From Verrucomicrobiota bacterium (lineage in GTDB: Bacteria > Verrucomicrobiota > Verrucomicrobiia > Opitutales > Opitutaceae), in assembly GCA_026398065.1 (NCBI GenBank), contig JAPLTR010000271.1, positions 1 to 57,429 on the forward strand: DNA of 57,429 nucleotides. The letters run 5' to 3'. Positions within the stretch are counted from its first letter, which is position 1; the number at the start of each line of letters is the position of its first letter. The notes beneath the pieces are model-generated. The model ran no database searches. It saw only the letters and a list, made by a program, of their open reading frames with translations, and was not told where the DNA came from. Made by a program: the position numbers and the translations under genes. Below are positions 1 through 57,429 of this stretch, piece by piece.

Positions 1-101
1 GATGAGCCGGTGGCGCCGGGGGTGGCCGGGGCGGTCGCGGCCCGCCCGCCGGCGAGGCCGGCCAGCGCGAGGAGCAGGGAGAGCAGGCGGCGCGTGATCA
101 T
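1..101 (-). CDS. Secreted protein, 5' end only (continues beyond window start). Occupies the PilP/PilQ position after the PilMNO-like genes.
   Basis: ATG at 101-99 overlaps the TGA of the upstream ORF (ATGA coupling). The N-terminus MITRRLLSLLLALAGLAGGRAATAP looks like a signal peptide. The fragment is too short to classify. Confidence 0.35.
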   Translation of the reverse strand, partial: MITRRLLSLLLALAGLAGGRAATAPATPGATGS

Positions 102-688
102 TTCTTGCCGAGGAATTCGAGGCTCAGGTCGAGCATGATGCCGCCGCCCGCCGTGCCGCCGCCGCCGCCGGCGCCCGGCACGCCGCTGGAGTCGCGGCGG
201 CTGAAGCCGAAGGCCGTGATGCTGGCGAGGCGCGGGCCGGTTTCGATCGCGAAGAGGAAGGCCACGACCTGCTCATAGGTGCCCGCGACGCGCAGCGTGT
301 AGGGCACCCGGCGATACAGCGCACTGGTGTCGGAGGCGGGCGACGTGAGCGGATGGAGCTCCGGCAGGCGGACCTTGGTCTGCTCCTCGAACTTGTAGAA
401 ATAGAACTGGTTCTCGGCGAGGTTGCTCTCCACCACCAGGTTTTCCTCGATGCGGCGGACGGCCTCGCGGACGGCGGCGAGCTCCTCCCGCTGGGTCGAG
501 CCGCCCACGAGCAGGGCAAACATCTCGTCGCCCTCCTTGGCGCGGGCCTCGCGGATGATCTCCAGGTCCGCGTTTTGCTGGATGAAAAACCACGTCGCCC
601 CGGCGAGCGCGAGGGTCACGACGGTGCAGACCGCGCAGTAGGGAAAGCGGCGGACAAAGGCGACGAACTGCGCGAGGCGGAAGTTCAT
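98..688 (-). CDS. pilO: PilO-like type IV pilus/T2SS inner-membrane assembly protein
   Basis: 196 aa. Short basic N-terminus, one TM helix (CAVCTVVTLALAGATWFFI), a coiled-coil, then an alpha/beta C-domain. 4-nt overlap with the PilN-like gene. The Gly-rich C-terminal tail is atypical. Confidence 0.5.
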   Translation of the reverse strand: MNFRLAQFVAFVRRFPYCAVCTVVTLALAGATWFFIQQNADLEIIREARAKEGDEMFALLVGGSTQREELAAVREAVRRIEENLVVESNLAENQFYFYKFEEQTKVRLPELHPLTSPASDTSALYRRVPYTLRVAGTYEQVVAFLFAIETGPRLASITAFGFSRRDSSGVPGAGGGGGTAGGGIMLDLSLEFLGKK

Positions 689-1296
689 GGCTTCGAGTTC
701 TTGAGACGGAAGGTCATCTCGAAATTGAACGTCTCCCCGACATTGACCCCGCTGCCGCGGTCGATGTTGGTGAGGGCGATCTCGCGGAAGAGCGGGCCGA
801 TCTTGGGGTCCGCCTTCAGCTGTTTCTCATAGTTTCGCAACAGGAGGGTGGCGCGCTGCGAATTGTCGCGGACATTGCCGCGGACGAGGATCCCGGCGTC
901 GGTCCACTCGATCATCTCGATCACGACCTGGTCGGGCCGCGTGCGGCCGAGGTCGGCGACAAAGCCGGACACGAACAGCGTGGGCTTCACGAGGGCGTAG
1001 GCCTGGTCGATCTTGGCCGCCTCGATGGCGTACTCCCGCTGCATGTGCTTGATGTCGGCCACCTCGGCGCGGTTGTCGACGATGCGCTGCTCCCAGTCGC
1101 GGATCTCGGCGCGCAGGCTCGAGTTCACGGAGAAGCGCCAGCCGGCGTACAGCAGCATGGCGAGCGTGACCGCGCTGAACACCGCGTTGATGAGGAAACG
1201 CGTGCCGACGACGTTGTCCTCGGGCAGCTCGGCCACGAGGCGGACGTCCACATGCCAGTGGGGGCTCAGGCCGATGGGATCACGTTCGCGGCTCAT
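685..1296 (-). CDS. pilN: PilN-like fimbrial assembly protein
   Basis: 203 aa. Cytoplasmic N-terminus, one TM helix (FLINAVFSAVTLAMLLYAGW), and a coiled-coil (EIRDWEQRIVDNRAEVADIKHMQREY). Overlaps the PilM-like stop by 17 nt. Gene order is M-N-O. Confidence 0.5.
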   Translation of the reverse strand: MSRERDPIGLSPHWHVDVRLVAELPEDNVVGTRFLINAVFSAVTLAMLLYAGWRFSVNSSLRAEIRDWEQRIVDNRAEVADIKHMQREYAIEAAKIDQAYALVKPTLFVSGFVADLGRTRPDQVVIEMIEWTDAGILVRGNVRDNSQRATLLLRNYEKQLKADPKIGPLFREIALTNIDRGSGVNVGETFNFEMTFRLKNSKP

Positions 1297-2338
1297 TGGT
1301 GGCGAGGGGGGCGAGCTGGGCGATCAGGCTCAGCGGTTGAAACCACGACCGGGTGGGCGCCGGCGCGCCGTCGGGGAGGCTGAGGCCGACCGAGGGCAGC
1401 CAGACCGCGTAGTCGGGCACGAGAAACTCCAGGTCGACGGCGGCGCAGAGCGCCTCCTCGAGCCAGCCGAGACGCGAGGGGAGCTGGGAGCAGTAGAGCG
1501 CCCCGATGGGCTGGCCGGTCTGCATTTCAAAGTAGTCGATCGCGGGCCGGAGGTGGCGGGTGAGCATGCGCACGAGCCGGCGGCTGTGGGTGCGCAATTC
1601 GTCGGTGGGGGCGAACAGCGCGTCGCGGGCGACCCCGATGTCGGGCGCGGCGAGCTCCTTCATGGCGGCCTCCATCACCGACAGCAGCCCATGGGGCAGC
1701 GTGGCGGGCGTGTGCACGCCGTCCTTGGCGAGAAAATAGATGCGGGTCTGGCCGAGGCCGATCTCGCACACGACGACTGCGTGCGGATACGACGTCTCCC
1801 GGATGTAGCGCGTGAGGGCGCCCAGGAGCGGCAGGCTGCCGACCTCGAGCCGGCGGGGGCGGATCGCGAGTTTCCGCAGGCGCTGCTGGAGGTCGCGGAC
1901 GCCGGACAGCGGCAGTCCGAACAGCAGCCCGGGACGGGCCGGAGTGGCGGCGGTGAACTCCTCGCCCTCGATGGGATGGATCGCGGTGACGAGCCAGTCC
2001 TTGACGCTGGGGATCTTGGCCGACTCGGCCAGGAGCGCGGGCAGAAACCCCGGTTCCGCCAGGCGGCGCGAGTTGATGATCTCCCGTTGCAGCACGCGCT
2101 CGACCGGATGGAAGCCGCAGAACCCCGTGAGGTAGCCGGGACCGCGGTTGGGAAACGCCCGGGCGATCCAGTCCGTGATCGCGGCATCGTCCGCCGTCGC
2201 CGGCAGCTCGGCAAACATATCCACCTCGAGGGGCTTTTCATGGAGCCGGGCCAGCCGCGCAAGCTGCACGCCGTGGTCGTTCTGATTGAACAGAACGCCA
2301 TTGCGCTTGTCGCGGGTGAACATCGAGAGGGCCGCCAT
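1280..2338 (-). CDS. pilM: PilM-like actin-fold pilus assembly protein
   Basis: 352 aa from ATG 2338 (the track ORF starts at TTG 2389). VVVCEIGLGQTRIYFLAKDG resembles an actin/HSP70 phosphate-binding motif. The position is directly upstream of the PilN/O-like genes. Divergent sequence. Confidence 0.45.
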   Translation of the reverse strand: MAALSMFTRDKRNGVLFNQNDHGVQLARLARLHEKPLEVDMFAELPATADDAAITDWIARAFPNRGPGYLTGFCGFHPVERVLQREIINSRRLAEPGFLPALLAESAKIPSVKDWLVTAIHPIEGEEFTAATPARPGLLFGLPLSGVRDLQQRLRKLAIRPRRLEVGSLPLLGALTRYIRETSYPHAVVVCEIGLGQTRIYFLAKDGVHTPATLPHGLLSVMEAAMKELAAPDIGVARDALFAPTDELRTHSRRLVRMLTRHLRPAIDYFEMQTGQPIGALYCSQLPSRLGWLEEALCAAVDLEFLVPDYAVWLPSVGLSLPDGAPAPTRSWFQPLSLIAQLAPLATNEPRT

Positions 2339-2435
2339 GTAGGGGGTTTGATCGGGACGACTAGGGCCAAAACACCATGGGGCTGTCAACCCGGGTGAAA
2401 CCGGACCGGCGCGGGGGCGGCGGGTTCTGCCAAAG

Positions 2436-4277
2436 CTACGGCAGGGTGACTTTCTCGGCCGGATCGGTCAGCTCGCGCAACTCGGCGATCTCGTAGGGGC
2501 TGTCGACGCCGCTGATCACGGCGGTGCGCAGGGAGGTGTCGTAGTGGAGGTTGGTCGCGTGGTTGAAGTAGACGTTCGAAGCCGAGAGCGCGCCATGCAG
2601 TTGCTCGTTGTAACCGCTATTCCACATGTGGAGGTAGGCATTGGGCATGTAGATCACTCCATGGAAGTACACGTTGCTCCAAAAATAATGATACCCGGAG
2701 GAGTTATAGGAGCTGGTGCCCAGAATGATGCAGCGCTTGGGATCCGCCGTCTGATTGTCGATGCCGCCGCCACTGTCGCTCCCGATATAAAGCCGCCCGC
2801 CAAAATGGACCTCCAGCGAAGCGATGGGGTAGGTGGCGTTGCTGGTGATGTTGATTTTTCCGGTCCCTCGGATGTAGAAATCGGCGCTAGCGCTGGGCCG
2901 GACATCGATGACGACCGGTTTGTTGATGACAAGAATGTCACCCGAGTTGAGATCGATGTCCCCGCTCGTGTAGTAATAATATTTTCCGTCCGCGGCATTC
3001 ACATTGTCACTTCCACGCGGGAGCTGGAGCGTGCCGGACCCCGGCAGAGGCGACGATAGGGAAAGCGCATTGATGGTGGTGGGAGACACGCTTTGGATGT
3101 CGAACTGCGGGATGTAGGGGCTGCGGCTGAGGCGCGTCAGGTCGATTTTGGGGGAAGGCGTCGGTGAGGTCGAGACCGAGGCCGCCGTCACCATGCCCGA
3201 GGTGCTGTTGGTATAGAGCGGGACATAGGGAGCCGACGACGCGGGCGCGGCGACGTAGCCGTTGACGCGCACATTGGTGATGGCCACCGCCGTGCCGTTC
3301 GTCTTGCCACCGGCCACGACCGCGGAGGAACCGATGTTCGGGTTGGCGGCGGTGAACGGAGCGCTGGTCTGATTGTAGGAACCGAGGAAGGAATTGTAGC
3401 TGTCCACCACTCCCGCGCTGCTTAGGTTGGTATAGGAGGCCGAGGCGACCGCATTGGGGAACAGGGAGGCGGGAGCGAGCGTGGCCCGCAACTGGGTTCG
3501 GAGCGTCGTGGAATTGCTGTCCGGCAAAGTCGCCACCCCCTCGGCATAGATGACCGGCGCACTGACCCAGTAGGTGGTGTTCGGCGGCGCATGGGCAGTG
3601 TGGGCCACGAGGCACCGGTAGGCCATGCCGCCGGTGTAAACGATATTGTCCACCGCATAGGTGGTGGCGGAACTCCAGTTCCCGGCGGTGAGCGCCGTCC
3701 AGTAAGTGGTGTTGGGCGGGACCTGGCCGATGTTGCCCGTGGTGCAGCGATAAGCGGTGCCACCGGACAGCACGATATTGTTGATCTGGTAGTTCGCCGA
3801 CGGAGTCCAGGACTCCGGGGCGCTTTTCCAGTAGGTGTTGTTGTACGGGGCTTCATTGCCCGGGGGCGCGGCGATGCAGAGATACCAGACTCCCATGTAC
3901 CACACAAAATCGCCGACCGCATAGGTGAGCGACATGCTCCACGGCGTCGCTTTCTTCGTATCCAGATAGTGGTCCACCCGGATATTCACCGAGGCGGTGA
4001 TGCCGCTGTTTCCATAGCGGCTGCTGGCGATCGAAAGGGTTCGGGTGGCGGTGACCCCGGAAAGCGACCAACTGCTGAACGTGTTGGCATTGTAGGACCG
4101 CAGGGCGCGCTCCAGCCCCATCTGCGCCAACTGCCGGCTCACGGCCTGCGCGTAGGTGCGGTTGCTCAGCTTCATCGCCTGATTGCTCAACGCGAGAAAA
4201 CTAGCCAGCGCGATGCCCAGCACCGTGACACACGACAGCGCAACCAGGACGACCGAACCTCTTTGGCGACGGTGCAT
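2436..4277 (-). CDS. PilX-like minor-pilin/tip protein carrying three CBM5/12 (chitin-binding type 3)-like repeats
   Basis: 613 aa. The N-terminus RQRGSVVLVALSCVTVLGIALASFLALSNQ is a PilX_N-type hydrophobic anchor. Residues ~110-241 hold three repeats of W-x4-Y-x2-(GD/N)-x-V-x-(Y/S/T)-x-G-x2-Y-x-C followed by PPNTTYW. The C-terminus is Ser/Thr/Asn-rich and beta-rich. ATGA overlap with the upstream prepilin gene. Confidence 0.6.
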   Translation of the reverse strand: MHRRQRGSVVLVALSCVTVLGIALASFLALSNQAMKLSNRTYAQAVSRQLAQMGLERALRSYNANTFSSWSLSGVTATRTLSIASSRYGNSGITASVNIRVDHYLDTKKATPWSMSLTYAVGDFVWYMGVWYLCIAAPPGNEAPYNNTYWKSAPESWTPSANYQINNIVLSGGTAYRCTTGNIGQVPPNTTYWTALTAGNWSSATTYAVDNIVYTGGMAYRCLVAHTAHAPPNTTYWVSAPVIYAEGVATLPDSNSTTLRTQLRATLAPASLFPNAVASASYTNLSSAGVVDSYNSFLGSYNQTSAPFTAANPNIGSSAVVAGGKTNGTAVAITNVRVNGYVAAPASSAPYVPLYTNSTSGMVTAASVSTSPTPSPKIDLTRLSRSPYIPQFDIQSVSPTTINALSLSSPLPGSGTLQLPRGSDNVNAADGKYYYYTSGDIDLNSGDILVINKPVVIDVRPSASADFYIRGTGKINITSNATYPIASLEVHFGGRLYIGSDSGGGIDNQTADPKRCIILGTSSYNSSGYHYFWSNVYFHGVIYMPNAYLHMWNSGYNEQLHGALSASNVYFNHATNLHYDTSLRTAVISGVDSPYEIAELRELTDPAEKVTLP

Positions 4278-4912
4278 CAGGGGAGAACCGTCTTGTTGCG
4301 GAGCAGCAACCGGGGCGACGCGACCTGGTAAACGCTGGTCAGGGTGCCGTTACGACTCGTGCCCGCCTGCGCGCTAAGCGTCAGCGAGACCTGCTTGATC
4401 CCCAGCAGGTAGTTGACGTAGCTCGTGTAGGGGTTCCCTGAATTATCGTAATAGCTGAAAGTGCAGCTCAGCAGGCTGCTGTGCAGCGTGAGACCGGTGC
4501 TGGTGTTCACATCGATCCGGGCGAGACACTTGGGCGGCACGGAGTAACCGCCGACCGTCTCGGCCACGGCCACCGTCGCGGGCGGAACGATCGTGCCCTT
4601 GTTGTAGTAATAGATCACGTTCTTGGTGCCGCCCGTGCTCTGGGGCACCGTGAGCGTCACCTGGGAATCGGAGGGTGAGGTGACGGCCGACGCCAGCTGC
4701 ACATCCTGCGTGAAATACGCCAGCGTGCGCCGACCCTGAGCCTCAAGCGTCGGCTGGTTGGGATCCCCAAACCCGATCGTCCGCGTATAGCTGCGCGCCA
4801 CAAAGACGTAGCTCGACAGCACCGCCGTCATCACCATCAGCGAAAGACTGACCCCGATGATAAGCTCGGCGATCGTGAAACCGCCCCGCCGGCTGGAAGG
4901 ATGCCGTCTCAC
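4277..4912 (-). CDS. Prepilin-type N-terminal cleavage/methylation domain protein (PilW-like minor pilin)
   Basis: 211 aa with a GTG start. MRRHPSSRRGG|FTIAELIIGVSLSLMVM is a class III signal peptide with the G|F..E motif. GTGA overlap with the upstream gene. Confidence 0.7.
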   Translation of the reverse strand: MRRHPSSRRGGFTIAELIIGVSLSLMVMTAVLSSYVFVARSYTRTIGFGDPNQPTLEAQGRRTLAYFTQDVQLASAVTSPSDSQVTLTVPQSTGGTKNVIYYYNKGTIVPPATVAVAETVGGYSVPPKCLARIDVNTSTGLTLHSSLLSCTFSYYDNSGNPYTSYVNYLLGIKQVSLTLSAQAGTSRNGTLTSVYQVASPRLLLRNKTVLP

Positions 4913-5418
4913 GATTGCCGGTAGCTGAGATGCAGCCCGTTTTTCCCATACCAGGCCGAGTTCGCACAGGTATGGGTGGTGGTGAGACGGGCGCCGCCGC
5001 TCGTCAGGCGGCTGGAGGTGACGACCCAGGTCACGGTGAAGTTTACCTCGCGGATGTTCGTGACGGGGTCGGGATTCGTCACCGTTCGCGTGAGCGTGAA
5101 ACGCACGACAGCATTGGCCGTGTTGTTGTCGCCCAGCGCCAGCCGCGCCGCGTCAAACTGCGAATCGATCGTGAGCGTGGTGCTGGCGGTCGGCAGGGCG
5201 CTGATGGTCGACCAGGTGGCAAGGTACAGCTCCTCGATCTCGTGATTGATGATCTGCGTCGCGAGGGTCTGCCGGCGCGCGTGGTCCATGGTGGTGGACG
5301 TCACCGTCACAGCCTCGATCAGGCCGATGAAGCCCACCATCAGGATAAGCGTCGCCATCATCACTTCGATCACAGTGAAACCGGCGGAGCGGCGGAAAAT
5401 TTGAGCGAGGTTAGTCAA
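4909..5418 (-). CDS. Prepilin-type minor pilin (PilV-like)
   Basis: An in-frame TTG at 5418 gives the leader MTNLAQIFRRSAG|FTVIEVMMATLILMVGFIGL, a 13-aa leader with the G|F..E motif. The track ORF extends to 5529, but that would give an implausibly long Arg/Pro-rich leader. Confidence 0.65.
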   Translation of the reverse strand: MTNLAQIFRRSAGFTVIEVMMATLILMVGFIGLIEAVTVTSTTMDHARRQTLATQIINHEIEELYLATWSTISALPTASTTLTIDSQFDAARLALGDNNTANAVVRFTLTRTVTNPDPVTNIREVNFTVTWVVTSSRLTSGGARLTTTHTCANSAWYGKNGLHLSYRQS

Positions 5419-5686
5419 CGCGGGTGGGACAAAATCTGTTATGCACCCGGCGACACCTCCGCAAGCCCAAGGCGGGAGCGGCGGGCGCGCCCGACCGCAC
5501 CACCTCCTCAGGGAGGGTGCGGATCGCAACGGACGAAGGGGAAATCGGCGGGGGCGGGTGCATGGCGGCGATCAGCCGGTCCAATCGCGAGGGGAAGAAT
5601 TCCGCGCCATCCGATGGCGTCAAGGGGGTCATCGCCGCAATCCCTCCGTAGTGAGTGAGTGGGGGTAAGTACGCCGATCCATTCTG

Positions 5687-5816
5687 TCCCAATCCCGGGA
5701 TCGTTTTTTCCCGCATTGCACACAACCGGGCCGGCTCCGAACCGCGCAGCTAGTTCATATTATCTTTGATAAACAATGGTTTACGAACTTCTATCCGAGC
5801 TGGCACGCGCATTGCA
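5687..5816 (+). promoter_or_regulatory. Sigma54 promoter module P1: UAS palindrome, A/T tract and -24/-12 element
   Basis: TGGCACgcgcaTTGCA at 5801-5816 has exact GG-N10-GC spacing. The palindrome TCCCAatccCGGGA at 5687-5700 lies 101 nt upstream of the GG. An A/T-rich tract sits at 5752-5790. The ATG of the next ORF is 30 nt downstream. Confidence 0.8.
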
Positions 5817-5845
5817 AAGGGAGGGCTCAACTCACTCACATCACC

Positions 5846-6124
5846 ATGAAGACTTCCTTCACCGCCTTCTCGCTCATTCTCGCCGCCGGGTTTCCCGGCT
5901 CGCTCCTCGCCGAATTCGCCGGCGTTTCCCTGCCGGCGGCGCTCGAGCCCGGCACGACCTTCGGGGTCGCCGTGGCCGTCCTGACGCTCCTCACGGCGTT
6001 CTCCGACTACACCCGGCATCCCTCCGCGCTCGTCGCGGGCGCGGCCGGCGCGACGCGCGACTCCGCCCTCGCGTCCGCCACGCGGACCGACGCCGCCACG
6101 GAAGAACGCCGCCTCGCCGCGTGA
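5846..6124 (+). CDS. Small (92 aa) secreted/membrane protein, first gene behind sigma54 promoter P1
   Basis: MKTSFTAFSLILAAGFPGSLLA|EF looks like a signal peptide, and a second hydrophobic segment follows (TTFGVAVAVLTLLTAF). Third-codon positions are G/C-rich in this frame. I recognised no similar family. Confidence 0.45.
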   Translation: MKTSFTAFSLILAAGFPGSLLAEFAGVSLPAALEPGTTFGVAVAVLTLLTAFSDYTRHPSALVAGAAGATRDSALASATRTDAATEERRLAA

Positions 6125-6192
6125 ACCTGACGGCGCAACTTCCTTCCGCCCGTCATCTTGACAGTCCCGACGCGCCCCTTGTCACTTCCCGC

Positions 6193-7560
6193 ATGTCAGA
6201 CGCGCCCCCGCATCGCATTTTGATCGCCGACGACCAGGCGGACGTGCTCGAAGCCCTCCGCCTGCTCCTCAAATGCGAGGGCTACGCCACCGAAGTCGTC
6301 AAGTCCCCGGCTGCCGTCATCAAGGCCGTCGAGGCCCGCGACTACGCGCTGGTGCTGATGGACCTCAACTACGCGCGTGACACCACGAGCGGCCAGGAAG
6401 GCCTGGAGCTGTTGCAAAAGCTCGCCGCCATCGACGCGACGCTCCCGGTCGTCGTCATGACCGCGTGGGCCAGCGTCGATGTCGCCGTCGAGGCCATGCG
6501 CCGCGGCGCGCGCGACTTCGTCACCAAGCCGTGGGACAACCCGCGTCTCCTCGCGATCGTCCGCAATCAGATCGACCTCGGCCACGCCGTCCGCGCCTAC
6601 CGCCGCCTCGAGCAGGAAAACCAACTGCTCCGCACGTCCGGCAAATCCGGCCCGACGCTCATCGCGCAGTCCGCCGCGATGCGTCCGGTCCTCGACGTGA
6701 TCGCGCGCGTCGGCCCGTCCGACGCCAATGTCCTCATCACCGGCGAAAACGGCACCGGCAAGGGCCTCGTCGCCCAGGCGCTGCACGCGGTGTCCGCGCG
6801 CGCGGGAAAACCGTTCATCTCCGTCAACATGGGCGGCCTCCCCGAAGGGGTCTTTGAGAGCGAACTCGTCGGCCACGTGCGTGGCGCGTTCACCGACGCG
6901 AAATCCGACCGCGCGGGCCGCTTCGAACTCGCCGACAGCGGCACGCTCTTCCTCGACGAGATCGGCAACATCCCGCTCTCCCAGCAGGCCAAGATTCTCC
7001 GGACGATCGAGACGGGCGAATTCGAGCGCGTCGGCTCGTCGCGGACCTTCCGCGCCAACGTCCGCCTCGTCTCCGCCACCAACTCCGACCTGCAGGCCGA
7101 GGTCGCCGCGGGGAAATTCCGCCAGGACCTCCTCTTCCGCCTCAACACGATCCAGCTCCACCTGCCGCCGCTCCGCGAGCGCCGCGAGGACATCGAGCTG
7201 CTCGCGCAGCATTTCCTGAAGGCGCACGTCGACCGCTACCGGAAACCGATCACGGGCTTCGACGCCTCCGCGCTCGACGCGCTCCGCGCCTATTCCTGGC
7301 CCGGCAATGTCCGCGAGCTCGACCACTCCGTCGAACGCGGCGTGCTCATGGCGCCCGGCAAAGTCGTGCGCGCCGCCGACCTCGGCCTCAACGCCGCGCA
7401 GGCCACGCCACGGCTCGAGGAAATGAGCATCGAGGAAGTGGAGGCGTTTCTCATCAAGAAGACCCTCGCCCGCTGCGACGGCAACGCCCGCAAGGCCGCC
7501 GAGGAGCTCGGCCTGAGCCGCAGCGCGTTTTACCGGCGGCTGGAAAAGTATGGGCTCTGA
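6193..7560 (+). CDS. NtrC-family sigma54-dependent response regulator (enhancer-binding protein)
   Basis: 455 aa from ATG 6193. Receiver domain (ILIADDQADVLE...LVLMDLNY). AAA+ sigma54-interaction domain with GENGTGKG Walker A, a GAFTDA loop and LFLDEIG Walker B. C-terminal Fis-type HTH (ARKAAEELGLSRSAFYRRLEKYGL). The upstream part of the track ORF (5776-6192) is an Arg-rich read-through and is not counted. Confidence 0.9.
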   Translation: MSDAPPHRILIADDQADVLEALRLLLKCEGYATEVVKSPAAVIKAVEARDYALVLMDLNYARDTTSGQEGLELLQKLAAIDATLPVVVMTAWASVDVAVEAMRRGARDFVTKPWDNPRLLAIVRNQIDLGHAVRAYRRLEQENQLLRTSGKSGPTLIAQSAAMRPVLDVIARVGPSDANVLITGENGTGKGLVAQALHAVSARAGKPFISVNMGGLPEGVFESELVGHVRGAFTDAKSDRAGRFELADSGTLFLDEIGNIPLSQQAKILRTIETGEFERVGSSRTFRANVRLVSATNSDLQAEVAAGKFRQDLLFRLNTIQLHLPPLRERREDIELLAQHFLKAHVDRYRKPITGFDASALDALRAYSWPGNVRELDHSVERGVLMAPGKVVRAADLGLNAAQATPRLEEMSIEEVEAFLIKKTLARCDGNARKAAEELGLSRSAFYRRLEKYGL

Positions 7561-7676
7561 GCGGCGGTGAGCTTTAGGCTGTAGGCCACCCGCCATTCCC
7601 GCTAGCGATCCGGCGCATGAAAAACTATCGCGCACTCCCTGTGGGAAAAACCTGATGGGCTGCAGACCGCCGTCTC

Positions 7677-9026
7677 ATGCCTAAATCCAACCGCAGGTTC
7701 TCCCACGATCAGGTCGTATTTTTCTACGCGCTGCTCGCCGGTCTCCCCTCGGTCGCCGTCGCCATGTATTTCCTCTGGCTGGACGATCCCGCGCCCGCGG
7801 CGAAGATCCAGTGGACGTTCACGCTGCTGATCGCGGGGTTCTGGTTCGGTTTCGCCGCCGCCACGCGCAACCGCGTCGTGCGCCCGCTGCAGACGATGGC
7901 CAACCTCCTCTCCGCGCTGCGCGAGGGCGACTTCGCCGTCCGCGCCCGCGGCGCCCGCCGGGACGAGGCGCTGGGCGACGTGATGTTCGAGATCAACACG
8001 CTCAGCCGCACGCTGCAGGACCAGCGCCTCAACGCCCTCGAGGCCACCGCCCTCCTCCGCACCGTGATGGAGGAGATCAACATCTCCATTTTTGCCTTCG
8101 ACGCCGACCGCAAGCTCCGCCTCGCCAACCAGGCCGCGCAGCTCCTGCTCAACAAGCCCGCCGAGCGCATCCTCGGCCGCGACGCCGCCGAGATCGGCCT
8201 CGCCGACTGCCTCGACGGCGAGCCGACCCGCCTCCTCCAGATCACGTTCCCCGGCGGCACCGGCCGCTGGGGCATGCGGCGCAGCCAGTTTCGCGAGGGC
8301 GGGCGGCCGCACCAGCTCGTCGTCATCGCCGATCTCAGCCGCACGTTGCGCGAGGAGGAGCTGCTCGCGTGGCAGCGCCTCGTGCGCGTCCTCGGCCACG
8401 AACTCAACAACTCGCTCGCGCCGATCAAATCCATCGCCGGCAGCCTCAGCTCGCTCCTCCGCAATCCCAAGCGCGCGCCGGACTGGGAGGACGACATGCG
8501 CAGCGGCCTCGACATCATCGCGTCGCGTTCCGAGAGCCTCGCGCGCTTCATGCAGGCCTACGCGCGCCTCGCCCGCCTCCCCCAGCCCACCGTCGCGCCC
8601 TGCGAGATCACGGACCTCGTGCACCGCGTCGTCGCGCTCGAGCGCCGCCTCCCGGTGCGCGTGCTCGGCGGGCCGAACCTCACGCTCGCCTGCGACGCCG
8701 CGCAGATCGAACAGGTCCTGATCAACCTCGTGAAAAACGCCGTCGAGGCCGCGCTCGAGCAGCGCGCCGAGGGCCAGGCCGACGCCACCGTGCGCCTCTC
8801 GTGGCGCAGGACGGGCAACGTCGCCGAACTCCTCGTCGAGGACGACGGACCGGGCATCGCGCAGACCTCGAACCTCTTCGTCCCGTTCTTCACGACGAAG
8901 CCCGAGGGCTCCGGCATCGGCCTCGTCCTCTGCCGCCAGATCGCCGAGAACCACGGCGGCTCCCTCGCCCTCGCCAACCGCCCCGGCGACACCGGCTGCC
9001 TCGCGACCCTGCGGCTGCCGGCGTAA
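7677..9026 (+). CDS. Sensor histidine kinase (2 TM, minimal external loop, HAMP, PAS-like, HisKA, HATPase)
   Basis: 449 aa. TM1 is VVFFYALLAGLPSVAVAMYFLWL, the loop is DDPAPAAKIQ, and TM2 is WTFTLLIAGFWFGFAAA. H-box LGHELNNSLAPI. ATP-lid boxes NLVKNAVEA, DDGPGI and GSGIGL. Confidence 0.9.
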   Translation: MPKSNRRFSHDQVVFFYALLAGLPSVAVAMYFLWLDDPAPAAKIQWTFTLLIAGFWFGFAAATRNRVVRPLQTMANLLSALREGDFAVRARGARRDEALGDVMFEINTLSRTLQDQRLNALEATALLRTVMEEINISIFAFDADRKLRLANQAAQLLLNKPAERILGRDAAEIGLADCLDGEPTRLLQITFPGGTGRWGMRRSQFREGGRPHQLVVIADLSRTLREEELLAWQRLVRVLGHELNNSLAPIKSIAGSLSSLLRNPKRAPDWEDDMRSGLDIIASRSESLARFMQAYARLARLPQPTVAPCEITDLVHRVVALERRLPVRVLGGPNLTLACDAAQIEQVLINLVKNAVEAALEQRAEGQADATVRLSWRRTGNVAELLVEDDGPGIAQTSNLFVPFFTTKPEGSGIGLVLCRQIAENHGGSLALANRPGDTGCLATLRLPA

Positions 9027-9041
9027 TCAAACTCAGGATAC

Positions 9042-9059
9042 GCCGCGGCCCTCCGCGGC
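9042..9059. terminator. GC hairpin in a convergent intergenic region (possible bidirectional terminator)
   Basis: GCCGCGG-ccct-CCGCGGC is a 7-bp stem with a 4-nt loop. It lies between the HK stop (9026) and the stop of the minus-strand gene (9066). There is no U-tract. Confidence 0.3.
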
Positions 9060-9065
9060 CGCGCG

Positions 9066-11729
9066 CTATCTCTCGATGAACAGCGCCCGCTGGTCGCCGA
9101 TCCCGATCCACTGTTTGGCGAACGGCAGGTAGTTGATCAGCACGCCGTTGTTGCCCTGCATCGCGTTCTTCCGGCCGTCGAACAGCATGAGCGCCCCGTG
9201 GGTGTCGTCGACCGGCACGTAGATCGCAACGAGCGTGTCGATCGTCTCCGGGATGTAGTTCGCCAGCTGCTGGCGTGCGCGCGCCTCCGCGTAGTGCAGT
9301 TGCTCGGGGGTCGGATGAAACTGCCCCTGCACGGTGATTTCAAACGGCTCCTCAATCAGCGAGCGGCGGTAGGGCCACTTGAGTTTGGCATTGCGCAGCT
9401 CCTCTGCCGTCGGCGCGTGCGGCGGACTCACGATCTGCCGCCAGGCGGTGAGATGCATCGCGAGGGACGGGGGATGCCGGATCCCCTGCCGCACGCTCCC
9501 GACCGCGAGCAGGACGCCCAGAACCCAGCCCGCGGCCACCGCGGCCCAGGTCGCCGCCTGGCGCGGGGGAAAGTTCAGCCGCACCTCGTCGGCGGGGATC
9601 GCCACCGTCTTCACCTCGGCGCAGATCCGCTTCAGTTCCGCCGTCGCGGCCGCCAGCGTCGTCGGCTGGCCGGTGGCGATGGCGAGGCGTCGGAGCTCCG
9701 TTTCACAGCGGCCGATCCCATCGCGCCAGGCCCAGGGGGTCGTCTCCGCGATCCAGCGGCCCACTGACACCGCCTGTTCACGGTTGGTCAGCAGCCGCAG
9801 GCCCAGGGCAAGCACGATGGGGGTCAGCCCCAGCAGCACGCCGGTCGGCCCCGGCACGTGGACCGCCAGCAGCAGGATGCCGCCGATGCCCGCCGCCGCA
9901 AACAGCCACCGCCGGCCAAACACCATCGGGCCCGCCTTCATCGCCAGCTCCAGCCGGCCCCAGAACACGATCTTCACCAGGGCCGCGGCCCGCTTCAGCA
10001 GCTCCGCGAGCCGCCGCTGCCGGACCTCTTCATGCGTGAGAAAACCGAACCGCGGCGCCTCCTGCTCCATCCGGGCGAGCACCAAAATCATCACGGGCGT
10101 CGGGTGCGGGACCGAGAAAACCCGCTCCACCGCGGCATCCGTCGTCATCGCATAGCGCGTTTTCATTTTCAGCCGGGTGGCCGTCAGCTCCGTTTCGCCG
10201 GTCAGCGCCAGCCGCCACAACGCCGCCGGATCGCCCAGGTCGGCCGGCTTCACGCCGACCTGTTTTTCAAAAAAGAGCTCCGCATCGAGGACCCATTTCA
10301 CCAGTTCCTCCAGCAGGTCCGCCGCGGTGTGGTCGTAGCGGCGCACCTGGGCCACCAGCGCCGGCTCGGACAGCACGATCAGCTCGGTGCGGAGGGTCGC
10401 AAACTCCTCCGGCCGATCGAGGGCCGCCCGCAGGTTTTCCGGATTCAACGCCTTTCCCTTCCACCGAAAATGCCCCTGCGCCAGGGAGTTTAGCGCGAGC
10501 GTCGCCACCACCAGGTGGCGGAGCTTGGGCTCGACCTTGGTCAGCGCGGTCGACTTCTCCAGTGCGCGCACCGACTCGATTTGCGCCCAGTCCCGGCGGT
10601 GCGTTTCCGATTCCGCCAGAAACTTGGCGAGCGTGCCGGCCTGGTTGGCGGCCAGCGCATGCTCCTCCACCCTCGCGCAATGCTCCGGGCCCAGCAGGCG
10701 GTCGGCCGCCTCCGCCGCGGAATGGCTGCGGCCGTCGATGCGAAAGAAACGTTCGAGCCGCGCGGAGTTGTAGCGTTCGACCGGCAGCTCGCCAGCCAGC
10801 CACGACCGCACGCTCTCCGCCCCCCACCGTCCGTCCATCGAGCTTGTCAGCAGGCCGCGCAACAGCCGCGCCAGCCGCGGCTCGAGCGCCCCCATCAGCT
10901 CCACCGCGCCGGCCCGCAACGTCCCGGTCGCTCGCTCAAACAGGAGCGCCTCGGCCAGCCCGCCCAGACTTTGCGGCAGACCCGCCCGCAGGTCGGGCGG
11001 CACCAGCGTCACTACGTGCCGGCCGATCATGAACTGCTGCACCACCCGGCCCACCGACCACCAGTCCCACGCGAGCAGGGCGGACCCGGGCGAATGCTTG
11101 AACAGCCCGGCCGTCTCCGGCGGCGCGTACAGCGGATCCGCCTCGATCATGATCAGGCCCTTCTGCTCGGTCTCGGTGACCCGGTCCAGTCCCCCCACGA
11201 CAAAGTGCGGGCCCGCCGGTTCCTCCCGGACGAAGATCCAGTCCGCGTTCAGTTGAAAATGCCCCAGTCCCGCGGCGTGCAGCGCCTCGACGGCCAGCGC
11301 CAGCTGCCTCACCAGTTCGGCCGTAACCTCCGCCGTCGGTTCGCTCTGATCCGCCCGCCAGCGCCGCAGCGAAACTCCCGCCACCCCCTCCCAAACCTGG
11401 ACCAGCCCGTCCGCCGTGAGGTGCGACTCGATCGGCCGCTGCCAGTGGGGACACGGGATTGCCCGCAGCCGTTCGAATCTCGCCGTCCGGCCCTTGACGT
11501 CGTCGGCCGCCGCAAACGTGCGCAACAGCACCCCTTCGCCGGTCGTGAGATCGGTCGCCTGATACCAACCGGTCGTCGCGTCCCCCCACACCCCGGACAC
11601 CTGATAGCGCCCGTTCCAACATGCTCCGACCACGACCCGCCCCGCCGCGGGCCCGGGGCGCGAAGAGGGGTCCTTCGCTTCCAGACCGACAGCCCCGGAG
11701 GCGGGGGAATCGATGGTTTCTGAGAGCAT
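9066..11729 (-). CDS. 887-aa membrane protein with an N-terminal degenerate Hanks-type kinase (pseudokinase) domain
   Basis: The kinase-fold landmarks are present but the catalytic residues are lost. VLLRTF replaces VAIK, HAAGLGHFQLNADWIFV replaces HRDLKPxN, GGLD replaces DFG, and YAPPE and WDWWSVGRVVQQFMIG are retained. A long helical middle region follows, then ~3 TM helices (aa ~608-745) and a ~140-aa C-terminal domain of unknown type. Confidence 0.6.
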   Translation of the reverse strand: MLSETIDSPASGAVGLEAKDPSSRPGPAAGRVVVGACWNGRYQVSGVWGDATTGWYQATDLTTGEGVLLRTFAAADDVKGRTARFERLRAIPCPHWQRPIESHLTADGLVQVWEGVAGVSLRRWRADQSEPTAEVTAELVRQLALAVEALHAAGLGHFQLNADWIFVREEPAGPHFVVGGLDRVTETEQKGLIMIEADPLYAPPETAGLFKHSPGSALLAWDWWSVGRVVQQFMIGRHVVTLVPPDLRAGLPQSLGGLAEALLFERATGTLRAGAVELMGALEPRLARLLRGLLTSSMDGRWGAESVRSWLAGELPVERYNSARLERFFRIDGRSHSAAEAADRLLGPEHCARVEEHALAANQAGTLAKFLAESETHRRDWAQIESVRALEKSTALTKVEPKLRHLVVATLALNSLAQGHFRWKGKALNPENLRAALDRPEEFATLRTELIVLSEPALVAQVRRYDHTAADLLEELVKWVLDAELFFEKQVGVKPADLGDPAALWRLALTGETELTATRLKMKTRYAMTTDAAVERVFSVPHPTPVMILVLARMEQEAPRFGFLTHEEVRQRRLAELLKRAAALVKIVFWGRLELAMKAGPMVFGRRWLFAAAGIGGILLLAVHVPGPTGVLLGLTPIVLALGLRLLTNREQAVSVGRWIAETTPWAWRDGIGRCETELRRLAIATGQPTTLAAATAELKRICAEVKTVAIPADEVRLNFPPRQAATWAAVAAGWVLGVLLAVGSVRQGIRHPPSLAMHLTAWRQIVSPPHAPTAEELRNAKLKWPYRRSLIEEPFEITVQGQFHPTPEQLHYAEARARQQLANYIPETIDTLVAIYVPVDDTHGALMLFDGRKNAMQGNNGVLINYLPFAKQWIGIGDQRALFIER

Positions 11730-11848
11730 GCTGCGTTAACCCCAATCGCTCGATTTCCGAACGACTTAAGGCCGATGGTATTTCTACTCTACGGCGCAGC
11801 GGGGCCTTTCCCTCTGAGTAGTCCCGCGCCGTCCGGCTTTCCGACCTG

Positions 11849-11977
11849 TCCCACTTCTGGGAAATCCACGTCCCACCAACGCGGCCTGGATCGCCGACCC
11901 GTTTTCCATCGAAAATTTCTTTCCACTCTTTTCCAACGACTTATCCACCGTCGCATCCCTTGGGCACGACCGCTGCA
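11849..11977 (+). promoter_or_regulatory. Sigma54 promoter module P2 (upstream of the MacA-like gene)
   Basis: GGGCACgaccgCTGCA at 11962-11977 has GG-N10-GC spacing. The palindrome TCCCActtcTGGGA at 11849-11862 lies 100 nt upstream of the GG. AAATTTCT at 11913-11920 sits about 50 nt upstream of the GG. Confidence 0.7.
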
Positions 11978-11998
11978 AACATCCCCGCACACACACAC

Positions 11999-13252
11999 AT
12001 GGACATCGCGCGCCCCGACCAATCCAAGCTCAAGCGGAAGAAACTCATTATCTATATCTCGGTCGCCGTCGTCATCCTCGTCGGCATCACCGTCCTCTTG
12101 GCGCGCCTCAAGCCCGCCGCCCCCACCGTCGAGCGCAACCTCGTCTGGATCGATACGGTGAAGCGCGGCCAGATGCTCCGCCAGGTCCGCGGTCTCGGCA
12201 CCCTCGTTCCCGAGGAGATCCGCTGGATCGCCGCCCGCACCCAGGGGCGCGTCGACAAGATCATCCTCCGCCCCGGCGCGATCGTCACTCCCGAGAGCGT
12301 GATCCTCATGCTCGCCAACCCCGACGTCGAGCAGGCCGCCGCCAACGCCGACTCCCAGCTCAAGGCCGCCGAGGCCGAACTCGCCAATCTCCGCGTCACC
12401 CTCCAGTCCGGCGTCCTCGCCGCCGAATCCGTCGCCGCCAGCGCCAAGGCCGACTACGAAACCTCCCGGCTCCGCTCCGAGGTCAACGAACAGCTCGCCA
12501 AGGACGGCCTCATCTCCGACCTCGACCGCCGCCTCTCCAAGGTCACCGCCGAACAGGCCGCCACCCGCAACGGCATCGAGCAAAAACGCTTCGCCTTCGC
12601 CCAGGACGCCATCGCCCCGCAGCTCGCGGTCAAACAGGCCGAGGTCGACCGCCTCCGCGCCCAGGCCCGCCTCCGCCGCGACGAACTCGAGGCCCTCACC
12701 GTCCGCTCCAGCATGAACGGCGTCCTCCAACTGCTCCCCGTCGAGGTCGGCGCGCAGGTCCAGCCCGGCTCCAACCTCGCCCGCGTCGCCGATCCCACCA
12801 GGCTCAAGGCCGAGATCCGCGTCGCCGAGACCCAGGCCAAGGACATCCTCAAGGGCCAGCTCGCCCAGGTCGACACGCGCAACGGCGTCGTCGAGGGCAC
12901 CGTCGCCCGCATCGATCCGTCCGTGCAAAACGGCACCGTCACCGTCGATGTGCTGATCACCGGCGCCCTCCCGAAGGGCGCGCGCCCCGACCTCTCCGTG
13001 GATGGCACCATCGAGCTCGAGCGCCTCACCGAGGTCGTCTACGTCGGCCGCCCCGCCTTCGGCCAGGAGAAGAGCGAGGTCGGCATCTTCAAGCTCGACG
13101 CCGAGGGCGCCTACGCCACCCGCACCCGCGTGAAGCTCGGCCGCAGCTCCGTGAACACCATCGAGATCGTCTCCGGCCTCCAGCCCGGCGACCGCGTGAT
13201 TCTCTCCGACATGTCGCCGTGGGATTCCAACGATCGCATCAAACTCAACTGA
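11999..13252 (+). CDS. MacA/HlyD-family periplasmic adaptor (membrane fusion protein)
   Basis: 417 aa from ATG 11999. Basic N-terminus plus a TM helix (KRKKLIIYISVAVVILVGITVLLA). Lipoyl/barrel-sandwich motifs (GRVDKIILRPGAIV, MNGVLQLLPVEVGAQVQPG). A long coiled-coil hairpin in between. Confidence 0.85.
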   Translation: MDIARPDQSKLKRKKLIIYISVAVVILVGITVLLARLKPAAPTVERNLVWIDTVKRGQMLRQVRGLGTLVPEEIRWIAARTQGRVDKIILRPGAIVTPESVILMLANPDVEQAAANADSQLKAAEAELANLRVTLQSGVLAAESVAASAKADYETSRLRSEVNEQLAKDGLISDLDRRLSKVTAEQAATRNGIEQKRFAFAQDAIAPQLAVKQAEVDRLRAQARLRRDELEALTVRSSMNGVLQLLPVEVGAQVQPGSNLARVADPTRLKAEIRVAETQAKDILKGQLAQVDTRNGVVEGTVARIDPSVQNGTVTVDVLITGALPKGARPDLSVDGTIELERLTEVVYVGRPAFGQEKSEVGIFKLDAEGAYATRTRVKLGRSSVNTIEIVSGLQPGDRVILSDMSPWDSNDRIKLN

Positions 13253-13321
13253 TTTCCTGAAACTTTTCACCCGGTCGGGGGCTTTACCTTCCAGCTCCTC
13301 CCTCCTCGACCCACTCCCGTC

Positions 13322-13396
13322 ATGATCGCCCTCACCATCCTCCTTGCCCTGATGATCGCCTTTGTCGCCCACGACACCGCCGACCAGCAGCGCTGA
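13322..13396 (+). CDS. Candidate 24-aa single-TM micro-protein between the adaptor and ATPase genes
   Basis: ATG...TGA encodes MIALTILLALMIAFVAHDTADQQR. Third positions are G/C-rich. It sits in an otherwise unexplained 192-nt gap. The only evidence is the ORF itself. Confidence 0.25.
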   Translation: MIALTILLALMIAFVAHDTADQQR

Positions 13397-13444
13397 GTCC
13401 TTTCCCTCCGCCTCGTCTCCACGACCAACCTACCTTCCCCCACC

Positions 13445-14146
13445 ATGTCCTCGACGAATCCCTCCCTCATCAAGCTCGACGGCGTCACCAAGGTCTTCCT
13501 CACCGACGAGGTTGAGACGCACGCCCTCTCTGGCATCCACCTCGACATCCGCCAAGGCGAGTACGTCGCCATCGCCGGCCCCTCCGGCTGCGGCAAGTCC
13601 ACCCTCCTCTCCATCCTCGGCCTCCTCGACTCCCCGAGCGACGGCACCTACACCCTCCACGGCCGCCCCGTCCAGCACCTCTCGCTCCCCGAACGCGCCC
13701 GCATCCGCAACCGCGAGATCGGCTTCATCTTTCAGTCGTTCAATCTCATCGGTGACCTCACCGTCTACGAAAACGTCGAGCTGCCCCTCACCTACCGCGG
13801 CATGCCCGCCAGCGAGCGCAAGGCCGCCGTCACCGCCGCCCTCGAGAAGGTCGGCATGGGCCACCGCGCCAAGCACCTCCCCTCCCAGCTCTCCGGCGGT
13901 CAGCAGCAGCGCGTCGCCGTCGCCCGCGCCCTCGCCGGCTCGCCCGCCGTCCTCCTCGCCGACGAGCCCACCGGCAATCTCGACTCGAAAAACGGCGACT
14001 CCGTCATGGCCCTCCTCGCCGACCTCCACAAGGGCGGCGCGACCATCGTGATGGTCACGCACGACACCCGCTTCGCCCGCCACGCCGAACGCACCATCCA
14101 CATCTTCGACGGTCGCGTCGTGCAGGAGCAGGTCGAGCAGCATTGA
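13445..14146 (+). CDS. MacB/LolD-type ABC transporter ATP-binding protein
   Basis: 233 aa. Walker A GPSGCGKST, Q-loop, signature LSGGQQQRVAVARAL, Walker B VLLADEPTGNLD, and H-loop VMVTHD. Confidence 0.92.
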   Translation: MSSTNPSLIKLDGVTKVFLTDEVETHALSGIHLDIRQGEYVAIAGPSGCGKSTLLSILGLLDSPSDGTYTLHGRPVQHLSLPERARIRNREIGFIFQSFNLIGDLTVYENVELPLTYRGMPASERKAAVTAALEKVGMGHRAKHLPSQLSGGQQQRVAVARALAGSPAVLLADEPTGNLDSKNGDSVMALLADLHKGGATIVMVTHDTRFARHAERTIHIFDGRVVQEQVEQH

Positions 14147-14214
14147 GCCGCGCGGCTCTGCGCCGCCCGGCGCCCAGGGTCTGATCAGCCCTCGCTTTCC
14201 CTCTTCCCCTTCCA

Positions 14215-16576
14215 GTGCTCTCCGACCTCCGCTTCGCTTTCCGCCAGCTCGCCAAGTCCCCCGGCTTCACCGTCGTCGCCGTCGTCGCCCTGGCCCTGGG
14301 CGTCGCCACCGCGACGACGATGTTCACGTTCTACAACGCGCTCGTCGTCCGGCCGATCCCGTTTCTCCTCCGTCCCCGATTTTAACGACATCCGGCGCAC
14401 GTCGCAGACCCTCGCCAACGCCCTCACGTCTTGGAACCGCACCTACATCCTCGGCACCGGCGAACGCCCGGAGCGCGCCCTCGGCTCCTGGATCACCGCC
14501 GATGCGTTTCAGACCCTCGGCGTCCAGCCCCACCTCGGCCGCCTCTTCCGTCCCGACGAGAGCAAACCCGGCTCCCCGCCCGTCGCGATCCTCAGCTATG
14601 CGCTCTGGAAGCGCTCGTACGGCGGATCGCCCGAGATCCTGAACCAGACCGTCACGCTCAACAACGCCCCGGTCACCGTCGTCGGCGTGATGCCCGAGGG
14701 CTTTGCCTTTCCCGAGCTTTCCCAGCTCTGGCAGCCCTTCCCCGACGACCAGCAGTCGTCCGAAAACGACCGCGGCTCCCACGGCTGGCCGATGTACGCG
14801 CGCATGAAGCCCGGCGTCACGATCGACCAGGTGCAGGCCGAGCTCGACACCCTCGCCGTCCGCCTCGAACAGGACCACCCGAAGACCAACAGCGGCCTGC
14901 GCTTCCGCGCGCTGCTCGTCCACGAGGAGGCCGTGCGCGACGAAAAGCTCGCCCTCCGGCTCATGATGGGCGCGGTCATCGCCGTCCTCCTCATCGCCTG
15001 CGGCAACGTCGCCAACCTCCTCCTCGCGCGCGCCGCCAGCCGCACGCGCGAGATCGCCATCCGCGCCGCCCTCGGCGCCGGCCGGCTCCGGCTCTTCGGC
15101 CAGCTCCTCACCGAGAGCCTCCTGCTCGGGCTGTGCGGCGGCGTCGCCGGGCTCATGCTCACGTTCTGGCAGATCGACTTCGTCCTGGGTTTCATCCCGA
15201 TCGAGATCCCGTTTTGGATCCGCTTCGACCTCGACTGGCGCGTGCTCACCTTCGCGCTCGTCGCCACCCTCGGGTCGAGCCTGCTCTTCGGCCTCGTCCC
15301 CGCGCTCCAGCTCTCCCGCCCCGACCTCGCCCATGAGCTCAAGGACGGCGCCCGCGGCGGCACCGGCTCCGGCCGCTCCCGCCGCTTCCGCAGCTACCTC
15401 GTCGTCGCCCAGCTCGCGCTCACCCTCGTCCTCCTCGTCGTCGCCGGCCTGATGACCCGCAGTTTCCTCCACCTGCAAAACACCGATCCCGGCCTCGATC
15501 CCCGCGGCGTCTTCACCTTCCGCACCGGCATCCCGCAGACCATCGAGCGGGACGAAAAGGTCTGCGCCAAATTCTTCGCGACCGCCGAACAGCGCCTGCG
15601 CGAGATCCCCGGCGTCGAGCAGGCCGGCTTCATCAGCTACCTCCCGGTCGCCAACAACTCCAACTACCACGGCTTCACCCTCGAGGGCCGCCCCGAGGCC
15701 CCGCCCGGCCAGAATCCCCACGCGCTCTTCCGCGTCGCCACACCCGGCGTCTTCCCGGCGCTGCGCATCCCCCTGCGGCGCGGCCGGCTCTTCGATGAAC
15801 GCGACCGCGCCGACAGCCCGCCCGTCGCCCTCGTCAGCGAAGCCTTCGTCCGCCAGCATTTCGCCTCCGAGGATCCCCTCGGGCGCCGCCTCTCCCTCGA
15901 GGAGCAGAAGGACGGCGAGCCGAAACGTTACGCCACCATCGTCGGCGTCCTCGGCGACATCGTCCAGCGCCCCACGGCCAAGGAACCCGAGCCATCCATC
16001 TGGATGGCGGCCGCCCAGAAACCCGAGTATTTCATGAACGCCGTCATGCGGGTGCAGGGCGATCCGGCCTCCTACCAACAGGCCGCCAAGGACGCCGTGG
16101 TCGCCGCCCGCGCCGGCATCCCCCTCTACAATCCCGCTCCGCTGACCAAGATCGCGAGCGACGCGATGTGGTCCCAGCGGTTCTTCGGCGGACTCTTCGT
16201 GGGCTTCGCCGGTGTCGCCCTCTTCCTCGCCGCCCTCGGCATCTACGGGGTCATGGCCTACTCCGTCTCCCAGCGCACCCAGGAGATCGGCGTCCGCATG
16301 GCGCTCGGCGCCGAGCCCGGGGTCGTCGTGCTCATGATCCTGAAGCAGGGACTCCTGCTCGTCGCCATCGGTCTCGCCCTTGGTTTCATCGGCGCCTGGA
16401 TCACCGCCCAGTTCCTCGCGAGCCTCCTCCACGGCATCGAACCCCACGATCCGCCCACGTTCGGCTGGGTAACTGTGATCCTGATCGGCGTGGCCTGGGT
16501 GGCCTGCTGGCTTCCGGCGCGACGGGCCGGCGCGCTGAGCAGCCGCTGGCGTTCGCGCGGCGTCAGCCGGCCATGA
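14215..16576 (+). pseudogene. ADOP-type duplicated FtsX permease, paralogue 1: 5' deletion/frameshift and non-canonical 3' end
   Basis: GTG 14215 gives the family N-terminus (M)LSDLRFAFRQLAKSPGFTVVAVVALALGVATATTMF...RPIPF, then a TAA at ~14384. The family sequence resumes in the +1 frame at ~14366 (SVPDFNDIRRTSQTL...), with roughly 20-25 residues missing. The C-terminus ends LPARRAGALSSRWRSRGVSRP instead of the family ending RRAxRVDPMxALRxE. Confidence 0.7.
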
Positions 16577-16619
16577 AAGGCAAACGCCTGCGCGCTGCCT
16601 GTGTAGGTCCACATCGCCG

Positions 16620-16832
16620 TCAGAGCCCTGCGGCCGACAACTCGCGGTCCGTGCGTTCAAAATCCGCCCGCGAAAATTTCCTCCCTGCGTCCATCTCGCG
16701 CATGAGCATGCTCACGCGTGACCGTCGCGCCGCCGCTTGCGGCTCCGCCTGCTCGCGCAAAAACTCCGCGAGCTCCAGTTTTTCAGCCGCAGTCAGTGCC
16801 TCGGCCGCTTTCTTCATTTCGGCGAGCGACAT
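16620..16832 (-). CDS. Small antitoxin-like protein (addiction-module-component-like), orphan
   Basis: 70 aa: MSLAEMKKAAEALTAAEKLELAEFLREQ...EMDAGRKFSRADFERTDRELS. It resembles the short helical 'putative addiction module component' antitoxins. It lies antisense inside the permease operon, and no intact toxin gene follows. Confidence 0.35.
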   Translation of the reverse strand: MSLAEMKKAAEALTAAEKLELAEFLREQAEPQAAARRSRVSMLMREMDAGRKFSRADFERTDRELSAAGL

Positions 16833-16912
16833 GCTGTCACCATAGCCGCCCACCCCTCTTCGTCAATCCACCACCCCCTCGCCGCGCGTTGCCCGTTGCT
16901 CGCTCCGTCCCC

Positions 16913-19266
16913 GTGCCCGACCTCCGCCACGCCTTCCGCTCCCTCGCCCGCACCCCCGGCTTCACCGTCGTGGCGGCGCTGACGCTCGCGCTCGGCATCG
17001 GGGCCTCCACCGCGATCTTCTCCGTCGTCCACGCCCTGCTCCTCTCGCCCCTCCGCTACGGCGATGCCCGCCCCCTGGTCCAGCTCCGCTCCTCGCACCC
17101 CCAGCAGGGCTTCGCCGGTCTCGCCCCCGCCACGGTCATGGAGATCGCGACCACCGCGCAATCCTTCGAGACCGTCGCGGCGCAGACTTACTACTACTAC
17201 AACCTCACCAAGATCGGCACCGCCGCCCGCATCACCGGCCTCCAGGCCACCGCCGACTATTTCAAACTCTGGCAGGTGGCCCCGCTCCTCGGCCGCACGT
17301 GGAACGCCGACGATTGCCGTGCCGCCAGCCCGCCCGTCGTCGTCCTCTCCGAACAGATCTGGCGCAAATACTACGCCGCCAACCCCGGGATCCTCGACCA
17401 GCCCATCACCATCGACGACGTCGCCGTGACCGTCATCGGCATCATGCCCGCGTCCTTCCAGGATCCATGGGGCAACGGCGGGCTCTGGCGTCCGATCGCG
17501 ACGGACGGCGACGCTCCGCGCGACCGCAGCTCCCGCTACTGGAGCCCGTTCGCGCGGCTCAGGCCCGGCGTCACCCTCGCGCAGGCCAACGCCGAGCTCG
17601 CCACCCTGGCCGCCCGTCTCAGTGAGACGTATCCGGAAAACTATCGCGGCTGGACGCTCGTCACGGGCGACCTCCAGCGCGCCGTCGTCGGCGACTACCG
17701 CACCGGCCTACTCGTCATCCTCGGCGCCGTCGGCTGCGTCATGCTCATCACCTGCACCAACGTCGCCGGCCTCAACGTCGTGCGCGCCGCGGCCCGCCGC
17801 AAGGAGCTCGCCGTGCGCATCGCCCTCGGCGCGTCCCGCGGCCAGCTCCTCGGCGAACTCCTCGCCGAGAGCCTGCTCCTCGCCCTGATCGGCGGCGTCG
17901 GCGGCGTGCTGCTCGGCAGCTGGGGCATCGACGCCCTCCTCGCCACCCTCCCCGGTGGCGGCGGCATCCCTCGCGCCGACGAGATCGCCCTCAACGGCCC
18001 CGTGCTGGCCGCCGCCCTCCTCCTCACCCTCGTCACCGGTCTCGTCTTCGGCCTCGCCCCGGGCTTCACCGCCGCGCGCGTCGACGCCAACGACGCGCTC
18101 AAGGCCACCGCCCGCTCCTCCGCCCATCCCGCCGTGCGGCGGGTCCGCTCCATCCTCGTCGTCACCGAGATCGCCCTCGACGTCTTCCGAGACGACGACA
18201 CCGGTGAGATGCCAGCCGTGTGCTTTCCCTGACCGTCTCCCTCTCCGACCAACGCTACAAGACCCCCGCGCAGCGCCTCGATTTCTACCACCGCGCCCTC
18301 ACCGAAGTGGCCGCCGTGCCCGGCGTCGCCGCCGCGGGCTTCACCAACACGTCGCCCTTCCGCTGGGGCATTCCCGTCACTCTCGTCCCGGTCGGCCGCG
18401 ACGGCACGGTCGCCGAGGCCAATGTCCCACAGACCTACTACGACTCCGTCAGCGCCGACTACTTCCGCGCGGCGGGCATTCCGCTGCTGTCCGGCCGGCT
18501 CTTCGACGCTTCGGACCGGGCCGGCGCCAAGCCCACGGTCATCCTCAGCGAGACCACCGCCCGCCGCCTTTTCGACACCGCCGATCCGGTCGGTCGCGAG
18601 GTCGCCAGCGCCGCCAACCCCGCCTCGCGTTTCGAGGTCGTCGGCGTCGTCGGCGACGTCCGTCGCCTGGGCCTCTCCAGCACGCCGCCGCCCCAGGCCT
18701 ATCGCTCGCTCGACCAGCGCCCCACCGCCTTCGCCACGCTCATGGTGCGCACCACGCTTCCGCCCAACACCCTCGCCAAGTCCGTGACCGCCGCCCTCGC
18801 CCACGTCGATCCCGACACGCCCATTTCCGAGGTGTCCGCCATGGACGCGGTGGTCAGCCGCACGGTCACCCAGCCCCGGCTCTACGTGATCCTCTTCACG
18901 GTCTTCGCCCTGCTCGCCCTGCTCCTCGCCGCCATCGGCCTGTACGGCCTGGTCGCCTACAGCATCGCGCAGCGCACGCGCGAATTCGGCATCCGCGCCG
19001 CCCTCGGCGCCAGCCCCCGCGAGGTCCGCACCCTCGTCCTGCGCGAGGGCCTCCTCCTCGTCGGCGTCGGCCTCGCCCTCGGTTTCGTCGGCGCCCTGGT
19101 CGCCACGCGCTTCCTCGCGGAAATGATCACCGACACCTCCGTGCACGACCCGGTCGTCTTCGTCGTGGTCCCGCTCGTCCTCGCCGCCACCGCCCTCGCC
19201 GCCTGCCTCATCCCCGCCCGCCGCGCGATGCGCGTCGATCCGTCCGTCGCCCTGCGGACGGAGTAG
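16913..19266 (+). pseudogene. ADOP-type permease, paralogue 2: internal deletion/frameshift removing the first TM helix of the second FtsX half
   Basis: GTG 16913 gives (M)PDLRHAFRSLARTPGFTVVAALTLALGIGASTAIFS. The frame ends at 18232 after ...ILVVTEIAL-DVFRDDDTGEMPAVCFP*. The family sequence resumes in another frame from ~18208 (DASRVLSLTVSLSDQRY...) and runs to the canonical end RRAMRVDPSVALRTE*. About 24 conserved residues (ALVLLxGAGLLxRSF..VDPGF) are absent. Confidence 0.7.
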
Positions 19267-19305
19267 CGCGCAGTCTCAAACCACCTCTCACGGCTCGCTC
19301 GCCGC

Positions 19306-19340
19306 CTACTCGCTACTCACTACCCGCTACTCGCTACTTT
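19306..19340 (+). repeat. 5 x 7-bp tandem repeat leader (CTACTCG CTACTCA CTACCCG CTACTCG CTACTTT)
   Basis: Read directly. It is followed by CTCCCC and ATG 19347. Confidence 0.9.
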
Positions 19341-19346
19341 CTCCCC

Positions 19347-21764
19347 ATGTCCGACCTCCGCTCCGCTTTCCGTACCCTGCGAAAGACCCCCGTCCTCTCG
19401 CTCGTCATCATCCTGTCGCTCGCCGCCGGCATCGGCGCCAACACCACCATCTTCAGCTGGCTCAACAGCGCCGTCTTCCACCCGCTCCCCGGCGTCACCA
19501 CCGATCTGATCGCCCTTGAGGCCCGCAACGCCGCCGGCACCTATCCCGGCACCTCGTGGCTCGAATACCGCGATCTCGTGGAACGCCTGCCCTCGTTCTC
19601 CGGCCTCGCCGCCCAGCGTCCGCGCACCTTCTACCTCGGCGACAACGAGCGCGGCGAACGCCTCTGGGGCGAATTCGTCTCCGGCAATTTCTTCGAGGTC
19701 CTCGGCGTGCATCCCGCCCGCGGCCGGTTCTTCCGCCCCGACGAGGCCACAAACCCCGGCGGCGCGCCCGTCGCCGTTATCTCCGATAATTTCTGGCGCC
19801 GTCATTTCTCCGGCTCGGCCGAGGCCATCGGCCAGACCATCAAGCTCAACAACCGTCCGCTCACCGTCATCGGCATCGCCCCGCCCGGCTTCGCGGGCGC
19901 GTTCAACGCCCTCGGCTTCGACGTGTGGATCCCGCTCACGATGTCGTCCGAGCTCATGCCCGCGAGCCGTGAGCTCACCGACCGCGACACCCGCGCCTAC
20001 ATCCTCCTCGGCACGCTCAAGCCCGGCGTCTCCCGCGCCCGGGCCGAGGGTGAGGTCGCCGCCGCCGCCCGCTCCCTCGCCGCCGAACACCCCGGCACCA
20101 ACGACGGCATCCGCTACGAACTCCTGCCGCTCTGGCGCACCCCGCGGGGCGGCGCGATCCTCAGCGGCGCGCTCGCCACCCTCCAGTTGTTCGCCGTCCT
20201 CATCCTCGTCATCGTCTGCGTCAACACCGCCAACCTCCTCCTCGCCCGCGCCTCCGTCCGTCGCCGCGAGATGGGCATTCGCCTCGCCATCGGCGCCGGT
20301 GCCGGCCGCATCATCCGGCAACTCCTCACGGAGAGCGTCCTCCTCGCCCTCCTGGGCTCCGCCCTCGGCCTGCTCCTGGCCCTCTGGGGCGTCGACGCCA
20401 TCCGCCACATCCCCGTCCCGACCAACATGCCCGTGCGTCTCGGGGCCGAACTCGACTGGCGCGGCCTGCTCTTCGCCGTCGGCACCGGAGCCGCCAGCGG
20501 CCTGCTCTTCGGTCTCGCCCCCGCCCTCCAGCTCGCGCGCTCGGATGTGCAGCACGCCCTCCGCGGCGGGCGCGGGACGCTCTCCGGCCGCAGCCGTCTC
20601 CGCGATTTCCTCGTCGGCACCGAGGTCGCCGTCGCCCTGGTCATCCTCGTGCTCGCCGGGCTCTTCCTGAAGAGCTTCCGCAACGCCCAGACCGTGGACG
20701 CCGGCTACTCGGCCGACCGCGTCCTCCTCGCGTCCGTCGATCTCGTCGGCCGAGGCTACAGCCGGGCCACAATGCGCACCTTTCTCCGCGACGCCCAGGC
20801 CCGCCTCGAACAGATTCCTGGTGTTGAGCGCGCCGCCGCCGCCAACACCCTGCCACTCGATGTCCGCGGCGCGCCGAAATCCGCGCTCACCATCGATGGC
20901 GCTCCACGCACGCCCGGCGACACCGCCCAGGTTCTCTTCTACACCGTCACCCCCGGCTACTTCGCGACCATGGGCATCCACGTGGTCAATGGCACCGACC
21001 TCGCACCCCTGGATCAGGAGAAACGCACGCCGGACGCCGTCATCAGCGAGGAAATGGCGCGCCGCTTCTGGCCCGGTGTCTCGCCCCTCGGCCATCATTT
21101 CCGCCTCAGCGAGCAGGACGACGACTACGAGGTCGTCGGAGTCGCCCGGGAGAGCAAATACGAGAGCCTCGCCGAGCGCCCGCAGGCCGCCGTGTGGCTC
21201 ACCGCCCGCACGGGCGCGATCTTCACCCCCGTACTCCACGTCCGCGCCCGCAGCGGCGACCCGCTCGCGCTGCTCACCCCGATGCGCGCCGCCCTGCGCA
21301 CCCTCGATCCCGAGCTCGCGCTCTACGATGGCCGCACGCTCGCCCAACATATCGACAACAACCTCTTCCTCCAGCGCGTCCCCGCGCAGATGCTCAGCCT
21401 CCTCGCGCCTCTCGCCCTCCTGCTCGCCGCCATCGGCCTCTACGCCGTCCTGGCCTACACGGTCGCCCAGCGCACCCAGGAGATCGGCGTCCGCCTCACG
21501 CTCGGCGCCACACCCGCCTCCGTCGTCGGCCTGATCGTGCGCGAGGGCATGCAGGTCGTCCTGTTCGGCGCCGCCGCCGGCTGGCTCGTCGCACTCGCCC
21601 TCGGCTACACCTTCTCCACCCGGTTCGTCGGCGTCTCTCTCGGCGACCCGGTCATCTACGGCGGCATCCCCCTCCTCCTCCTCGCCGTCGCCGCCCTCGC
21701 CTGCTGGTTCCCCGCCCGCCGCGCCGCCCGCGTCGACCCGATGATCGCGCTGCGTGCAGAGTAG
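19347..21764 (+). CDS. ADOP-type duplicated FtsX/MacB permease, paralogue 3 (intact)
   Basis: 805 aa from ATG 19347. MSDLRSAFRTLRKTPVLSLVIILSLAAGIGANTTIFS... Two FtsX-type 4-TM modules, each with a large periplasmic domain. Ends RRAARVDPMIALRAE*. Confidence 0.88.
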   Translation: MSDLRSAFRTLRKTPVLSLVIILSLAAGIGANTTIFSWLNSAVFHPLPGVTTDLIALEARNAAGTYPGTSWLEYRDLVERLPSFSGLAAQRPRTFYLGDNERGERLWGEFVSGNFFEVLGVHPARGRFFRPDEATNPGGAPVAVISDNFWRRHFSGSAEAIGQTIKLNNRPLTVIGIAPPGFAGAFNALGFDVWIPLTMSSELMPASRELTDRDTRAYILLGTLKPGVSRARAEGEVAAAARSLAAEHPGTNDGIRYELLPLWRTPRGGAILSGALATLQLFAVLILVIVCVNTANLLLARASVRRREMGIRLAIGAGAGRIIRQLLTESVLLALLGSALGLLLALWGVDAIRHIPVPTNMPVRLGAELDWRGLLFAVGTGAASGLLFGLAPALQLARSDVQHALRGGRGTLSGRSRLRDFLVGTEVAVALVILVLAGLFLKSFRNAQTVDAGYSADRVLLASVDLVGRGYSRATMRTFLRDAQARLEQIPGVERAAAANTLPLDVRGAPKSALTIDGAPRTPGDTAQVLFYTVTPGYFATMGIHVVNGTDLAPLDQEKRTPDAVISEEMARRFWPGVSPLGHHFRLSEQDDDYEVVGVARESKYESLAERPQAAVWLTARTGAIFTPVLHVRARSGDPLALLTPMRAALRTLDPELALYDGRTLAQHIDNNLFLQRVPAQMLSLLAPLALLLAAIGLYAVLAYTVAQRTQEIGVRLTLGATPASVVGLIVREGMQVVLFGAAAGWLVALALGYTFSTRFVGVSLGDPVIYGGIPLLLLAVAALACWFPARRAARVDPMIALRAE

Positions 21765-21860
21765 TTTTTGCCACGGATTGCACGCCCTAAGGGACTTCCT
21801 CGCTCCGCTCGATCTCCACTGTGCCGCGAAGATTTGCTCATCTGATGGGCGCAGCTCAGA

Positions 21861-22193
21861 TTGGCCGCCTTGAAATCCAGCCTGTCCCGCCCCGACCCCG
21901 ACTTCCCCGCCTTTGTCAGCGAGCAGCTCGCCGCGATCCCCGCGCTCAAGAGCCGCCCGATGTTCGGCGCGCACGGCCTCTATTCCGGCGACACTTTCTT
22001 CGGGATCGTCTGGCGCGGCTCGCTCTATTTCCGGACCTCTCCCTCCACCGTCGCCGACTACGATGCCGCGAATGCCAGCTGGTTTCAGCCCAACCCCCAG
22101 CAGGCCCTGAAAACCTACCGCGAAGTCCCCGCCTCCGTCCTCGCCCGTCCGGCCTCGCTCCTCGCGTGGGCCCAACGCGCCATCGCCTGCTGA
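21861..22193 (+). CDS. TfoX N-terminal-domain protein
   Basis: 110 aa with a TTG start. RPMFGAHGLYSGDTFFGIVWRGSLYFRTS... matches the TfoX_N pattern (MFGG.GLY..G..F......LY.K). Confidence 0.6.
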   Translation: MAALKSSLSRPDPDFPAFVSEQLAAIPALKSRPMFGAHGLYSGDTFFGIVWRGSLYFRTSPSTVADYDAANASWFQPNPQQALKTYREVPASVLARPASLLAWAQRAIAC

Positions 22194-22250
22194 CGTCGCC
22201 CGCGCGCTTTGACGCCTTCGCGGCCCCCAAACCGGTTCACCCCGCAGTCG

Positions 22251-22379
22251 TCCCATTTCTGGGATGACGACGTTCCATCGTCGGACGCGCCGGCGCGCCC
22301 GTCCCGGCTTGGCTAAATTTTTAAGCGTTGCCCCGCCGGGCTTTGCCGCGCGACCCCGCCCCCGGGCACGCCCTCTGCA
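22251..22379 (+). promoter_or_regulatory. Sigma54 promoter module P3 (upstream of permease paralogue 4)
   Basis: GGGCACgccctCTGCA at 22364-22379 has GG-N10-GC spacing. The palindrome TCCCAtttcTGGGA at 22251-22264 lies 100 nt upstream of the GG. AAATTTTT at 22315-22322 sits about 50 nt upstream of the GG. Confidence 0.7.
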
Positions 22380-22489
22380 AACTCCCCCGCGCCGACTCCG
22401 CGCTTACCCAATTTCGCGGATTCCGGTTTTCGTTTTACCACCATTCCGTCCCTCGCCGCTCGCACCGCCACGCCCTCCCGCTCCCTCCG

Positions 22490-25012
22490 ATGCTCCTCGA
22501 AACCTTCCTCCAAGACCTCCGCCTCGGCGTCCGCGTGCTCATCAAGGAAAAGAGCTTCTGCGCCCTCGCCGTCGCCGTCCTCGCCCTCGGCATCTGCGCG
22601 GTCACCACCCAGTTCAGCGTCGTCAACGGCGTCATGCTCCGCGGCTTCTCGTTTCCCAACGCCGACCGCCTGATGAGTGTGCAGTTCATCGATCCCGCGC
22701 CCGCCCAGCCAAACCAGTTCGGCAACAACACCCAGGTCTTCGCCCTCGACTACCAGGAGATCGCCGCCAGCCAGAAATCCTTCGACCTCGTGGCCGCCTA
22801 CATCAACGGCTCCACCGTCAACCTCACCTACGAGGGCAAGCCCGAGCGCTACACCGGCGCCTACGTCACGGAAAACTTCTTCAAGATTCTCGGCGTCACC
22901 CCGGCCCGCGGCCGCGACTTCACCGCCGCCGACAACCGGCCCGGCGCCGAGAAGACCGCCCTCATCTCCCACGAGCTCTGGCAGGCCAATTTCGGCGGCG
23001 CCCCCGACATCGTCGGCAAATCTGTCCGCCTCAACGGCCGCGCCGCCGTGATCATCGGCGTGATGCCCCCGGGCTTCGCGTTCCCCGTCAACGAGCAGCT
23101 CTGGATCCCTCTCTTCACCGAGTTCCCGCCCAAGCCCCGCAACGAGCGTAATGCCCAGGGCAATACCCCCGCCGTCATCGGCCTGCTCCGCCCCGGCGTC
23201 AGCGTCGAACAGGCCAACAGCGAGATCTCCACGTTCGCCACGCGCCTCGCGCAGGACTTCCCCGACAGCAACAAGCAGTTCAGCGTCGGCCTCGTCCAGC
23301 CGCTCATCCGCACCTTCACCCCCGTCCAGATCCGGGGCCTCCTGCTCTCGATGCTCGGGGTCTGCGTCGCCGTCCTCTTCCTCGCCTGCTCGAACGTCAT
23401 GAACATGCAGTTCGCGCGCGCCACCCTCCGGGCCAAGGAGCTCGCCATCCGCTCCTCCCTCGGCGCGACCCGCTGGCGCCTCGTCCGCCAGATGCTCACC
23501 GAGAGCCTCCTCCTCGCCACCATCGGCGGCGTGGTCGGCGTCATCCTGGCCTACAAGGCCACCGACTTCCTCCAGGCCACCGTCAAGAACCTCCCCAACC
23601 CCATCCCGTCCTACATCACCTTCGACATCGATGGCCGCGTCCTCGCGCTCATCGTCGCCATCACGATGCTCGCCGCCATCGTCTCCGGCGTCGTCCCCGC
23701 CTGGCTGGCCTCGCACGCCAACCCCAACGACGCCCTCAAGGAGGGCGGCCGCGGCAACACCTCCCGCGCCATCAACTTCATCACGCGCGGCCTCGTCGTG
23801 TTCCAGATTTTCCTCACCTGCATCATCCTCATCGCCTCGTTCCTCCAGTTTCAGTCCATCCTCCGCCAGCAGAAGCTCGAGTACGGCTACAACACCACCG
23901 CCCTCGTCTCCGCCCGCATGGGGCTCATGGACGGCGACTACCCGACCGGCGACGCCCGCCGCCTCTTCTACGACCGCCTGCTCCGCGAGCTCCGCGCCTC
24001 CCCCGAGGTCGAGGCCGCCGCCCTCACCAGCCGCTTCCGCATGACCTTCGCCGGCAACGGCCCGATCGAGATCGAGGGCCGCGAGTACAAGGAGAACCGC
24101 GACCGCCCCAACGCCAACTTCGAGAACGTCACCGACGGCTACTTCGCCACGCTCGGTCAGAAGCTCCTCGAGGGCCGCGATTTCACGGCCGACGACACCG
24201 ACCTCCGGCAGCCCGTCGCCGTCGTGAATGCCTTCTTCGCCAAGAAATATTTTGGCACCGGGAGCGCCCTCGGCCGCCGCTTCCGCACCGTCGGCAACAA
24301 CGGCCAGCTCTTCGGAGCGTGGCGCACTATCGTCGGCGTCGTCTCCGATGTTCGGATGCTCGGCCCGTTCAACAATCCCAATGTCGACGCCGCCGGCTTC
24401 TACGTGCCGCTGTACTCGACCGTCTTCGGCCCCGCCGCCGCCCCCGTCGGCCAGCAGTTCACCACTGTCCTCGTCAAACCCCGTGGCGTCCCCGCCGCCA
24501 CCTTCGCCAACAACCTCCGCCGCCTCACCCAGCGCGCCGACGCCAATCTCCCGCTCTACTTCGTCGGCACCCCCGCCGAGAACATCGACAGCTTCCTCGG
24601 CCAGAACCGCGTGCTCGCCGCGATGTTCAGCACCTTCGGCGTCGTCGCGATGATTCTCGCCGCCGTCGGCCTCTACGGCGTCACCAGCTTCTCCGTCAAT
24701 CAGCGCACGTCGGAATTCGGCATCCGCATGGCCCTCGGCGCCGACCAGACCAACATCCTCGTCATGGTCCTCCGTCAGGGCTCCGTGCAGCTTGCCCTCG
24801 GCCTTGTCTTCGGCCTCGGCCTCGCCCTGCTCATCGCGATCCTCGGCGCCGAGGCCATCGGCAATGCCCTTTCCAACATGATCAGCCCGAGCGACCCGCT
24901 CACGTACCTCGCCGTCGCCGTCCTCCTCTCGGTCGTCTCCTTCGTCGCCACGCTCATCCCCGCCCGCCGCGCCACCCGCGTCGACCCCATGATCGCGCTC
25001 CGGGCGGAGTAG
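22490..25012 (+). CDS. ADOP-type permease, paralogue 4 (intact)
   Basis: 840 aa from ATG 22490. MLLETFLQDLRLGVRVLIKEKSFCALAVAVLALGICAVTTQFS... Ends RRATRVDPMIALRAE*. Confidence 0.88.
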   Translation: MLLETFLQDLRLGVRVLIKEKSFCALAVAVLALGICAVTTQFSVVNGVMLRGFSFPNADRLMSVQFIDPAPAQPNQFGNNTQVFALDYQEIAASQKSFDLVAAYINGSTVNLTYEGKPERYTGAYVTENFFKILGVTPARGRDFTAADNRPGAEKTALISHELWQANFGGAPDIVGKSVRLNGRAAVIIGVMPPGFAFPVNEQLWIPLFTEFPPKPRNERNAQGNTPAVIGLLRPGVSVEQANSEISTFATRLAQDFPDSNKQFSVGLVQPLIRTFTPVQIRGLLLSMLGVCVAVLFLACSNVMNMQFARATLRAKELAIRSSLGATRWRLVRQMLTESLLLATIGGVVGVILAYKATDFLQATVKNLPNPIPSYITFDIDGRVLALIVAITMLAAIVSGVVPAWLASHANPNDALKEGGRGNTSRAINFITRGLVVFQIFLTCIILIASFLQFQSILRQQKLEYGYNTTALVSARMGLMDGDYPTGDARRLFYDRLLRELRASPEVEAAALTSRFRMTFAGNGPIEIEGREYKENRDRPNANFENVTDGYFATLGQKLLEGRDFTADDTDLRQPVAVVNAFFAKKYFGTGSALGRRFRTVGNNGQLFGAWRTIVGVVSDVRMLGPFNNPNVDAAGFYVPLYSTVFGPAAAPVGQQFTTVLVKPRGVPAATFANNLRRLTQRADANLPLYFVGTPAENIDSFLGQNRVLAAMFSTFGVVAMILAAVGLYGVTSFSVNQRTSEFGIRMALGADQTNILVMVLRQGSVQLALGLVFGLGLALLIAILGAEAIGNALSNMISPSDPLTYLAVAVLLSVVSFVATLIPARRATRVDPMIALRAE

Positions 25013-25072
25013 CCTCCGAAATCGTTCTCTTTCCTCGTTCTCTTAATCTTTCTCCTCCCCCTTTTCCCGCGC

Positions 25073-25128
25073 CACCATTCGTCATTCCCCTCCAATCGAA
25101 AATCGAGAATCCAAAATCGAAAATTCCC
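25073..25128 (+). repeat. 8 x 7-bp phased leader: CACCATT CGTCATT CCCCTCC AATCGAA AATCGAG AATCCAA AATCGAA AATTCCC
   Basis: Read directly. The A/T-rich 35-bp part (25094-25128) recurs at 27647-27680 with one mismatch. Confidence 0.9.
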
Positions 25129-25141
25129 CCCGCCGGCCCTC

Positions 25142-27568
25142 ATGTTTCACGCCCTCAAAACCGCCGTCCGCCAGCTCACCAAGACCCCCGGCTTCACCGC
25201 CATCGCCGTCCTCACGATGGCCGTCGCCATCGGCGCGTGCACCGCCCTCTTCAGCGTTCTCCAAGCCGTCGTCCTCCGCCCGCTGCCGTATCCGAATCCC
25301 GATACGCTCGTCAGCCTCTGGGCCATCAACCCCGAACGCAGCCTTCAGGCCCCCGCTCTGTCCTGGGCGAAGTTTGAGGCCTATCGCACCCGCACCGATG
25401 TCTTCGCCGACATCAGCATGTCCGCCGGCAACGGCTTCACTCTCACCGAGGGCAAGGGCGATCCCGAACAAGTCTTCGGCACCCATGCCTCCGCCAACTT
25501 CCTGCCCATCCTCGGGCTCCAGCCGCTGCGCGGCCGCCAGTTCACCGCCGAGGAGGACAAAGAGGGCGGCCCCTCGGTCGTGATGATCAGCGCGCGCCTC
25601 TGGAAGACCCGCTTCGGCTCCGACCCCGCCATCGTCGGCCGCGTGCTCCAGATTGACGGCGTCGCCCGTGAAGTCGTGGCCGTCCTGCCCGAAAAGATCC
25701 CCGTCCCGTTCAACAACGTCGACATCCTCGTTCCCCGGCCGCTCGAGCTTCCCTACCTCACCCCCCAGCAGCGCGCCAACGCCATCGTTCATCAGGCCAT
25801 CGCCCGTCTCGCCCCCGGCGTCACCCTCGAGCAGGCCAATCTCCGCATCAGGGAGATGGCCGCGCAGTTCAAGGCCGCCAACGCCAACACCCTCGACGCC
25901 GCCAACGCCAACGAGGTCCGCACCATCTCCCAGCAGGTCCTCGGCAACCTCACCCGCACCTTCTGGACACTCGCCGGCGCCGTCGCCGCCGTCCTCCTGA
26001 TCGCCTGCGCCAACATCGCCAATCTCTTCCTTGCCCGCGTCAGCGCCCGGCAGAAGGAAATCGCCGTGCGCCTGTCGCTCGGCGCGCAGCGCGGCGCCGT
26101 GATCCGCCAGTTTCTCGCCGAGAGCACCGTCTTCTCCGTCGTCGCCGGCGGCCTCGGCGTGATGCTCGCCTGGTGGAGCCTCCGCGGCATCCAGCTCCTC
26201 GCCGGCCAGCAGATCCCCCGCGCCGAGGAGATCGGCCTCGACCCCGTCGTCCTCGCGTTTTCCCTCGTGGTCGCCCTCCTCTCCGGACTCCTCATCGGCC
26301 TCTACCCCGCGTTGCAGGCCTCGCGCACCGATGTGCAGACCGTCCTCAAGGACTCCTCCCGCGGGGCCGGCGGCGGCACGGCCGCCAAGGCGTTCCGCCA
26401 CACGCTCGTCGTCCTCCAGGTCGCCGTGTCGCTCGTCCTCCTCATCTCCGCCGGCCTGCTCGTGCGCAGCTTCCACAAGCTGCAGACCGCGGAGCTGGGC
26501 TTCGCCGCCGCCGGTCGCGCCTACGGCATCGTCAACCTCCCGAGCACGCGCTACGCGAAACCCGAGGCCTCCCGCGAATTCTTCCGCCGGCTGCAGGAGC
26601 GCCTCTCCGCCGCCCCGGAGCTCGCCTCCGGCGCCGCCATCAACGGCCTCCCCCTCACCGGCCAGGGCTTCCTCTCGCCCTACGGCGTGCAGGGCCGAGC
26701 GCTCCCGCCCATCCATGAGCGCCCGCTCGCCAATATCCGCACGCTCACCCCCGCGTACTTCGCCACCCTCGACATCAAGCTGCTCTCCGGCCGCTTCTTC
26801 ACCGAGCAGGACCGCTTCGGTGGCGAGAGTGTCGCCATCATCAACGAGACCCTCGCGAAAAAACTGTTCCCCAACGACTCGCCCCTCGACCACGCCTTCG
26901 TCACCGGCCCCAACAGCGACCTCATCACCCGCATCGTCGGCGTCATCCGCGACGTGAAGTCCGCCGGCCTCGCCGTCCCGCCGCCCGACGAGATCTACTA
27001 CCCGCGCGACCAGCGGGGCGGCGCCTTCATGTGTGTCGTCGCGCAGGCCCGGCCCGGCCTCGCCGCCAGCGCCGTCATCCCCGTGCTCCGCCGCCTCCTC
27101 GCCGAGCTCGATCCCACCGTCGCCCTCGCCCTTCCGCAGACGATGGAACAGCTCGTGAGCCAGTCCATCGGCGTGCAGCGCGTCACCATGGCCCTCCTCA
27201 TCTGCTTCGCCGCCATCGCCGCGCTCCTCGCCGCCGTGGGCGTGTATTCGGTGATGGCCTACAGCGTCGCCCAGCGCACCGGCGAGATAGGCGTGCGCAT
27301 GGCCCTCGGCGCAAGCCATGCCGACATCCTCCGTCTCGTCCTCCGCAGCGGCGCCACCCAGGTCGGCCTCGGTCTGGCCCTCGGCCTCGGCGGCGCCCTT
27401 GCCGCGAGCCAGCTCCTCGCCCAGTTCCTCTACGAGGTCAGGCCCTTCGACCCGCTCGTCTTCGCCTCCCTTGCCGCCGCCTTCGCCCTCATCGCCACCC
27501 TCGCCTGCCTCATCCCCGCGAGACGCGCCACCCGCGTCGACCCCATGGTCGCCCTGCGGACGGAGTGA
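25142..27568 (+). CDS. ADOP-type permease, paralogue 5 (intact)
   Basis: 808 aa. MFHALKTAVRQLTKTPGFTAIAVLTMAVAIGACTALFS...RPLPYPNPDTLV... Ends RRATRVDPMVALRTE*. Confidence 0.9.
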   Translation: MFHALKTAVRQLTKTPGFTAIAVLTMAVAIGACTALFSVLQAVVLRPLPYPNPDTLVSLWAINPERSLQAPALSWAKFEAYRTRTDVFADISMSAGNGFTLTEGKGDPEQVFGTHASANFLPILGLQPLRGRQFTAEEDKEGGPSVVMISARLWKTRFGSDPAIVGRVLQIDGVAREVVAVLPEKIPVPFNNVDILVPRPLELPYLTPQQRANAIVHQAIARLAPGVTLEQANLRIREMAAQFKAANANTLDAANANEVRTISQQVLGNLTRTFWTLAGAVAAVLLIACANIANLFLARVSARQKEIAVRLSLGAQRGAVIRQFLAESTVFSVVAGGLGVMLAWWSLRGIQLLAGQQIPRAEEIGLDPVVLAFSLVVALLSGLLIGLYPALQASRTDVQTVLKDSSRGAGGGTAAKAFRHTLVVLQVAVSLVLLISAGLLVRSFHKLQTAELGFAAAGRAYGIVNLPSTRYAKPEASREFFRRLQERLSAAPELASGAAINGLPLTGQGFLSPYGVQGRALPPIHERPLANIRTLTPAYFATLDIKLLSGRFFTEQDRFGGESVAIINETLAKKLFPNDSPLDHAFVTGPNSDLITRIVGVIRDVKSAGLAVPPPDEIYYPRDQRGGAFMCVVAQARPGLAASAVIPVLRRLLAELDPTVALALPQTMEQLVSQSIGVQRVTMALLICFAAIAALLAAVGVYSVMAYSVAQRTGEIGVRMALGASHADILRLVLRSGATQVGLGLALGLGGALAASQLLAQFLYEVRPFDPLVFASLAAAFALIATLACLIPARRATRVDPMVALRTE

Positions 27569-27586
27569 CGATCACCAACCAGCCGT

Positions 27587-27614
27587 CTGCATTCGACCTT
27601 CGTCATTGGTCATT
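27587..27614 (+). repeat. 4 x 7-bp tandem repeat (CTGCATT CGACCTT CGTCATT GGTCATT)
   Basis: Read directly. Same NNNCATT family as 25073, 30145, 35070 and 40634. Confidence 0.85.
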
Positions 27615-27646
27615 TCCCCTCCCGCAACCACCCCGCGGCCCCGCCG

Positions 27647-27680
27647 AATCGAAAATCGAGAATCCCAAATCGAAAATTCC
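27647..27680 (+). repeat. A/T-rich heptad element AATCGAA AATCGAG AATCCCA AATCGAA AATTCC abutting the ATG
   Basis: 33/34 identical to 25094-25127. Directly precedes ATG 27681. Confidence 0.9.
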
Positions 27681-30095
27681 ATGTCTCTCCTCCGCCACGG
27701 CCTCACCTCCCTCCGCCGCGCCCCGCTCCTTGCGCTCACCATCGTCGCGACCCTGGGCGTCGCCCTCGCCGCGACCGTCATCGTCTTTTCGTTTCTCAAC
27801 TCCTTCCTCCTTCGACCCCTCCCCTACGGCGACGGCTCGCGTCTCGTGGTCGTGTATGAGCACTCCCTCGTCGGCGGACGCGACAACTCCACCCGCGTCA
27901 CCTACGGCAATGTCGTGGCCCTCCACGAACGCGCCACCGCCTTCTCGCGCAGCGGCATCTTCCGCAACGAGTCCGCCACCTTCCGCGGCGCCGATTCCAG
28001 CGAGACCGCCTTCGTCCAGCGCGTCACCGCCGAGATCTTTCCGATGATGGGCGCGCGCGCCGCCCTCGGCTCCGTGATCACGCCCGCGAACATCCAGACC
28101 GGCGGCCTCCGCGCCCTCGTGCTGTCCGATTCGCTCTGGCGCCGCCGCTTCGGCGCCGATCCCACCATCGTCGGTCGCACCATCCAGCTCGACCAAACCT
28201 CGTTCCAAGTCGTCGGCGTCATGCCGGCCGACTTCGTCGTGCCCACCGGCGACGACAGCCCCCAGGCCTGGGCCGCCCTCCTCCGCTCCGACTACGATCC
28301 CGCCGAGCGCACCCAGCGCCGCCACCACTTCTGGGGCGAACTCGCCCCCGGACGCAGCCTCGTCTCCGCCGAGGCCGAACTCGCCACCCTCGCCGCCCAG
28401 CTCCGCCGCGAGTTCCCCCGGGAAAACGCCGACCGCGGCCTCCGCGTCGTCTCGCTCCGCGACGACCTGCTCGGCAACTTCGGCCGCCAGTTGTTCCTCC
28501 TGCAGGGCGCCGTGCTGCTCGTGCTGACCGTCGCCTGTTTCAACTGCCTCTGCCTGCTGATCGCCCGCGCGATTCAACGCCGCCGGGAGTTCGCCGTGCG
28601 CCTCGCCCTCGGCGCCTCGGTGCGCCACCTCCTCGCGCAGCTCTTCGCCGAGTCGCTCTGGCTCGCCGTCCCCGCCGCGGCCCTCGCGTGCGGGCTCGCC
28701 GCGCTCGCCCTGCCCTTCGGCGTCTCCCTCCTCCCGCCGCTCGGCCCGCTGCCGGCCCCGCAGGTCGATGCCACCGTGATCGCCGCCGTATCGCTGGCCG
28801 CGGTCGGCCTCGCCGCCATCTTCAGCGCCGTCCCGCTGCTGCAGGCCCGCCGCCTCAATCTCGAGGCCACGCTCCGCGAGGGCGGCCGCACCGCCGGCTC
28901 GCGCGGCTCCGCCCGCGCCGCCCGCTTCCTCGCCGCCGGCCAGATCGCCGTCGCCCTCGCCCTCCTCATCTGCGGCGCGCTCCTGGTCCGCAGCCAGGAC
29001 GCGCTCCAGCGCGTGGATGTCGGCCTGCCCATTGCCGAGTTCGACCAGTTCCGCATCGGTCTCCGCGGCGACGCCTACACGGCCAGTCCCGCCCGCCGCG
29101 TCCAGTTCTTCGAGCGCCTCCGCGAAAACCTCCTCACGATTCCTGGTGTCCGCGACGTCGGGGTGGCGAGCTTCCTCTTCTCCCGCCCACCCGGCGGCTA
29201 CACCGGCTTCGTGCAGGAGGGCGACGGTCTCCAACTCTCCGATACGCCCAAGCGCGCCCTCCCCAACTACGTCCTCCCCTCCACGCTCAACGCCCTCGGC
29301 TTCCGCCTGCTCGATGGCCGCCTCCTCGCCGACACCGACGACGCCAGCCATCCGCCGGTCGCCGTGATCAGCGCCTCTGTCGCCGCCAAATACTGGCCCG
29401 GCCAGTCGCCGCTGGGGAAACGCGTCCGGCTCGACGTCCCCCGCGTCACCGCCTGGGCCGAGGTCGTCGGCGTCGTCTCCGATGTGATCGGCACCGGCGC
29501 CGAGCCGCGCGTGGTCGACACGTTTTATCTCACCATCGCGCAATGGACCCCGCCCGGCCTCGGCATGGGCTTCATCGTCCGCCACAGTGGCACCGCGCCC
29601 GACGAGCGCCAGCTGCAGCGCGCCGTCGCACAGATCGATCCCGCCATGCAGCTCTTCGCCCATCTCTCGCCCTCGGCGATCTATGCCCGCAGTCTCTGGC
29701 AGGTGGGCTTTGTCACGAAACTCGTCGGCGCCTTCGCCCTCATCGCCGTCGCTCTCTCGCTCGCCGGCATCTACGCCGTCAACTCCTTCTTCGTCGCCCG
29801 CCGCATCAACGAATTCGGCATCCGCGCCGCCCTCGGCGCCACGCGCCTTGACCTCCTCCAGCTCGTCCTCCGCGACAGCCTGCGCCTCACCGTCGCCGGC
29901 CTCGCCGCCGGCGCGCTCCTGGCCTTCGCCGCCAGCCGCGGTCTCACCAACCTCCTCTACAACGTCCCCGCCCTCGACCTCCTCGTTTACACGGCCGCCG
30001 CCCTCGCCATGACCCTCGCCTGCGCCGGCGCCACCCTCCTCCCCGCCCGCCGCGCCGCGAAAGCCGACCCCCTCACCGCCCTCCGCGCGGAATGA
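27681..30095 (+). CDS. ADOP-type permease, paralogue 6 (intact)
   Basis: 804 aa from ATG 27681. MSLLRHGLTSLRRAPLLALTIVATLGVALAATVIVFS...RPLPYGDGSRLV... Ends RRAAKADPLTALRAE*. Confidence 0.88.
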   Translation: MSLLRHGLTSLRRAPLLALTIVATLGVALAATVIVFSFLNSFLLRPLPYGDGSRLVVVYEHSLVGGRDNSTRVTYGNVVALHERATAFSRSGIFRNESATFRGADSSETAFVQRVTAEIFPMMGARAALGSVITPANIQTGGLRALVLSDSLWRRRFGADPTIVGRTIQLDQTSFQVVGVMPADFVVPTGDDSPQAWAALLRSDYDPAERTQRRHHFWGELAPGRSLVSAEAELATLAAQLRREFPRENADRGLRVVSLRDDLLGNFGRQLFLLQGAVLLVLTVACFNCLCLLIARAIQRRREFAVRLALGASVRHLLAQLFAESLWLAVPAAALACGLAALALPFGVSLLPPLGPLPAPQVDATVIAAVSLAAVGLAAIFSAVPLLQARRLNLEATLREGGRTAGSRGSARAARFLAAGQIAVALALLICGALLVRSQDALQRVDVGLPIAEFDQFRIGLRGDAYTASPARRVQFFERLRENLLTIPGVRDVGVASFLFSRPPGGYTGFVQEGDGLQLSDTPKRALPNYVLPSTLNALGFRLLDGRLLADTDDASHPPVAVISASVAAKYWPGQSPLGKRVRLDVPRVTAWAEVVGVVSDVIGTGAEPRVVDTFYLTIAQWTPPGLGMGFIVRHSGTAPDERQLQRAVAQIDPAMQLFAHLSPSAIYARSLWQVGFVTKLVGAFALIAVALSLAGIYAVNSFFVARRINEFGIRAALGATRLDLLQLVLRDSLRLTVAGLAAGALLAFAASRGLTNLLYNVPALDLLVYTAAALAMTLACAGATLLPARRAAKADPLTALRAE

Positions 30096-30144
30096 CGAAT
30101 ACCGGATGACGGAGGCCCCCCGCACCGGTCGCCCCCTCGCAATC

Positions 30145-30186
30145 CGTCCTTCGTCACTAGCCATTAGGCATTGGTCATTCGTCATT
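30145..30186 (+). repeat. 6 x 7-bp tandem repeat (CGTCCTT CGTCACT AGCCATT AGGCATT GGTCATT CGTCATT)
   Basis: Read directly. Followed by CCCC, 42 nt before ATG 30229. Confidence 0.9.
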
Positions 30187-30228
30187 CCCCGGTAACCTTT
30201 CCCTTCCCGGCGAGTTTTCGGTTGCGCC

Positions 30229-32641
30229 ATGCTTGCCGATCTCAAGTTCGCCCTCCGCCAGCTCGCGAAATCCCCCGGCTTCACCGCCGTCGCCGTCCTC
30301 TCCCTCGCCCTCGGCATCGGGGCCAACACCGCCGTCTTCAGCCTGATGAAGGCCGTCCTGCTCGAAATGCTGCCAGTCAGGGCCCCGCAGGAACTCGTCA
30401 TCTTCAACTGGCTCGCCGAGGAAAACGTCGGCCCTCAGTCCTCCAGCGGCTGGAGCACCACGGAGCCCGGTTCCAACCAGCGCACCAGCACGTCGTTTTC
30501 CCTCGCCACCTTCGAGGCGTTTCAAAAACAGCCCGGTCCCCTCTCCGCCGTCTTCGCTTTCGCCCCCACCGGTGGATTCAACGTGATCGTCGATGGTACC
30601 GCCGAGATCGCGGGCGGCTGTCAGGTTGCTTCCGGCGGCTATCATCTCGGACTCGGCGTCACGGCCGCCGCCGGCCGCCTTTTCACCCCCGCCGACGACC
30701 TTCCTTCGGCCGAGCCCGTCGCCGTGATTTCGTACCGCTACTGGCAGCGCCGTTTCGGTGGCGACCCGGCCGCCATCGGAAAATCCATCACGGTCAACGG
30801 CGTCCCCACCATCCTGATCGGCGTCACCTCTCCCTCGTTCAACGGCACGATGCAGGTCGGCGAAGTCACCGACATCACGATCCCCCTCGCCCACGAGACC
30901 CGCCTCAGCCGTTCTCCCTACGACAACCGCAAGCCCGGCTATTGGTGGGTCCGCATCATGGGCCGGATGTCCCCCGGCGCCACGCTCGCCCAGGCCCGCG
31001 GCGCCCTGGAGGGCGTCTTTCACGAAACCGCGCGCGGCAACGTCAGCGCGAGCACCTGCCCGGCGCGCCCGCCGTCGACCCCGCCACGATTCCCCTGCCT
31101 CAGCTCCGCGCCGAGCCCGGCGGCCAGGGTCTCTACGAGGCGCGGCGCAACTACGAGCAGTCGCTGCGGCTCCTCCAGGGCGTCGTCGCCCTCGTCCTGC
31201 TCGTCGCCTGCGCCAACGTCGCCAATCTGGCCTCGTGTTCTCCCTCTGGGGGGCGCGGGCCCTCCTTGCCCTGAAGCCGTTTGGCTCCGGCACGCTCGAT
31301 CTCGACACCTCCCTCGACTGGCGCGTGCTGGGCTTCACCTCCGCCATCGCGCTCGCGACCGGCATTGTCTTCGGCCTCGCCCCCGCCCTCCGCGCCACGC
31401 GCCTGAACCTCACCGCCGAGTTCCAGGGCGGCGCGCGCACCCTCGGCGCCGGCTCGCGCTCCGCCCTCGCGAAATCCCTGATGGTCGTCCAGGTCGCCCT
31501 CTCCCTCGTGCTGCTCGTCGGCGCCGGGCTGTTCGTCCGCACGCTGCGCAACCTCCAAAACGTCGATGTCGGTTTCAACCGAGAGCAGTTGCTGCTGTTT
31601 CAGATCAACGCCGCCGCCAACGGCGCCACCGGCCCGCAGTCCCTCGCCCTTTACGAGCGCATGCGCACCCGCTTCACCACCCTGCCGGGCGTCAACCGCG
31701 TCTCGTTCGGCCGCATGCCGACGCTCAGCCAGAACAACTGGACCTCCGGCGTCATGGTGCCCGGCTACGTCCAGACCGAACGCTACGACAGCATCCGCCT
31801 GAACGGCGCCGGCCCCGACTACCTCGCCACCCTCGGAATCCCGCTGCTGCGCGGTCGCGATTTCACCGACCGCGATGTCCACGGCGCGCCCAAGGTCGCG
31901 ATCGTCAACCAGGCCTTCGCCAAAAAATACCTGGGCTCGGAGGAGGAGGTCATCGGCCGCCGCTTCTCCACCGACCGCAAGGCCACGACGCCCGACATCG
32001 AGATCGTCGGCCTGATGCGTGACGCGCAGTATTCCCATGTGAAGACGCCCCCGCCGGCCGTCGCGTTCTTTCCCTACGCCCAGCTCAATCCGGACAACGC
32101 CGGCATGGGTCATTTCATCCTGCGCTATCAGGGTGGCGAGGCCGCGCTCATCACCGCCCTCCGCGCCGCCGCGCGCGAGATCGACGCCACGCTCCCCATC
32201 ACCAACATCCGCACCCAGCAGGAACAGCTCGACCGGCTCTTCACCCAAGAGCGGCTTTTCGCGACCCTGTGCAGCCTCTTCGGCGGCCTGGCCCTCGTCC
32301 TCTCCGCCATCGGTCTGTACGGCCTCATGTCCTACGCCGTCCACCGCCGCACCGGTGAAATCGGCCTGCGCATGGCGCTCGGCGCGCTCCCACAAAACGT
32401 GCTCTCCATGGTCGTCCGCGAATCCCTCGTCCTCGTGCTCGTCGGCGTGGCGGTCGGCGTCGCCGCCTCGCTGGGTGCAACGCGCACCATCGCCAGCCTC
32501 CTCTTCGGCCTCTCCGGCACCGACCCGCTCACCTACGGTCTCGTCGCCCTCGGCCTGATCGCCGTCGCGCTCTTCGCCGCCCTGCTCCCGGCCCGCCGCG
32601 CCAGCCGCATCGATCCGATGCAGGCGCTGCGCACCGAGTAG
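30229..32641 (+). pseudogene. ADOP-type permease, paralogue 7: one frameshift plus an internal deletion
   Basis: ATG 30229 gives MLADLKFALRQLAKSPGFTAVAVLSLALGIGANTAVFS. The family sequence shifts frame at ~31040-31052 (..GVFHETARGN / ..EHLPGAPAVDPATIPLPQLRAEPGGQGLYEARRNYEQSLRLL..ACANVANL). It shifts again at ~31229-31240, resuming at VFSLWGARALLALKPFG. About 45 conserved residues (LLARA..REIAVRLALGA..TESLLLA..) are absent. The canonical end RRASRIDPMQALRTE* is present. Confidence 0.7.
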
Positions 32642-32721
32642 CCATCGGTCCCTCGCCGCGGACCTCGCGTCCTTTTACCTTCGATTTCTCCGCCGTTCTC
32701 CGCACGTTGGCCGGCAGCCCC

Positions 32722-35019
32722 ATGCCCGCCTTCGCCCTGACCATCTTTACCGGTGCGTTCCTGCTTTTCCAAATCCAGCCCCTCGTCGGCAAATACATCC
32801 TGCCGTGGTTTGGCGGCGGGCCGGGCGTGTGGACGACCTGCATGTTGTTTTTCCAGCTGGTGCTGCTCGGGGGCTATGCCTACGCCCACACCGTCAGCCG
32901 CCACCTGAAACCGCGCTCGCAGGCGGTCCTTCACACCGTCCTGCTCCTCGCCGCGCTCGCTTCGCTCCCGATCACGCCGGGGGACGCTTGGAAGCCCGCC
33001 GCCGGCAGCGACCCGGCATGGCGCATCCTGGCCCTGCTCACTGTCAGCCTCGGGCTCCCGTACTTCGTGCTCTCCGCCACCGGTCCGCTCATGCAGGAGT
33101 GGTTTCGCCGCACGGTGCCCGGAGCCTCGCCCTACCGGCTCTACGCCCTCTCCAACGTCGGCTCGCTTCTCGCCCTGATCAGCTACCCGTTCTACTTCGA
33201 GACGAATTTCACCCGCCTCGCCCAGGCGCGCTTCTGGTCGTGGGGCCTCGTCTTCTATGCCACATGCTGCGGCTGGTGCGCCTGGCGCCTCTGGCGGACC
33301 CCGCCCGTGGCGGAACCCGCCGCGGCTCCCGGCACCACCGGGGACATCGCCCGCCCGACGGCCTCTCAACGCGCGCTCTGGGTGTGCCTGCCCGCGGTCG
33401 CCTCAGTACTCCTCCTCGCCGTCACCAACAAGATGTGCCAGGACGTGGCCGTCATCCCGTTCCTCTGGGTCCTGCCGCTCGCGCTCTACCTCCTCTCGTT
33501 CATCATCAGCTTCGACAGCCCGCGCTGGTATTCGCGGTTTTACTACACGGTGATGCTGGCCGTGGCGCTCGTGGCGGTGTGTCTCGCCCTGTTTGCCGGC
33601 GCCGACATGCCGATTGTCCAGCAGGTCGTGATCTACTCGGCCACGATGGCCGTCGGCTGCATGATCTGCCACGGCGAGTTGTACCGCCTCCGGCCGGATC
33701 CCGCCCACCTGACGTCGTTCTACCTCCTGATTTCCGCGGGCGGCGCGCTTGGCGGCCTGTTCGTGGCGCTCGTCGCCCCCGCCGTCTTCAATAATTTCTA
33801 CGAGATCCACCTCGCCCTCGCCCTGGTGGTGGTGCTGCTGCTCGCCGTCTGCTTCACGGACCGCGCAGCGCTGACTCCCCTCCGCTGGCGCGTGCTCGCC
33901 GGCCTCCTCGGCCTCGCCTCGGTCTACGGCCTCGACCGCGCGCTCACTTTCGGTGCGACCTGGGCCCGGTACCGCAGCGACCCCGGTTTCTCCAGGGTCG
34001 CGGATTTTTGGTCCGCGTCCCAAGTCGCCGGCCTGCACTGGCCGCTCTGGGTGCTCGCCGGACTCCTGTTCGGACTGGGCTTCGTCCTTCTCCGTCGACG
34101 CCCCGCCGCCCTTGACGGCCATCGCGCCACCTGCGCCTTGCTCGGCGCGGGACTGTGCGCCCTCGTGGTCGTCCTCGGCGTGCAGATCAAGAACTCCTCC
34201 GCCGGCGCACTCGTGAGCACGCGCAATTTCTACGGCGTCCTCTCCGTTTACGAGTACGACAAGGACCGGCCCGACTCCCACTACTACCTGCTCCAGCACG
34301 GTCGGATCACGCATGGCATCCAGTTCGCCGCGCCCGATCGCGAACGGATGATCACCTCGTACTTCGGGTCGCGCACCGGCCTGGGCCTCGCCTTGCGCCA
34401 GTTCCCGCGGCAGCAAAACCAGCGGATCGGCCTCCTCGGCCTCGGTGTCGGCACGATCACCGCCTACGGCAAACCGGGCGACTACATCCGCGTCTACGAG
34501 ATCGACCCGGAGGTGAAACGCGTCGCCGAGAAACCCTTCACCTACCTCGCCCGGAGCTCCGCTCAGATCGAACTCGTCATGGGCGACGGCCGTCTCTCCC
34601 TCGAAAACGAGCCGCCGCAGAATTTCGATTTCCTCATCATGGACGCCTTCAGCAGCGATGCCGTGCCCGTTCACCTGCTCACCAAAGAGGCTTTCGAAAT
34701 CTACACCCGCCACCTCAAGCCGGACGGCGTCATCCTCGTCAACATCTCCAACCGCTACCTCAACCTGCGTCCCGTCGTCGAAAACGCCGCGCGGGAATTT
34801 CACTTCGAGTCCCACCACATCGAGTGCGAGGACGGCAGCGACGACGAGGACGAGGGCGCCTGGTGGCTCTACGGCTCGACGTGGATGGTGCTCAGCAAAA
34901 ACCGGGAGTTCATGCTGAACCCCGCCCTCCGCACGGCCGCGAGCCCCGGCTCGCCGGGTCCCAACGGCATCCCCCTCTGGACCGATGACTACACCAGCAT
35001 GTTTCGCGTGCTCCAATAA
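32722..35019 (+). CDS. Polytopic membrane protein fused to a spermidine synthase-like (class I SAM-fold aminopropyl/methyltransferase) domain
   Basis: ~765 aa from ATG 32722 (an alternative TTG lies at 32707). Many TM helices in the N-terminal ~480 aa. The C-terminal part reads ...IGLLGLGVGTITAYGKPGDYIRVYEIDPEV...MGDGRLSL...FDFLIMDAFSSDAVPVHLLTKEAF...LKPDGVILVNIS, typical of spermidine-synthase-like proteins. Confidence 0.65.
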   Translation: MPAFALTIFTGAFLLFQIQPLVGKYILPWFGGGPGVWTTCMLFFQLVLLGGYAYAHTVSRHLKPRSQAVLHTVLLLAALASLPITPGDAWKPAAGSDPAWRILALLTVSLGLPYFVLSATGPLMQEWFRRTVPGASPYRLYALSNVGSLLALISYPFYFETNFTRLAQARFWSWGLVFYATCCGWCAWRLWRTPPVAEPAAAPGTTGDIARPTASQRALWVCLPAVASVLLLAVTNKMCQDVAVIPFLWVLPLALYLLSFIISFDSPRWYSRFYYTVMLAVALVAVCLALFAGADMPIVQQVVIYSATMAVGCMICHGELYRLRPDPAHLTSFYLLISAGGALGGLFVALVAPAVFNNFYEIHLALALVVVLLLAVCFTDRAALTPLRWRVLAGLLGLASVYGLDRALTFGATWARYRSDPGFSRVADFWSASQVAGLHWPLWVLAGLLFGLGFVLLRRRPAALDGHRATCALLGAGLCALVVVLGVQIKNSSAGALVSTRNFYGVLSVYEYDKDRPDSHYYLLQHGRITHGIQFAAPDRERMITSYFGSRTGLGLALRQFPRQQNQRIGLLGLGVGTITAYGKPGDYIRVYEIDPEVKRVAEKPFTYLARSSAQIELVMGDGRLSLENEPPQNFDFLIMDAFSSDAVPVHLLTKEAFEIYTRHLKPDGVILVNISNRYLNLRPVVENAAREFHFESHHIECEDGSDDEDEGAWWLYGSTWMVLSKNREFMLNPALRTAASPGSPGPNGIPLWTDDYTSMFRVLQ

Positions 35020-35069
35020 CGCCACGACCTCCTCCGTAGGCCGCCCGCTCGCGGGCGCTTTCATCCCCT

Positions 35070-35090
35070 AGCCATTCGACATTCGTCACT
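35070..35090 (+). repeat. Heptad array AGCCATT CGACATT CGTCACT interrupted by the IS630 insertion (continues at 36337-36357 as AGTCCTT CGACACT CCTCTGG)
   Basis: Read directly. Removing the IS and one TA restores a phased 6 x 7-bp array that ends at ATG 36358. Confidence 0.8.
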
Positions 35091-36337
35091 AGTGTAGTGT
35101 CCCGCAATTGACTCGGCATAACGGCGGCCGGCCGGCCGGGCCCGACTTCAAGAGCGGTTGCTCGCGGTGGAGGAGCGGGGTTTGGGTTGCGTGGAGCCCG
35201 GCTCGATCTGGTCGAGCCGTTGGCGGGCGCGAGCGATTTTTTCGAGGATGGACTCGATGCTGGCAGTCCACACGAAAGGCGCAGGAGCGGCGTTCCAAGC
35301 GGTGAGAAACTCGGTGATGGCGCGTTGCAGTTCGCACACGCTGTGAAAGACACCGCGCCGCACGGCCTTTTGGCTGAGTTCGGCGAACCACCGTTCGATC
35401 AGATTGAGCCAACTCGAACTGGTCGGGATGAAGTGCAGCACAAACCGGGGATGCCGGGCCAGCCAGCGCCGGACGCGCACGTGGCCGTGCGTGCCATAGT
35501 TGTCGAGGATCAGGTGCAGGGCTTTCCCGCTAGGGAACTCGGCATCGAGTCGTTGGAGAAACTTCAAAAACTCCTGGTGCCGGTGCCGAGGATAGCATTG
35601 GCCGATCACCCGGCCCTCGACGACTTGCAGGGCGGCAAACAACGTCGTGGTGCCGTGGCGGTGGTAGTCGTGCGTGTAGGTCCCACAGCGACCGGGCTTG
35701 AGCGGCAGGCCGGGCTGCGTGCGATCCAACGCTTGAATCTGGCTCTTCTCATCGACGCACAGCACGACCGCGTTCTGCGGCGGCGTCAGGTAGACGCCGA
35801 CCACGTCGGTGAGCTTCTCCAAGAACTTCGGGTCACGGGAGAGTTTGAAGCTTTTGGTCAGATGCGGTTTGAGCCCGTGATCCTGCCAGGCCCGTTGAAT
35901 CGTGTTTTTGCTGACCCCTTGCGCGCGGGCCATCTGGCGCGTGCTCCAGTGGGTCGCGCCAGCCGGCTTGGTTTGGAGCGTGGCATCGATCCACTGCCCG
36001 ACGCGCGCAGCGGTGTAGGAGCGTTTGCGCCCACGCCCGGCGGCAATCTCCCACACACAGCCGATGCCTTGCTCGCGCACCCGCCGTCGCCACAGCGCGG
36101 CGGTCTCACGCCGAATCCCCAGTGCGCTCGCGGTCGCCTTGTCGGACTGCCCTTGCGCAGCCCCGCGAATAATCCGGGCACGAAGCACCACCTGCTGCGG
36201 CGTCGATCCCGCACGGATCCATTGCTCAAGGCGGATCTGCTCCGCGTCCGACAAAACCACCGGCAAACTTGTTCGCGACATCCGGCCATCCTACCGGCCG
36301 AACGCTTATGCCGACTCAATTGCGGGACACTACACTA
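35090..36337 (-). mobile_element. IS630-family insertion sequence (1244 bp) with 30-bp terminal inverted repeats and a TA target duplication
   Basis: Left IR GTGTAGTGTCCCGCAATTGACTCGGCATAA (35092-35121) matches the reverse complement of 36306-36335 at 29/30 positions. TA flanks both ends (35090-91 and 36336-37). Single transposase ORF. Confidence 0.92.
35148..36281 (-). CDS. IS630-family DDE transposase
   Basis: 377 aa. N-terminal HTH domains. Catalytic region ...VLCVDEKSQIQALDR...LHLILDNYGTHG...SSWLNLIERWFAEL, the typical IS630/Tc1-like DD(35)E pattern. Confidence 0.9.
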   Translation of the reverse strand: MSRTSLPVVLSDAEQIRLEQWIRAGSTPQQVVLRARIIRGAAQGQSDKATASALGIRRETAALWRRRVREQGIGCVWEIAAGRGRKRSYTAARVGQWIDATLQTKPAGATHWSTRQMARAQGVSKNTIQRAWQDHGLKPHLTKSFKLSRDPKFLEKLTDVVGVYLTPPQNAVVLCVDEKSQIQALDRTQPGLPLKPGRCGTYTHDYHRHGTTTLFAALQVVEGRVIGQCYPRHRHQEFLKFLQRLDAEFPSGKALHLILDNYGTHGHVRVRRWLARHPRFVLHFIPTSSSWLNLIERWFAELSQKAVRRGVFHSVCELQRAITEFLTAWNAAPAPFVWTASIESILEKIARARQRLDQIEPGSTQPKPRSSTASNRS

Positions 36338-36357
36338 GTCCTTCGACACTCCTCTGG

Positions 36358-36783
36358 ATGAAACCCACCCGCGCCGCCGCCGTCCGGCCTCGCGCCGTCA
36401 AACCCGAGCACCCGCTCCAGTGGCTCGCCGAGCCCCTGCTGGATGAACCGTCCTTCGTCCTCAAGTCGTGGTTCGGCGGCCGCACGATCATGTTGCACGG
36501 CCACCACCACCTTTTCCTGACCACGCAGGGTGAGCCGTGGCAGGGCGTGCTGGTCTGCACCTTTAAAGGGCACCACGACAGCCTGCGCGCCGACTTCCCG
36601 TCGCTCGCGCCGCACCCCGTGCTGGGCAAATGGCTCTACCTGCCGGAAACCTCCGAGACCTTCGAGGCCGACGCCCGCCGTCTTGTCCAACTCGTCCGCG
36701 CCCGCGACCCCCGCCTCGGCATCCCGCCCTCCCCGAAAAAGAAACGCGCTAAAAAGCACGTCCGCTTCGGCGACAAATTGTAG
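36358..36783 (+). CDS. Hypothetical 141-aa protein (weak TfoX_N-like pattern) with a Lys-rich tail
   Basis: ATG 36358. ...LKSWFGGRTIMLHGHHHLFLTTQGEPWQGVLVCT... The C-terminus is PPSPKKKRAKKHVRFGDKL. The IS630 copy sits 20 nt upstream of the ATG. Confidence 0.4.
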   Translation: MKPTRAAAVRPRAVKPEHPLQWLAEPLLDEPSFVLKSWFGGRTIMLHGHHHLFLTTQGEPWQGVLVCTFKGHHDSLRADFPSLAPHPVLGKWLYLPETSETFEADARRLVQLVRARDPRLGIPPSPKKKRAKKHVRFGDKL

Positions 36784-36816
36784 GGGCCCAACTCGCCCGC
36801 GCCCCCATCCGCCCCC

Positions 36817-37902
36817 TCACCGCGCTGCCACAAACGGCTCGATCGCCCGCAGCCCCGCGCCCGCACACGCCGCGTCACGCTGTGCCGGCTCCGCAAACAG
36901 ATACACCGCGTAGCCGCCAAAGCCGCCGCCGCAGTACTTCCACGCGAGCGCCCCCGGCAGATCCGCCCGCAACTCCGCCATGCCTTCGGCCCGCTGCACC
37001 GCATACGACTGCCGCACTGCGTCGGCGAGACCCGCCAGACTGCTTTGCCAGACCGCGTCGCGCGCCGTCGCGCCCGCCCGTGCGATCGCATCGTAGTTCC
37101 GCGCCCCGCCGACCATCGCCGGGGTGTCGTGCTCGCTGCCCGTCCAGAGCAGCGCCATGCGCCCGCGCAGGAACTCCCCGCCCGTCTTCACGTCGAGCAC
37201 CGGGCGCGGACCGCTGCGCCACGCGCACAGTCCCGTCTCGGCGATCACCGCCGGATCCTGCCAGCCCACGCCGAGGTCGAGTTCCGACCCGATGCCATCC
37301 TTGCCGTTGAGCAGCGCCCACGCTCCCGAGCCGCCCAGGCCCGCATTGCGCTCGTAGGACCACTCGCGCAACGACACCGTCGGCGAGATCGCACAGTTCA
37401 CGATGTACGCCCCCGCCCGCGCGAGCCGCGGCACGTCGAGCCAGCCGCCGCCGAAATCCACCCGCAGCGGCGCGACCTCGGGCGCCCGGATGAACTTCAC
37501 GATCTGCGTCGTCGAGATCGGGGTGAACTTCGGCGGCGTCTTCGGCATCACCACATAGCTAGCCCCCACCTCCGCGCACAGCGCGCGCTTCAGCGGCCCG
37601 TACTTGTCGTCGTCCGTCACCGCGAGGATGTTCGGCCGCAGGCGCAAAAAGTGGTCCTTGAAATCGACGCCCTCCTCCTTCCCTTCGCCCACGACGACCT
37701 CGTCCACCATCTCCAGGGCCGCAATGAGCGCGCGCTTGTGCTCGTCGGGCAGGGAACTCCGCCGCTGCTTGTGGTGCCAGAGCACGTCGTTCGACGCGAA
37801 ACACACCGTCAGGTGGTCGCCCAGCGCCCGCGCCTCGCGGAAAAACTGCACGTGGCCCGCATGGAGGATGTCGTAGCAGCCGGAGACAAAGACGCGGATC
37901 AT
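36817..37902 (-). CDS. Fusion of a cytidylyltransferase-like nucleotidyltransferase and a GHMP-type kinase
   Basis: 361 aa from ATG 37902. MIRVFVSGCYDILHAGHVQFFREAR carries the (H/T)xGH motif of the cytidylyltransferase family. The C-terminal part has the GHMP-like motifs NAGLGGSGAWALL and YCGGGFGGYAVYLF. Confidence 0.6.
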   Translation of the reverse strand: MIRVFVSGCYDILHAGHVQFFREARALGDHLTVCFASNDVLWHHKQRRSSLPDEHKRALIAALEMVDEVVVGEGKEEGVDFKDHFLRLRPNILAVTDDDKYGPLKRALCAEVGASYVVMPKTPPKFTPISTTQIVKFIRAPEVAPLRVDFGGGWLDVPRLARAGAYIVNCAISPTVSLREWSYERNAGLGGSGAWALLNGKDGIGSELDLGVGWQDPAVIAETGLCAWRSGPRPVLDVKTGGEFLRGRMALLWTGSEHDTPAMVGGARNYDAIARAGATARDAVWQSSLAGLADAVRQSYAVQRAEGMAELRADLPGALAWKYCGGGFGGYAVYLFAEPAQRDAACAGAGLRAIEPFVAAR

Positions 37903-38075
37903 GGTGGGTTCGGATCGAAAGGGAGGATCGTCACGCTCTCCGCCCCACCCGCACCCCGTCAACCTGCGATTTCCTCCAAAAATCGTTCTCGTTCCTCGTC
38001 ATCGTTCTCTTTCGTCAGGCACCCGGGGTCGGCGGAAAACCGAGAACCATCGAAAGCAAGCTGACCGAGGAGCTC

Positions 38076-38924
38076 CTACCGCGCCCCACCCCGCTCCCGG
38101 TACTCCGTCGGCGTCATGCCGGTGCACCGCACAAACGCCCGCGAAAACACCACCGCGCTGCGATACCCCACGCGCGGCGCGATCGCATCGAGCTTGTCCC
38201 CCGTGGTCGCGAGCAGCTCCTGCGCCCGCTGTATCCGCATATAGGTGACGTGCTCCATCGGCGTGCGGCCCAGCTCGCGCCGGCACAGCCGCCGCAGGTG
38301 TTCCGCGCTCAGCGAACACTCCTTCGCCAGCGTCCCGAGCTTCCACTCCGCCGTCAGGTCGCGCGCCACCGTTTCCCAGAGGGCGCCCACCCGCGACCCG
38401 CTCCGCCACGGCCGCGCCCGGCGCCAGGCGAGCCCGTGCGCCAGCGACACCCAATGGCGCACCATGTCCGCCTCACGGTCGCCCTCCCACTCCGCCCGCA
38501 GCCCCGCGATCACGCGCCCAAACTCCTCCGCCCCCTGCGCCTGCCGCAGGGGCGAACCCGCCCCGACGAGCGGCTTCGTCCACGGCGCCTCGTCGTACCG
38601 CACCCACGCAAACACCCAGCGCTTCCCCGGCACCGCGTGAAACGCATTGAGCACCCGCGGCGGCGCGAGGCACAGCGAGCCCGCCGCCACCCGCTGCCAG
38701 CGCCCCTCCAGCCACACGCGTCCCTCGCCTTCGAGGCACGCGAGGAAAAAGCTCCCGGACGGCGCCAGCCGCACGCGGCTGTAGGGCGCATGCACCGTGT
38801 CGATCCCCAGCCACGCGATGTGCTGCGTCTTCAGCTCGGGGCACTGTTTCGCGTCCAGCGACCACCGTCGCGTGCGCGCGCCATCGACGGTCGTTTCTTT
38901 CCAGATGTGGGGGGGCGTCGGCAT
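38076..38924 (-). CDS. AraC-family transcriptional regulator
   Basis: 282 aa from ATG 38924. Cupin-like N-terminal domain. C-terminal double HTH ...LAKECSLSAEHLRRLCRRELGRTPMEHVTYMRIQRAQELLATTGDKLDAIAPRVGYRSAVVFSRAFVRCTGMTPTEYR. Confidence 0.85.
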   Translation of the reverse strand: MPTPPHIWKETTVDGARTRRWSLDAKQCPELKTQHIAWLGIDTVHAPYSRVRLAPSGSFFLACLEGEGRVWLEGRWQRVAAGSLCLAPPRVLNAFHAVPGKRWVFAWVRYDEAPWTKPLVGAGSPLRQAQGAEEFGRVIAGLRAEWEGDREADMVRHWVSLAHGLAWRRARPWRSGSRVGALWETVARDLTAEWKLGTLAKECSLSAEHLRRLCRRELGRTPMEHVTYMRIQRAQELLATTGDKLDAIAPRVGYRSAVVFSRAFVRCTGMTPTEYRERGGAR

Positions 38925-38973
38925 GGGCTGAACCGCCCCCAGCACCTGCGCCAACTCCCCCGCCCCCGCAAGC

Positions 38974-39001
38974 GAATGTGCAAAATCGTCAGTTGAATGT
39001 G
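38974..39001. promoter_or_regulatory. Direct repeat GAATGTG-N14-GAATGTG in the divergent AraC/sulfatase intergenic region (candidate AraC-type operator)
   Basis: GAATGTG occurs at 38974-38980 and 38995-39001, 21 bp start to start (two helical turns). This spacing is typical of AraC-family direct-repeat half-sites. Confidence 0.4.
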
Positions 39002-39068
39002 TGCGATCCGGCCTTGTTCCGCCCCGTGATCGGCCCAAGGGTTCCCTTCCCCGTTCGCGGTTCGCCGA

Positions 39069-40601
39069 ATGCCCACCCCTCGCCTACGCCCGCTTCTCCT
39101 CGTCGTCCTCGCGGCGCTCTCCGGTCTCCGCGCCGCCGATACCCCTGCACGGCCCAACGTCCTGTTCATCGCCGTCGACGACCTGAAGCCCATGATCGGC
39201 GCCTACGGCGACCGCCTCGCCCGCACGCCGAACCTCGACCGCCTGGCCGCCCGCGGGCTCCTCTTCGAAAACGCCTACTGCAACCAGGCCGTCTGCGCCG
39301 CCTCGCGCAACAATCTCCTCGTCGGCTCCCGCTCCACCACCCTCGGCATCTACGGCCTCGCCCTGAATTTCCGCCGCTCCGTCCCCGACGCCGTCACACT
39401 CCCGCAGTATTTCATGCGGCAGGGCTACCGGACCGAGGGCATGGGAAAGATTTTCCACGTCGGCCACGGCAACACCGACGATCCCGCCTCCTGGAGCGTC
39501 CCGTTCAAAAAGGACAACGTCGTCGACTACGCTCTCCCCGAGAGCACCGACGGCGGCAAGCTCACCCGCGAGGCCGCCCTCTTCAGCAACGCCCAGCCCG
39601 GCGTCCCCCTCGGGCAGCTCCCCCGCGGCGCCGGCTGGGAAAACGCCGACCTCCCCGACACCGCCTACGCCGACAGCCGCATCGCCGATCACGCCATCGC
39701 GAGCCTGCGCGGCGCGAAGGAAAAGCCCGCCGAGCCCCTCTTCCTCGCCGTCGGCTTCGTCCGCCCCCACCTCCCGTTTTCCGTGCCGAAAAAATACTGG
39801 GACCTCTACGACCGCGCCACGCTTCCGCTCGCCGTCCGCCGCACTCCGCCCGACGGCGCCCCCGCGTACGCCGGCAAAACTCTCGGCGAACTCAACCAGT
39901 ACAAGCCCTTCCCCGAAAATCCCCCACTCTCCGAGGAACTCGAGCGGACCGCGATTCACGGTTACTATGCGAGCGTCTCCTACATGGACGCCCAACTCGG
40001 CCGCGTCCTCGACGAACTCGACCGCCTCAACCTCGCCGCCAACACCATCATCGTCCTCTGGAGCGACCACGGCTGGCACCTCGGCGACCACGGCATGTGG
40101 ACGAAGCACACCAACTACGAGCAGGCTACTCACATTCCCCTCCTGATCGTGGCCCCCGGCGTCACGCGTCCCGGCACCCGCACCACCGCCCTCGTCGAGA
40201 CCGTCGATCTCTATCCCACTCTCCGTGACCTCGCGCACCTTCCCACCGTCGCCGTCCCGCAGACGCTCGACGGCCTTAGCCTCGTCGCGATTCTCCGCGA
40301 CCCCGCGACCGCCACGATCCGCGACCACGCCACGCACGCGTACCCGCGCAACGTCCCCGGCCGCGGCGAACTCCTCGGCCGCGCCATCCGCACCGCCCGC
40401 TACCGCCTCGTCGAATGGAAAAAGATCGGCGCCCCCGCCGACACCGCCGATCTTGAGCTCTACGACTACGAGACCGACCCCCTCGAAACCAAAAACCTCG
40501 CCGCCTCCCAGCCCAAGGTCGTCACCGAACTCCGCGCCATCCTCGCCCGCCAGCCCGAGGCGAAACCCCGCCCCGGTGCCGCCGCCACCCAGCCCAAATA
40601 A
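39069..40601 (+). CDS. Secreted sulfatase (iduronate-2-sulfatase-like, formylglycine-dependent)
   Basis: 510 aa. Signal peptide. NVLFIAVDDLKP metal-site motif. Active-site box QAVCAASRNNLLVG (C-x-A-x-R at 39294-39308). Later motifs LWSDHGWHLGDHGMWTKH. Confidence 0.88.
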   Translation: MPTPRLRPLLLVVLAALSGLRAADTPARPNVLFIAVDDLKPMIGAYGDRLARTPNLDRLAARGLLFENAYCNQAVCAASRNNLLVGSRSTTLGIYGLALNFRRSVPDAVTLPQYFMRQGYRTEGMGKIFHVGHGNTDDPASWSVPFKKDNVVDYALPESTDGGKLTREAALFSNAQPGVPLGQLPRGAGWENADLPDTAYADSRIADHAIASLRGAKEKPAEPLFLAVGFVRPHLPFSVPKKYWDLYDRATLPLAVRRTPPDGAPAYAGKTLGELNQYKPFPENPPLSEELERTAIHGYYASVSYMDAQLGRVLDELDRLNLAANTIIVLWSDHGWHLGDHGMWTKHTNYEQATHIPLLIVAPGVTRPGTRTTALVETVDLYPTLRDLAHLPTVAVPQTLDGLSLVAILRDPATATIRDHATHAYPRNVPGRGELLGRAIRTARYRLVEWKKIGAPADTADLELYDYETDPLETKNLAASQPKVVTELRAILARQPEAKPRPGAAATQPK

Positions 40602-40633
40602 CTCCCCTGCACCCCTCGTCACGTTTCACCCTC

Positions 40634-40668
40634 CGTCAATAGACATTAGACATTCGTCATTAGTCATT
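40634..40668 (+). repeat. 5 x 7-bp tandem repeat (CGTCAAT AGACATT AGACATT CGTCATT AGTCATT)
   Basis: Read directly, 16 nt before ATG 40685. Confidence 0.9.
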
Positions 40669-40684
40669 CCATCCCCCTCTCACC

Positions 40685-41560
40685 ATGCCCAACCCTTGGA
40701 CCGGAAAAGGAAACCCTTACACGCGCGAGGAAGTGCGCGCCCGCCTGCAGGCGACGCTCAACAAGGGCGACGCCATCATTGCCGCCGGTGCCGGTACCGG
40801 CATCAGCGCCAAGTTCATCGAGAAGGGCGGCGCGGACCTCATCATCATCTACAATAGCGGCCGCTTCCGCATGATGGGCCACGGCTCCACCGCCGGCATG
40901 ATGGCCTACGGCGACGCCAACGCCATCGCCATGGAGATCGGCGAGTATGAGGTGCTCCCCGTCGTCGAGGAAGTCCCCGTCATCTGCGGCGTCCACGCCA
41001 CCGACCCGCGCCGCCGCATGTGGCACTGGCTCGGCCAGGTGAAGGAGATGGGCTTCTCCGGCGTGAACAATTTCCCCACCCACACCATCGTCGACGGTCA
41101 TTTCCGCGGCGTCCTCGAGGAGACCGGCATGTCCGTGAAAAAGGAATACGAGATGATCGCCCTCGCGCGCCGCATGGACCTCTTCTCCATCGTCTATGTC
41201 GGCAGCCCCGAGGAGGCCATCGAGATGGCCAAGGCCGGCGCCGACGCCATCATCGCCCACGTCGGCACCACCGTCGGCGGCAGCATCGGCGTGACGAGCG
41301 CCGTCGTCAGCTGGGATCACACCATCAAGCGCACGCAGGACATCATCGACGCCGCCTCGACCATTCGGAAGGACATTTTCTTCCTTTGCCACGGCGGCCC
41401 CATCAACACCCCCGACGACGCCCACCGCGTCATCTCCGCCACCACCTGCGACGGCTTCGTCGGTGCCAGCAGCCTCGAACGCATGGGCGTCGAGGAATCC
41501 CTCACCAACCTCACCCGCAAATTCAAATCCCTGAAGCGCAAACCCGCCGCGAAATCCTGA
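40685..41560 (+). CDS. TIM-barrel protein of the PEP-hydrolase-like / 'TIM-barrel signal transduction' family (C-terminal half of plant Tm-1-like proteins)
   Basis: 291 aa. ...IIAAGAGTGISAKFIEKGGADLIIIYNSGRFRM...GVNNFPT...ADAIIAHVGTTVGGSIG...FFLCHGGPI... The family was recognised by eye. It usually occurs next to a UPF0261 gene. Confidence 0.6.
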   Translation: MPNPWTGKGNPYTREEVRARLQATLNKGDAIIAAGAGTGISAKFIEKGGADLIIIYNSGRFRMMGHGSTAGMMAYGDANAIAMEIGEYEVLPVVEEVPVICGVHATDPRRRMWHWLGQVKEMGFSGVNNFPTHTIVDGHFRGVLEETGMSVKKEYEMIALARRMDLFSIVYVGSPEEAIEMAKAGADAIIAHVGTTVGGSIGVTSAVVSWDHTIKRTQDIIDAASTIRKDIFFLCHGGPINTPDDAHRVISATTCDGFVGASSLERMGVEESLTNLTRKFKSLKRKPAAKS

Positions 41561-41621
41561 GTTCCCTTGGGTCGCAGAGAACACAGAGAAGGCACCGAGC
41601 CCACCGAGAATTCGTGTGTCT

Positions 41622-41657
41622 CTCCGTGATCTCCGTGCCTCCTCCGTGATCTCCGTG
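41622..41657 (+). repeat. Direct repeat of CTCCGTGATCTCCGTG (2 copies, 20-bp period) in the intergenic region
   Basis: Copies at 41622-41637 and 41642-41657. A related GTGCCTCCGTGTCTCTGTGG occurs at 46651-46670. Confidence 0.8.
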
Positions 41658-41676
41658 TCGAAAACATAAATTCCCC

Positions 41677-42129
41677 ATGTCGTCCCCCGCCGACCGCCGC
41701 TTCGTCCAGATCGCCGACGCCCTCCGCGAGCCCAACGCCTGGACCAACAACGAGTGGCTTTGCCGTCCCGACCTCGTGTCCGCCGAGAAGCTCCTCCTCG
41801 TCCGCGCCAATATGGACCCGATGCACTGCCATCCTTTCCACTATCACCCGCACCGTGAGGAGATCATCTATGTGGTCTACGGTCGCGCCGAGCAGTGGGT
41901 CGGTCAGGACTACCGCATCCTCGGTCCCGGCGAGATGGCCCACATCCCCGCTGGCACGATCCACGCCACCTACAACCCCCACGCCGAGCCGCTCGTCTTT
42001 CTCGCGATGCTCTCCCCGGCCAAGCTCCCCGATCCCCTCGCCGCCGCCCCCGACCCCTGCGACGTTTCCTCTCAGGAACCCTGGGCCAGCCTCCGCCGCG
42101 GCCTGAAGCCCTGCGTCACCCGTTTCTGA
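41677..42129 (+). CDS. Cupin-domain protein
   Basis: 150 aa. HCHPFHYHPHREEIIYVVYGRAE...GEMAHIPAGTIHATYN carries the two cupin metal-binding motifs. Confidence 0.75.
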   Translation: MSSPADRRFVQIADALREPNAWTNNEWLCRPDLVSAEKLLLVRANMDPMHCHPFHYHPHREEIIYVVYGRAEQWVGQDYRILGPGEMAHIPAGTIHATYNPHAEPLVFLAMLSPAKLPDPLAAAPDPCDVSSQEPWASLRRGLKPCVTRF

Positions 42130-42189
42130 CCCTCTTCCCAGTCCCCTCCGTCTCTCCGTCTCTCCTGCGCGCCTCGCGCACCCCACCCC

Positions 42190-45100
42190 ATGAAACGCCT
42201 CCTCGCCCTCGCCACCGTCTGCGTCCTCGCGCTCGCGTCCGCCCTCTCCGCCGCCGACGCCCCGCTCCGCGTCTTCATCCGCTCCGGTCCCAAGTCCCAC
42301 GGCCCCGGCCAGCACGACCACCCCCGCTTCCTCGCCGACTGGGTCCCGCTGCTCAATTCCCGCGGAGCCGTCGCCAGCGGTGGCAACACGTTTCCCTCGG
42401 CCGCGCAACTCGCCGAGACTGACGTCCTCGTCATCCACGCCCAGGAGGGCGGCAACATCACCGGCGACGACCGCACGAACCTCGAGGCCTACCTCAAGCG
42501 CGGCGGCGGCCTCGTCGTGATCCACGCCGGCGCCGTCTCCCGCGACCCCGACTGGTACAAATCCATCCTCGGCGGTTCGTGGCGCTTCGGCACCACCAAG
42601 TGGCTCGAGGCCCCGATGCACCTCTATTTCATCGACCGCGCCCACCCCATCACCCGCGACGCGTCTAACTGGCAGATGGACGACGAGATCTACTATGACA
42701 TGGACCTCTCGCCCGACGCCCACGTCCTCGCCACCGCCTACACGCCCAAAGCCATCGACACCGGCGGCCGCGGCAACAAGGAGGCCCAGGCCCGCGCCGC
42801 CGAAGCCGTCGCGAAAAACAAGGCCGTCAACATCTACGACATCCAGCCGCAGCTCTGGACCTACGAGCGCACGATCGACGGCGGCACGCGCCCCTACCGC
42901 GCCTTCGTCTCCCTCCCCGGTCACCTCTATGTGAATTTCAACCGCCCCAACTACCGCGCCATCCTCCTCCGTGGCATCGCGTGGGCCGGGCAGCGCAAAA
43001 ACGCCGACGAACTCTGCCGCGGCGACGAACTCGGCGAAGCCCTGCGCTACCCCGAAGGCGGCCCCACCGCGCCGTCGAAGGCCGCCGCCAAGATCGAGGT
43101 TCACCCCGACTTCAAGCTCTCCCTCGTCGCCTCCGAGCCCCTCATCAACAAGGTCATGAACATCGATTGGGATGAAAAAGGCCGCCTCTGGGTCTGCGAG
43201 ACCCCCGAGTATCCCAACGGCCGCCGCAAGCCCAACACCGCCATCTGGAAGGACAGTGGCACGCTCAAGCCCTTCGTCCCCGAGCGCGACCCCGAGGACA
43301 GCATCTCCATCCTCACCGACACCAACGGTGATGGCATCATGGATACGAAGAAGGTCTTCGCCGACAAACTCGAGCTCGTCACCAGTTTCGTCCTCTACAA
43401 GACCGGCGTCATCGCCGCCACCTCGCCCGACATCTGGCTGCTGGAGGACACCAACGGCGACGGCGTGTGCGACAAGCGCACCAAGCTCTACACCGGCCTC
43501 GGCATCAACGACACCCACGCCGTCATCAACAATCTCCGCTGGGGCCACGACGGCTGGATCTACGCCACGCACGGCTACAGCCGCGGCGATGTGAAGTCCG
43601 GCGACGGTACCAAGTCCTTCGGCCCCGATGGCAGCGGGGTCGTGCGCTTCAAGCCCGACGGCTCGGCCTTCGAGCAATACTCCAGCCGCAATGGCAACAC
43701 CTGGGGCCTCGACATCACGTGGGACGGCCAGGTCTTCTGGACGCAGCCCACCAGCGGCACGGTGTTCTTCCACACCGTCCTCCCCGAGAGCGTCCTCGCC
43801 AAGGGCAAGCTCCCCGGCGTCACCTCGTGGAAGGGCATGATCACCAATCAGCGCACCTATCCGAAGATGGAGTGGCCCGAGCAGGCCTATGTGCAGATCG
43901 ACCAGGTCGGCCGCTTCACCGCCGCCGCCGGTTGCGCGATCTACGAGGGCGGCGCGTGGCCCGACAAGTGGAACTACAGCTACTTCACCACCGAACCCAC
44001 ACTCAACATCGTCCACCACGAGTTCGTCCGCCGCGACGGCGTCAGCTATTCCGTCGAAAAGGAAAAGGGCCGCGAGGAGACCGAGTTCATGCGCAGCACC
44101 GATCTCTGGTTCCGCCCGATCGAAAACCGGGTCGGCCCGGACGGCGCGCTCTACGTTGTCGATTTCTATAACCAGGCCGTGATCCACAACGACACGCGCG
44201 GACCGCAGCACAGCCCCGCCAACGCCGCCGTCCGCCCCGACCGCGACCACTACTTCTCCCGCATCTGGCGCGTGCAGCACAAGGACGCGAAGACCCTCCC
44301 CGCCGTCGCCCTCGACCGCACCAACCTCGCCAGCCTCATCCAGACCATCGAGACGAGCCCCAATACGCCCACGAAAAAACTCGCCCTCCGCCTCGGGCAT
44401 GAGAACTTCCCCGGCGACGCCCGTCTCAATGCCGTCACCCCCAAGATGGGCAGCCCCGCTTTCGCGCGCTACTATGCCGCCAGCGTCGCCTCGACCCCCG
44501 CGCAGCGCGCCGCGATCCTCGCCGAGTTCGCCGCCGCCTCCGATGACTGGACGAAGTCCGCCCTCATCGCCGGCGCGACCGAGCACGCCACCGACTTCGT
44601 CACCGACGCTCTCGCGAGCAAAGCCGACGCCGCCGCGCTGAGCGCTTTTGTCACCGCGCTCGCTCCGGCCATCCCGCCCACCGACGCCGGCCGCCTCGTT
44701 CAAGCCGCCTCCGCGCAGCCCGGCCCGCTCGGTGCCAGCCTCCTCCGTGGCCTCGCCCAATCCGGCACCGCCCTCCCTGCACTCGATGCCCCCACCACCG
44801 CGGCGCTGAAGACGCTCCTCGCCGCCCCCGAAACCGCCGCCAGCGCCCTGCTCCTCACCGCCAGGTGGGACAAGGCAGGCACTCTCGCCGACACCATCAC
44901 GCAAACCGCGCGCCGCCTCCTCACCGACATCGCCGACGCCAAGGCCTCCGATGCCCGCCGCGCCGAGATCGCCACCGCCCTCGTCGCGCTCCCCATCTAT
45001 CGCGCCGAAGCCCTCGCCAAGATCGGCGCGCTCCTCAGCGACCCCGCCGCTTCCGACGCGACCAAGGCTCCGCTCCTCGCCACTGTTGGCGAACTCGCCG

Positions 45101-46566
45101 GTCGCGAGGCCGCCGACGTGCTCATCACCGCCTATGTCCAGACGAAGTCCCCCGCGATCTTCGAGCAGTTGCTAAAGCGTCAGGAGACCGCCCTCGCCGT
45201 GCTCGCCGCGCTCAAGTCCAACCGCCTCACCCCCGCCGCCATCGGTCCCGCCAACATCGCCCGCCTCCGGACCCATCCCAACAACCGCGTGGCCAGCGAG
45301 GCCGCCGCCGTCCTCGGCGCCGCCAACGCTGGCTCCAAGGAAAAGGACGCCCTGATCGCCAAGCTCCTCCCCGAAATCCAAAAGCCCGGCGATGTCGCCA
45401 ACGGCCGCGAGCTCTTCGCCACCGCCTGCGCCATCTGCCACAAGTTCGGCGATGTCGGCCTGCGCGACGTCGGTCCCCCGCTCGCGGGCATCGGGGCACG
45501 CAGTGCCACCGAGTTGCTCACCTCCATCGTCGACCCCAACCGCCAGGTCGAACCCAACTTCTGGCAGTGGAACATCACGACGAAGAAGGGCGAGACCTTC
45601 GCCGGCGTGATCATCTCCGAGACCACCGCCAGCCTCACCGTGCGTAACCAGGGAGGTGATACAGAAATCAAGACCGCCGACATCGCCACGCGCGAAAACA
45701 CCCGCCGCTCCCTCATGCCCGAGGGCTTCGAAGGCCTCGGCGCCCCCGTGCTCCGCGACCTCATCGCCTACCTCGCCGCCAGTTCGACCGCTCCGCTCGC
45801 AGCCACCGCTTCGCCCGGCGCCGTTTCGACCCCCGACCTCACCCCCAAGGCCGGCGGCCGCGGCGACGCCCCGCTCCCCGAGCCCACCCCGATCGTCTGG
45901 GAGCCCCGCAAGACCCGCGTCCTCCTCATCGGCGGCGGCAGCTCGCACAAGTTCGGCGAATTCTTCGGCAAGGCCGACAGCGCCACCCTCCGCGCCGCCG
46001 GGTACACCGTGAACTACACCGAGGACCGCGATCAGGCCACCACCAACCTACCTCAGGCCGATGTCGCCGTGATCAGCGTGAACCGGAAATTCTTCGACAC
46101 GCCCGCGTACCGCAAAGCCCTCTTCGCCTTCGCCGCCGCCGGCAAGGGCATCGTCATGCACCATCCCGGCACCTGGTACGGTTTTGCCGAATGGCCAGAG
46201 CTCAACGCCCAGATCGTCGGCGGCGGCGCCCGCGGACACGACCGCATCGCGAAATACTCCGTCAACGCCCTCAAACCCGCCCACCCGATCCTGCAGGGCG
46301 TGCCCGCCACCTTCGAGGTCGAGGACGAGCTCTACTACATCAACGCCGAGCCCGACAAGATCCCCGCCGGCACCTCTCCCATCGAGGTCCTCGCCGAGAC
46401 CTCGCCCTCCGTGAAATACAAAGCCCCGCACCCCGTCGTGTGGGTCACGAAGCACCCCACCGCCCGCATCGTTGGTCTCACCATCGGCCACGACGAGCGC
46501 GTCCACGGCCTCGATCCCTTCAAGACCCTCCTCGTCAATTCCGTGAAGTGGGCGAGCGGAAAATAA
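42190..46566 (+). CDS. 1458-aa secreted multidomain protein: ThuA-like, beta-propeller 'membrane-bound dehydrogenase' domain, HEAT-like repeats, c-type cytochrome, second ThuA-like
   Basis: Signal peptide. N-terminal ThuA-like region (LRVFIRSGPKSHGPGQHDHP...VVIHAG...). FKLSLVASEPLINKVMNIDWDEKGRLWVCETPEYPNG plus TDTNGDG repeats. CAICH at 45427-45441. C-terminal ThuA-like region (RVLLIGGGSSHKF...GIVMHHPG...HPVVWV...). Confidence 0.75.
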   Translation: MKRLLALATVCVLALASALSAADAPLRVFIRSGPKSHGPGQHDHPRFLADWVPLLNSRGAVASGGNTFPSAAQLAETDVLVIHAQEGGNITGDDRTNLEAYLKRGGGLVVIHAGAVSRDPDWYKSILGGSWRFGTTKWLEAPMHLYFIDRAHPITRDASNWQMDDEIYYDMDLSPDAHVLATAYTPKAIDTGGRGNKEAQARAAEAVAKNKAVNIYDIQPQLWTYERTIDGGTRPYRAFVSLPGHLYVNFNRPNYRAILLRGIAWAGQRKNADELCRGDELGEALRYPEGGPTAPSKAAAKIEVHPDFKLSLVASEPLINKVMNIDWDEKGRLWVCETPEYPNGRRKPNTAIWKDSGTLKPFVPERDPEDSISILTDTNGDGIMDTKKVFADKLELVTSFVLYKTGVIAATSPDIWLLEDTNGDGVCDKRTKLYTGLGINDTHAVINNLRWGHDGWIYATHGYSRGDVKSGDGTKSFGPDGSGVVRFKPDGSAFEQYSSRNGNTWGLDITWDGQVFWTQPTSGTVFFHTVLPESVLAKGKLPGVTSWKGMITNQRTYPKMEWPEQAYVQIDQVGRFTAAAGCAIYEGGAWPDKWNYSYFTTEPTLNIVHHEFVRRDGVSYSVEKEKGREETEFMRSTDLWFRPIENRVGPDGALYVVDFYNQAVIHNDTRGPQHSPANAAVRPDRDHYFSRIWRVQHKDAKTLPAVALDRTNLASLIQTIETSPNTPTKKLALRLGHENFPGDARLNAVTPKMGSPAFARYYAASVASTPAQRAAILAEFAAASDDWTKSALIAGATEHATDFVTDALASKADAAALSAFVTALAPAIPPTDAGRLVQAASAQPGPLGASLLRGLAQSGTALPALDAPTTAALKTLLAAPETAASALLLTARWDKAGTLADTITQTARRLLTDIADAKASDARRAEIATALVALPIYRAEALAKIGALLSDPAASDATKAPLLATVGELAGREAADVLITAYVQTKSPAIFEQLLKRQETALAVLAALKSNRLTPAAIGPANIARLRTHPNNRVASEAAAVLGAANAGSKEKDALIAKLLPEIQKPGDVANGRELFATACAICHKFGDVGLRDVGPPLAGIGARSATELLTSIVDPNRQVEPNFWQWNITTKKGETFAGVIISETTASLTVRNQGGDTEIKTADIATRENTRRSLMPEGFEGLGAPVLRDLIAYLAASSTAPLAATASPGAVSTPDLTPKAGGRGDAPLPEPTPIVWEPRKTRVLLIGGGSSHKFGEFFGKADSATLRAAGYTVNYTEDRDQATTNLPQADVAVISVNRKFFDTPAYRKALFAFAAAGKGIVMHHPGTWYGFAEWPELNAQIVGGGARGHDRIAKYSVNALKPAHPILQGVPATFEVEDELYYINAEPDKIPAGTSPIEVLAETSPSVKYKAPHPVVWVTKHPTARIVGLTIGHDERVHGLDPFKTLLVNSVKWASGK

Positions 46567-46613
46567 TCCGGCCGGTTCCCCTCGGTATCAGACTTCACCA
46601 CCGAGGCCCGGAG

Positions 46614-46649
46614 CCGCAGGAATGATCGTCGACCCTGCGGTCTTTTCGC
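46614..46649 (+). terminator. Hairpin plus T-tract (candidate intrinsic terminator), preceded by a second hairpin at 46580-46606
   Basis: CCGCAGG-N13-CCTGCGG is followed by TCTTTTCGC. Upstream lies CCTCGGT-N13-ACCGAGG. Both lie after the stop at 46566. Confidence 0.4.
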
Positions 46650-46686
46650 TGTGCCTCCGTGTCTCTGTGGTTCAGCTTAATCGACC

Positions 46687-47940
46687 ATGCCTACCATCGC
46701 CGTCCTCGGCACGTTTGACTCCAAAGGACCCGAACATGCGTTCATTGCCGAAGCTCTGCGCCGCGGCGGGTTTGGGACGCTTCTGATCGACGTCGGCAGC
46801 CTCGACGCCCCCACGCTCACGCCCGACATCCCGCGCGCCGAGATCCTCGCCGCGCTCAACGCGCCCGACACCGCCGCCATCCTCGCCCGCCGTGACCGCG
46901 GCGAATGCGTCACTCTCATGGCCCGCGCCGCCGCCGCGTGCGTCAAGGCCCTCCACCTTGCCGACCGGATCCACGGAATCATTTCCCTGGGCGGCGGCGG
47001 CGGCACGGCCATCGCCACCGCCGCGATGCGCGCGCTTCCCATCGGGTTTCCGAAGCTCATGGTCTCCACGCTCGCGAGCGGCCAGACCGCCCCCTACGTC
47101 GGCACCACCGACATCACGATGATGCCCGCCATCGTCGACGTCTCCGGCCTCAACCGCGTCTCGCGCGCCATCTTCACCAACGCCGCCGGCGCCATCGCCG
47201 GGATGGTCACCGCCCACACCGCCTTTCTCTCCGCATCTTCCGATCACTCCCCGGGCGCCCATTCCTCGCCCGACCGTCCCCTGATCGTCGCCAGCATGTT
47301 CGGCAACACCACCGCCTGCGTCACCGAGGCCAAGCGTCTCGTCGAGGCCGCCGGCTACGAAGTGCTCGTCTTCGCCGCCACCGGCAACGGCGGCCGCGCG
47401 ATGGAGTCGCTCATCTTGAGCGGCCTCGTCGCCGGCGTCCTCGATATCACGACCACCGAGTGGGCCGACGAACTCGTCGGCGGCGTCCTCACCGCCGGCC
47501 CCACCCGCCTCGACGCCACCGCGCAGGCCAAAATCCCCGCGATCGTCGCCCCTGGCTGCCTCGACATGGTCAACTTCGGCGTCCCCGCCAGCGTCCCCGC
47601 CCAGTTCGCCGGCCGCACCTTTTACCCGCACAACCCGCAGGTGACGCTCATGCGCACCACCCCCGCCGAATGCACCGAGCTCGGCCGCATCCTCGCGGAA
47701 AAGATCAACCGCTACACCGCCCCCGTCACCGTGCTCATCCCGCGCCGCGCGCTCAGCCTGATCAGCGCACCCGGCCAGCCCTTCCACTCCCCCGCCGCTG
47801 ACGACGCCCTCTTCACGTCGCTCCGCACCCATCTCCGCCCCGACATTCCCGTCATCGAGCACGACGTCGAGATCAACGACCCCGTCTTCGCCCGCGCCTG
47901 CGCCGCGGCGCTCCTCGCCCACCTCACCCCTCCGCCCTGA
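46687..47940 (+). CDS. UPF0261 / Tm-1-like ATP-binding domain protein
   Basis: 417 aa. MPTIAVLGTFDSKGPEHAFIAEALRRGG...ISLGGGGGTAIATAAMRALPIGFPKLMVSTLASG...ASMFGNTT... matches the N-terminal half of Tm-1-like proteins by eye. Confidence 0.6.
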   Translation: MPTIAVLGTFDSKGPEHAFIAEALRRGGFGTLLIDVGSLDAPTLTPDIPRAEILAALNAPDTAAILARRDRGECVTLMARAAAACVKALHLADRIHGIISLGGGGGTAIATAAMRALPIGFPKLMVSTLASGQTAPYVGTTDITMMPAIVDVSGLNRVSRAIFTNAAGAIAGMVTAHTAFLSASSDHSPGAHSSPDRPLIVASMFGNTTACVTEAKRLVEAAGYEVLVFAATGNGGRAMESLILSGLVAGVLDITTTEWADELVGGVLTAGPTRLDATAQAKIPAIVAPGCLDMVNFGVPASVPAQFAGRTFYPHNPQVTLMRTTPAECTELGRILAEKINRYTAPVTVLIPRRALSLISAPGQPFHSPAADDALFTSLRTHLRPDIPVIEHDVEINDPVFARACAAALLAHLTPPP

Positions 47941-47949
47941 TTCGCCGCC

Positions 47950-50900
47950 ATGCGCCTACCCCTCTACCCCGTCGTCCTGCTTGCCTTCCTTTCCCTGGTC
48001 CCCGCGCTCCGCGCCGAACCCAAAACCCTCTTCGACGGCCGCACCCTCGCCGGCTGGGAGGGCGACTCCAAATGGTGGCGGGTCCAGGACGGCCTCCTCA
48101 CCGGCGGTTCCACCACGAAGAAGATTCCACGCAATTTCTTCCTCGCGACCGTCGCCTCGTACCAAAACTTCGACCTTCGCCTGAAGCTCAAACTCACCGG
48201 CGATCCCAAGACCGGCATGATCAACAGCGGCGTGCAGATCCGCAGCCTGCGCGTCCCCGACAACACCGAGATGTCCGGCTACCAGGTCGACGCCGGCGCC
48301 GGCTACTGGGGCACCCTCTACGACGAATCGCGCCGCAACAAGGGCATCGCCGCCTCCGCCAACCCCGGCGCCGTAAACGCTGCCGTGCGCCCCGACGATT
48401 GGAACGACTACCGCATCCTCGCTGAGGGCCCGCGCATCCGTTCGTGGATCAACGGCGTCGCCGCCCTCGACTACACCGAGGCCGACCCCGCCATCGCGCT
48501 CGATGGCCACCTCGCGATCCAGATCCACAGCGGCGGCATCGCCCTCGTCCAGGTGCGCGACATCGTGATCGAGGAGCTTCCGCCCACGCCCGACGCGCCG
48601 ACATGGGACAAGGTCGGCCATCCCAAGCCGCGTCCGCCCGTCGCCCCAAAGTCCGCCGCCCCCGCTCCCTCGTCCCCGGCCACCACCCCGGCTCTGCCCG
48701 GCCGCGACCTCACCTACAACGCCATCACCACCGGCCCGCGTTCGCCCGAGGAGGAGCGTCTCTCCTTCACGCTCCCGCCCGGTTTCGAGATCGAGCTCGT
48801 CGCCGCCGAATCCGAGGGCCTCGGCAAATTCGTCAACGTCACTTGGGACGCCCGCATGCGCCTCTGGTCGATGACGGCCCTCGAATACCCCGTCGACGGC
48901 AACGAGCAAAAGGCCGCCTCCGACGCCCTCTTCGCCGCCGGGGGCCGCGACAAGGTCGTGGTCTTCGACGCGCCCTACGCCACCCCCGCACCCGGCCGCG
49001 CCGCCGTCACCACCCCGCCGCGCATTTTTGCCCAGGGTCTCGTGATGCCCCTCGGCGTCCAGCCCTATCAAGACGGCGCCCTGGTCCAGTACGGCACCGA
49101 CATCCGCTTCTACCGCGACACCGACGCCGACGGCCGCGCCGACCGCCATGAGGTCATCCTCACCGGCTTCGGTACCCAGGACTCGCACCTGTTTCCCCAC
49201 CAGTTTCTCCGCCAGCCCGGCAGCCAGATTTTCGTCGCCCAGGGACTCTTCAACTACTCGAAGGTCCGCCGGCCCGACGGCCGCCCGTTCGCCGACGGCT
49301 CCACAGAAATCGCGTTCAACCAGTGCAAGCTCGGTCGCTTCACGCCCGACGGCGCCCAGTTCGAGAGCCTCACCGCCGGCCCCAACAACATCTGGGGCCT
49401 CGTCACCTCGCGCGAGGGCGAGACGTTTTTTCAGGAGGCCAACGACCAGGGCTACCCCGTCATGCCCTACGAGCCCGGCGTCTGGGTCACCACCGGCTCG
49501 AAAGACCGCCTCCGCCCCTACCAGCCCCTCATGCCCCCGCCGCTCGCCCCCGCGCAGATGGGCGGCACCGGCCTCAGCGGCCTCGCCCTCGCCGAGGACC
49601 GCGACGGGCTCTTTCGCCGTATCGGAGCACCCGATACCGACCGCTCGGCAAAGGTCTTCTTCCTCGCCAATCCCATCACCAACATCGTCAACGCCGTCCG
49701 CGCGATCGCCGAGGATGGCCGCTACCGGTTCGAAAAGCTCCCCGACTTCCTCACGACCACCGACAAATGGTTCCGCCCTGTCGCGATCCACTTCGGCCCC
49801 GACGGCGCGCTCTATCTCGTCGACTGGTACAACAAGATCATCTCGCACAACGAGGTCCCGCGCACCCACCCCGACCGCGACAAAACCCGCGGCCGCATCT
49901 GGCGCATCCGCCACCGCGACCAGCCGCGCACCACCCCGCCCGATCTCACCCGTCTCGATGACCGCGCGTTGGTCGCCCAGCTCGGCGGACCCAATGCCCT
50001 CGTGTCCCGGCTTGCCTGGCTTGAGCTCACCGACCGCCGTGCCACCGCCATCGCGCCCGACCTCGCCCAACTCGCGGCCGACCGCTCCGCGCCCACCGAC
50101 CGCCGCCTCGCCGCCCTCTGGGCGCTCGAAAGTCTCCAGCCCATTTCGACTTCGCTTCTCCTCACGCTCGCCGCCGATCCCGCGCCCGCCCTCCGCCACG
50201 AGGCCGCCCGCCTCGCCGCCGCGCACCCACGGCCCGAGTCGGAATTTGTCTCGATCGCCACCCCGCTCGTCGCCGATGCCAGCCCTGCCGTGCGCGGCGC
50301 CCTCGGCGACGCCCTTCGTCGCGTGCCGCACGCCGGCGCGCCCGTCATGCTGCTCGCGGCCCAGCTCGGCCGCGAAGCCCTCCCCACCGCCTTGCCCTGG
50401 CCGCGCTACGAACGCGAATTCGAGCGCTACCTCGCCCGCTGGGCCATGGAGCTGAATCCCGCCTCCACGCAGGCGCTGCTGCAGTCGCCCGCCGGTCGCG
50501 CCCTGCCCCTCGAAAACCGCGTCCTCGCCACCCTCGCCCTCGGGGGCAAGGACGCCGCCACCGGTCTCGCCCGCCTCACGCCCGAGCTCGCGCGGCCCCT
50601 CGGCGACGAGGAGGTCCGGACCCTCGCCGCCCACTTCGCCGAGCCCGCCGTCCGCGACGCCCTTTCCCAATCCCTCGCCTCGCCCGCCACCCGCTCATCC
50701 GTCCTCCGCGCCCTGCTCTCGCTCCGCACCAGCCTCGATCCGACTCCTCTCACCGCGGCCCTCACGTCCGCCGCCCGCGCCCTTCTCACGGGCCCCACTC
50801 CCGCCGATGCCACGCTCGGCGCCCAGGTCGCCGGGGCGTTCAAGCTCGCCGCCGCCGAACCCGAACTCACCGCCCTCCTCACCTCGCTTGAAGATCCGAA

Positions 50901-52341
50901 ATCTAAAGCCGAAAATTCCCCCGCCCTCGCCGCCCTCCGGGCCCTCCGCGAAAACGGCCTCGGCCCGGTCGCCACGTTCGAACGCCTCGCACGCACCGCC
51001 GACGCCATCACCCGCGACGAGGCGCTTGCTGCGCTCGCCGCCTCCCGCGCTCCGGATGCGCCCGCGCGCCTCGTCCAACTCCTCCCGGCGCTCACCACCT
51101 CCCAACGCGGCACCGCGCTCGACCGCCTCGCCGGCACCGCCACCGGTGCCGCCGCCATTGTCGCCGGTCTCCGCGCCCAGACCGTCGCCAAAGCCGACGT
51201 CGGGGTGAGCACCGCCGACAAGCTCCGCACCCTTCTCCCCACCGACCCCACGGTCGCCGCCCTCTGGCAGGAACTCGGGGGCGACGCCCAGCGCGCCCTC
51301 CGGCTCGACGGCGCCAATGGCGACTTCTCCGCCACGCAACTCACACTCGCCGGTCCGTTCACCGTCGAATGCTGGGCCAAGCTCGACCCCGGCATCAACA
51401 ACCTCGACTCACTCCTCAGTGCGCCCGGTCACGTCTCGGTCAATTTCCACGCCGCCCAGTTCCGCGTCTGGATCGGCGACGGCACCAATGACATCGTCGT
51501 GGCCAGGAAGAAAACCGTCCCCCACGTCTGGACCCACTACGCCGTGACGCGCGACGCCCAGGGCCTTTTCCGCCTCTATCTCAACGGCGAACTCGACGCC
51601 ACCAGCACCGCCGCCAATCCGGCGACGCTCGACCACCTCGACCTCGGCCGCACCAATCCGAAAAACGGCGGCACCGCCGGCTGGCTCGCCGAGTTCCGCG
51701 TCTGGAACGTCGCGCGTTCCCCCACCCAGATCCGCGAGACCTTCGACCGCAGCTTCGCCGACCCCGCCGCCCGGCCCGCCGGTCTCACCCACGTCTTCAC
51801 CGGCGCCAGCTGGGGGCCCCTGAACGGCCACGCCCGCGTCGATTTCACCGACGACGCCCCGGCGCTGCTCACGGCGGCCGAGGCCGCCGTGCAGGAGCAA
51901 AAATTTGCCCGCTTCCGCGCGCTGGCCAACACCCGCGGCAACCCCGATCAGGGCAAAGTCCTCTTCACCACGATCTGCCTCGCCTGTCACCAGCACGCCG
52001 GCAAGGGCGGCCAGATCGCGCCCGCGCTCGACGGCGTCGGCAACACCGGCGTCGAAGCCCTCCTCCGCAACATTCTCACCCCGAGCGCCGCGATGGAAAG
52101 CGCCTACCGCACTTTCCGCGTGGTGCTGAAAGATGGCAGCGTCCGCGACGGCTTCCTCGCCGAGGAGTCCCCCGAGGCCCTCGTCCTCCGCACCCCCGGC
52201 GCCGAGGACCGCCGCATCGCCCGCGCCGACATCCGCCAGACCGGCTACCTCCGCCGCTCCCTCATGCCCGAGGGCCTCCTCGAAAGCCTCCCGCCCGAAC
52301 AAGTGAGCGACCTCTTCGCGCACCTGAAGTCGCTCCGGTAA
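47950..52341 (+). CDS. 1463-aa secreted multidomain protein: DUF1080-like (3-keto-disaccharide hydrolase fold), beta-propeller dehydrogenase-like domain, HEAT-like repeats, LamG/ConA-like, c-type cytochrome
   Basis: Signal peptide. LFDGRTLAGWEG...WRVQDGLL...NSGVQIRS...YRILAEGPRIRSWINGV...LAIQIHSGG. FEIELVAAESEGLGKFVNVTWDARMRLW. LRLDGANGDF...FTVECWAKLD...WTHYAVTRDAQGLFRLYLNGEL. CLACH at 51976-51990. The start lies 10 nt after the UPF0261 stop. Confidence 0.75.
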   Translation: MRLPLYPVVLLAFLSLVPALRAEPKTLFDGRTLAGWEGDSKWWRVQDGLLTGGSTTKKIPRNFFLATVASYQNFDLRLKLKLTGDPKTGMINSGVQIRSLRVPDNTEMSGYQVDAGAGYWGTLYDESRRNKGIAASANPGAVNAAVRPDDWNDYRILAEGPRIRSWINGVAALDYTEADPAIALDGHLAIQIHSGGIALVQVRDIVIEELPPTPDAPTWDKVGHPKPRPPVAPKSAAPAPSSPATTPALPGRDLTYNAITTGPRSPEEERLSFTLPPGFEIELVAAESEGLGKFVNVTWDARMRLWSMTALEYPVDGNEQKAASDALFAAGGRDKVVVFDAPYATPAPGRAAVTTPPRIFAQGLVMPLGVQPYQDGALVQYGTDIRFYRDTDADGRADRHEVILTGFGTQDSHLFPHQFLRQPGSQIFVAQGLFNYSKVRRPDGRPFADGSTEIAFNQCKLGRFTPDGAQFESLTAGPNNIWGLVTSREGETFFQEANDQGYPVMPYEPGVWVTTGSKDRLRPYQPLMPPPLAPAQMGGTGLSGLALAEDRDGLFRRIGAPDTDRSAKVFFLANPITNIVNAVRAIAEDGRYRFEKLPDFLTTTDKWFRPVAIHFGPDGALYLVDWYNKIISHNEVPRTHPDRDKTRGRIWRIRHRDQPRTTPPDLTRLDDRALVAQLGGPNALVSRLAWLELTDRRATAIAPDLAQLAADRSAPTDRRLAALWALESLQPISTSLLLTLAADPAPALRHEAARLAAAHPRPESEFVSIATPLVADASPAVRGALGDALRRVPHAGAPVMLLAAQLGREALPTALPWPRYEREFERYLARWAMELNPASTQALLQSPAGRALPLENRVLATLALGGKDAATGLARLTPELARPLGDEEVRTLAAHFAEPAVRDALSQSLASPATRSSVLRALLSLRTSLDPTPLTAALTSAARALLTGPTPADATLGAQVAGAFKLAAAEPELTALLTSLEDPKSKAENSPALAALRALRENGLGPVATFERLARTADAITRDEALAALAASRAPDAPARLVQLLPALTTSQRGTALDRLAGTATGAAAIVAGLRAQTVAKADVGVSTADKLRTLLPTDPTVAALWQELGGDAQRALRLDGANGDFSATQLTLAGPFTVECWAKLDPGINNLDSLLSAPGHVSVNFHAAQFRVWIGDGTNDIVVARKKTVPHVWTHYAVTRDAQGLFRLYLNGELDATSTAANPATLDHLDLGRTNPKNGGTAGWLAEFRVWNVARSPTQIRETFDRSFADPAARPAGLTHVFTGASWGPLNGHARVDFTDDAPALLTAAEAAVQEQKFARFRALANTRGNPDQGKVLFTTICLACHQHAGKGGQIAPALDGVGNTGVEALLRNILTPSAAMESAYRTFRVVLKDGSVRDGFLAEESPEALVLRTPGAEDRRIARADIRQTGYLRRSLMPEGLLESLPPEQVSDLFAHLKSLR

Positions 52342-52394
52342 CGACCGGCGGCCCGCGCTTGCCTCGCCGCGTCGCAACGGCCCGAATCCTCCCC

Positions 52395-54080
52395 ATGAGC
52401 GAACCCGCCGCGGCCCCCTTTTCCGCGCCTGCCTTTCTCCCTTGGTGGCGCCGCCCCGGCCTCCTGATCGCCGCGGTTGCCCTCGTTGCTTCCGCCCTGG
52501 CCTTTGGAACGACGCTCGGCGGCTATTTCCTCGGCGACGACTTCGGTTATGCCTCCCGTTTCTTCAATCTGCCCTTCTCGGCCTGGCCGCGGCTCTTCGT
52601 CAACGAATGGTCCGAGGGCATCTGGGGCCTCCAGTTGCGCGAACTCCGTCCGTTGACCGCGCTCAGCCTGATGATCGACGCCCATCTCTGGGGCGGCAAT
52701 GCCGTCGGTTTCCGCGTATCGAATCTCCTGATTCATTCCCTCAGCGCCGCCCTCGTCGGTCTGATCGCCTGGCGCGCCTCGGGCCGAGCCCTCGCCGTCG
52801 GCCTTGCCGGTGCGCTGCTCTTCGCCGTGCATCCGGCGCATGCCGAGCCCGTCCTGTGGATCACCGGTCGCGTGGACATGGTCGCGACGCTGTTCTACCT
52901 CGCGGGCTGCTACGCCTTTCTACGCTACCGCGAGACCGCCCTCGCCCGCTGGTCCGTCGCCCTCGCTGCCGCGTACGCCGCCGCCGCCTTCTCCAAGGAG
53001 TTCGGCCTCACCCTCCCGATCATGCTCCTGGTCGCCGACCTCGTCTGGCGTCCGGGCCGGGCCCCGTCGTCGGCTCGCCCGTGGAAGAATCTCCTCGTTC
53101 CCTACGGCGCCTGCGCTGCGGTGTTTGTCATCTACTATTTCTGCCGGCGCGCTGCGTTCGGCCCGGGTGGCACGGGCGCCGCGCTCCCTGATTTCGCCAG
53201 CACCGCGTTTCACGAACAGTTCGCCCAGCGCCAGCTCACGTATCTCGGCCATCTGTTTCCGCCGCTCGGCACCTGGTTCGCCGAGGGCACGCCCCTGCTC
53301 GCCCAGCATGCCGTGCGCACGCTCCTGATCGTTGTCGCAGTCGTGACGCTCGCGCTCATCACCTATCTCTGGTCACGACGACGTCGTCGCCACGCTTCCG
53401 CCCCCTCCGCCCCGCCCACCTCTGGCGGCGTGTTCTTCGGTCTCGGCTGGTACCTCGTCGCCACGCTGCCGCTTGTCATCACCTACGTCTCCGCGCGGCA
53501 CCTCTATCTCGCCTCCGCCGGTGTCTGCGTCGCCTTCGCCCTCCTGCTCCACACGCTCTTTCGCGTCCGCACGGTCTTTGCCCTCGCGACCGTCGCCCTC
53601 GCCGCCCTGTTCAGCCACCGCCTGACCCAGACCAGCGACCCATGGCGCGACGCCGGCCGCCGCTCCCACGAGGTCGCCCGCGAACTCGCCTGGGTCGCCG
53701 CGCACGCCAAGCCCGGCGCCGCCGTGTTCATCGACCTCCCGCCCAGCATCCGGGGTGCCTTCTTCTGGGAATGGGCCACCCCCTTCGCCCTGCGCCCGCC
53801 CTTCACCTCCGAGCCGCTCGACGCCCGGTTCGTCATCCTCGAGGACATGGCGACCCATTTCGACTGGGAGCGCTGGCACCAGCGCCCGGTTTTCGCCAAG
53901 CTCGCCACCATCACCGAGGAGAGCTGGCTCATCCAGTCGTTCGACGCCGAACCGACCCGCCGCCTCGCCCTGCCCGCGGCCAGGATCCGCGCCGCCGCGC
54001 CGCCGTTCATCGCCGCCCCCACCACGCCGCACCAGCACGTCGCGTGGCGCAAATTCCTCGAGCGCGCCACCGCGCCCTGA
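52395..54080 (+). CDS. Polytopic membrane protein, GT-C (ArnT/PMT-like) glycosyltransferase-like
   Basis: 561 aa from ATG 52395. About 10 TM helices. The first loop carries an acidic motif (YFLGDDFGY). ...AVHPAHAEPVLWITGR... resembles the TMTC/PMT-like bacterial family. Weak call made by eye. Confidence 0.4.
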   Translation: MSEPAAAPFSAPAFLPWWRRPGLLIAAVALVASALAFGTTLGGYFLGDDFGYASRFFNLPFSAWPRLFVNEWSEGIWGLQLRELRPLTALSLMIDAHLWGGNAVGFRVSNLLIHSLSAALVGLIAWRASGRALAVGLAGALLFAVHPAHAEPVLWITGRVDMVATLFYLAGCYAFLRYRETALARWSVALAAAYAAAAFSKEFGLTLPIMLLVADLVWRPGRAPSSARPWKNLLVPYGACAAVFVIYYFCRRAAFGPGGTGAALPDFASTAFHEQFAQRQLTYLGHLFPPLGTWFAEGTPLLAQHAVRTLLIVVAVVTLALITYLWSRRRRRHASAPSAPPTSGGVFFGLGWYLVATLPLVITYVSARHLYLASAGVCVAFALLLHTLFRVRTVFALATVALAALFSHRLTQTSDPWRDAGRRSHEVARELAWVAAHAKPGAAVFIDLPPSIRGAFFWEWATPFALRPPFTSEPLDARFVILEDMATHFDWERWHQRPVFAKLATITEESWLIQSFDAEPTRRLALPAARIRAAAPPFIAAPTTPHQHVAWRKFLERATAP

Positions 54081-54199
54081 TCACGCCCCCCCTCGCGCTC
54101 CCCTCCGGCTCCGCCGCCAGCCGCACCGTATTCAAAAATCAAACACACCCTGTTCGCCGGGGCTTCACCCTCCTGATCGCGCGCGAGGCGCCTCCGCCC

Positions 54200-55003
54200 T
54201 CAGTGCGCCGCCAGCCAGTCGCGCACGCGCGGGTTGAAATCCCCGATCCGCTCCCAGTGAAACGCATGGCCCGCGCCCGCGTACAGGTGCAGCTCCGCGC
54301 CCGGGATGCCGCCCGCGACTTCCTCCGCCATCCAGCGCGGCGTGAAGATGTCCGCCTCGCCGCCGATCACGAGCGCCGGCACCCGGATCTTGCCGAGCTC
54401 GCGCACGGTGTCGTGCCCCAGGCACGCCGCCGCCTGGGCCTCGAGTGCGTGGAGCGGCTGCGGCGCCGCGCCCTCGGCCGCCTGCTTGCGCCCGTCCATC
54501 AGACCCGCGAGCCCCGCCGCGTCGTCCCACGTCGGCTTCGAGAAGATCAGGAGCTGGATGTACGTCATGAACTCCTCCGGCCGCAGCCGCGCCTTGATCG
54601 CCATCATATGCTCGAACACCCCGCGCGCGTACGCGTCGCACCGCGCCCACGGGCACATCAGCACCAGCGAGCGCACGCGCCCCGGATGCCGCAGCGCGAG
54701 CTGCTGTGCGATGATGCTGCCCATCGAACAGCCCACCACGCGCACCTGCTCCAACCCGAGCGCATCGAGCAACCCGACGAAGTCGTCCGCCATCATCGCG
54801 CTCGTGTACGGCCCCGCCGGCTTGTCCGTCAGGCCCACGCCGCGGTTGTCGGGCAGGATGCACCGGAAACTTTTCGCCCAGAACTCCGCGTGCTTCTCCC
54901 ACACCCCGCCGGGCGCGGTGATGCCCATGATGAGCAGCACCGGCTCGCCGGCGCCGCGCTCCTCATAGTACAGCCGGATTCCGTTGGTCGTGACGTGGGG
55001 CAT
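54200..55003 (-). CDS. Alpha/beta-fold hydrolase
   Basis: 267 aa. Oxyanion region PVLLIMGI, nucleophile elbow GCSMG, and a C-terminal GAGHAFHWE histidine motif. Confidence 0.8.
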   Translation of the reverse strand: MPHVTTNGIRLYYEERGAGEPVLLIMGITAPGGVWEKHAEFWAKSFRCILPDNRGVGLTDKPAGPYTSAMMADDFVGLLDALGLEQVRVVGCSMGSIIAQQLALRHPGRVRSLVLMCPWARCDAYARGVFEHMMAIKARLRPEEFMTYIQLLIFSKPTWDDAAGLAGLMDGRKQAAEGAAPQPLHALEAQAAACLGHDTVRELGKIRVPALVIGGEADIFTPRWMAEEVAGGIPGAELHLYAGAGHAFHWERIGDFNPRVRDWLAAH

Positions 55004-55066
55004 GGCAAAAAATCGTATCCAGTTTAATATTACAATCGGGGTGTCACATTCCGCCTTCCGCCACCC

Positions 55067-55894
55067 TCACCGCTTCAGCGCCGGGATCAGTGTTTCGCGG
55101 ATCCACTTCCCGTCGTGCGTGGTCACGCCGTCCGGGTCCTCGACGGCCTGCGCCGCCTCGTCCTCGCAGACGATCCAGCCCGCGTACTTCCGGTCGAGCA
55201 GCCACTGCGTGATGCCCACGAGGTCGACCTTGCCCTCGCCCATCAGCGCAAACTCCGGCTGTCCGTCCCAGTCCTTGAAGTGCACCAGGTTGATCATCTC
55301 GGCGTACTCGCGCATCTTCGCGAGCGGGTTCATGCCGCCGTTCGCCATGTGGCCCACGTCCGGCGTCCAGCCCGTGACCGAGCGGTCGAGCCGCTCCAGG
55401 ATCGCGCGGTAGTCCGACTCCGTGCGGTTCGTCGAGTGGTGCGGCGAGTTCGGATGGAAACTCGCCGGCACGCCCGCCTTCGCCGCGCGCCGCGACACCG
55501 TGTTGAGGTTCGCGACGAGGTTCTTCTGGCGCTGCTCCAGGTCGTGCCGCCCCTCGGGCATCTGCACCGTGCACAGCGTCGCGCCCGGGAAACGCTTCAG
55601 CAGCGCGATCGTCGCGTCCGCCTGCTCGCGCTCACTGGCCGTTTCCTCCGGTCCGTTCCACGACAGCACGAGCGCGATCGCGGCGAGGTCCAGCCCCGCG
55701 TCCTTCAGCGCCCGCTCCAGTTTGTCCGCGTTGAAATACTCGCCCATCCACCCGTGGCTCGGTGAGAAGCCCTGGAAGCCCGCCTTCGCGGTGACTTCGA
55801 TCATGTGCCCGATCCGCCCCGCATGGGCGCGACCCGAGTCTTTCATGAACCACGTGTAAGTTTCAGCGCCGAAGCGGAAGGGGAGGGGTGACAT
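55067..55894 (-). CDS. Xylose-isomerase-like TIM-barrel protein (sugar phosphate isomerase/epimerase family)
   Basis: 275 aa from ATG 55894 (the track ORF is extended upstream). ...FGAETYTWF...FHPNSPHHS...DVGHMANGG...VHFKDWDG... is the typical metal-ligand pattern. Confidence 0.7.
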   Translation of the reverse strand: MSPLPFRFGAETYTWFMKDSGRAHAGRIGHMIEVTAKAGFQGFSPSHGWMGEYFNADKLERALKDAGLDLAAIALVLSWNGPEETASEREQADATIALLKRFPGATLCTVQMPEGRHDLEQRQKNLVANLNTVSRRAAKAGVPASFHPNSPHHSTNRTESDYRAILERLDRSVTGWTPDVGHMANGGMNPLAKMREYAEMINLVHFKDWDGQPEFALMGEGKVDLVGITQWLLDRKYAGWIVCEDEAAQAVEDPDGVTTHDGKWIRETLIPALKR

Positions 55895-56071
55895 AAGAAA
55901 AAGCTCCGCCGATTCAGCGCGCGATCCGCCGCGATTCAACCCGGATGTGGCCTCGCCCCGCACAATCCTCCGCCGCCTGCCCTCTGCCCCCGCCCATCCC
56001 ACCGCCTTCACGTCGGCTCCCTCCGCCCCGTCCCGCCTCCCCTCGCACGTATGACATGCTCCCGCCGCGTT

Positions 56072-56199
56072 TCCCAAAAGTGGGAAATCCGCATTCCACA
56101 AACGAACCCCCAGCCGCCATCCGCTCCTTTCATGTAAATTTCTAGTCATTGCTAATCATCCCCTTAAACAGAATCGCCCGCTACGGCACAGCCGTTGCT
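56072..56199 (+). promoter_or_regulatory. Sigma54 promoter module P4
   Basis: CGGCACagccgTTGCT at 56184-56199 has GG-N10-GC spacing. The palindrome TCCCAaaagTGGGA at 56072-56085 lies 99 nt upstream of the GG. AAATTTCT at 56136-56143 sits about 49 nt upstream of the GG. ATG 56228 is 29 nt downstream. Confidence 0.75.
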
Positions 56200-56227
56200 A
56201 AACATCTGGCGCGCATCCGCTCCCGCC

Positions 56228-56494
56228 ATGAAAACCTTCCCGCTGACTTCCGTGTTTTTCGCCGCCTCACTGCTCCTGCCCCTCCTCGGTGGCGATACGT
56301 CCGATTGCTCGGCGGCCGTGTCCGCGCTGAAATCCGTCGCGGCCCGCGCCGGAATGGCCCGCGCCGAGTCCGCGCCCGCCAAGGCCCCTCCGGCCCTCGC
56401 GCCCGAGACTGCCCGGCCGCCGGCCGCCGCCGCGCCACGCGCCGAGGCCCCGCGCCCCGCCCGCCGCGACCGCCCCGCCCACCGCTTCATGTAA
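56228..56494 (+). CDS. Small (88 aa) secreted Ala/Pro/Arg-rich protein, first gene behind P4
   Basis: MKTFPLTSVFFAASLLLPLLGG... looks like a signal peptide. Third positions are G/C-rich. Its position matches that of ORF 5846 behind P1. I recognised no family. Confidence 0.4.
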   Translation: MKTFPLTSVFFAASLLLPLLGGDTSDCSAAVSALKSVAARAGMARAESAPAKAPPALAPETARPPAAAAPRAEAPRPARRDRPAHRFM

Positions 56495-56577
56495 GGCCCA
56501 CGCACGCTCCCCGGCTTCTTCCCGCGTATTCTCGTCATCACCTTTCCCGCCCGCTGCTCCCGTCCGCCGTCCGCCCC

Positions 56578-57240
<663 letters not shown>

Positions 57241-57271
57241 GCTTCCGACGTCCACCCACCACCCCCACCCC

Positions 57272-57429
57272 ATGAACCGTAGCTTTCCCCGCCTATTCTC
57301 CTGGTTATTCCTCGCTAGCATATGCCCCTTGGTTTCCCCCGGAGCCGAGGCTTCGGCTCCGACCAAGTCGCAGTTTATTTATATCCTGCGCCTCGTGCCC
57401 CGACTGCATGCAGATGCCGCGTGGACGCC
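57272..57429 (+). CDS. Secreted protein, 5' end only (runs off the window)
   Basis: ATG 57272. MNRSFPRLFSWLFLASICPLVSPGAEA is a signal peptide, followed by SAPTKSQFIYILRLVPRLHADAAWT. Open to the end of the window. Confidence 0.4.
   Translation, partial: MNRSFPRLFSWLFLASICPLVSPGAEASAPTKSQFIYILRLVPRLHADAAWT

Follow-up and report, generated by a model that had tools for sequence, protein, structure and literature searches.

Positions 11,849–11,977 of the window, by which we mean the whole stretch of 57,429 nucleotides analysed here, very probably hold an enhancer-dependent sigma-54 promoter, P2. Judged from its sequence, P2 would drive an exporter operon of macA, ABC ATPase and ADOP permease genes, and it is one of at least four promoters of this kind in the window. 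A sigma-54-type module ahead of the operon of the MacA-like adaptor had been proposed from the letters alone (hereafter the sequence-only reading), and comparison with relatives bears this proposal out: the palindrome and the -24/-12 element lie directly upstream of macA, in a fixed geometry, in 49 of the 55 Opitutaceae orthologues, each examined with at least 200 nt of upstream sequence.

Elements of P2 and its counterparts in the window

All elements of P2 are on the + strand. The first of two predicted activator sites is the palindrome TCCCACTTCTGGGA (11849–11862; TCCCA-N4-TGGGA, 14 bp). The other, TCCCACCAACGCGG (11871–11884), is a degenerate repeat of site 1, and its centre lies 22 bp, or two helical turns, further downstream. 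Relative to the predicted transcription start the two centres fall at about -132.5 and -110.5, and tandem dyad sites 80–150 bp upstream and in helical phase are the arrangement that characterizes an NtrC-family enhancer. They are followed by an A/T tract, AAAATTTCTTT (11912–11922), and by an IHF-like core, TTCCAACGACTTA (11931–11943), a partial match that by hand count agrees with seven of the nine specified positions of the IHF consensus WATCAANNNNTTR. By their sequence, the A/T tract and this CAA-N4-TTA core together are likely a DNA-bending site, possibly of the IHF type.

The -24/-12 element, GGGCACGACCGCTGCA (11962–11977; GGCAC-N5-CTGCA), stands 114 nt downstream of the palindrome, with GG at 11963–64 and GC at 11975–76. 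The distance from GG to GC is 10 nt, and 10 of the 12 consensus positions of TGGCACG-N4-TTGCW are matched; each of the two deviations concerns one flanking T (G for T before the GG, and C for the first T of TTGC). The usual geometry of sigma-54 promoters would place the transcription start at 11988, 12 nt after the C of the -12 element. The predicted leader to the ATG at 11999 would then measure about 11–12 nt, in agreement with the figure of about 12 nt put forward earlier, and it contains no Shine-Dalgarno sequence. By enterobacterial standards so short a leader (11 nt) lacking a ribosome-binding site would be unusual, which counts against the model. Three of the marks by which a sigma-54 promoter is recognized were found: the GG/GC spacing, conservation at orthologous loci and an encoded AAA+ activator of the GAFTGA type.

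The sequence-only reading had also listed further elements common to P2 and to P4, another of the four modules, and every one of them was located. TGGGAAATCCAC, at 11858–11869, has a single other match in the window, TGGGAAATCCGC at 56081, and CCACCAACG, at 11873–11881, has CCACAAACG as its counterpart in P4. AAATTTCT, which is included in the A/T tract of P2, occurs at 11913–11920 and again in P4 at 56136–56143, at a distance of 64 nt from the palindrome's first T in both cases; the G+C content of the window is 68%. Two of the descriptions required adjustment. The position of ‘about -50’ given for AAATTTCT is right when counted from the -24 GG, which in P2 is some 50 nt away, but corresponds to about -75 to -68 from the predicted start. 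In the -12 region, the pattern (C/T)TGC(A/T)AAACATC fits P4 literally (TTGCTAAACATC), whereas P2 reads CTGCAAACATC, with AAACATC 1 nt nearer to the GC.

A regular expression combining the palindrome with the -24/-12 element matched four times in the window, against 0.05 ± 0.24 matches expected from 300 dinucleotide shuffles. All four composites are on the + strand and each is ahead of genes, whose identities were obtained by Pfam and NCBIfam scans. The palindrome and the -24/-12 element start at 5687 and 5801 in P1, at 11849 and 11962 in P2, at 22251 and 22364 in P3, and at 56072 and 56184 in P4; the corresponding distances from palindrome to GG are 115, 114, 114 and 113 nt.

P1 (5687–5816, with the palindrome at 5687–5700, site 2 at 5709–5722 and TGGCACGCGCATTGCA at 5801–5816) heads the regulator operon, and the first gene after it is a small conserved membrane or secreted ORF (5846–6124, +) with the C-terminus ...RLAA. 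The first gene after P2 encodes the MacA-like periplasmic adaptor (11999–13252, +; HlyD_3 and HlyD_D23, RND_mfp subfamily). The second gene of this operon is a MacB/LolD-type ABC ATPase, ABC1 (13445–14146, +), downstream of which and in the same orientation lie ADOP-family permease genes with MacB_PCD and FtsX domains (14185–19266, +), one of them frameshifted near 14370 and another split into 16718–18232 and 18220–19266. P3 (22251–22379, +) heads a run of ADOP permease genes extending from 22490 to 30095 and beyond. The permeases have the duplicated MacB_PCD and FtsX domains of the ADOP family, and with 694 bits after P2 and 761 bits after P3 they exceed the curated cut-off of TIGR03434, which is 622. 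A 110-aa gene before P3 was considered as a possible PadR-type regulator beside ADOP genes and rejected; it is a TfoX_N gene.

P4 (56072–56199, +) comprises site 1 (56072–56085), site 2 (56094–56107), the AAATTTCT tract, the IHF-like sequence AATCATCCCCTTA (56154–56166), which by hand count agrees with eight of the nine positions of WATCAANNNNTTR, and the -24/-12 element CGGCACAGCCGTTGCT (56184–56199). Its operon spans 56228–57240 and is composed of a small secreted ORF (56228–56494, +), with the C-terminus PAHRFM, and a second ABC ATPase, ABC4 (56578–57240, +). In relatives the P4 ATPase gene is followed by a TolC-like OEP gene; within the window no OEP gene is visible.

Conservation and anatomy of the module in relatives

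A genome scan with the MacA-like protein yielded 80 loci, nearly all of them with macA–ABC1 synteny. The identity of the MacA-like orthologues is 65–87% in Opitutaceae, about 60% in other Verrucomicrobiota and 55–60% in Acidobacteriota and others, which places the window in an Opitutaceae bacterium. The six Opitutaceae orthologues without both promoter elements are those in which macA is part of a different operon or gene string. In most macA orthologues the -24/-12 element, with the consensus ctGGCACr-N4-nTGCAAa, is found 30–53 nt before the ATG.

The composite was then sought on both strands of 1.8 Mb of sequence, made up of 1.3 Mb around macA and 0.49 Mb from loci retrieved by means of the P4 ATPase. 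Apart from a few, the matches precede an orthologue of macA, of the activator operon, of an ADOP gene or of ABC4. Class assignment by downstream gene, which set aside the few matches with no assignable gene, left 91 promoters including the four of the window: 55 of the macA class, 13 of the small-ORF/activator operon class (the window and 12 related loci), 12 of the ADOP class and 11 of the ABC4 class. The distance from palindrome to GG is 112–115 nt in 73 of the 91 and 123–125 nt in 14, with one further promoter at 104 nt and none at 116–122 nt. Such steps of one helical turn would be predicted for an activator that has to face the polymerase. The elements of the module are conserved, their spacing is fixed and helically phased, and the module is limited to these gene classes.

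The strict regular expression derived from Opitutaceae gave zero matches on the Acidobacteriota loci. Reading of the sequences upstream of macA in these loci revealed a related, degenerate palindrome, GTCC(C/G)-N5-6-GG(A/G)AC, situated either 89–91 or 111–113 nt upstream of a TGGCA(C/T) element whose -12 part is weaker. The shorter offset corresponds to site 2 and the longer one to site 1.

Phylogenetic footprinting defined the anatomy of the individual sites. Site 1 has the consensus cgTCCCAyT...GGGA, with TCCC-N6-GGGA near-invariant in the 55 P2-class orthologues. Its innermost pair changes with no compensating substitution (many orthologues have A..C) and its outer four positions never vary, a pattern that points to a protein-binding site and not to the covariation of an RNA helix. 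Site 2 is invariably at +22 from site 1 in all classes. In the P2 class TCCC at +22 to +25 and CG at +31/+32 are conserved; the P4 class has TTCC-N5-CGGA at the same offset, and in one locus (L023) site 2 is a full palindrome. The block described in the sequence-only reading as CCAC(C/A)AACG is this site 2.

Between enhancer and promoter, the AT content of the 91 promoters rises to 0.74–0.80 in the interval -50 to -41, counted from the -24 GG, compared with about 0.35 in the surroundings, and runs of six A/T peak at -51/-50 across the four classes. The motif CAN-N4-TTR starts at -29 to -27 from the GG in 40 of the 91 promoters and at every other offset in fewer than 4, and TTA is conserved in orthologues at -21 to -19.

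In the window, P2 is preceded by a divergent ORF of 887 residues (9066–11729, − strand), the start of which is 119 nt from the palindrome, in agreement with the 120 nt reported earlier. Its protein-kinase match is weak and the HRD aspartate is missing, with GHFQ instead, so that the label ‘pseudokinase’ given to it is reasonable. The idea that this gene is co-regulated with the exporter operon found no support: a homologue was found in none of the 80 related loci, most of which pass directly from the two-component kinase gene to P2, and the minus-strand GG-N10-GC matches facing the gene score just 6 out of 12, which is not a credible -24/-12 element. The pseudokinase gene looks like an insertion unrelated to the module.

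Candidate activator, proposed mechanism and alternatives

The regulator operon behind P1 encodes a two-component system. Its response regulator (6196–7560, +) is a sigma-54 activator of the NtrC/AtoC family, composed of REC, Sigma54_activat (GAFTDA; match at 8.6e-62) and HTH_8 domains, and is proposed to bind the palindromes. In the histidine kinase (7677–9026, +) two transmembrane helices are followed by HAMP, PAS and HATPase_c domains; since the helices are separated by an outside loop of only about 10 residues, the kinase is without a periplasmic sensor domain. The GAFTDA loop is present in the activator of the window and in all 35 orthologues seen, and this variant has been listed as compatible with activation (PMC4641369). 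RpoN has been reported in sequenced Verrucomicrobia (PMC3372290).

Assignment of the activator to AtoC, PrsR, NtrC or ZraR was rejected, as all scores are under the curated cut-offs of the NCBIfam equivalogs: 393 bits against 714 for AtoC, the first-ranked match, 373 against 559 for NtrC, 356 against 760 for ZraR, ranked fourth, and 373 against 503 for the PrsR/PEP-CTERM-box regulator. Consequently, no function can be transferred from any of them. By sequence, the activator is a member of an unnamed subfamily with the shared domain architecture.

This adjacent activator is the best candidate for the protein binding the palindromes, because its own operon carries the module, both in the window and in 12 related loci, and because the activator–kinase pair adjoins macA/ABC genes across Opitutaceae and even in Acidobacteriota. 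In most Opitutaceae loci the two genes are next to macA; in Acidobacteriota the pair is found downstream of the ABC genes and in the same orientation, within the macA–ABC gene string. The presence of the same module ahead of the regulator operon implies autoregulation, and the assignment of the activator rests on this and on the linkage.

These observations suggest the following scenario. The kinase of the two-component system, itself preceded by the P1 module, would phosphorylate the activator, dimers of which would fill TCCC-N6-GGGA (near -132) and the degenerate repeat of it (near -110), two sites on one helical face. The A/T tract and CAA-N4-TTA (about -76 to -45) would be bound by an IHF- or HU-type bending protein, and the resulting bend would loop the activator oligomer onto the sigma-54 holoenzyme at GGCAC-N5-CTGCA. 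ATP hydrolysis would then open the promoter, and transcription would start near 11988, 11 nt before the macA ATG. P3, with its ADOP permeases, and P4, with the small secreted protein and the second ABC ATPase, would be co-regulated with P2. We infer which protein binds, where transcription starts and what induces it; since the regulon carries exporters, the inducer is probably a stress on the envelope or one from toxic compounds.

The palindromes could alternatively be operators of another regulator, either a repressor or a distant activator, in which case the proximity of the two-component system would be coincidental. Binding of the adjacent activator is a prediction, such genomes encode many sigma-54 activators and this one fits no named equivalog. 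We nevertheless consider a coincidence quite unlikely, given that the same module heads the operon of the activator itself and that the activator–kinase pair accompanies macA as far as Acidobacteriota; moreover, a fixed and helically phased distance to the -24 element is a need of an enhancer and not of a repressor operator. Far less probable still is an origin of the conserved blocks in transcribed RNA, either a leader or an RNA element such as a terminator hairpin of the upstream kinase operon or a riboswitch, with transcription coming from a more distant upstream promoter. TCCCA-N4-TGGGA would be able to form a 5-bp hairpin, and many relatives have the module starting only about 40 nt beyond the stop codon of the kinase gene. 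However, the P2 region gave no Rfam match at E ≤ 1 and no terminator-like site, its RNA fold (z-score -0.27) is no better than that of shuffles, the palindrome varies in the uncompensated manner of a protein site, and the blocks are upstream of a conserved -24/-12 element. A structured RNA was rejected on these grounds. So was a sigma-70 promoter for macA: no sigma-70-like site was detected on the + strand between 11650 and 12100, and the sole match is on the minus strand, inside macA.

The design shared by the four promoters also bears on the claim of the sequence-only reading that P2 and P4 are homologous units. In a gapped alignment of the sequence that separates palindrome and -24 element, P2 and P4 score 52/100, against 34.7 ± 2.8 for shuffles and 38.3 ± 4.4 (maximum 54) for 1589 non-orthologous pairs of regulon promoters, among which they are in the top 0.6%. 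Taken with the excess of composites over shuffles, this means that chance does not explain the elements they share. The gapped alignment was preferred since one anchor is offset by 1 nt, which made the pair look ordinary in the ungapped register (43/112, with 22% of pairs at least as high). The similarity could be due to descent and not to function, P2 and P4 being paralogous copies of one ancestral promoter, duplicated together with the exporter genes or homogenized by gene conversion. Their score is the highest of the six window pairs and equals that of window P4 with its true orthologue in OZ245769.1 (51), and both contain the 8-nt spacer AAATCC(A/G)C, though no orthologue conserves it.

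We regard such a paralogous origin as rather unlikely. After correction for the six window pairs the rarity of the P2–P4 score is reduced to about 0.04, and the whole class of P2 × P4 pairs shows no elevation (37.9 ± 4.5, compared with 38.3 overall). The identities between P2 and P4 cluster in columns that P2 orthologues conserve (odds ratio 6–7.5, p 0.004–0.008), namely site 2 and the bend site, as would follow from conserved function; the AAACATC blocks of the two are out of register by 1 nt, and in the ungapped register the window pairs P2–P3 (48/112) and P3–P4 (46/112) are above P2–P4. Alignment of relatives confirmed that site 2 at +22 and the A/T tract are conserved, but both blocks are present in all four promoter classes, and neither the AAATCC(A/G)C spacer nor the CATC after the -12 element is conserved in P2 or P4 orthologues, including the closest P4 orthologue. 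The latter is that of OZ245769.1, the genome of the best P2 orthologue, in which the ABC ATPase is 88% identical. No closer relative yielded both promoters, and in this one P2 and P4 score 42, which is background; special common descent is thus not demonstrated. What stands of the earlier claim is a similarity above background in the window, and a special common origin of P2 and P4 is weakly supported. P2 and P4, like P1 and P3, are members of one regulatory design.

Novelty and comparison with known systems

In the literature searched, neither this motif nor sigma-54 control in Opitutaceae nor regulation of ADOP permeases is described, and a search on MacB plus sigma-54 returned nothing relevant. 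The main text of Francke et al. 2011 makes no mention of the taxa concerned here. The element is of a textbook kind, a sigma-54 promoter with upstream enhancer and bend site; the motif, the regulon and its spread appear to be undescribed. With respect to the searched literature, the new features are the activator motif TCCC-N6-GGGA, present twice at a spacing of 22 bp, the regulon that this motif defines in Opitutaceae, and the link between a two-component sigma-54 activator and ADOP/MacA exporter genes. Verrucomicrobiota and Acidobacteriota of soil and freshwater have the latter genes in abundance, and the same literature describes neither their function nor their regulation. The motif provides a ready computational probe for the full regulon and makes clear experiments possible in the cultured relatives Opitutus, Lacunisphaera and Oleiharenicola.

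At the Escherichia coli promoter glnAp2, which serves nitrogen assimilation, NtrC binds sites of the type TGCACCA-N3-TGGTGCA about 32 bp apart. P2 resembles this system in its -24/-12 core, in two tandem same-face dimer sites more than 100 bp upstream, in the two-component activator of the NtrC family and in the autoregulation of the regulator operon, here implied by the P1 module. It differs in the sites themselves (TCCC-N6-GGGA, 22 bp apart), in the A/T tract and IHF-like core between enhancer and promoter, and in its cargo of exporters. With 373 bits against a cut-off of 559, the activator is not an NtrC orthologue.

IHF-assisted sigma-54 promoters include Pu of Pseudomonas putida, activated by the ligand-binding XylR, and nifH of Klebsiella, activated by the redox-controlled NifA. 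These promoters have activator sites, a bend site consisting of a WATCAANNNNTTR-like core and an A/T tract, a -24/-12 element and helical-phase dependence, and P2 has the same layout with a putative bend site. In contrast to Pu and nifH, the IHF match here is predicted and partial (7/9 in P2, 8/9 in P4), and the activator is a response regulator controlled by phosphorylation.

ZraSR is an envelope-stress system that activates the gene of a small periplasmic protein together with its own operon. The small secreted or membrane ORFs that come first after P1 and P4 recall the ZraSR–zraP arrangement. Unlike in ZraSR and in AtoSC–atoDAEB of E. coli, the activator scores far under the respective cut-offs (760 and 714), the kinase has no periplasmic sensor domain and the targets are components of a type VII ABC exporter.

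BceRS–BceAB of Firmicutes is an antimicrobial-peptide detoxification system with an OmpR-type regulator acting with sigma-A and with BceB as permease. A two-helix kinase with almost no external loop beside ABC genes of the FtsX/MacB superfamily is common to both systems, and the kinase topology fits a Bce-type module. The regulator of NtrC type with sigma-54 and the ADOP permeases with a separate HlyD adaptor do not fit, and the kinase has an additional PAS domain. The likeness to Bce is an analogy only, and sensing through the transporter would here be pure speculation. By this analogy, one may tentatively picture a regulon of Verrucomicrobiota and Acidobacteriota in which a kinase devoid of a periplasmic sensor domain and an unnamed NtrC-type activator would control parts of type VII ABC exporters through sigma-54, the stimulus being fed to the kinase by the transporters, the small proteins or both in a Bce-like manner; we hold this to be possible but not probable. 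Its parts would be the MacA adaptor, two ATPases, many ADOP permeases, a TolC-like channel (in relatives), and small proteins, secreted or in the membrane, whose C-termini are conserved (...LAA for the one behind P1, ...PAHxFM for the one behind P4). Should it be true, the ADOP family, which is large and uncharacterised, would gain a first handle on its regulation and function.

Known regulation of macAB, for example by PhoPQ in Salmonella, is sigma-70 dependent. As to the exporter itself, the HlyD-family adaptor, the MacB-type ATPase and the MacB_PCD/FtsX permease domains are those of MacAB–TolC. Unlike in MacAB–TolC, ATPase and permease are encoded by separate genes, and the permeases are both duplicated in structure, as in the ADOP family, and numerous.

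Related modules and leaders in other genomes

A module related to those of the window was found upstream of macA in Acidobacteriota and other metagenome-assembled genomes (L058-L079). In these loci, a spacing of 89-91 or 111-113 nt separates the palindrome GTCC(C/G)-N5-6-GG(A/G)AC from a -24-like element, TGGCA(C/T), that precedes macA, and the -12 element is degenerate (TTTC, TGTC, TTGA). The ABC genes are followed on the same strand by the activator and kinase genes. Taken together, the palindrome, the -24-like element and the co-oriented regulatory genes suggest that the whole regulatory circuit is common to several phyla.

In some relatives, short tandem repeats of CACTCT and CTCTCCG units extend the leader that separates the -12 element from the start codon. 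Such lengthened leaders occur in L009 upstream of macA and in L010 after the promoter of the ADOP permease class (P3) near position 10354. The predicted 11-nt leader of P2, the macA promoter of the window, itself contains (CA)6 at 11988-11999.

Genes flanking P2 and P3

The gene transcribed divergently from P2 (9066-11729, minus strand) codes for a protein of 887 residues with a degenerate kinase domain, in which GHFQLNAD replaces the HRD...N motif. The product also contains hydrophobic segments, and its long C-terminal part is uncharacterised. When the related loci are compared, this pseudokinase gene is present between the kinase gene and P2 in this genome only.

Two ADOP permease genes look interrupted. 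The first one after the P2 ATPase gene (14185-16576) switches frame near 14370, with the N-terminal ~66 residues encoded in one frame and the remainder in another, and another (30229-32641) is apparently split into 30229-32022 and 31235-32641. These breaks could reflect pseudogenes, assembly errors or real frameshifts. Upstream of P3, 57 nt separate the palindrome from the end of a TfoX_N-domain gene (21861-22193, plus strand; E = 1.7e-21), and this gene is preceded by a region (19266-21860) of overlapping long ORFs on both strands without Pfam match.

The operon downstream of P4

The first gene downstream of P4, the promoter of the second ABC ATPase gene, is a small ORF (56228-56494, plus strand) with counterparts in L082-L085 and L161 (5527-5862); it is missing from more distant P4 loci. 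Its product carries a signal peptide and a low-complexity stretch rich in Pro and Ala, and the C-terminus is conserved as PAH(L/R)FM, with the variants FLFM, FFM and SMM; no match was found in Pfam or NCBIfam. In relatives, the P4 ABC ATPase gene is followed by a gene for a TolC-like outer-membrane factor (PF02321; L161 6857-8335 and 14 loci among L082-L101). With this factor and the P2 adaptor, the exporter would be a full tripartite pump. The ORF following the ATPase gene in the window (57272-57429, MNRSFPRLFSW...) is unlike this TolC-like gene and is incomplete at the window end.

Small first genes and the sensor kinase

Downstream of P1, the promoter of the activator/kinase operon, the first gene is again a small ORF (5846-6124, plus strand), kept in 11 of the 13 P1-class loci. 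Its product begins with a segment resembling a signal peptide, contains a second hydrophobic helix and the motif SDY(S/T)R, and has a tail that varies between loci. In four Chthoniobacterales/Spartobacteria loci (L056, L057, L063, L066), the module is situated ~470-500 nt upstream of macA, and the interval between its promoter and macA holds an ORF of 95-104 residues (MKPT..., ...S(Q/R)DYF...) with one C-terminal hydrophobic helix. This is another predicted small membrane protein encoded by the first gene of an operon that the module would drive.

The histidine kinase of the P1 operon (7677-9026, plus strand) has two transmembrane helices separated by an external loop of only ~10 residues and followed by HAMP-PAS, a topology that is 'intramembrane-sensing'. 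In other bacteria, the real sensors for kinases of this type are accessory membrane proteins or transporters. The small protein encoded after P1 may assist the sensor kinase as an accessory protein or an unstable partner; almost without exception its last residues are (R/P)LAA, similar to the LAA terminus of the ssrA degradation tag.

Follow-up and report, generated by a model that had tools for sequence, protein, structure and literature searches.

The Verrucomicrobiota (Opitutaceae) contig considered in this study carries seven ADOP-family (TIGR03434) permease genes that lie head to tail on the + strand at positions 14215-32641, of which four (P3-P6) are intact and three (P1, P2 and P7) are dead. 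Judging from the sequence and its relatives, we lean towards the view that this locus is the core of a conserved MacAB-TolC-like (type VII ABC) envelope pump with shared and variable parts that are co-induced. The shared adaptor, ATPase or ATPases and outer-membrane channel would combine with alternative fused permeases of eight helices; if this is true, a few shared motor parts serve many alternative permeases.

Array layout and the adaptor-ATPase pair

Gene order was established by analysing GC3 frames and by running tblastn with the intact ADOP copies as queries. The order on the + strand is adaptor, ATPase 1 and P1 to P7, with a TfoX_N gene between P3 and P4, and neither method found an ADOP copy beyond these seven in the window, that is, the whole 57,429-nt stretch analysed. 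The original prediction of seven tandem ADOP genes behind an adaptor and an ATPase gene is thus confirmed by the frames, tblastn and TIGR03434. All seven share one strand as predicted, but the row is not uninterrupted: the TfoX_N-domain gene (21861..22193, +; 110 aa; PF04993, 1.7e-21), which is probably a passenger and has a 76%-identical orthologue in the relatives' locus L026, splits P3 and P4. The 3′ neighbour of the array encodes a fused MFS/spermidine-synthase protein (32707-35019). The gaps between array genes measure 70-300 nt, which does not prove co-transcription, and we count this against the preferred reading.

The periplasmic adaptor (MFP; 11999..13252, +) is MacA-like, with matches to TIGR01730 (110 bits, cut-off 94.9), HlyD_3 and HlyD_D23, and combines an N-terminal TM helix with a long alpha-hairpin, each helix of which spans about 60 residues. 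In its AF2 model, helices 108-168 and 174-233 reach a pLDDT of about 90; the top matches in the fold search were MacA in MacAB-TolC, at low TM-scores and with a pLDDT of 69 for the whole model. A conserved micro-ORF of 24 aa, MIALTILLALMIAFVAHDTADQQR, with one TM helix and an acidic tail (13322..13396, +), separates the adaptor gene from the ATPase gene in 14 of 18 loci, the window counted. Stand-alone ABC ATPase 1 (13445..14146, +) is of the MacB/LolD/YbbA/DarD type and has every catalytic motif intact; a PDB search placed Spr0694 (5xu1_A, 3.6e-66) first, followed by MJ0796, the MacB NBD, YbbA and LolD. Orthologues of the adaptor show 73-86% identity and those of ATPase 1 show 86-96%.

The permeases are old and diverge most in their periplasmic domains

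The intact copies, all on the + strand, are P3 (19347..21764; 805 aa; 821 bits against TIGR03434), P4 (22490..25012; 840 aa; 761 bits), P5 (25142..27568; 808 aa; 852 bits) and P6 (27681..30095; 804 aa; 650 bits), and this range of 650-852 bits compares with a cut-off of 622. Each contains two MacB_PCD and two FtsX domains. The coupling-helix motif E(I/F)(A/G)(I/V)R-x-(A/S)LGA occurs in both halves of all intact copies, together with a conserved C-terminal helix. The AF2 model of P5 (pLDDT 83.5) has 8 TM helices, 2 periplasmic domains and 2 coupling helices, and its top fold match is YbbP (9ge6_A), followed by MacB. By sequence, each ADOP gene encodes a full pseudo-dimer in which two MacB-type permease units are fused, with eight TM helices, a pair of periplasmic domains and a pair of coupling helices that dock the NBD. 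In fused type VII permeases, the NBD is always encoded separately (PMC5985334), and YbbAP provides a solved structure of a fused type VII permease with a separate NBD (PMC12646458).

The family ends quoted in the original prediction are present, and the strong divergence that it described elsewhere was found, with the seven copies roughly equidistant at 27-36% pairwise identity. As it also anticipated, the periplasmic domains are the most divergent part, being 27-30% identical between paralogues, where the membrane and cytoplasmic parts reach 35-43%; inside an orthogroup, the periplasmic domains retain 66-69% identity. P3 has orthologues at 54-72% identity (L058, L055, L065, L056 and L029), and P4 represents a conserved anchor subfamily whose orthologues are 60-83% identical in 79 loci of Opitutaceae and Acidobacteriota. 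The P4-P5-P6 block is kept in L001, L004, L022 and L026. The seven copies are old lineages, each with orthologues in other Opitutaceae, and not recent duplicates.

A sigma-54 promoter element upstream of four units

A composite element, consisting of the palindrome TCCCA-N4-YGGGA and, about 100 nt downstream, a sigma-54 -24/-12 promoter, occurs four times in the window against a chance expectation of 0. The motif GGCACRNNNNYTGCW likewise occurs four times (0.3 expected), always on the + strand and upstream of genes. The elements head four units, namely the regulator/kinase pair, adaptor-ATPase-P1..P3, P4..P7, and a small protein with a second ATPase (ABC2), and in relatives the element appears in the + orientation only, upstream of the adaptor, P4, regulator and ABC2 orthologues. 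Element 1 (5687..5816, +) comprises palindrome TCCCAATCCCGGGA and promoter TGGCACGCGCATTGCA, and its architecture also precedes a small-ORF/RR unit in L085. Element 2 (11849..11977, +), with palindrome TCCCACTTCTGGGA and GGCACGACCGCTGCA 114 nt later, ends 22 nt upstream of the adaptor start codon; in relatives, 14 loci carry it at a distance of 15-38 nt upstream of their adaptor orthologue, and it is also found in L084-L086. Element 3 (22251..22379, +), with palindrome TCCCATTTCTGGGA and GGCACGCCCTCTGCA 114 nt later, lies 111 nt upstream of the P4 start codon. Of 51 Verrucomicrobiota loci, about 24 have it ahead of their P4 orthologue, and of 28 others none does. With a conserved sigma-54 promoter in front of P4 itself, the array comprises at least two transcription units. 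Element 4 (56072..56199, +), with palindrome TCCCAAAAGTGGGA and GGCACAGCCGTTGCT about 100 nt later, also heads the ABC2 unit of L021, L080 and L086.

A small hydrophobic ORF of 92 aa (5846..6124, +), for which a family search gave no match, separates promoter 1 from the regulator gene; a weak homologue occupies the same place in L025, and an 86-aa gene does so in L085. The regulator (6190..7560, +) is an NtrC/AtoC/ZraR-type sigma-54-dependent response regulator with receiver, Sigma54_activat and HTH_8 domains, and in L007, L008, L025, L055, L060, L084 and L085 an orthologue of 84-92% identity precedes the adaptor gene. The histidine kinase (7677..9026, +), with syntenic orthologues at 71-84% identity, has two TM helices joined by a loop of ~10 residues, followed by HAMP, PAS and HATPase_c. 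A two-component switch of the sigma-54 type, encoded next to the array, apparently controls it; rpoN is absent from the 57,429-nt window, which we count against the preferred reading.

Variation across relatives and the second ATPase

The adaptor-ATPase-ADOP array is kept across Opitutaceae, and the regulator, kinase, adaptor, ATPase and ADOP genes are syntenic in 17-18 loci, while its content varies from 1 to at least 7 copies. The 79 loci hold 45 ADOP subfamilies, and array content differs between species, which supports the cassette-like variation originally proposed. In a relative with an 8.86-Mb genome, the P4-P5-P6 block retains its promoter and is located about 330 kb from the adaptor-ATPase pair, with no ABC ATPase within 10 kb of the block. 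The description of ADOP genes as orphans suits the Acidobacteriota P4 orthologues, which are solitary and lack an ABC ATPase in the fetched flanks in 25 of 27 cases. Since the Acidobacteriota genes occur without a nearby ATPase or adaptor, adjacency is not required by the ADOP family, and ADOP-ATPase adjacency may not imply partnership.

The single ATPase of the original prediction stands at the head of the array, but a second stand-alone ABC ATPase of the MacB/DarD type (ABC2; 56578..57240, +), 44% identical to ATPase 1, follows a matching palindrome and sigma-54 promoter. Dedicated ATPases were to speak against a shared motor; ABC2 does so in part, as it is one extra gene and not one per permease. 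ABC2 orthologues show 82-88% identity. The gene preceding ABC2 encodes a small secreted low-complexity protein (56228..56494, +), of which L080 and L081 have a 111-119-aa equivalent in the same place. A TolC-like OEP gene lies 3′ of ABC2 in L021, L080 and L086; it is absent from the window, and the channel gene was seen only in relatives. With two ATPases in the window, the pairing of permeases to ATPases appears ambiguous, and we count this against the preferred reading.

It is conceivable, though we consider it unlikely, that the two ATPases have fixed clients, with ATPase 1 and the adaptor serving P1-P3 and ABC2, bringing its TolC-like channel, serving the P4-led unit. Parts would still be shared in that case, but by two motors instead of one that drives every permease. 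P4 has a conserved promoter of its own, its block is separated from the adaptor and ATPase 1 in L026/L084, and ABC2 adjoins a P4 orthologue in L021, follows closely 3′ of the L041 and L068 arrays, and is immediately followed by two ADOP genes in the isolate genome of Oleiharenicola sp. Vm1. However, the array is about 24 kb away from ABC2 in the window and about 90 kb away in the L015/L080 genome, the ABC2 units lack the adaptor that a tripartite pump needs, and P4 follows directly 3′ of ATPase 1 in many loci (L002, L007, L055 and L062).

A possible mechanism and its function

For a pump with shared parts and alternative permeases, a signal sensed by the loop-less kinase would lead the regulator to bind the palindromes, and all units would be co-induced. 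Each ADOP polypeptide would then recruit a dimer of the stand-alone ATPase at its two coupling helices, as well as the common adaptor and outer-membrane channel, so that alternative pumps would result, distinguished by their substrate-handling domains in the periplasm. The permease set would turn over by tandem duplication, relocation and deletion, with three of seven already decayed here. Three arrangements in relatives support such a pump, as they suggest that its parts would have to act in trans: the distance of about 330 kb between the P4-P5-P6 block and the adaptor-ATPase pair in the 8.86-Mb relative, the ABC2-TolC unit of L080, which has no permease gene of its own, and the two ADOP genes behind ABC2 in Oleiharenicola.

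A function other than efflux is doubtful. According to this explanation, ADOPs are mechanotransmission devices that extract membrane lipids or lipoproteins or control periplasmic enzymes, similar to YbbAP-TesA, LolCDE and FtsEX, the adaptor and channel serve only some of them, and certain ADOPs might be kinase sensors as in BceAB-BceS. Over the full length, YbbP indeed gives the closest structural match, the periplasmic partners of type VII systems are typically diverse (PMC12646458), the kinase lacks a periplasmic sensor domain, like Bce-type modules, and genes for small periplasmic proteins occur alongside the arrays. Nevertheless, no neighbour is more constant than the adaptor gene, a TolC-like gene belongs to the co-regulated unit of relatives, no conserved hydrolase or LolA-like partner gene is present in the array, and the regulator is NtrC-type rather than OmpR-type as in Bce modules.

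Decay of three copies

As originally predicted, three of the seven copies are disrupted, by deletions or segment replacement. P1 (14215..16576, +) has an internal ~68-nt deletion with a frameshift at 14364-14378, where about 22-26 codons are missing after RPIPF, and its last ~12 codons after ARRA (~16530) are swapped for other sequence; intact orthologues exist in L015 (69%), L039 and L048. P2 (16913..19266, +) has lost about 25 codons of the TM5 region and is frameshifted at 18178-18208, and its intact orthologue is found in L015. P7 (30229..32641, +), whose orthologues in L058 and L049 are intact, is frameshifted at ~31100-31145, and a deletion at 31229 takes out ~40 codons and with them the first coupling helix. 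Given multi-codon deletions rather than single-base errors, we regard all three as true pseudogenes. With three of seven copies dead, selection does not act on part of the array in this contig, which we count against the preferred reading.

These losses raise the question of whether the array is a relic of birth and death, in which one or two permeases matter at a time and the others are redundant and drift to loss, with no cassette logic. The three deletion pseudogenes, the range of array sizes and neighbours from the same cluster in relatives, which indicate tandem duplication, agree with such a relic, yet we judge it improbable: the copies are old, and their orthogroups retain 50-85% identity between species, also in the periplasmic domains. 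Moreover, only about 5 of 201 copies look disrupted in relatives versus 3 of 7 here (Fisher p = 0.0012), so that decay is a peculiarity of this contig and not of the system. Birth and loss as such, the other half of the original prediction, do find support in the tandem pairs and pseudogenes, but not as recent duplication, and the cassette and birth-death readings are mutually compatible.

That the three lesions are assembly artefacts and all seven copies are intact in the organism is very improbable, for although the window is a whole metagenomic contig without an isolate match and assembly is difficult in paralogous high-GC regions, the lesions consist of deletions of roughly 46-120 nt and a segment replacement rather than homopolymer slips, the paralogues are 60-75% nucleotide-identical over short stretches only, which is too little for collapse, and every other long gene in the window is intact, two genes of about 1,470 codons among them.

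The ~360-nt segment that replaces the end of P1 contains an ORF of 77 aa on the - strand (16620..16853). It has no Pfam or NCBIfam match and, among the relatives' loci, a weak match in L004 only, and a sigma-70-like promoter is located at 16866-16839.

Gene organisation of the array

Because the window has a G+C content of 69%, raw ORF lists are full of spurious frames, and the gene series was defined by third-position GC (GC3) profiles, stop-to-stop ORFs, translation, and tblastn with the intact permease copies. The GC3 profile and translation place the adaptor gene at 11999-13252 and the gene for the stand-alone MacB-type ATPase that heads the array (ATPase 1) at 13445-14146, 69 nt upstream of the first permease gene. 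Between them, at 13322-13396, lies a micro-ORF of 24 codons (MIALTILLALMIAFVAHDTADQQR) that encodes a hydrophobic helix with an acidic tail. The seven ADOP copies, of a size class of about 2.4-2.5 kb, were located by tblastn as P1 (14215-16576), P2 (16913-19266), P3 (19347-21764), P4 (22490-25012), P5 (25142-27568), P6 (27681-30095) and P7 (30229-32641), with additional identification of P3 to P6 by the TIGR03434 model; all of these genes are on the forward strand. No eighth copy was detected in the window with the intact copies as queries (E <= 1e-3), and the next gene past P7 encodes a fused MFS/spermidine synthase. Because the genes form one clear forward-strand series and no further copy exists, the array coordinates and the count of seven in the original prediction are correct, and its observation of ADOP paralogues behind a single adaptor and a single ATPase is confirmed.

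An Rfam scan of the whole window returned no RNA family at the gathering thresholds. The scan for forward-strand terminators and sigma-70 promoters between the array genes gave no convincing candidate, a result that has no bearing either way on internal promoters. A TfoX_N gene of 110 codons (21861-22193, forward strand, Pfam) lies between P3 and the P4 promoter, and an orthologue with 76% identity is found 3.5 kb upstream of P4 in L026, a locus of a relative. Nearly identical AT-rich repeats of 35 nt (AATCGAAAATCGAGAATCC(C)AAAATCGAAAATTCC) stand directly 5′ of the starts of P5 and P6 (25094-25128 and 27647-27680, forward strand), and repeats of the TTCGTCATT type occur 5′ of P5, P6 and P7 (25060-25075, 27595-27615 and 30150-30195). 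Both types are rare in related loci. Because the AT-rich repeats are, in addition, specific to this contig, we dropped them as part of the conserved system.

Family and fold of the permeases

ADOP stands for Acidobacterial duplicated orphan permease, and the original description restricts the family to Acidobacteria. In the TIGRFAMs description, "orphan" means that no ABC ATPase gene is fused or adjacent, which is a descriptive trait and not a sequence criterion. We know of no characterised member, and the family name records the absence of a known energising ATPase. The four intact copies match TIGR03434 end to end, from profile positions 1-5 to 803, with 821.5 (P3), 760.6 (P4), 851.8 (P5) and 650.4 bits (P6), all above the curated cut-off of 622.3 bits, and the pseudogenes P1, P2 and P7 also align with the family in tblastn. 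The intact copies therefore resemble the ADOPs of TIGR03434 in their full-length match, domain duplication and conserved ends; unlike in the family description, the host is a member of the Opitutaceae and the genes stand behind an adaptor and an ATPase and have promoters in common with these two. The closest relatives of the window genes are in the Opitutaceae, Lacunisphaera and Oleiharenicola, so the restriction to Acidobacteria does not hold here. The family is very large: at 50% identity, a full HMMER scan with P5 yielded 60,474 clusters with E <= 1e-30, and every one of the top 150 is full-length.

According to Pfam, each of P3 to P6 contains two PF12704 (MacB_PCD) and two PF02687 (FtsX) stretches. 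The AlphaFold2 model of P5 (pLDDT 83.5, pTM 0.71) has eight transmembrane (TM) helices and two periplasmic domains. Its first half consists of TM1 (residues 16-45), the periplasmic core domain (56-261), TM2 (270-302), a coupling helix (304-312), TM3 (317-354) and TM4 (368-394), and its second half repeats this 4-TM unit at 413-797; the two halves are joined by a low-confidence cytoplasmic linker of about ten residues (404-412). Short cytoplasmic helices at 304-312 and 713-721 are placed as the major coupling helix of MacB is, the coupling-helix motif occurs twice in every intact copy, and amphipathic helices are found at both termini of the model. Each half of P5 aligns to the membrane and periplasmic region of MacB. 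Among full-length fold matches in Foldseek, the best is E. coli YbbP (9ge6_A, E 3e-20), and further matches include MacB, Spr0695, LolC/E, BceB and HrtB. P5 thus has the unit of the type VII ABC (MacB) superfamily, namely four TM helices, of which TM1 and TM2 flank a large extracytoplasmic domain and TM2 and TM3 a coupling helix. The permeases of this array are fused hetero-halves with a separate ATPase, and the fused-NBD homodimer of MacB proper is absent.

Adaptor, micro-protein and ATPases

The adaptor scores 110 bits against TIGR01730, for which the cut-off is 94.9. Its AlphaFold2 model contains a TM helix at residues 8-36 and hairpin helices at 108-168 and 174-233 with pLDDT of about 90; the overall confidence of the model is weak (pLDDT 69), and the TM anchor and the hairpin of about 60 residues per helix are confidently predicted. 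A sequence search against the PDB gave zero matches, and fold comparison alone is informative: Foldseek ranks MacA chains of MacAB-TolC first, at low TM-scores (0.31-0.42). On the TIGR01730 match and the model, the protein has the membrane anchor and alpha-hairpin that characterise the adaptor of a MacAB-TolC-type pump. The micro-ORF is kept at the equivalent position in 14 of 18 loci (this one counted), with a GTG start in some of them, and its product could be a small pump subunit like AcrZ.

ATPase 1 and a second stand-alone ATPase, ABC2 (56578-57240, forward strand), are separate proteins of 220-233 amino acids that belong, by their best-scoring models and structures (DarD, MacB, LolD, FtsE and YbbA), to the MacB/LolD/FtsE clade, as is typical of the separately encoded NBDs of fused-dimer type VII permeases. 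ATPase 1 scores highest against the DarD, MacB, LolD, YbbA and FtsE models, below every equivalog cut-off, and its nearest solved structures are Spr0694, MJ0796, the MacB NBD, YbbA and LolD. For both ATPases the best-scoring NCBIfam model is DarD, of the darobactin exporter DarBCD (NF038007/8/10), a system that likewise combines a long FtsX-type permease (a 777-position model), an adaptor and a separate ATPase. We rejected identity with DarBCD, since the equivalog cut-offs were failed by a wide margin (DarD 251-253 vs 375, DarC 74 vs 450, DarB at most 45 vs 700) and no darA/darE context was found. Dar, moreover, has a single permease, unlike the multi-permease array.

A common sigma-54 promoter architecture

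A sigma-54 promoter carries -24 GG and -12 GC elements (TGGCAC-N5-TTGCW-like) upstream of its targets. The motif GGCACG-N4-YTGCA was first seen when the intergenic regions upstream of the adaptor gene and P4 were read. In the window, GGCACRNNNNYTGCW occurs four times, always on the forward strand and 22-111 nt before a start codon, with 0.30 occurrences expected. All four promoters have a palindrome, TCCCA-N4-YGGGA, whose start lies 113-115 nt 5′ of the -24 element; the stretch between the two includes an AT-rich patch, and the chance expectation of this composite element is 0. The four elements precede (i) a small ORF followed by the activator and kinase genes, (ii) the adaptor gene, (iii) P4, and (iv) a gene for a small secreted protein followed by ABC2. 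In relatives the element is found in gene orientation only. Fourteen loci carry it 5′ of the adaptor orthologue; for P4 orthologues, the counts are about 24 of 51 loci from Verrucomicrobiota and 0 of 28 from Acidobacteriota or others. The element also precedes ABC2, adaptor and regulator genes in further genomes, one isolate-derived assembly included.

The regulator contains a Sigma54_activat domain (PF00158, 8.6e-62), a receiver domain and HTH_8. The locus therefore has the -24/-12 promoters, the AAA+ activator gene and, about 100 nt off, the candidate upstream activating sequence expected of a sigma-54 regulon. We infer that this regulon is driven by the adjacent two-component system, with predicted RpoN dependence and predicted binding of the regulator to the palindrome. 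The histidine kinase has two TM helices with a joint of about ten residues and lacks a periplasmic domain, so it probably senses its signal within the membrane or via a partner. Small ORFs with an N-terminal signal or TM segment follow two of the promoters, at 5846-6124 (MKTSF..., before the regulator) and at 56228-56494 (MKTFPL..., before ABC2), both on the forward strand. Their equivalents were called in L080, L081 and L085, three further loci from relatives' genomes, and no family matched either ORF.

Conserved linkage and the orphan status of ADOP permeases

Orthologues were surveyed with P4 as the query and one genome per species, which yielded 79 loci. Orthologues of the same adaptor (73-86% identity) and of ATPase 1 (86-96%) stand at the head of the array in 17-18 loci of Opitutaceae, and where the upstream sequence suffices, a sigma-54 activator of the NtrC/AtoC/ZraR type and a histidine kinase precede the pair. 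The P4 orthologues of Acidobacteriota, by contrast, are solitary, with no ATPase nearby and without the sigma-54 element. The usual view of ADOP permeases as orphans is thus correct for the latter and does not extend to the arrays of Opitutaceae, which are headed by an adaptor and an ATPase. Immediately 5′ of the solitary orthologues, a search for a PadR-type gene revealed no consistent small ORF, the signal being noisy with spurious high-GC frames. In L029 a periplasmic-protein gene of about 1.3 kb (8658-9974, 438 aa) lies between the sigma-54 promoter and the P4 orthologue, and L018 and L065 have a similar arrangement.

Shared or dedicated motors

Sequence and structural models together establish the parts list, the folds, the conserved linkage and the common promoter architecture of this locus, which is a MacAB-TolC-like type VII ABC system with separate motors, multi-copy 8-TM fused permeases and predicted sigma-54 control. 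Nothing in it is categorically new, and the family was already known. MacAB-TolC is the type VII ABC tripartite efflux pump of E. coli, A. baumannii and A. actinomycetemcomitans. The locus resembles it in the 4-TM unit, the periplasmic core between TM1 and TM2, the major coupling helix between TM2 and TM3 and the C-terminal minor helix, in the MacB/LolD-type NBD, and in the adaptor with TM anchor and long hairpin; in relatives, a TolC-like gene lies within the predicted co-regulated unit. Unlike MacB, in which the NBD is fused and one gene yields a homodimer, the NBD here is separate and two permease units share one 8-TM chain. Further differences from MacAB-TolC are the seven alternative permease genes (up to eight or more in relatives) per adaptor and ATPase, and the predicted regulation by sigma-54 and an NtrC-type activator.

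The boldest reading of these findings, to which we give somewhat less than an even chance, is a combinatorial type VII ABC machine. A small and highly conserved chassis, composed of the adaptor, the micro-protein of 24 amino acids, one or two stand-alone ATPases and a TolC-like channel and co-induced by one sigma-54/NtrC-type switch, would accept any member of a large and fast-turning ADOP library (at least 45 subfamilies within a single bacterial family) as an interchangeable specificity module. In the mechanism that we favour, each ADOP chain would form a complete transmembrane pseudo-dimer, which is consistent with the rule that fused type VII permeases always occur with separately encoded NBDs (PMC5985334). 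The chain would dock two copies of the stand-alone ATPase at its two coupling helices and C-terminal helix and engage the common adaptor and a TolC-like channel, and the outcome would be a set of alternative pumps, distinguished by their periplasmic domains. A rival reading, which we consider possible and rather doubtful, is that ATPase 1 and ABC2 are two motors with fixed clients.

ATPase 1 and ABC2 are 44% identical, the catalytic motifs of ABC2 are intact, and its orthologues (82-88% identical) occur in three types of context. In Oleiharenicola sp. Vm1, two ADOP genes follow ABC2 directly, without an adaptor. In L041 and L068, ABC2 stands just downstream of arrays. In L021, L080 and L086, a gene for a TolC-like outer-membrane efflux protein (OEP) follows ABC2 directly under an equivalent type of promoter, with no permease gene; for such a permease-less unit of ATPase and channel, the permeases must be encoded elsewhere. 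Furthermore, in a relative with an 8.86-Mb genome about 330 kb separate the P4-P5-P6 block from the adaptor-ATPase pair; the block keeps the composite promoter, and no ABC ATPase was found within 10 kb of it. This detached block and the permease-less ABC2-channel unit make the strongest sequence-level case for parts of the system acting in trans.

No OEP/TolC gene is present among the genes of the window, which ends 189 nt past ABC2. At its very end, an ORF with a signal peptide begins (57273-57429, forward strand, ...SQFIYILRLVPRLH), and its product may be an accessory periplasmic protein, because homologues lie immediately downstream of ADOP genes in five loci of relatives (L009, L020, L052, L054 and L079).

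Mechanotransmission is ATP-driven periplasmic movement without transmembrane passage of a substrate. A non-efflux role of this kind, as in YbbAP-TesA, LolCDE, FtsEX or BceAB, seems unlikely to us. YbbAP-TesA of E. coli (PDB 9GE6-9GE8) combines a duplicated type VII permease in one chain with a separate ATPase dimer (PMC12646458). The permeases described here share with it the single duplicated chain and the two periplasmic domains, and YbbA is among the top matches of ATPase 1. However, YbbP, like BceB, has two extra linking helices between its halves and thus ten TM helices (PMC5985334), unlike the eight TM helices and short cytoplasmic linker of the P5 model, and the sequence identity is about 13%. 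The partner of YbbAP is the esterase TesA, with one permease gene per ATPase, whereas the proposed partners here are an adaptor and a channel, and the permease genes are many; the scanned genes of the window include no esterase. BceAB-BceRS is similar in that a type VII ABC transporter stands beside a two-component system, the kinase of which has no extracellular sensor domain. It differs in that BceB has ten TM helices and one extracellular domain, BceR is of the OmpR type and sigma-70-dependent, and neither adaptor nor channel is present.

The combinatorial machine would extend a principle known from import. ECF group II modules use a common ATPase for several membrane components. The same applies to MsmK/MsiK, FhuC of S. 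aureus and MceG of M. tuberculosis (PMC4519317, PMC10147376, PMC9947336). All of these systems are importers of other folds. We know of no described case of ATPase sharing among type VII (MacB-like) exporters or adaptor-dependent pumps. If one motor and adaptor do serve many permeases, the shared-ATPase principle would apply to exporters that span the envelope as well as to importers. The combinatorial machine would be the first exporter architecture with a shared motor, and it would identify the energising partners that the "orphan" ADOP family has long lacked. Such sharing would also explain a cheap diversification of efflux or extraction specificity in soil and freshwater bacteria. The locus provides a concrete answer, open to test, to how ADOP permeases are energised and why they occur in swarms: in Opitutaceae, their likely partners (the adaptor, two ATPases, a TolC-like channel, the micro-protein, the kinase and sigma-54 activator, and a recognisable candidate binding site) are gathered in one conserved and putatively co-regulated locus. 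Two open questions, the power source and the number of paralogues, thereby become defined experiments on a short gene list.

ADOP clusters have been recorded before. In Psychroflexus torquis, genomic island 43 carries a 42-kb, highly translated cluster of about ten ADOP paralogues, together with transporter genes with ATP-binding regions, pseudogenes and an addiction module (PMC3914696). That cluster is island-borne in a member of the Bacteroidota, and no adaptor/ATPase/sigma-54 logic, orthogroup analysis or mechanism was proposed for it (PMC3914696). Many MacB homologues and truncated copies of an Opitutaceae symbiont are also mentioned in passing (PMC8636102). In the literature searched, these two papers touch on the subject in passing only, and neither they nor the rest of it describes a mechanism or regulon; no account was found there of the micro-ORF, the sigma-54 regulon, variable ADOP arrays with an adaptor/ATPase pair at their head, or the unit formed by the second ATPase and the channel.

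Pseudogenes, age and turnover of the copies

Lesions were read by alignment to the closest intact orthologues and by inspection of the DNA. In P1, 10 nt stand in place of about 78 nt at 14364-14378, and the last 12 codons after ARRA (about 16530) are swapped for unrelated sequence that belongs to a segment of about 360 nt (16530-16912). P2 lacks about 25 codons covering TM5 (18178-18208). P7 carries a frameshift near 31100-31145 and a deletion of about 40 codons at 31229 that removes the first coupling-helix motif. As read from these alignments, the three disrupted copies are real pseudogenes. Three of seven ADOP genes are disrupted here vs about 5 of 201 in related loci (Fisher p = 0.0012), so decay has gone unusually far in this contig. 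That the array is largely redundant and decaying is nevertheless an improbable account, given the conservation of the subfamilies described below. The window comprises an entire contig of 57,429 nt; that the lesions are assembly artefacts is highly improbable, and the remaining long genes of the window are intact. The segment of about 360 nt at the 3′ end of P1 also stands in place of a whole ADOP gene relative to L015. Its reverse-strand ORF of 77 codons (16620-16853), with a sigma-70-like promoter, was by eye a candidate antitoxin; it has no Pfam or NCBIfam match and one weak homologue, and we left it unnamed.

The seven lineages are about equidistant, with 27-36% pairwise identity. At the DNA level, identity between copies reaches at most about 60-80% over short stretches, and near-identical stretches are absent, which rules out recent duplication of these copies. 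Orthologues elsewhere are 56-69% (P1), about 70% (P2), 54-72% (P3), 60-83% (P4), 66-76% (P5), 67-85% (P6) and 45-53% (P7) identical. The 212 ADOP genes from the surveyed loci fall into 45 clusters (>= 50% identity), and the seven copies belong to seven separate ones. Array strings vary by species yet have blocks in common, such as P4-P5-P6, and 22-kb views show arrays of 1 to at least 7 copies. Some arrays contain adjacent members of one cluster, which we read as a signature of tandem duplication. The periplasmic domains are 66-69% identical within the P5 orthogroup vs 27-30% between the paralogues of the array, the lowest value of all regions, and the coupling-helix regions and the termini are the most conserved parts. 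This pattern fits periplasmic parts that have long been functionally specialised, a cytoplasmic interface common to all copies, and whole genes that were gained and lost. The interpretation in the original prediction, that one ATPase and adaptor serve interchangeable cassettes or that paralogues are actively born and lost, is supported in part: turnover of whole genes between species agrees with the survey, and recent birth of the seven copies does not.

The P4 subfamily is 60-66% identical between Opitutaceae and Vicinamibacterales/Terriglobia (L024-L076), and the other paralogues are mutually only about 30% identical; the high cross-phylum identity of P4 suggests cross-phylum transfer or unusual constraint.

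An IS630/DDE_3 transposase gene (35148-36281, reverse strand) lies just downstream of the array. Compared with other species, the window has an additional kinase-like gene (9066-11729, reverse strand) inserted between the genes for the histidine kinase and the adaptor, and about 23 kb of unrelated genes (a sulfatase and ThuA/DUF7133 giants) intervene between the array and the ABC2 unit, a unit that in some relatives adjoins the arrays. Taken together, the transposase, the inserted gene and the gap of about 23 kb suggest local rearrangement. GC skew is strongly negative (-0.2 to -0.29) over 6000-57429 although the genes are mostly on the forward strand, and this likely reflects a preference for C at third codon positions in a high-GC genome and not the replication strand.

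Follow-up and report, generated by a model that had tools for sequence, protein, structure and literature searches.

Phased arrays of imperfect 7-nt units lie directly before start codons in the genome of a freshwater Opitutaceae bacterium, and we tentatively favour reading them as transcribed, polar leader and intercistronic modules. Single modules would provide open starts that are free of a Shine-Dalgarno (SD) sequence, and inverted pairs would form hairpins for coupling, processing or stability.

The window (the whole stretch of 57,429 nucleotides that was analysed) was searched with Tandem Repeats Finder (TRF), and gene starts were taken from a simple custom gene caller. The six sites at which the first-pass annotation had reported phased heptads before start codons all proved to be real period-7 sequence (Table 1). 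TRF returned a CTACTCG array of 4.7 copies at 19306-19338, AATCGAA arrays of 4.4 copies at both 25094-25124 and 27647-27677, a CGTCATT array of 6.1 copies at 30145-30187 and a period-7 array of 4.1 copies at 40640-40668. At each site the downstream ATG follows within 0-41 nt and is the start of a genuine gene. Four of these genes encode ADOP permeases (TIGR03434, E down to 1e-256), one is a 141-aa ORF and one is a PEP-hydrolase-like gene. Phasing is strict within modules but does not extend across them, because the arrays at 27587 and 27647 are offset by 60 nt, a distance not divisible by 7. Assignment of most sites to one NNNCATT/CGTCATT family was not borne out either, since the window holds three unit families. 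Rfam 15 gave no match at or above the gathering score anywhere in the window.

Table 1. Heptad modules and associated elements in the window.
Feature	Coordinates	Strand	Basis or composition
Solo CTACTCG module	19306..19340	+	TRF, sequence: CTACTCG CTACTCA CTACCCG CTACTCG CTACT
CGTTCTC-type element (AATCGTTCTCTTTCCTCGTTCTCTTAATC...)	25019..25054	+	repeat copies in genome and congeners
Eight in-phase heptads	25073..25128	+	CACCATT CGTCATT, CCCCTCC, AATCGAA x5
Four xGxCATT units	27587..27614	+	CTGCATT CGACCTT CGTCATT GGTCATT, then C-run
AATCGAA module	27647..27680	+	TRF, sequence; abuts ATG 27681 (ADOP permease)
Hairpin upstream arm (GGAATGACGAATACCGGATGACGGAGG)	30090..30116	+	sequence; overlaps stop codon 30093-30095
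Hairpin downstream arm, six xGxCATT heptads, CCCC end	30140..30187	+	TRF, sequence, fold
xGxCATT array, left half	35070..35091	+	AGCCATT CGACATT CGTCAC+TA; IS630 insertion interrupts
IS630-family insertion sequence	35092..36335	-	NF033545, E = 1.6e-74; inverted ends; TA duplication
Interrupted array, right half	36336..36357	+	TA GTCCTT CGACACT CCTCTGG
Solo xGxCATT module	40634..40668	+	CGTCAAT AGACATT AGACATT CGTCATT AGTCATT

The CTACTCG module ends 6 nt upstream of an ADOP permease ATG (19347) and has near-identical copies on three other contigs (C472, C143 and C27). The block ending 13 nt upstream of the next ADOP permease ATG (25142) does consist of eight in-phase units, now read as two families: two xxxCATT units and one C-rich unit precede a five-unit AATCGAA module, whose 34 nt recur almost identically at 27647 and on contigs C617 and C147. 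The predicted fold of this leader is only -6.8 kcal/mol over 138 nt. The 92-nt gap before ATG 40685 (the PEP-hydrolase-like gene), in which the xGxCATT module ends 16 nt upstream of the start, folds with -4.3 kcal/mol, and the solo leaders of the window as a whole fold with -4 to -17 kcal/mol, their z-scores being positive or close to 0. One xGxCATT array is split by an IS630-family insertion at a TA that has been duplicated; the transposase gene occupies 35148-36281 on the minus strand, and the right half of the array abuts ATG 36358 of the 141-aa ORF. Removal of the insertion sequence joins 35070-35090 to 36337-36357 and restores six units, as had been proposed (AGCCATT CGACATT CGTCACT AGTCCTT CGACACT CCTCTGG, then ATG).

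Two elements had been missed in the first-pass annotation: a complementary arm (30090-30116) and an element of the CGTTCTC type (25019-25054). The former belongs to the one inverted module pair of the window (30090-30187), in which pairing of 30090..30116 with 30140-30187 gives a predicted fold of -51.7 kcal/mol (z = -2.06); the downstream arm is followed 41 nt later by ATG 30229, with which a frameshifted ADOP gene begins. The latter begins 7 nt past the stop at 25012 and has 19 genomic copies, most of them followed by a complementary GAGAACGA arm, with many copies 94-97% identical in congeners. It is of the upstream-arm type of a GAGAACG hairpin family, its partner being absent here.

Across the whole genome, 72 period-7 arrays were found in intergenic DNA, compared with 3-11 in five Markov shuffles; control periods 8 and 11 gave 13 and 0 intergenic arrays. 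A search with (AATCGAA)x3 and up to 3 mismatches returned 83 matches, and the reversed control none. About 120-150 arrays in at least six unit families (AATCGAA, xGTCATT, CTACTCG, GGAGCTT, CTCAACT and CGTTCTC) are carried by only about 2% of the genes. Module size is about 4-5 imperfect units, or some 35 nt, and no more than 7 of 154 arrays are longer than 5.5 units.

Two thirds of the arrays are solo, and these are directed towards the gene. In gaps between co-directional genes, 27 of 30 solo arrays lie closer to the start than to the preceding stop (p = 8e-6), the median distances being 5 nt to the start and 66.5 nt from the stop. Among solo arrays with a start within 60 nt, 34 are in sense and 8 in antisense orientation. 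At most sites the AATCGAA modules end in AAAATYCC, and the ATG follows after 0-4 nt. SD-like 4-mers are present in 5.6% of the leaders of 1638 ATG genes against 6.3% in the control region, which is background; C occupies position -1 in 67% and position -2 in 58% of genes, and the 3' end of 16S rRNA in same-genus genomes is still CACCTCCTTTCT. The mean folding energy between -45 and +12 is -6.5 kcal/mol for array leaders and -11.6 kcal/mol for all leaders, with comparison values of -17.6 kcal/mol inside genes and -18.7 kcal/mol after stops. The array leaders, which are G-poor, are the least structured start regions of the genome. An earlier suggestion, that the arrays are leaders replacing the SD sequence, agrees with the background level of SD motifs, the start-proximal sense arrays and their weak structure. 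However, the term leader covers just a part of the arrays, because a third of them are hairpin arms and others lie in frame within ORFs.

An inverted partner within 200 nt was found for 38 of 120 arrays (about a third; control 0), and 20 of the 24 inverted pairs are situated between co-directional genes. The upstream arm starts 0-8 nt past the stop codon, and 5-14 nt separate the end of the downstream arm from the next start codon. In these inverted arrays of about five heptads each it is the G-poor arm that adjoins the start. The hairpins fill the stop-to-start gaps, their loops are unique sequences, and 1-3 heptads are often left unpaired beside the ATG. They occur at known operon junctions, namely infB-rbfA and those preceding sufD, ddl and yebC. 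All 12 congeners have the infB-rbfA hairpin, within a gap of 87-91 nt; its 12-bp core is 94% paired, compared with 20-60% when the partner is slid, and compensatory changes are seen in three pairs. Retention of this hairpin with compensatory changes argues for selection on structure. At the same junction in ten genera, hairpins with z of -2.4 to -7.6 are built from different units.

Turnover between species is seen elsewhere. Seven congeners keep a 4-5-unit array, of the type found at 40634..40668, upstream of the 40685 orthologue, and the arrays at this place consist of 4-5 xGTCATT units or 3.5-5.5 CCTTGGT units depending on the species. Copy number differs by whole units between species, and the unit family changes too.

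According to the reading that we favour, a few dispersed heptad modules, each of about five imperfect 7-nt units, would have been copied around the genome and would be co-transcribed with genes, at every site, with a polarity fixed relative to transcription. A solo module against a start codon would provide, between about -40 and -1, a G-poor and A/U/C-rich stretch with essentially no structure, which may serve as a landing region for the ribosome and promote SD-independent initiation. Two inverted modules would form a long hairpin that extends from the stop codon of one gene almost to the next start codon, most likely with one of three roles at the RNA level: protection of the upstream cistron's 3' end, a double-strand processing site, or a tie between downstream initiation and upstream translation. 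Since all genes other than the roughly 2% with arrays manage with neither SD nor array, initiation in general does not require the arrays. Some observations weigh against this reading: the start-proximal arm of a hairpin is paired and alone would hinder initiation; near-identical copies and genome-specific variants look like an amplifying element; and most 40685 orthologues in the phylum are without an array.

The main rival, less likely in our estimation, is a selfish or neutral dispersed repeat that is copied into new sites, either as a hairpin-forming cassette or as arrays spread by slippage and gene conversion, and survives only where it is harmless, namely in stop-to-start gaps, leaders, protein linkers and signal peptides; solo arrays would be halves left after decay. 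Closeness to starts and polarity would then reflect insertion preference and tolerance rather than a role in expression. Such a repeat would fit the small number of families with a fixed size of about 4-5 units, and the near-identical 31-36-nt copies that form sub-families at unrelated loci. About a dozen in-frame copies lie within ORFs, in linkers and signal peptides, all of them sense, with zero antisense copies within genes among the genome's arrays; they cannot act as leaders, which suggests spread regardless of function. Counts are patchy, from 0 (congener G009) to about 350 per genome among close relatives, unit variants are specific to genomes (AATCGTA/AATCATA dominate in G094, AATCGAG in G013), orthologous gaps hold different families in different species, and the cassettes span the gap from end to end, in the manner of insertions at a junction. 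However, no mobilising gene was found in the genome: PF05635 (the 23S rRNA intervening-sequence protein, a four-helix bundle) has no match in this genome, which is about 90% complete, and the three Y1-transposase-like genes lie on contigs without arrays. The loops are unique, unlike those of typical MITEs, and target duplications were not seen. Moreover, the maintained infB-rbfA hairpin and the occurrence of hairpins in many genera speak against a harmless passenger, and the start-side bias of solo arrays goes beyond tolerance alone.

It is also conceivable, but unlikely, that a dedicated single-strand RNA-binding factor reads the arrays, one heptad per domain or subunit, and directs start-site selection for a subset of genes in SD-poor bacteria; candidates would be S1/Csp-like OB-fold proteins and proteins associated with the ribosome. 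If so, co-evolution of unit and factor would explain why each genome has its own dominant variants, why the heptad period and the size of about five units persist despite sequence replacement, and why cyanobacteria, Beggiatoaceae and Verrucomicrobiota, as unrelated phyla, have this architecture in common.

Binding at the DNA level, with one protein subunit per heptad controlling downstream transcription, seems improbable. Heptad binding has precedents in the omega repressor of pSM19035, whose operator layout is matched by the contiguous direct and inverted heptads, and in the binding of ToxR/H-NS to TTTTGAT heptads at the ctxAB promoter. No DNA in this 67% GC genome is richer in AT than the arrays, and co-evolution of a binding protein with its sites would be expected to give genome-specific variants. 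The ctxAB heptad array is documented in 10.1101/2021.05.14.444153. Nevertheless, the fixed polarity and the lack of antisense copies in genes suggest that the relevant level is RNA or coding. Many arrays lie within operons (infB-rbfA, sufD), where a promoter is unexpected, and they abut the ATG rather than standing at promoter distance. A sigma-70-like promoter was not found beside the arrays with a consensus that may not apply to this phylum, and compensatory change maintains a complementarity of hairpin arms that a DNA-binding array does not require.

Slipped-strand contingency loci, by which unit changes would switch or tune the ADOP exporters and other genes in a population, are the least credible explanation: seven-base repeats are known slippage substrates (PMC4679880; PMC12721329) and unit number does shift by whole units before the 40685 orthologue, but variant units interrupt the tracts, copies cluster at 4-5, essential housekeeping genes are served (rbfA, ddl, glmS, sufD, yebC), the infB-rbfA gap keeps its length in 12 species, and unit changes cause no frame switch, as no ORF includes the arrays in question.

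The function of these arrays is undescribed, as the first-pass annotation stated, but heptad arrays as such have precedents (PMC4679880, PMC2670836). REP/REPIN elements, which are palindromes mobilised by RAYT transposases (PMC3733652), resemble them as short dispersed intergenic repeats in genome-specific families, with singlets and inverted hairpin doublets often located past stop codons within operons. They were rejected as an identity, for the arms here are direct heptad arrays with no small palindrome bearing a GTAG/CGTC tail. Unlike REP palindromes, solo modules are unfolded (-4 to -11 kcal/mol, z near 0), and the arrays are strongly start-proximal with fixed polarity. As to a RAYT link, the contigs carrying the genome's three PF01797 matches hold no period-7 arrays.

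Closer are the STRR heptamers of cyanobacteria, which form a hairpin between hupS and hupL for which stability or coupling has been proposed, neither being proven (PMC2670836), and which precede recF/recO in Nostoc PCC 7120 (10.1101/2022.06.06.494920). Both systems have several families of 7-bp tandem units, intergenic and near start codons, with inverted arrays as hairpins between co-transcribed genes. The recO unit GAC(C/T)AAT is the reverse complement of (G/A)GTCATT here, the sole unit match, and this common unit has opposite orientations relative to the gene in the two systems. The Opitutaceae host belongs to a different phylum; cyanobacterial arrays can be much longer, whereas here module size is near-constant and a junction hairpin has been conserved throughout a whole family.

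TAACTGA direct repeats occur in marine Beggiatoaceae, some cyanobacteria and Bacteroidetes, and translational roles have been proposed for them (MacGregor 2015, PMC4679880). The Opitutaceae genome has 56 single TAACTGA and no direct repeats of two or more. In contrast to those repeats, several families coexist here, with imperfect units in fixed modules of about five and a third of the arrays in inverted pairs, in a 67% GC Verrucomicrobiota host; moreover, the forward units contain no stop codons, so that sense copies can sit in ORFs, unlike TAACTGA. The likenesses are tandem 7-nt units (2-6 copies there) in forward orientation a few nt from start codons in SD-free gaps, diverse downstream genes including housekeeping ones, few in-ORF copies, a patchy phylogenetic spread and strain differences in 7-nt steps. 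The arrays described here are a new example of the heptamer repeats known in cyanobacteria and Beggiatoaceae.

The phased 7-bp arrays that the first-pass annotation had described before at least six start codons were all detected by TRF, with the sequences reported, and they exceed chance. In a genome-wide scan, the intergenic DNA (1.12 Mb) yielded 72 period-7 arrays and Markov shuffles of it 3-11; period 8 gave 13 arrays and period 11 gave none. The source genome is a metagenome-assembled genome (MAG) of 7.2 Mb in 1004 contigs (67% G+C, completeness ~90%, contamination 5%), of which the window is contig C694. All gene starts, like the set of 5833 genes (84% coding), come from a home-made codon-bias caller. 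Relatives recovered by orthologue searches are freshwater Opitutaceae MAGs ("Opitutus sp. GAS368", "Opitutaceae bacterium") of the Verrucomicrobiota.

The unit families are few. On the sense strand of the gene they read AATCGAA (~40 loci), xGTCATT (~30), GGAGCTT (15) and CTACTCG (11), together with CTCAACT, CGTTCTC and CCTTGGT. Reversed-sequence controls were zero or nearly so for every family except CTCAACT, the rarest family tested in this way (5 control loci vs 4 real). Copy number is narrow, 75 of 154 arrays having 4.0-5.0 copies and only 7 more than 5.5. Whole modules recur nearly identically at unrelated loci, with variant units in the same order: AATCGAA AATCGAG AATCCAA AATCGAA AATTCC is found at 25094, at 27647 and on contigs C617 and C147, and CTACTCG CTACTCA CTACCCG CTACTCG CTACT at 19306 and on contig C472. 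Such near letter-perfect recurrence indicates dispersed copies of ~35 nt rather than separate local expansions. Arrays touch ~2% of genes. A general 7-nt periodicity of leaders was rejected, lag-7 autocorrelation being barely raised over 1638 leaders; so was confinement to ADOP permease genes (TIGR03434), since the genes that follow arrays are varied genome-wide (ADOP permeases, glmS, rbfA, ddl, sufD, yebC, upp and others).

Features of the window associated with heptad arrays
Feature	Position	Remark
ADOP-family duplicated permease	start 19347	TIGR03434 (ADOP set E down to 1e-256)
Upstream-arm-type element, CGTTCTC/GAGAACG hairpin family	25019-25054	19 copies of the family
ADOP-family duplicated permease	start 25142	TIGR03434
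(G/A)GTCATT units	27601-27614, 30173-30186, 40655-40668	
ADOP-family duplicated permease	start 27681	TIGR03434
Hairpin	arms 30090-30116 / 30140-30187	fold -51.7 kcal/mol, z = -2.06
ADOP permease, frameshifted	start 30229	TIGR03434
IS630-family element, intact	35092-36335	inside heptad array, TA target duplicated
141-aa ORF	start 36358	follows array
PEP-hydrolase-like gene	start 40685	follows array; sulfatase gene precedes

Some further features of the window were recorded. The IS630 copy lies 20 nt upstream of the 141-aa ORF, and TA targets are available within heptad arrays (CACTAG). The fifth ADOP gene (30229-32641) is split by a frameshift: 30229-32022 covers only the first 243 model positions, the remainder lying in another frame from ~31235, which points to a pseudogene or else to misassembly. 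The coding strand has a GC skew of ~-0.25, with C well over G. Over 1-57429 the skew is -0.2 to -0.29 at plus-strand genes and positive at minus-strand genes; since its sign flips with gene strand, it tracks the direction of transcription.

About two thirds of all arrays are solo arrays, and these are oriented and positioned with respect to the start codon. Among those with a start within 60 nt, 34 are sense and 8 antisense. Of the 30 found in co-directional gaps, 27 are closer to the start than to the preceding stop (median 5 vs 66.5 nt, p = 8e-6). The AATCGAA module typically ends in AAAATYCC, followed by 0-4 nt and the ATG. Arrays also flag true start codons for annotation. About a dozen sense copies lie in frame within long ORFs, where they fall in linkers (SKIENPKSKI, LSTLNPQ) and signal peptides (FVIGHSSLVIL) and account for odd low-complexity protein inserts such as SKIENPK. 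Antisense copies of any family were absent from called genes genome-wide.

Start regions of this genome make essentially no use of Shine-Dalgarno (SD) sites, SD-like 4-mers occurring in 5.6% of 1638 leaders vs 6.3% in the control region. Leaders are rich in C and poor in G, with C at -1 in 67% of genes and at -2 in 58%. CCTCC/CCACC is enriched upstream of starts, and the C-rich context can be seen in the window at 19340-19349, 27675-27683 and 40675-40687. An altered anti-SD was rejected: the anti-SD is intact in complete genomes of the genus, and the canonical 16S 3' tail CACCTCCTTTCT is kept in relatives. The MAG itself yielded no 16S rRNA gene. By computed folds, start regions have less structure than any other part of the transcriptome, the mean MFE of -45..+12 being -11.6 kcal/mol at starts, -17.6 within genes and -18.7 after stops. 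Leaders with arrays average -6.5 kcal/mol (Mann-Whitney p = 2e-5) with a G content of 15%, and the solo leaders of the window (89-138 nt) fold at -4.3 to -17 kcal/mol, not better than shuffles. A promoter reading was rejected because no sigma-70-like site was found near the arrays. The motif ATGTGGAAAATCATCACC..GCATGTGTGAACTCCAC, present upstream of arrays in congeners, is locus-specific and not a general motif in the MAG. The window had no matches to Rfam families.

The remaining third or so are inverted pairs. A complementary partner within 200 nt was found for 38 of 120 arrays, against 0 in the control. These pairs do not serve as leaders of divergent genes, since 20 of 24 have co-directional neighbors and just 1 has divergent ones. 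The upstream arm begins 0-8 nt past the stop and the downstream arm finishes 5-14 nt before the next start; the folds reach -32 to -63 kcal/mol, and polarity is fixed within every family.

One such hairpin lies at the infB-rbfA junction. The gap measures 87-91 nt in each of the genus's 12 genomes and contains a (GATTTTC)n/(GAAAATC)n hairpin. In its 12-bp core 94% of cells are paired, a value that drops to 20-60% with a slid partner, and compensatory changes from A-U to G-C occur at three pairs, a covariation of few independent events (probably one or two). Other Opitutaceae genera have heptad hairpins of other units at this junction, namely AATCGTA (G082), CTTCAGC (G013) and GCAATAA (G074), while in some genera there is a plain GC-rich hairpin or hardly any gap. 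Ten sequences tested gave folds with z = -2.4 to -7.6, several with 1-3 unpaired heptads before the ATG. Retention of the hairpin at this single junction speaks for selection on structure.

Elsewhere the picture is different. Before the orthologue of the 40685 gene, an xGTCATT array of 4-5 units is kept in seven congeners, with additional CCTTGGT (3.5-5.5 units) and CACTTT/CCCTTT arrays; the array differences are of whole units, despite 95-98% protein identity. Among 80 orthologues in the phylum, only ~5-10 have arrays, all from close Opitutaceae. Downstream of the stop at 25012, the CGTTCTC element is common to genomes G000 and G001, which then differ further on; arrays are absent after the equivalent stop in G011 and G006. 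Within the family, 48 of 63 genera have (AATCGAA)x3-like arrays, at 0 to ~350 hits per genome, and further cases are scattered through the rest of the phylum. The dominant variants differ by genome, G094 having AATCGTA/AATCATA and no AATCGAA, G013 AATCGAA/AATCGAG, and G082 both. A strain-level comparison gave no matches, either by exact-protein look-up or by scanning metagenome contigs for flank-anchored patterns.

Other elements were noted upstream of the 40685 orthologues. Congeners carry a conserved motif, CCATGTGGAAAATCATCACCCGCATGTGTGAACTCCACCC, ahead of the heptad leader and ~100-160 nt before the gene (loci L003, L004, L005, L006, L009 and L010); it is likely the gene's operator or promoter. 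Related GTGGA...GATAGC...GTGGA motifs stand before orthologues across Verrucomicrobiota; at the window's own locus CCATGTGGAAAATCATCACCCGCATGTGTGAACTCCACCC is absent, a sulfatase gene lying upstream instead. At L116, a period-6 hairpin (GGATTA/GGATCA ... TCCTAA/TCTTAA) ends at the ATG, resembling the heptad hairpins in design but not in period. The MAG concerned is labelled 'uncultured Klebsiella sp.', which looks wrong, the gene being Verrucomicrobiota-like.

A separate set of period-10 arrays, GGTCGGATTT / CCTTGATTTG, lies outside the window, on contig C761 of G000 (9898-10425) and at 65 other places. They number 130 vs 0-1 in shuffles and are intergenic in 65 of 66 cases at the strict threshold; those on C761 are nested in ~205-bp tandem units. 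Each 10-mer contains GGA, which by analogy recalls CsrA/RsmA-sponge RNAs.

Taken together, the data fit a reading of the arrays as transcribed, polar modules. A solo module would provide an open, SD-free ribosome landing region against the start codon, close to the SD-replacing leader suggested in the first-pass annotation. Paired modules would form intercistronic hairpins within operons. Roles established for intercistronic hairpins offer three candidates: the hairpins may protect 3' ends, provide a double-strand processing site or make initiation at the downstream gene depend on translation of the upstream one. The chief alternative is a selfish dispersed repeat surviving where it is tolerated, which is favored by the almost identical copies at unrelated loci, the ORF-internal copies, the patchiness among relatives and the genome-specific variants. 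The genome lacks a PF05635 (IVS) gene and has no arrays near Y1 transposase (RAYT-type) genes. Both readings can hold together, a spreading element having later been co-opted. Less likely are the two other roles first proposed, protein binding at DNA-level operators and contingency switching.

Start-adjacent heptamers have been on record for decades in cyanobacteria, giant sulfur bacteria and Bacteroidetes, and are still unexplained. The Opitutaceae arrays are a real feature that joins these heptamer-repeat leaders and hairpins, and no description of such repeats in Verrucomicrobia or Opitutaceae was found in the literature searched; they extend the phenomenon to the whole family, with scattered cases across Verrucomicrobiota. 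The family is useful because its repeats coexist with a near-total lack of SD sites, module size and polarity are fixed, and the infB-rbfA hairpin is retained while its unit is swapped between genera. It also includes cultured strains, so that expression signal versus genomic parasite becomes testable. The TAACTGA repeats directly before start codons in Beggiatoaceae, cyanobacteria and Bacteroidetes (PMC4679880) share nearly all features with the Opitutaceae arrays but differ in unit sequence. In cyanobacteria, STRR heptamers between hupS and hupL fold into hairpins, for which transcript stability or translational coupling was proposed (PMC2670836), and Nostoc heptamers before recF/recO modestly affect reporter output (10.1101/2022.06.06.494920). 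The Nostoc PCC 7120 recO unit, GAC(C/T)AAT in 8 repeats, is the reverse complement of the Opitutaceae (G/A)GTCATT. The two units point in opposite directions with respect to their genes. (G/A)GTCATT is probably also a circular permutation of TTGGTCA, an STRR unit of cyanobacteria.

Follow-up and report, generated by a model that had tools for sequence, protein, structure and literature searches.

A predicted sigma-54 promoter module ahead of an ADOP-type permease array in a member of the Opitutaceae, and its occurrence in other Verrucomicrobiota

The window considered here (the whole 57,429-nt stretch of contig JAPLTR010000271.1, from a member of the Opitutaceae in the phylum Verrucomicrobiota) contains an array of genes for duplicated MacB/FtsX-type permeases, accompanied by genes for a HlyD-type adaptor, two ABC ATPases and a two-component regulatory pair, and by four tripartite modules of near-identical geometry, P1 to P4 (Table 1). 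Our concern is mainly with P3, which lies between a TfoX_N-domain gene and perm4.

Table 1. Modules, promoter elements and genes of the window
Feature	Position	Strand	Remarks
Module P1 (GTCCCAATCCCGGGA ... TGGCACGCGCATTGCA)	5686–5816	+	sister of P3
92-aa secreted-type protein	5846–6124	+	P1 gene
NtrC-family response regulator	6193–7560	+	P1 gene; REC + sigma-54 AAA+ + Fis-type HTH (HTH_8)
Histidine kinase	7677–9026	+	P1 gene
Module P2	11848–11980	+	sister of P3
HlyD-type adaptor	11999–13252	+	P2 gene
ABC ATPase	13445–14146	+	P2 gene; MacB/LolD-like
perm1–perm3	14215–21764	+	P2 genes; duplicated MacB_PCD–FtsX permeases
TfoX_N-domain gene, 110 aa	21861–22193	+	PF04993, E = 1.7e-21; junction of P2 unit and P3
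AACCGGTT palindrome	22230–22237		12–14 nt upstream of site 1
Candidate activator site 1, inverted repeat GTCCCA-TTTC-TGGGA	22250–22264		start of module P3; centre about −133
Candidate activator site 2, degenerate repeat GTTCCA-TCGT-CGGAC	22272–22286		centre about −111
AT-rich element TAAATTTTTAAG	22314–22325		11 of 12 bases A/T, spacer 69% G+C; centre about −70
Sigma-54 −24/−12 element GGGCACGCCCTCTGCAAAC	22364–22382	+	GG 22365–66, GC 22377–78
Predicted 5′ leader, about 100 nt	22390–22489	+	C/U-rich; start codon and conserved structure not found
perm4	22490–25012	+	first gene of P3 unit; ADOP-family duplicated MacB/FtsX-type permease
perm5	25142–27568	+	P3 unit
perm6	27681–30095	+	P3 unit
perm7	30229–32641	+	P3 unit; reading frame broken near 30996–31304
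Period-7 repeat spacers	19306–19338, 25094–25124, 27647–27677, 30145–30187		
Module P4	56071–56200	+	sister of P3
88-aa secreted-type protein	56228–56494	+	P4 gene
Second ABC ATPase	about 56581–57240	+	P4 gene

The product of perm4 scores 760.6 bits against the ADOP model TIGR03434 (cut-off 622.3; profile positions 1–803), and the doubled MacB_PCD–FtsX architecture is visible in the precomputed Pfam hits of its orthologues. Its start at the ATG at 22490 was placed with reference to 119 homologues (64–85% identity, 100% query coverage, mostly 835–848 aa), and the names of the nearest of these agree with a place in the Opitutaceae. Like perm4, perm5 and perm6 are intact. Frame changes mean that perm1, perm2 and perm7 are not single ORFs (at 14364–14378, 18184–18460 and 30996–31304, respectively), and perm2 and perm7 also contain stretches that do not align with their intact paralogues; these three could be either pseudogenes or the result of assembly indels. 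The spacer between perm1 and perm2 is unusually long (336 nt) and contains a minus-strand ORF of 77 aa (16620–16853), for which Pfam and NCBIfam gave no match and none of the loci fetched has a homologue; should it prove to be genuine, the P2 unit is interrupted. No other sigma-54 module was found in the remaining permease spacers of the window, heptamer repeats being found there instead. Four of the internal spacers carry such period-7 tandem repeats immediately upstream of the next start codon (units CTACTCG, 4.7 copies; AATCGAA, 4.4 copies, on two occasions; and CGTCATT, 6.1 copies), and have a G+C content of 52–62%, compared with 68% overall. Other 7- or 8-nt units occupy the same place in loci L045 (7880–7990), L046 (8075–8110) and L002 (9925–9975), and in the leader of L038.

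Several other features of the neighbourhood deserve mention. The 92-aa and 88-aa proteins encoded first behind P1 and P4 have signal peptides and belong to no known family, and small secreted proteins like them follow the module in about 10 other genomes. Between the histidine kinase gene and P2 there is a minus-strand gene (9066–11729) whose 887-aa product includes a region weakly similar to kinases (Kdo/Pkinase); several relatives have P2 and the adaptor gene almost immediately after the kinase gene. A DDE_3 transposase gene (35148–36281, minus strand) lies just past the array. Genes perm5 to perm7, and a gene for a 770-aa protein, are present in the window and missing from the syntenic locus L003.

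A sequence-only reading of this DNA had described P3 as a sigma-54 module, and its motifs can be read directly from the sequence. The palindrome TCCCATTTCTGGGA is at 22251–22264, as had been noted (with its flanking G it becomes GTCCCATTTCTGGGA, 22250–22264), and AAATTTTT is at 22315–22322; GGGCACGCCCTCTGCAAAC was correctly identified and starts at 22364, but ends at 22382, not 22383. The near-identity that had been claimed between the −24/−12 regions of P3 and P2 amounts to 17 of 19 bases (the P2 copy being at 11962–11980), and when the window is searched with the pattern GGGCACGNCCNCTGCAAAC, allowing up to three mismatches, only these two regions match. Within the P3 element, GGGCACGCCCTCTGCA agrees with the sigma-54 consensus at 14 of 16 positions, and the GG and GC doublets are 10 nt apart, which is the correct spacing for TGGCAC-N5-TTGCW; its weighted score of 18.5 out of 20 is the joint second-best in the window. 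If transcription starts at about 22390, as we predict from these motifs, GG would be at −25/−24 and GC at −13/−12.

Not included in the earlier description were module P4, a degenerate inverted repeat GTTCCATCGTCGGAC at 22272–22286, and the palindrome AACCGGTT. The degenerate repeat is centred 22 bp (two helical turns) downstream of the first palindrome, and we treat the two as candidate activator sites 2 and 1, respectively. Their centres, at about −111 and −133, fall in the range of about 80–150 bp usual for activator sites of sigma-54 promoters, and this offset recurs in the four modules of the window and in 41 instances elsewhere. The AT-rich element further downstream is presumed to be a site of DNA bending. 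As an IHF site it was rejected, with three of the nine specified positions of the Escherichia coli consensus (WATCAANNNNTTR) mismatched; the best matches to this consensus at the other modules have one mismatch (P1 and P4) or two (P2).

The recurrence of this arrangement within the window is far from what chance would provide. Searches for GTCCCA-N4-TGGGA with at most one mismatch gave seven strand-hits at four places (0.76 expected), and in all four modules GGCAC-N6-TGC follows 114–116 nt after the palindrome. In P2, P3 and P4, AAATTT lies exactly 50 nt past the palindrome and 43–44 nt ahead of GGCAC. A strict combined pattern (TCCCA-N4-TGGGA, 40–60 nt, AAATTT, 33–53 nt, GGCAC-N6-TGC) matches these same three modules, compared with a mean of 0.00 matches in 100 shuffles. 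When the four modules are aligned, identity is confined to the motifs and to a block 8–22 nt after the palindrome, which in P3 corresponds to site 2. An in-register comparison of P2 with P3 gives 72% identity over the motif positions and 32% over the remainder, where composition alone predicts 29%. This argues for selection on the motifs rather than recent copying, and the idea that P3 is a recent copy of P2 was rejected on these figures.

The comparison was extended to other genomes in two ways: loci with perm4 orthologues were fetched through their proteins and, separately, one genome per species was scanned at the DNA level for the module pattern. Including loci from both sources, the module is found ahead of perm4 orthologues in eight other genomes of Verrucomicrobiota: L001, L002 (=L012), L003 (=L030), L009, L036 and L038, and, in slightly relaxed form, L043 (TGGCAT-N5-CTGCA) and L044 (CGGCAC-N5-ATGCA), these last two having been fetched via the protein and not the pattern. 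In the resulting nine-genome alignment of perm4-upstream regions, mean column identity is only 44%, yet 28 of the 33 invariant columns fall in site 1 (9 of its 15 columns), site 2 (6 of 15), the AT-rich element (4 of 12) or the −24/−12 element (9 of 19); of the other five, the start codon contributes one and the spacer immediately ahead of −24 contributes four. The AACCGGTT palindrome is exact in five of the nine regions and partial (ACCGGT) in two more. It is exclusive to perm4-type modules, occurring at the same offset in L001, L002, L003 and L038, and is absent from P1, P2 and P4 in the four-module alignment; it may be a site for a second factor.

The DNA-level scan (TCCC-N5-TGGGA, 45–65 nt, AAATTT, 38–50 nt, GGCAC-N6-TGC) covered 185,579 species genomes and gave 39 hits, where by our own calculation about five would be expected in random sequence. 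About 35 of the hits are in Opitutia or other Verrucomicrobiota, counting L020, which is labelled only ‘bacterium’ and has a module nearly identical to that of L011. In 18 loci a HlyD–ABC–permease operon lies downstream of the module; elsewhere the downstream genes are perm4 orthologues, or encode small secreted proteins, with the regulator pair or a second ATPase next in line, or, in a few hits, encode larger secreted proteins. In L022 a possible TolC-like gene, as judged from N-terminal sequence only, comes after the module. The module also turns up in Gammaproteobacteria: in Glaciecola petra (L033, 3371–3493) the module precedes a HlyD–ABC–permease operon (33%, 63% and 30% identity), and in a metagenome-assembled genome (L007, 4776–4909) it precedes an ADOP-like permease gene (28% identity).

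Some features of these instances are independent of the pattern used to find them. The scan itself fixes TCCC and TGGGA in site 1 and GGCAC and TGC in the −24/−12 element, but not the base just 5′ of TCCC, for which G is the majority, nor the bases flanking the −24/−12 element, which give ..aAa. Site 2 emerges as an ungapped consensus, c.TcCC.c...CG, at a constant offset in 41 instances. The gap from site 1 to the AT-rich element, for which 45–65 nt was allowed, is 50 nt in 18 of the 41 and 60 nt in 10; these two preferred values are one helical turn apart, as is predicted for DNA looping with face-of-the-helix constraints.

The sigma-54 reading is thus upheld by the recurring geometry of the module, by the gene in the window for a protein with a Sigma54_activat domain, and by retention of the module in eight other genomes. 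To judge from its motifs and their conservation, P3 very probably works as a sigma-54 promoter for perm4 to perm7 that depends on an activator. No rpoN candidate is present in the window; Verrucomicrobia often possess RpoN, according to a 2011 survey (PMC3372290).

Does P3 then divide the permease array into two transcription units, as had been suggested? The first half of that suggestion, that perm4 to perm7 form a unit with its own promoter, is supported by the comparative evidence. In L001, L002, L043 and L044 the perm4-led array and its module stand alone beside unrelated upstream genes, and no adaptor or ATPase gene was found within 8–10 kb upstream or 8–12 kb downstream; with these arrays so far from any adaptor or ATPase gene, the module would be the promoter of an autonomous unit. 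P3 may look ‘internal’ because in the window two such units are side by side. The second half, that the P2 unit ends before P3, does not follow from the comparison. It is quite possible that P3 is real but supplementary, acting as an internal booster, and that transcripts from P2 continue through perm1–3 and the TfoX_N gene into perm4–7. A scan of the plus strand from 21764 to 22490 found no terminator-like hairpin, so an intrinsic terminator between perm3 and P3 was rejected, and the 3′ end of the TfoX_N gene with its flank folds no better than shuffled sequences (z = 1.33), although such a scan sees only canonical intrinsic terminators and is blind to Rho-dependent or non-canonical termination. 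All the genes have a single orientation, which would permit read-through, and in L045 and L046 a perm4 orthologue lies within an array in which no module was found, so the module is evidently not obligatory and is dispensable in some genomes. On the other hand, the genes at the P3 junction are unrelated in different genomes, as would fit the boundary of a unit: where the window has the TfoX_N gene, L009 has an opposite-strand ORF of 192 aa between the perm3 orthologue and the module, and L003, in which synteny with the window extends to either side, has no gene between the upstream permease and the module, its 237-nt permease–perm4 spacer consisting essentially of the module. P3 may thus supplement transcripts that run in from P2, without making a clean division of the array, and such read-through might even be enough for expression.

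Which protein might act at P3? The regulator encoded behind P1 has the domains expected of a sigma-54 activator (Sigma54_activat in Pfam, E = 8.6e-62, with the Walker A sequence GENGTGK), and its closest solved structures are NtrC4 (4L4U), NtrC1 (1NY5) and ZraR (1OJL). Its sigma-54 contact loop (residues 230–235) reads GAFTDA, compared with the canonical GAFTGA: F and T are kept, and the fifth residue is D. All of 12 orthologues, the most distant with 58% overall identity, have this version, and the HTH is nearly unchanged as far as Udaeobacter and Puniceicoccaceae. None of the NCBIfam equivalog models was matched by the regulator above its cut-off. A P2-type module has the regulator gene, the kinase gene or both directly upstream in at least 12 genomes, which represent three verrucomicrobial lineages and include Puniceicoccaceae (L023) and Udaeobacter (L027 and L041). 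It is likely, on this evidence of gene neighbourhood, that the regulator is the activator of P3, and the presence of module P1 at its own operon suggests that it is autoregulated.

The repeats might instead be bound by some other sigma-54 activator, or by a repressor, with the neighbouring two-component pair controlling something else. Perm4-type modules have the additional AACCGGTT palindrome, which could point to a second factor, and in the gammaproteobacterial loci L007 and L033 the regulator pair was not found within the 8 kb fetched. Nevertheless, we consider this unlikely, in view of the repeated adjacency of the regulator and kinase genes to P2-type modules, the presence of the same module at the regulator–kinase operon itself, and the conservation of the HTH in parallel with that of the site.

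Rather less likely still is that the module is a decaying relic that no longer fires, leaving perm4–7 either silent or dependent on P2 for their expression. Such decay would be in keeping with the broken state of three of the seven permease genes of the window (perm1, perm2 and perm7) and with the loss of the module from L045 and L046, but not with the intactness of perm4, perm5 and perm6, nor with motifs that are all intact at P3 and invariant across nine genomes in spite of diverged spacers.

The leader that would separate P3 from perm4 is about 100 nt long, as had been proposed, if the distance is taken from the predicted start to the perm4 ATG, and the claim that it contains no ORF holds in the strict sense that there is no ATG, GTG or TTG in any frame. 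The structure prediction that had been recommended for it, when run, gave a fold no better than that of shuffled sequence (−17.9 kcal/mol, shuffle mean −18.5, z = 0.22). Across the window no Rfam family reached its gathering score, and for 22150–22600 the sole hit was at chance level (E = 0.79, minus strand). No column of the leader is invariant among the orthologues, in which its length varies about seven-fold, from about 32 to about 215 nt, and several orthologue leaders consist of 8-nt tandem repeats. That the leader is a riboswitch, an attenuator or a small-ORF leader adding P3-specific control could be entertained because leaders are consistently longer in perm4-type modules (43 to about 226 nt, counted between the −12 TGC and the start codon) than in P2-type modules (14–28 nt in nearly all; 45 in L023 and 106 in L033), but the unremarkable fold, the lack of Rfam matches, start codons and invariant columns, and the variable, repeat-built lengths make this highly improbable; we rejected the regulatory RNA interpretation and regard the leader as a variable linker.

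Returning to P3 as an activator-dependent promoter, we can envisage the following course of events. The phosphorylated regulator would bind as dimers to the two inverted repeats near −133 and −111, where the dimers would share a face of the helix and could form an oligomer. A bend in the DNA at the AT-rich tract near −70, either intrinsic or made by an HU/IHF-like protein, would carry the activator to the closed complex of sigma-54 RNA polymerase at GG (−24) and GC (−12). ATP hydrolysis would then open the complex, transcription beginning near 22390, and in the resulting mRNA the four ADOP ‘orphan’ permease genes would be preceded by about 100 nt of leader that is neither structured nor conserved. 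P1 (the operon of the activator itself), P2 (adaptor, ATPase and perm1–3) and P4 (the second ATPase) would be driven by this activator too, and the permeases might then be produced alongside the ATPase and adaptor on which they depend.

How does this compare with known systems? At the glnAp2 and glnHp2 promoters of enteric bacteria, NtrC, a two-component regulator, acts from two adjacent dimer sites that share a helical face and lie over 100 bp upstream of a GG/GC −24/−12 element; at glnHp2 there is a bend site between enhancer and promoter, and the operon encoding NtrC is under the same control. P3 resembles them in having a response regulator as its probable activator, paired distal sites, a presumed bend element, the −24/−12 core and an apparently autoregulated regulatory operon. 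It differs in its site (GTCCCA-N4-TGGGA), in its regulator, which scores below the NCBIfam cut-off for NtrC (372.7 vs 558.6 bits), in the genes it would control (exporter parts, compared with nitrogen assimilation for NtrC) and, with respect to glnHp2, in an AT-rich element that misses the E. coli IHF consensus. The Pu promoter of the Pseudomonas putida TOL plasmid, which involves XylR, IHF and sigma-54, has a tripartite layout and depends strictly on helical phasing. P3 has the same succession of upstream (candidate) activator sites, central (presumed) bend element and −24/−12 core, and comparable phasing is suggested by the 50- and 60-nt spacings; however, XylR senses its signal directly, whereas the regulator here is a response regulator, and Pu is bent by IHF at a consensus site that is unmatched at P3.

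The regulator also resembles AtoC and ZraR, which are among its four best-scoring named families (392.9 and 355.5 bits), have the same domain order and, in the case of ZraR, are represented among its closest solved structures; AtoS and ZraS are among the three best-scoring named families for the kinase. These scores are far under the equivalog cut-offs (714 and 760), so the pair are not orthologues of AtoSC or ZraSR, and the target genes and binding sites of AtoSC/atoDAEB and ZraSR/zraP are different from those of the P3 system. On the side of the exporter, the ADOP-type perm4 and the HlyD-type adaptor and MacB/LolD-like ATPase of the P2 operon recall the tripartite exporters of MacAB–TolC type and the ADOP family of duplicated orphan permeases. 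In MacB, ATPase and permease share one chain, whereas here one ATPase gene precedes many duplicated permeases that are separate from it, and there are more permease arrays in other places. In the literature, we found no account of ADOP or MacB-type permeases being controlled by sigma-54 in Verrucomicrobia. P3 itself is an ordinary NtrC/glnAp2-like or Pu-like element, in a control circuit that we did not find described; with that silence, and with every equivalog score of the regulator under its cut-off, the system seems to lie outside any named regulon.

As a single promoter, then, P3 would be an ordinary case of a well-understood mechanism. Its wider significance lies in the company it keeps. 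In Acidobacteria and Verrucomicrobia, ADOP permeases make up very large families of paralogues; they are called ‘orphan’ because no ATPase gene is adjacent, and the question arises of how they are paired with their partners. The module described here is carried by an adaptor–ATPase operon, by dispersed permease arrays, by a second ATPase gene and by the operon of the regulator itself. We suggest, tentatively, that this shared module may tie orphan ADOP permeases to their partners: one sensor, acting through a GAFTDA activator, might co-induce the adaptor–ATPase operon and the dispersed arrays, which could be anywhere in the genome, with the module accompanying each array as a portable, 10-bp-phased cassette across Verrucomicrobiota and possibly in Gammaproteobacteria. 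A common and highly specific promoter module would give a concrete and testable regulatory answer to the question of how ADOP partners are matched. For a so far uncharacterised regulator of the NtrC family, the analysis also yields a defined candidate motif (GTCCCA-N4-TGGGA, in two sites separated by 22 bp), together with a natural data set in which spacing changes in steps of one helical turn. If the suggestion is right, many alternative permeases would be loaded on one ATPase on demand.
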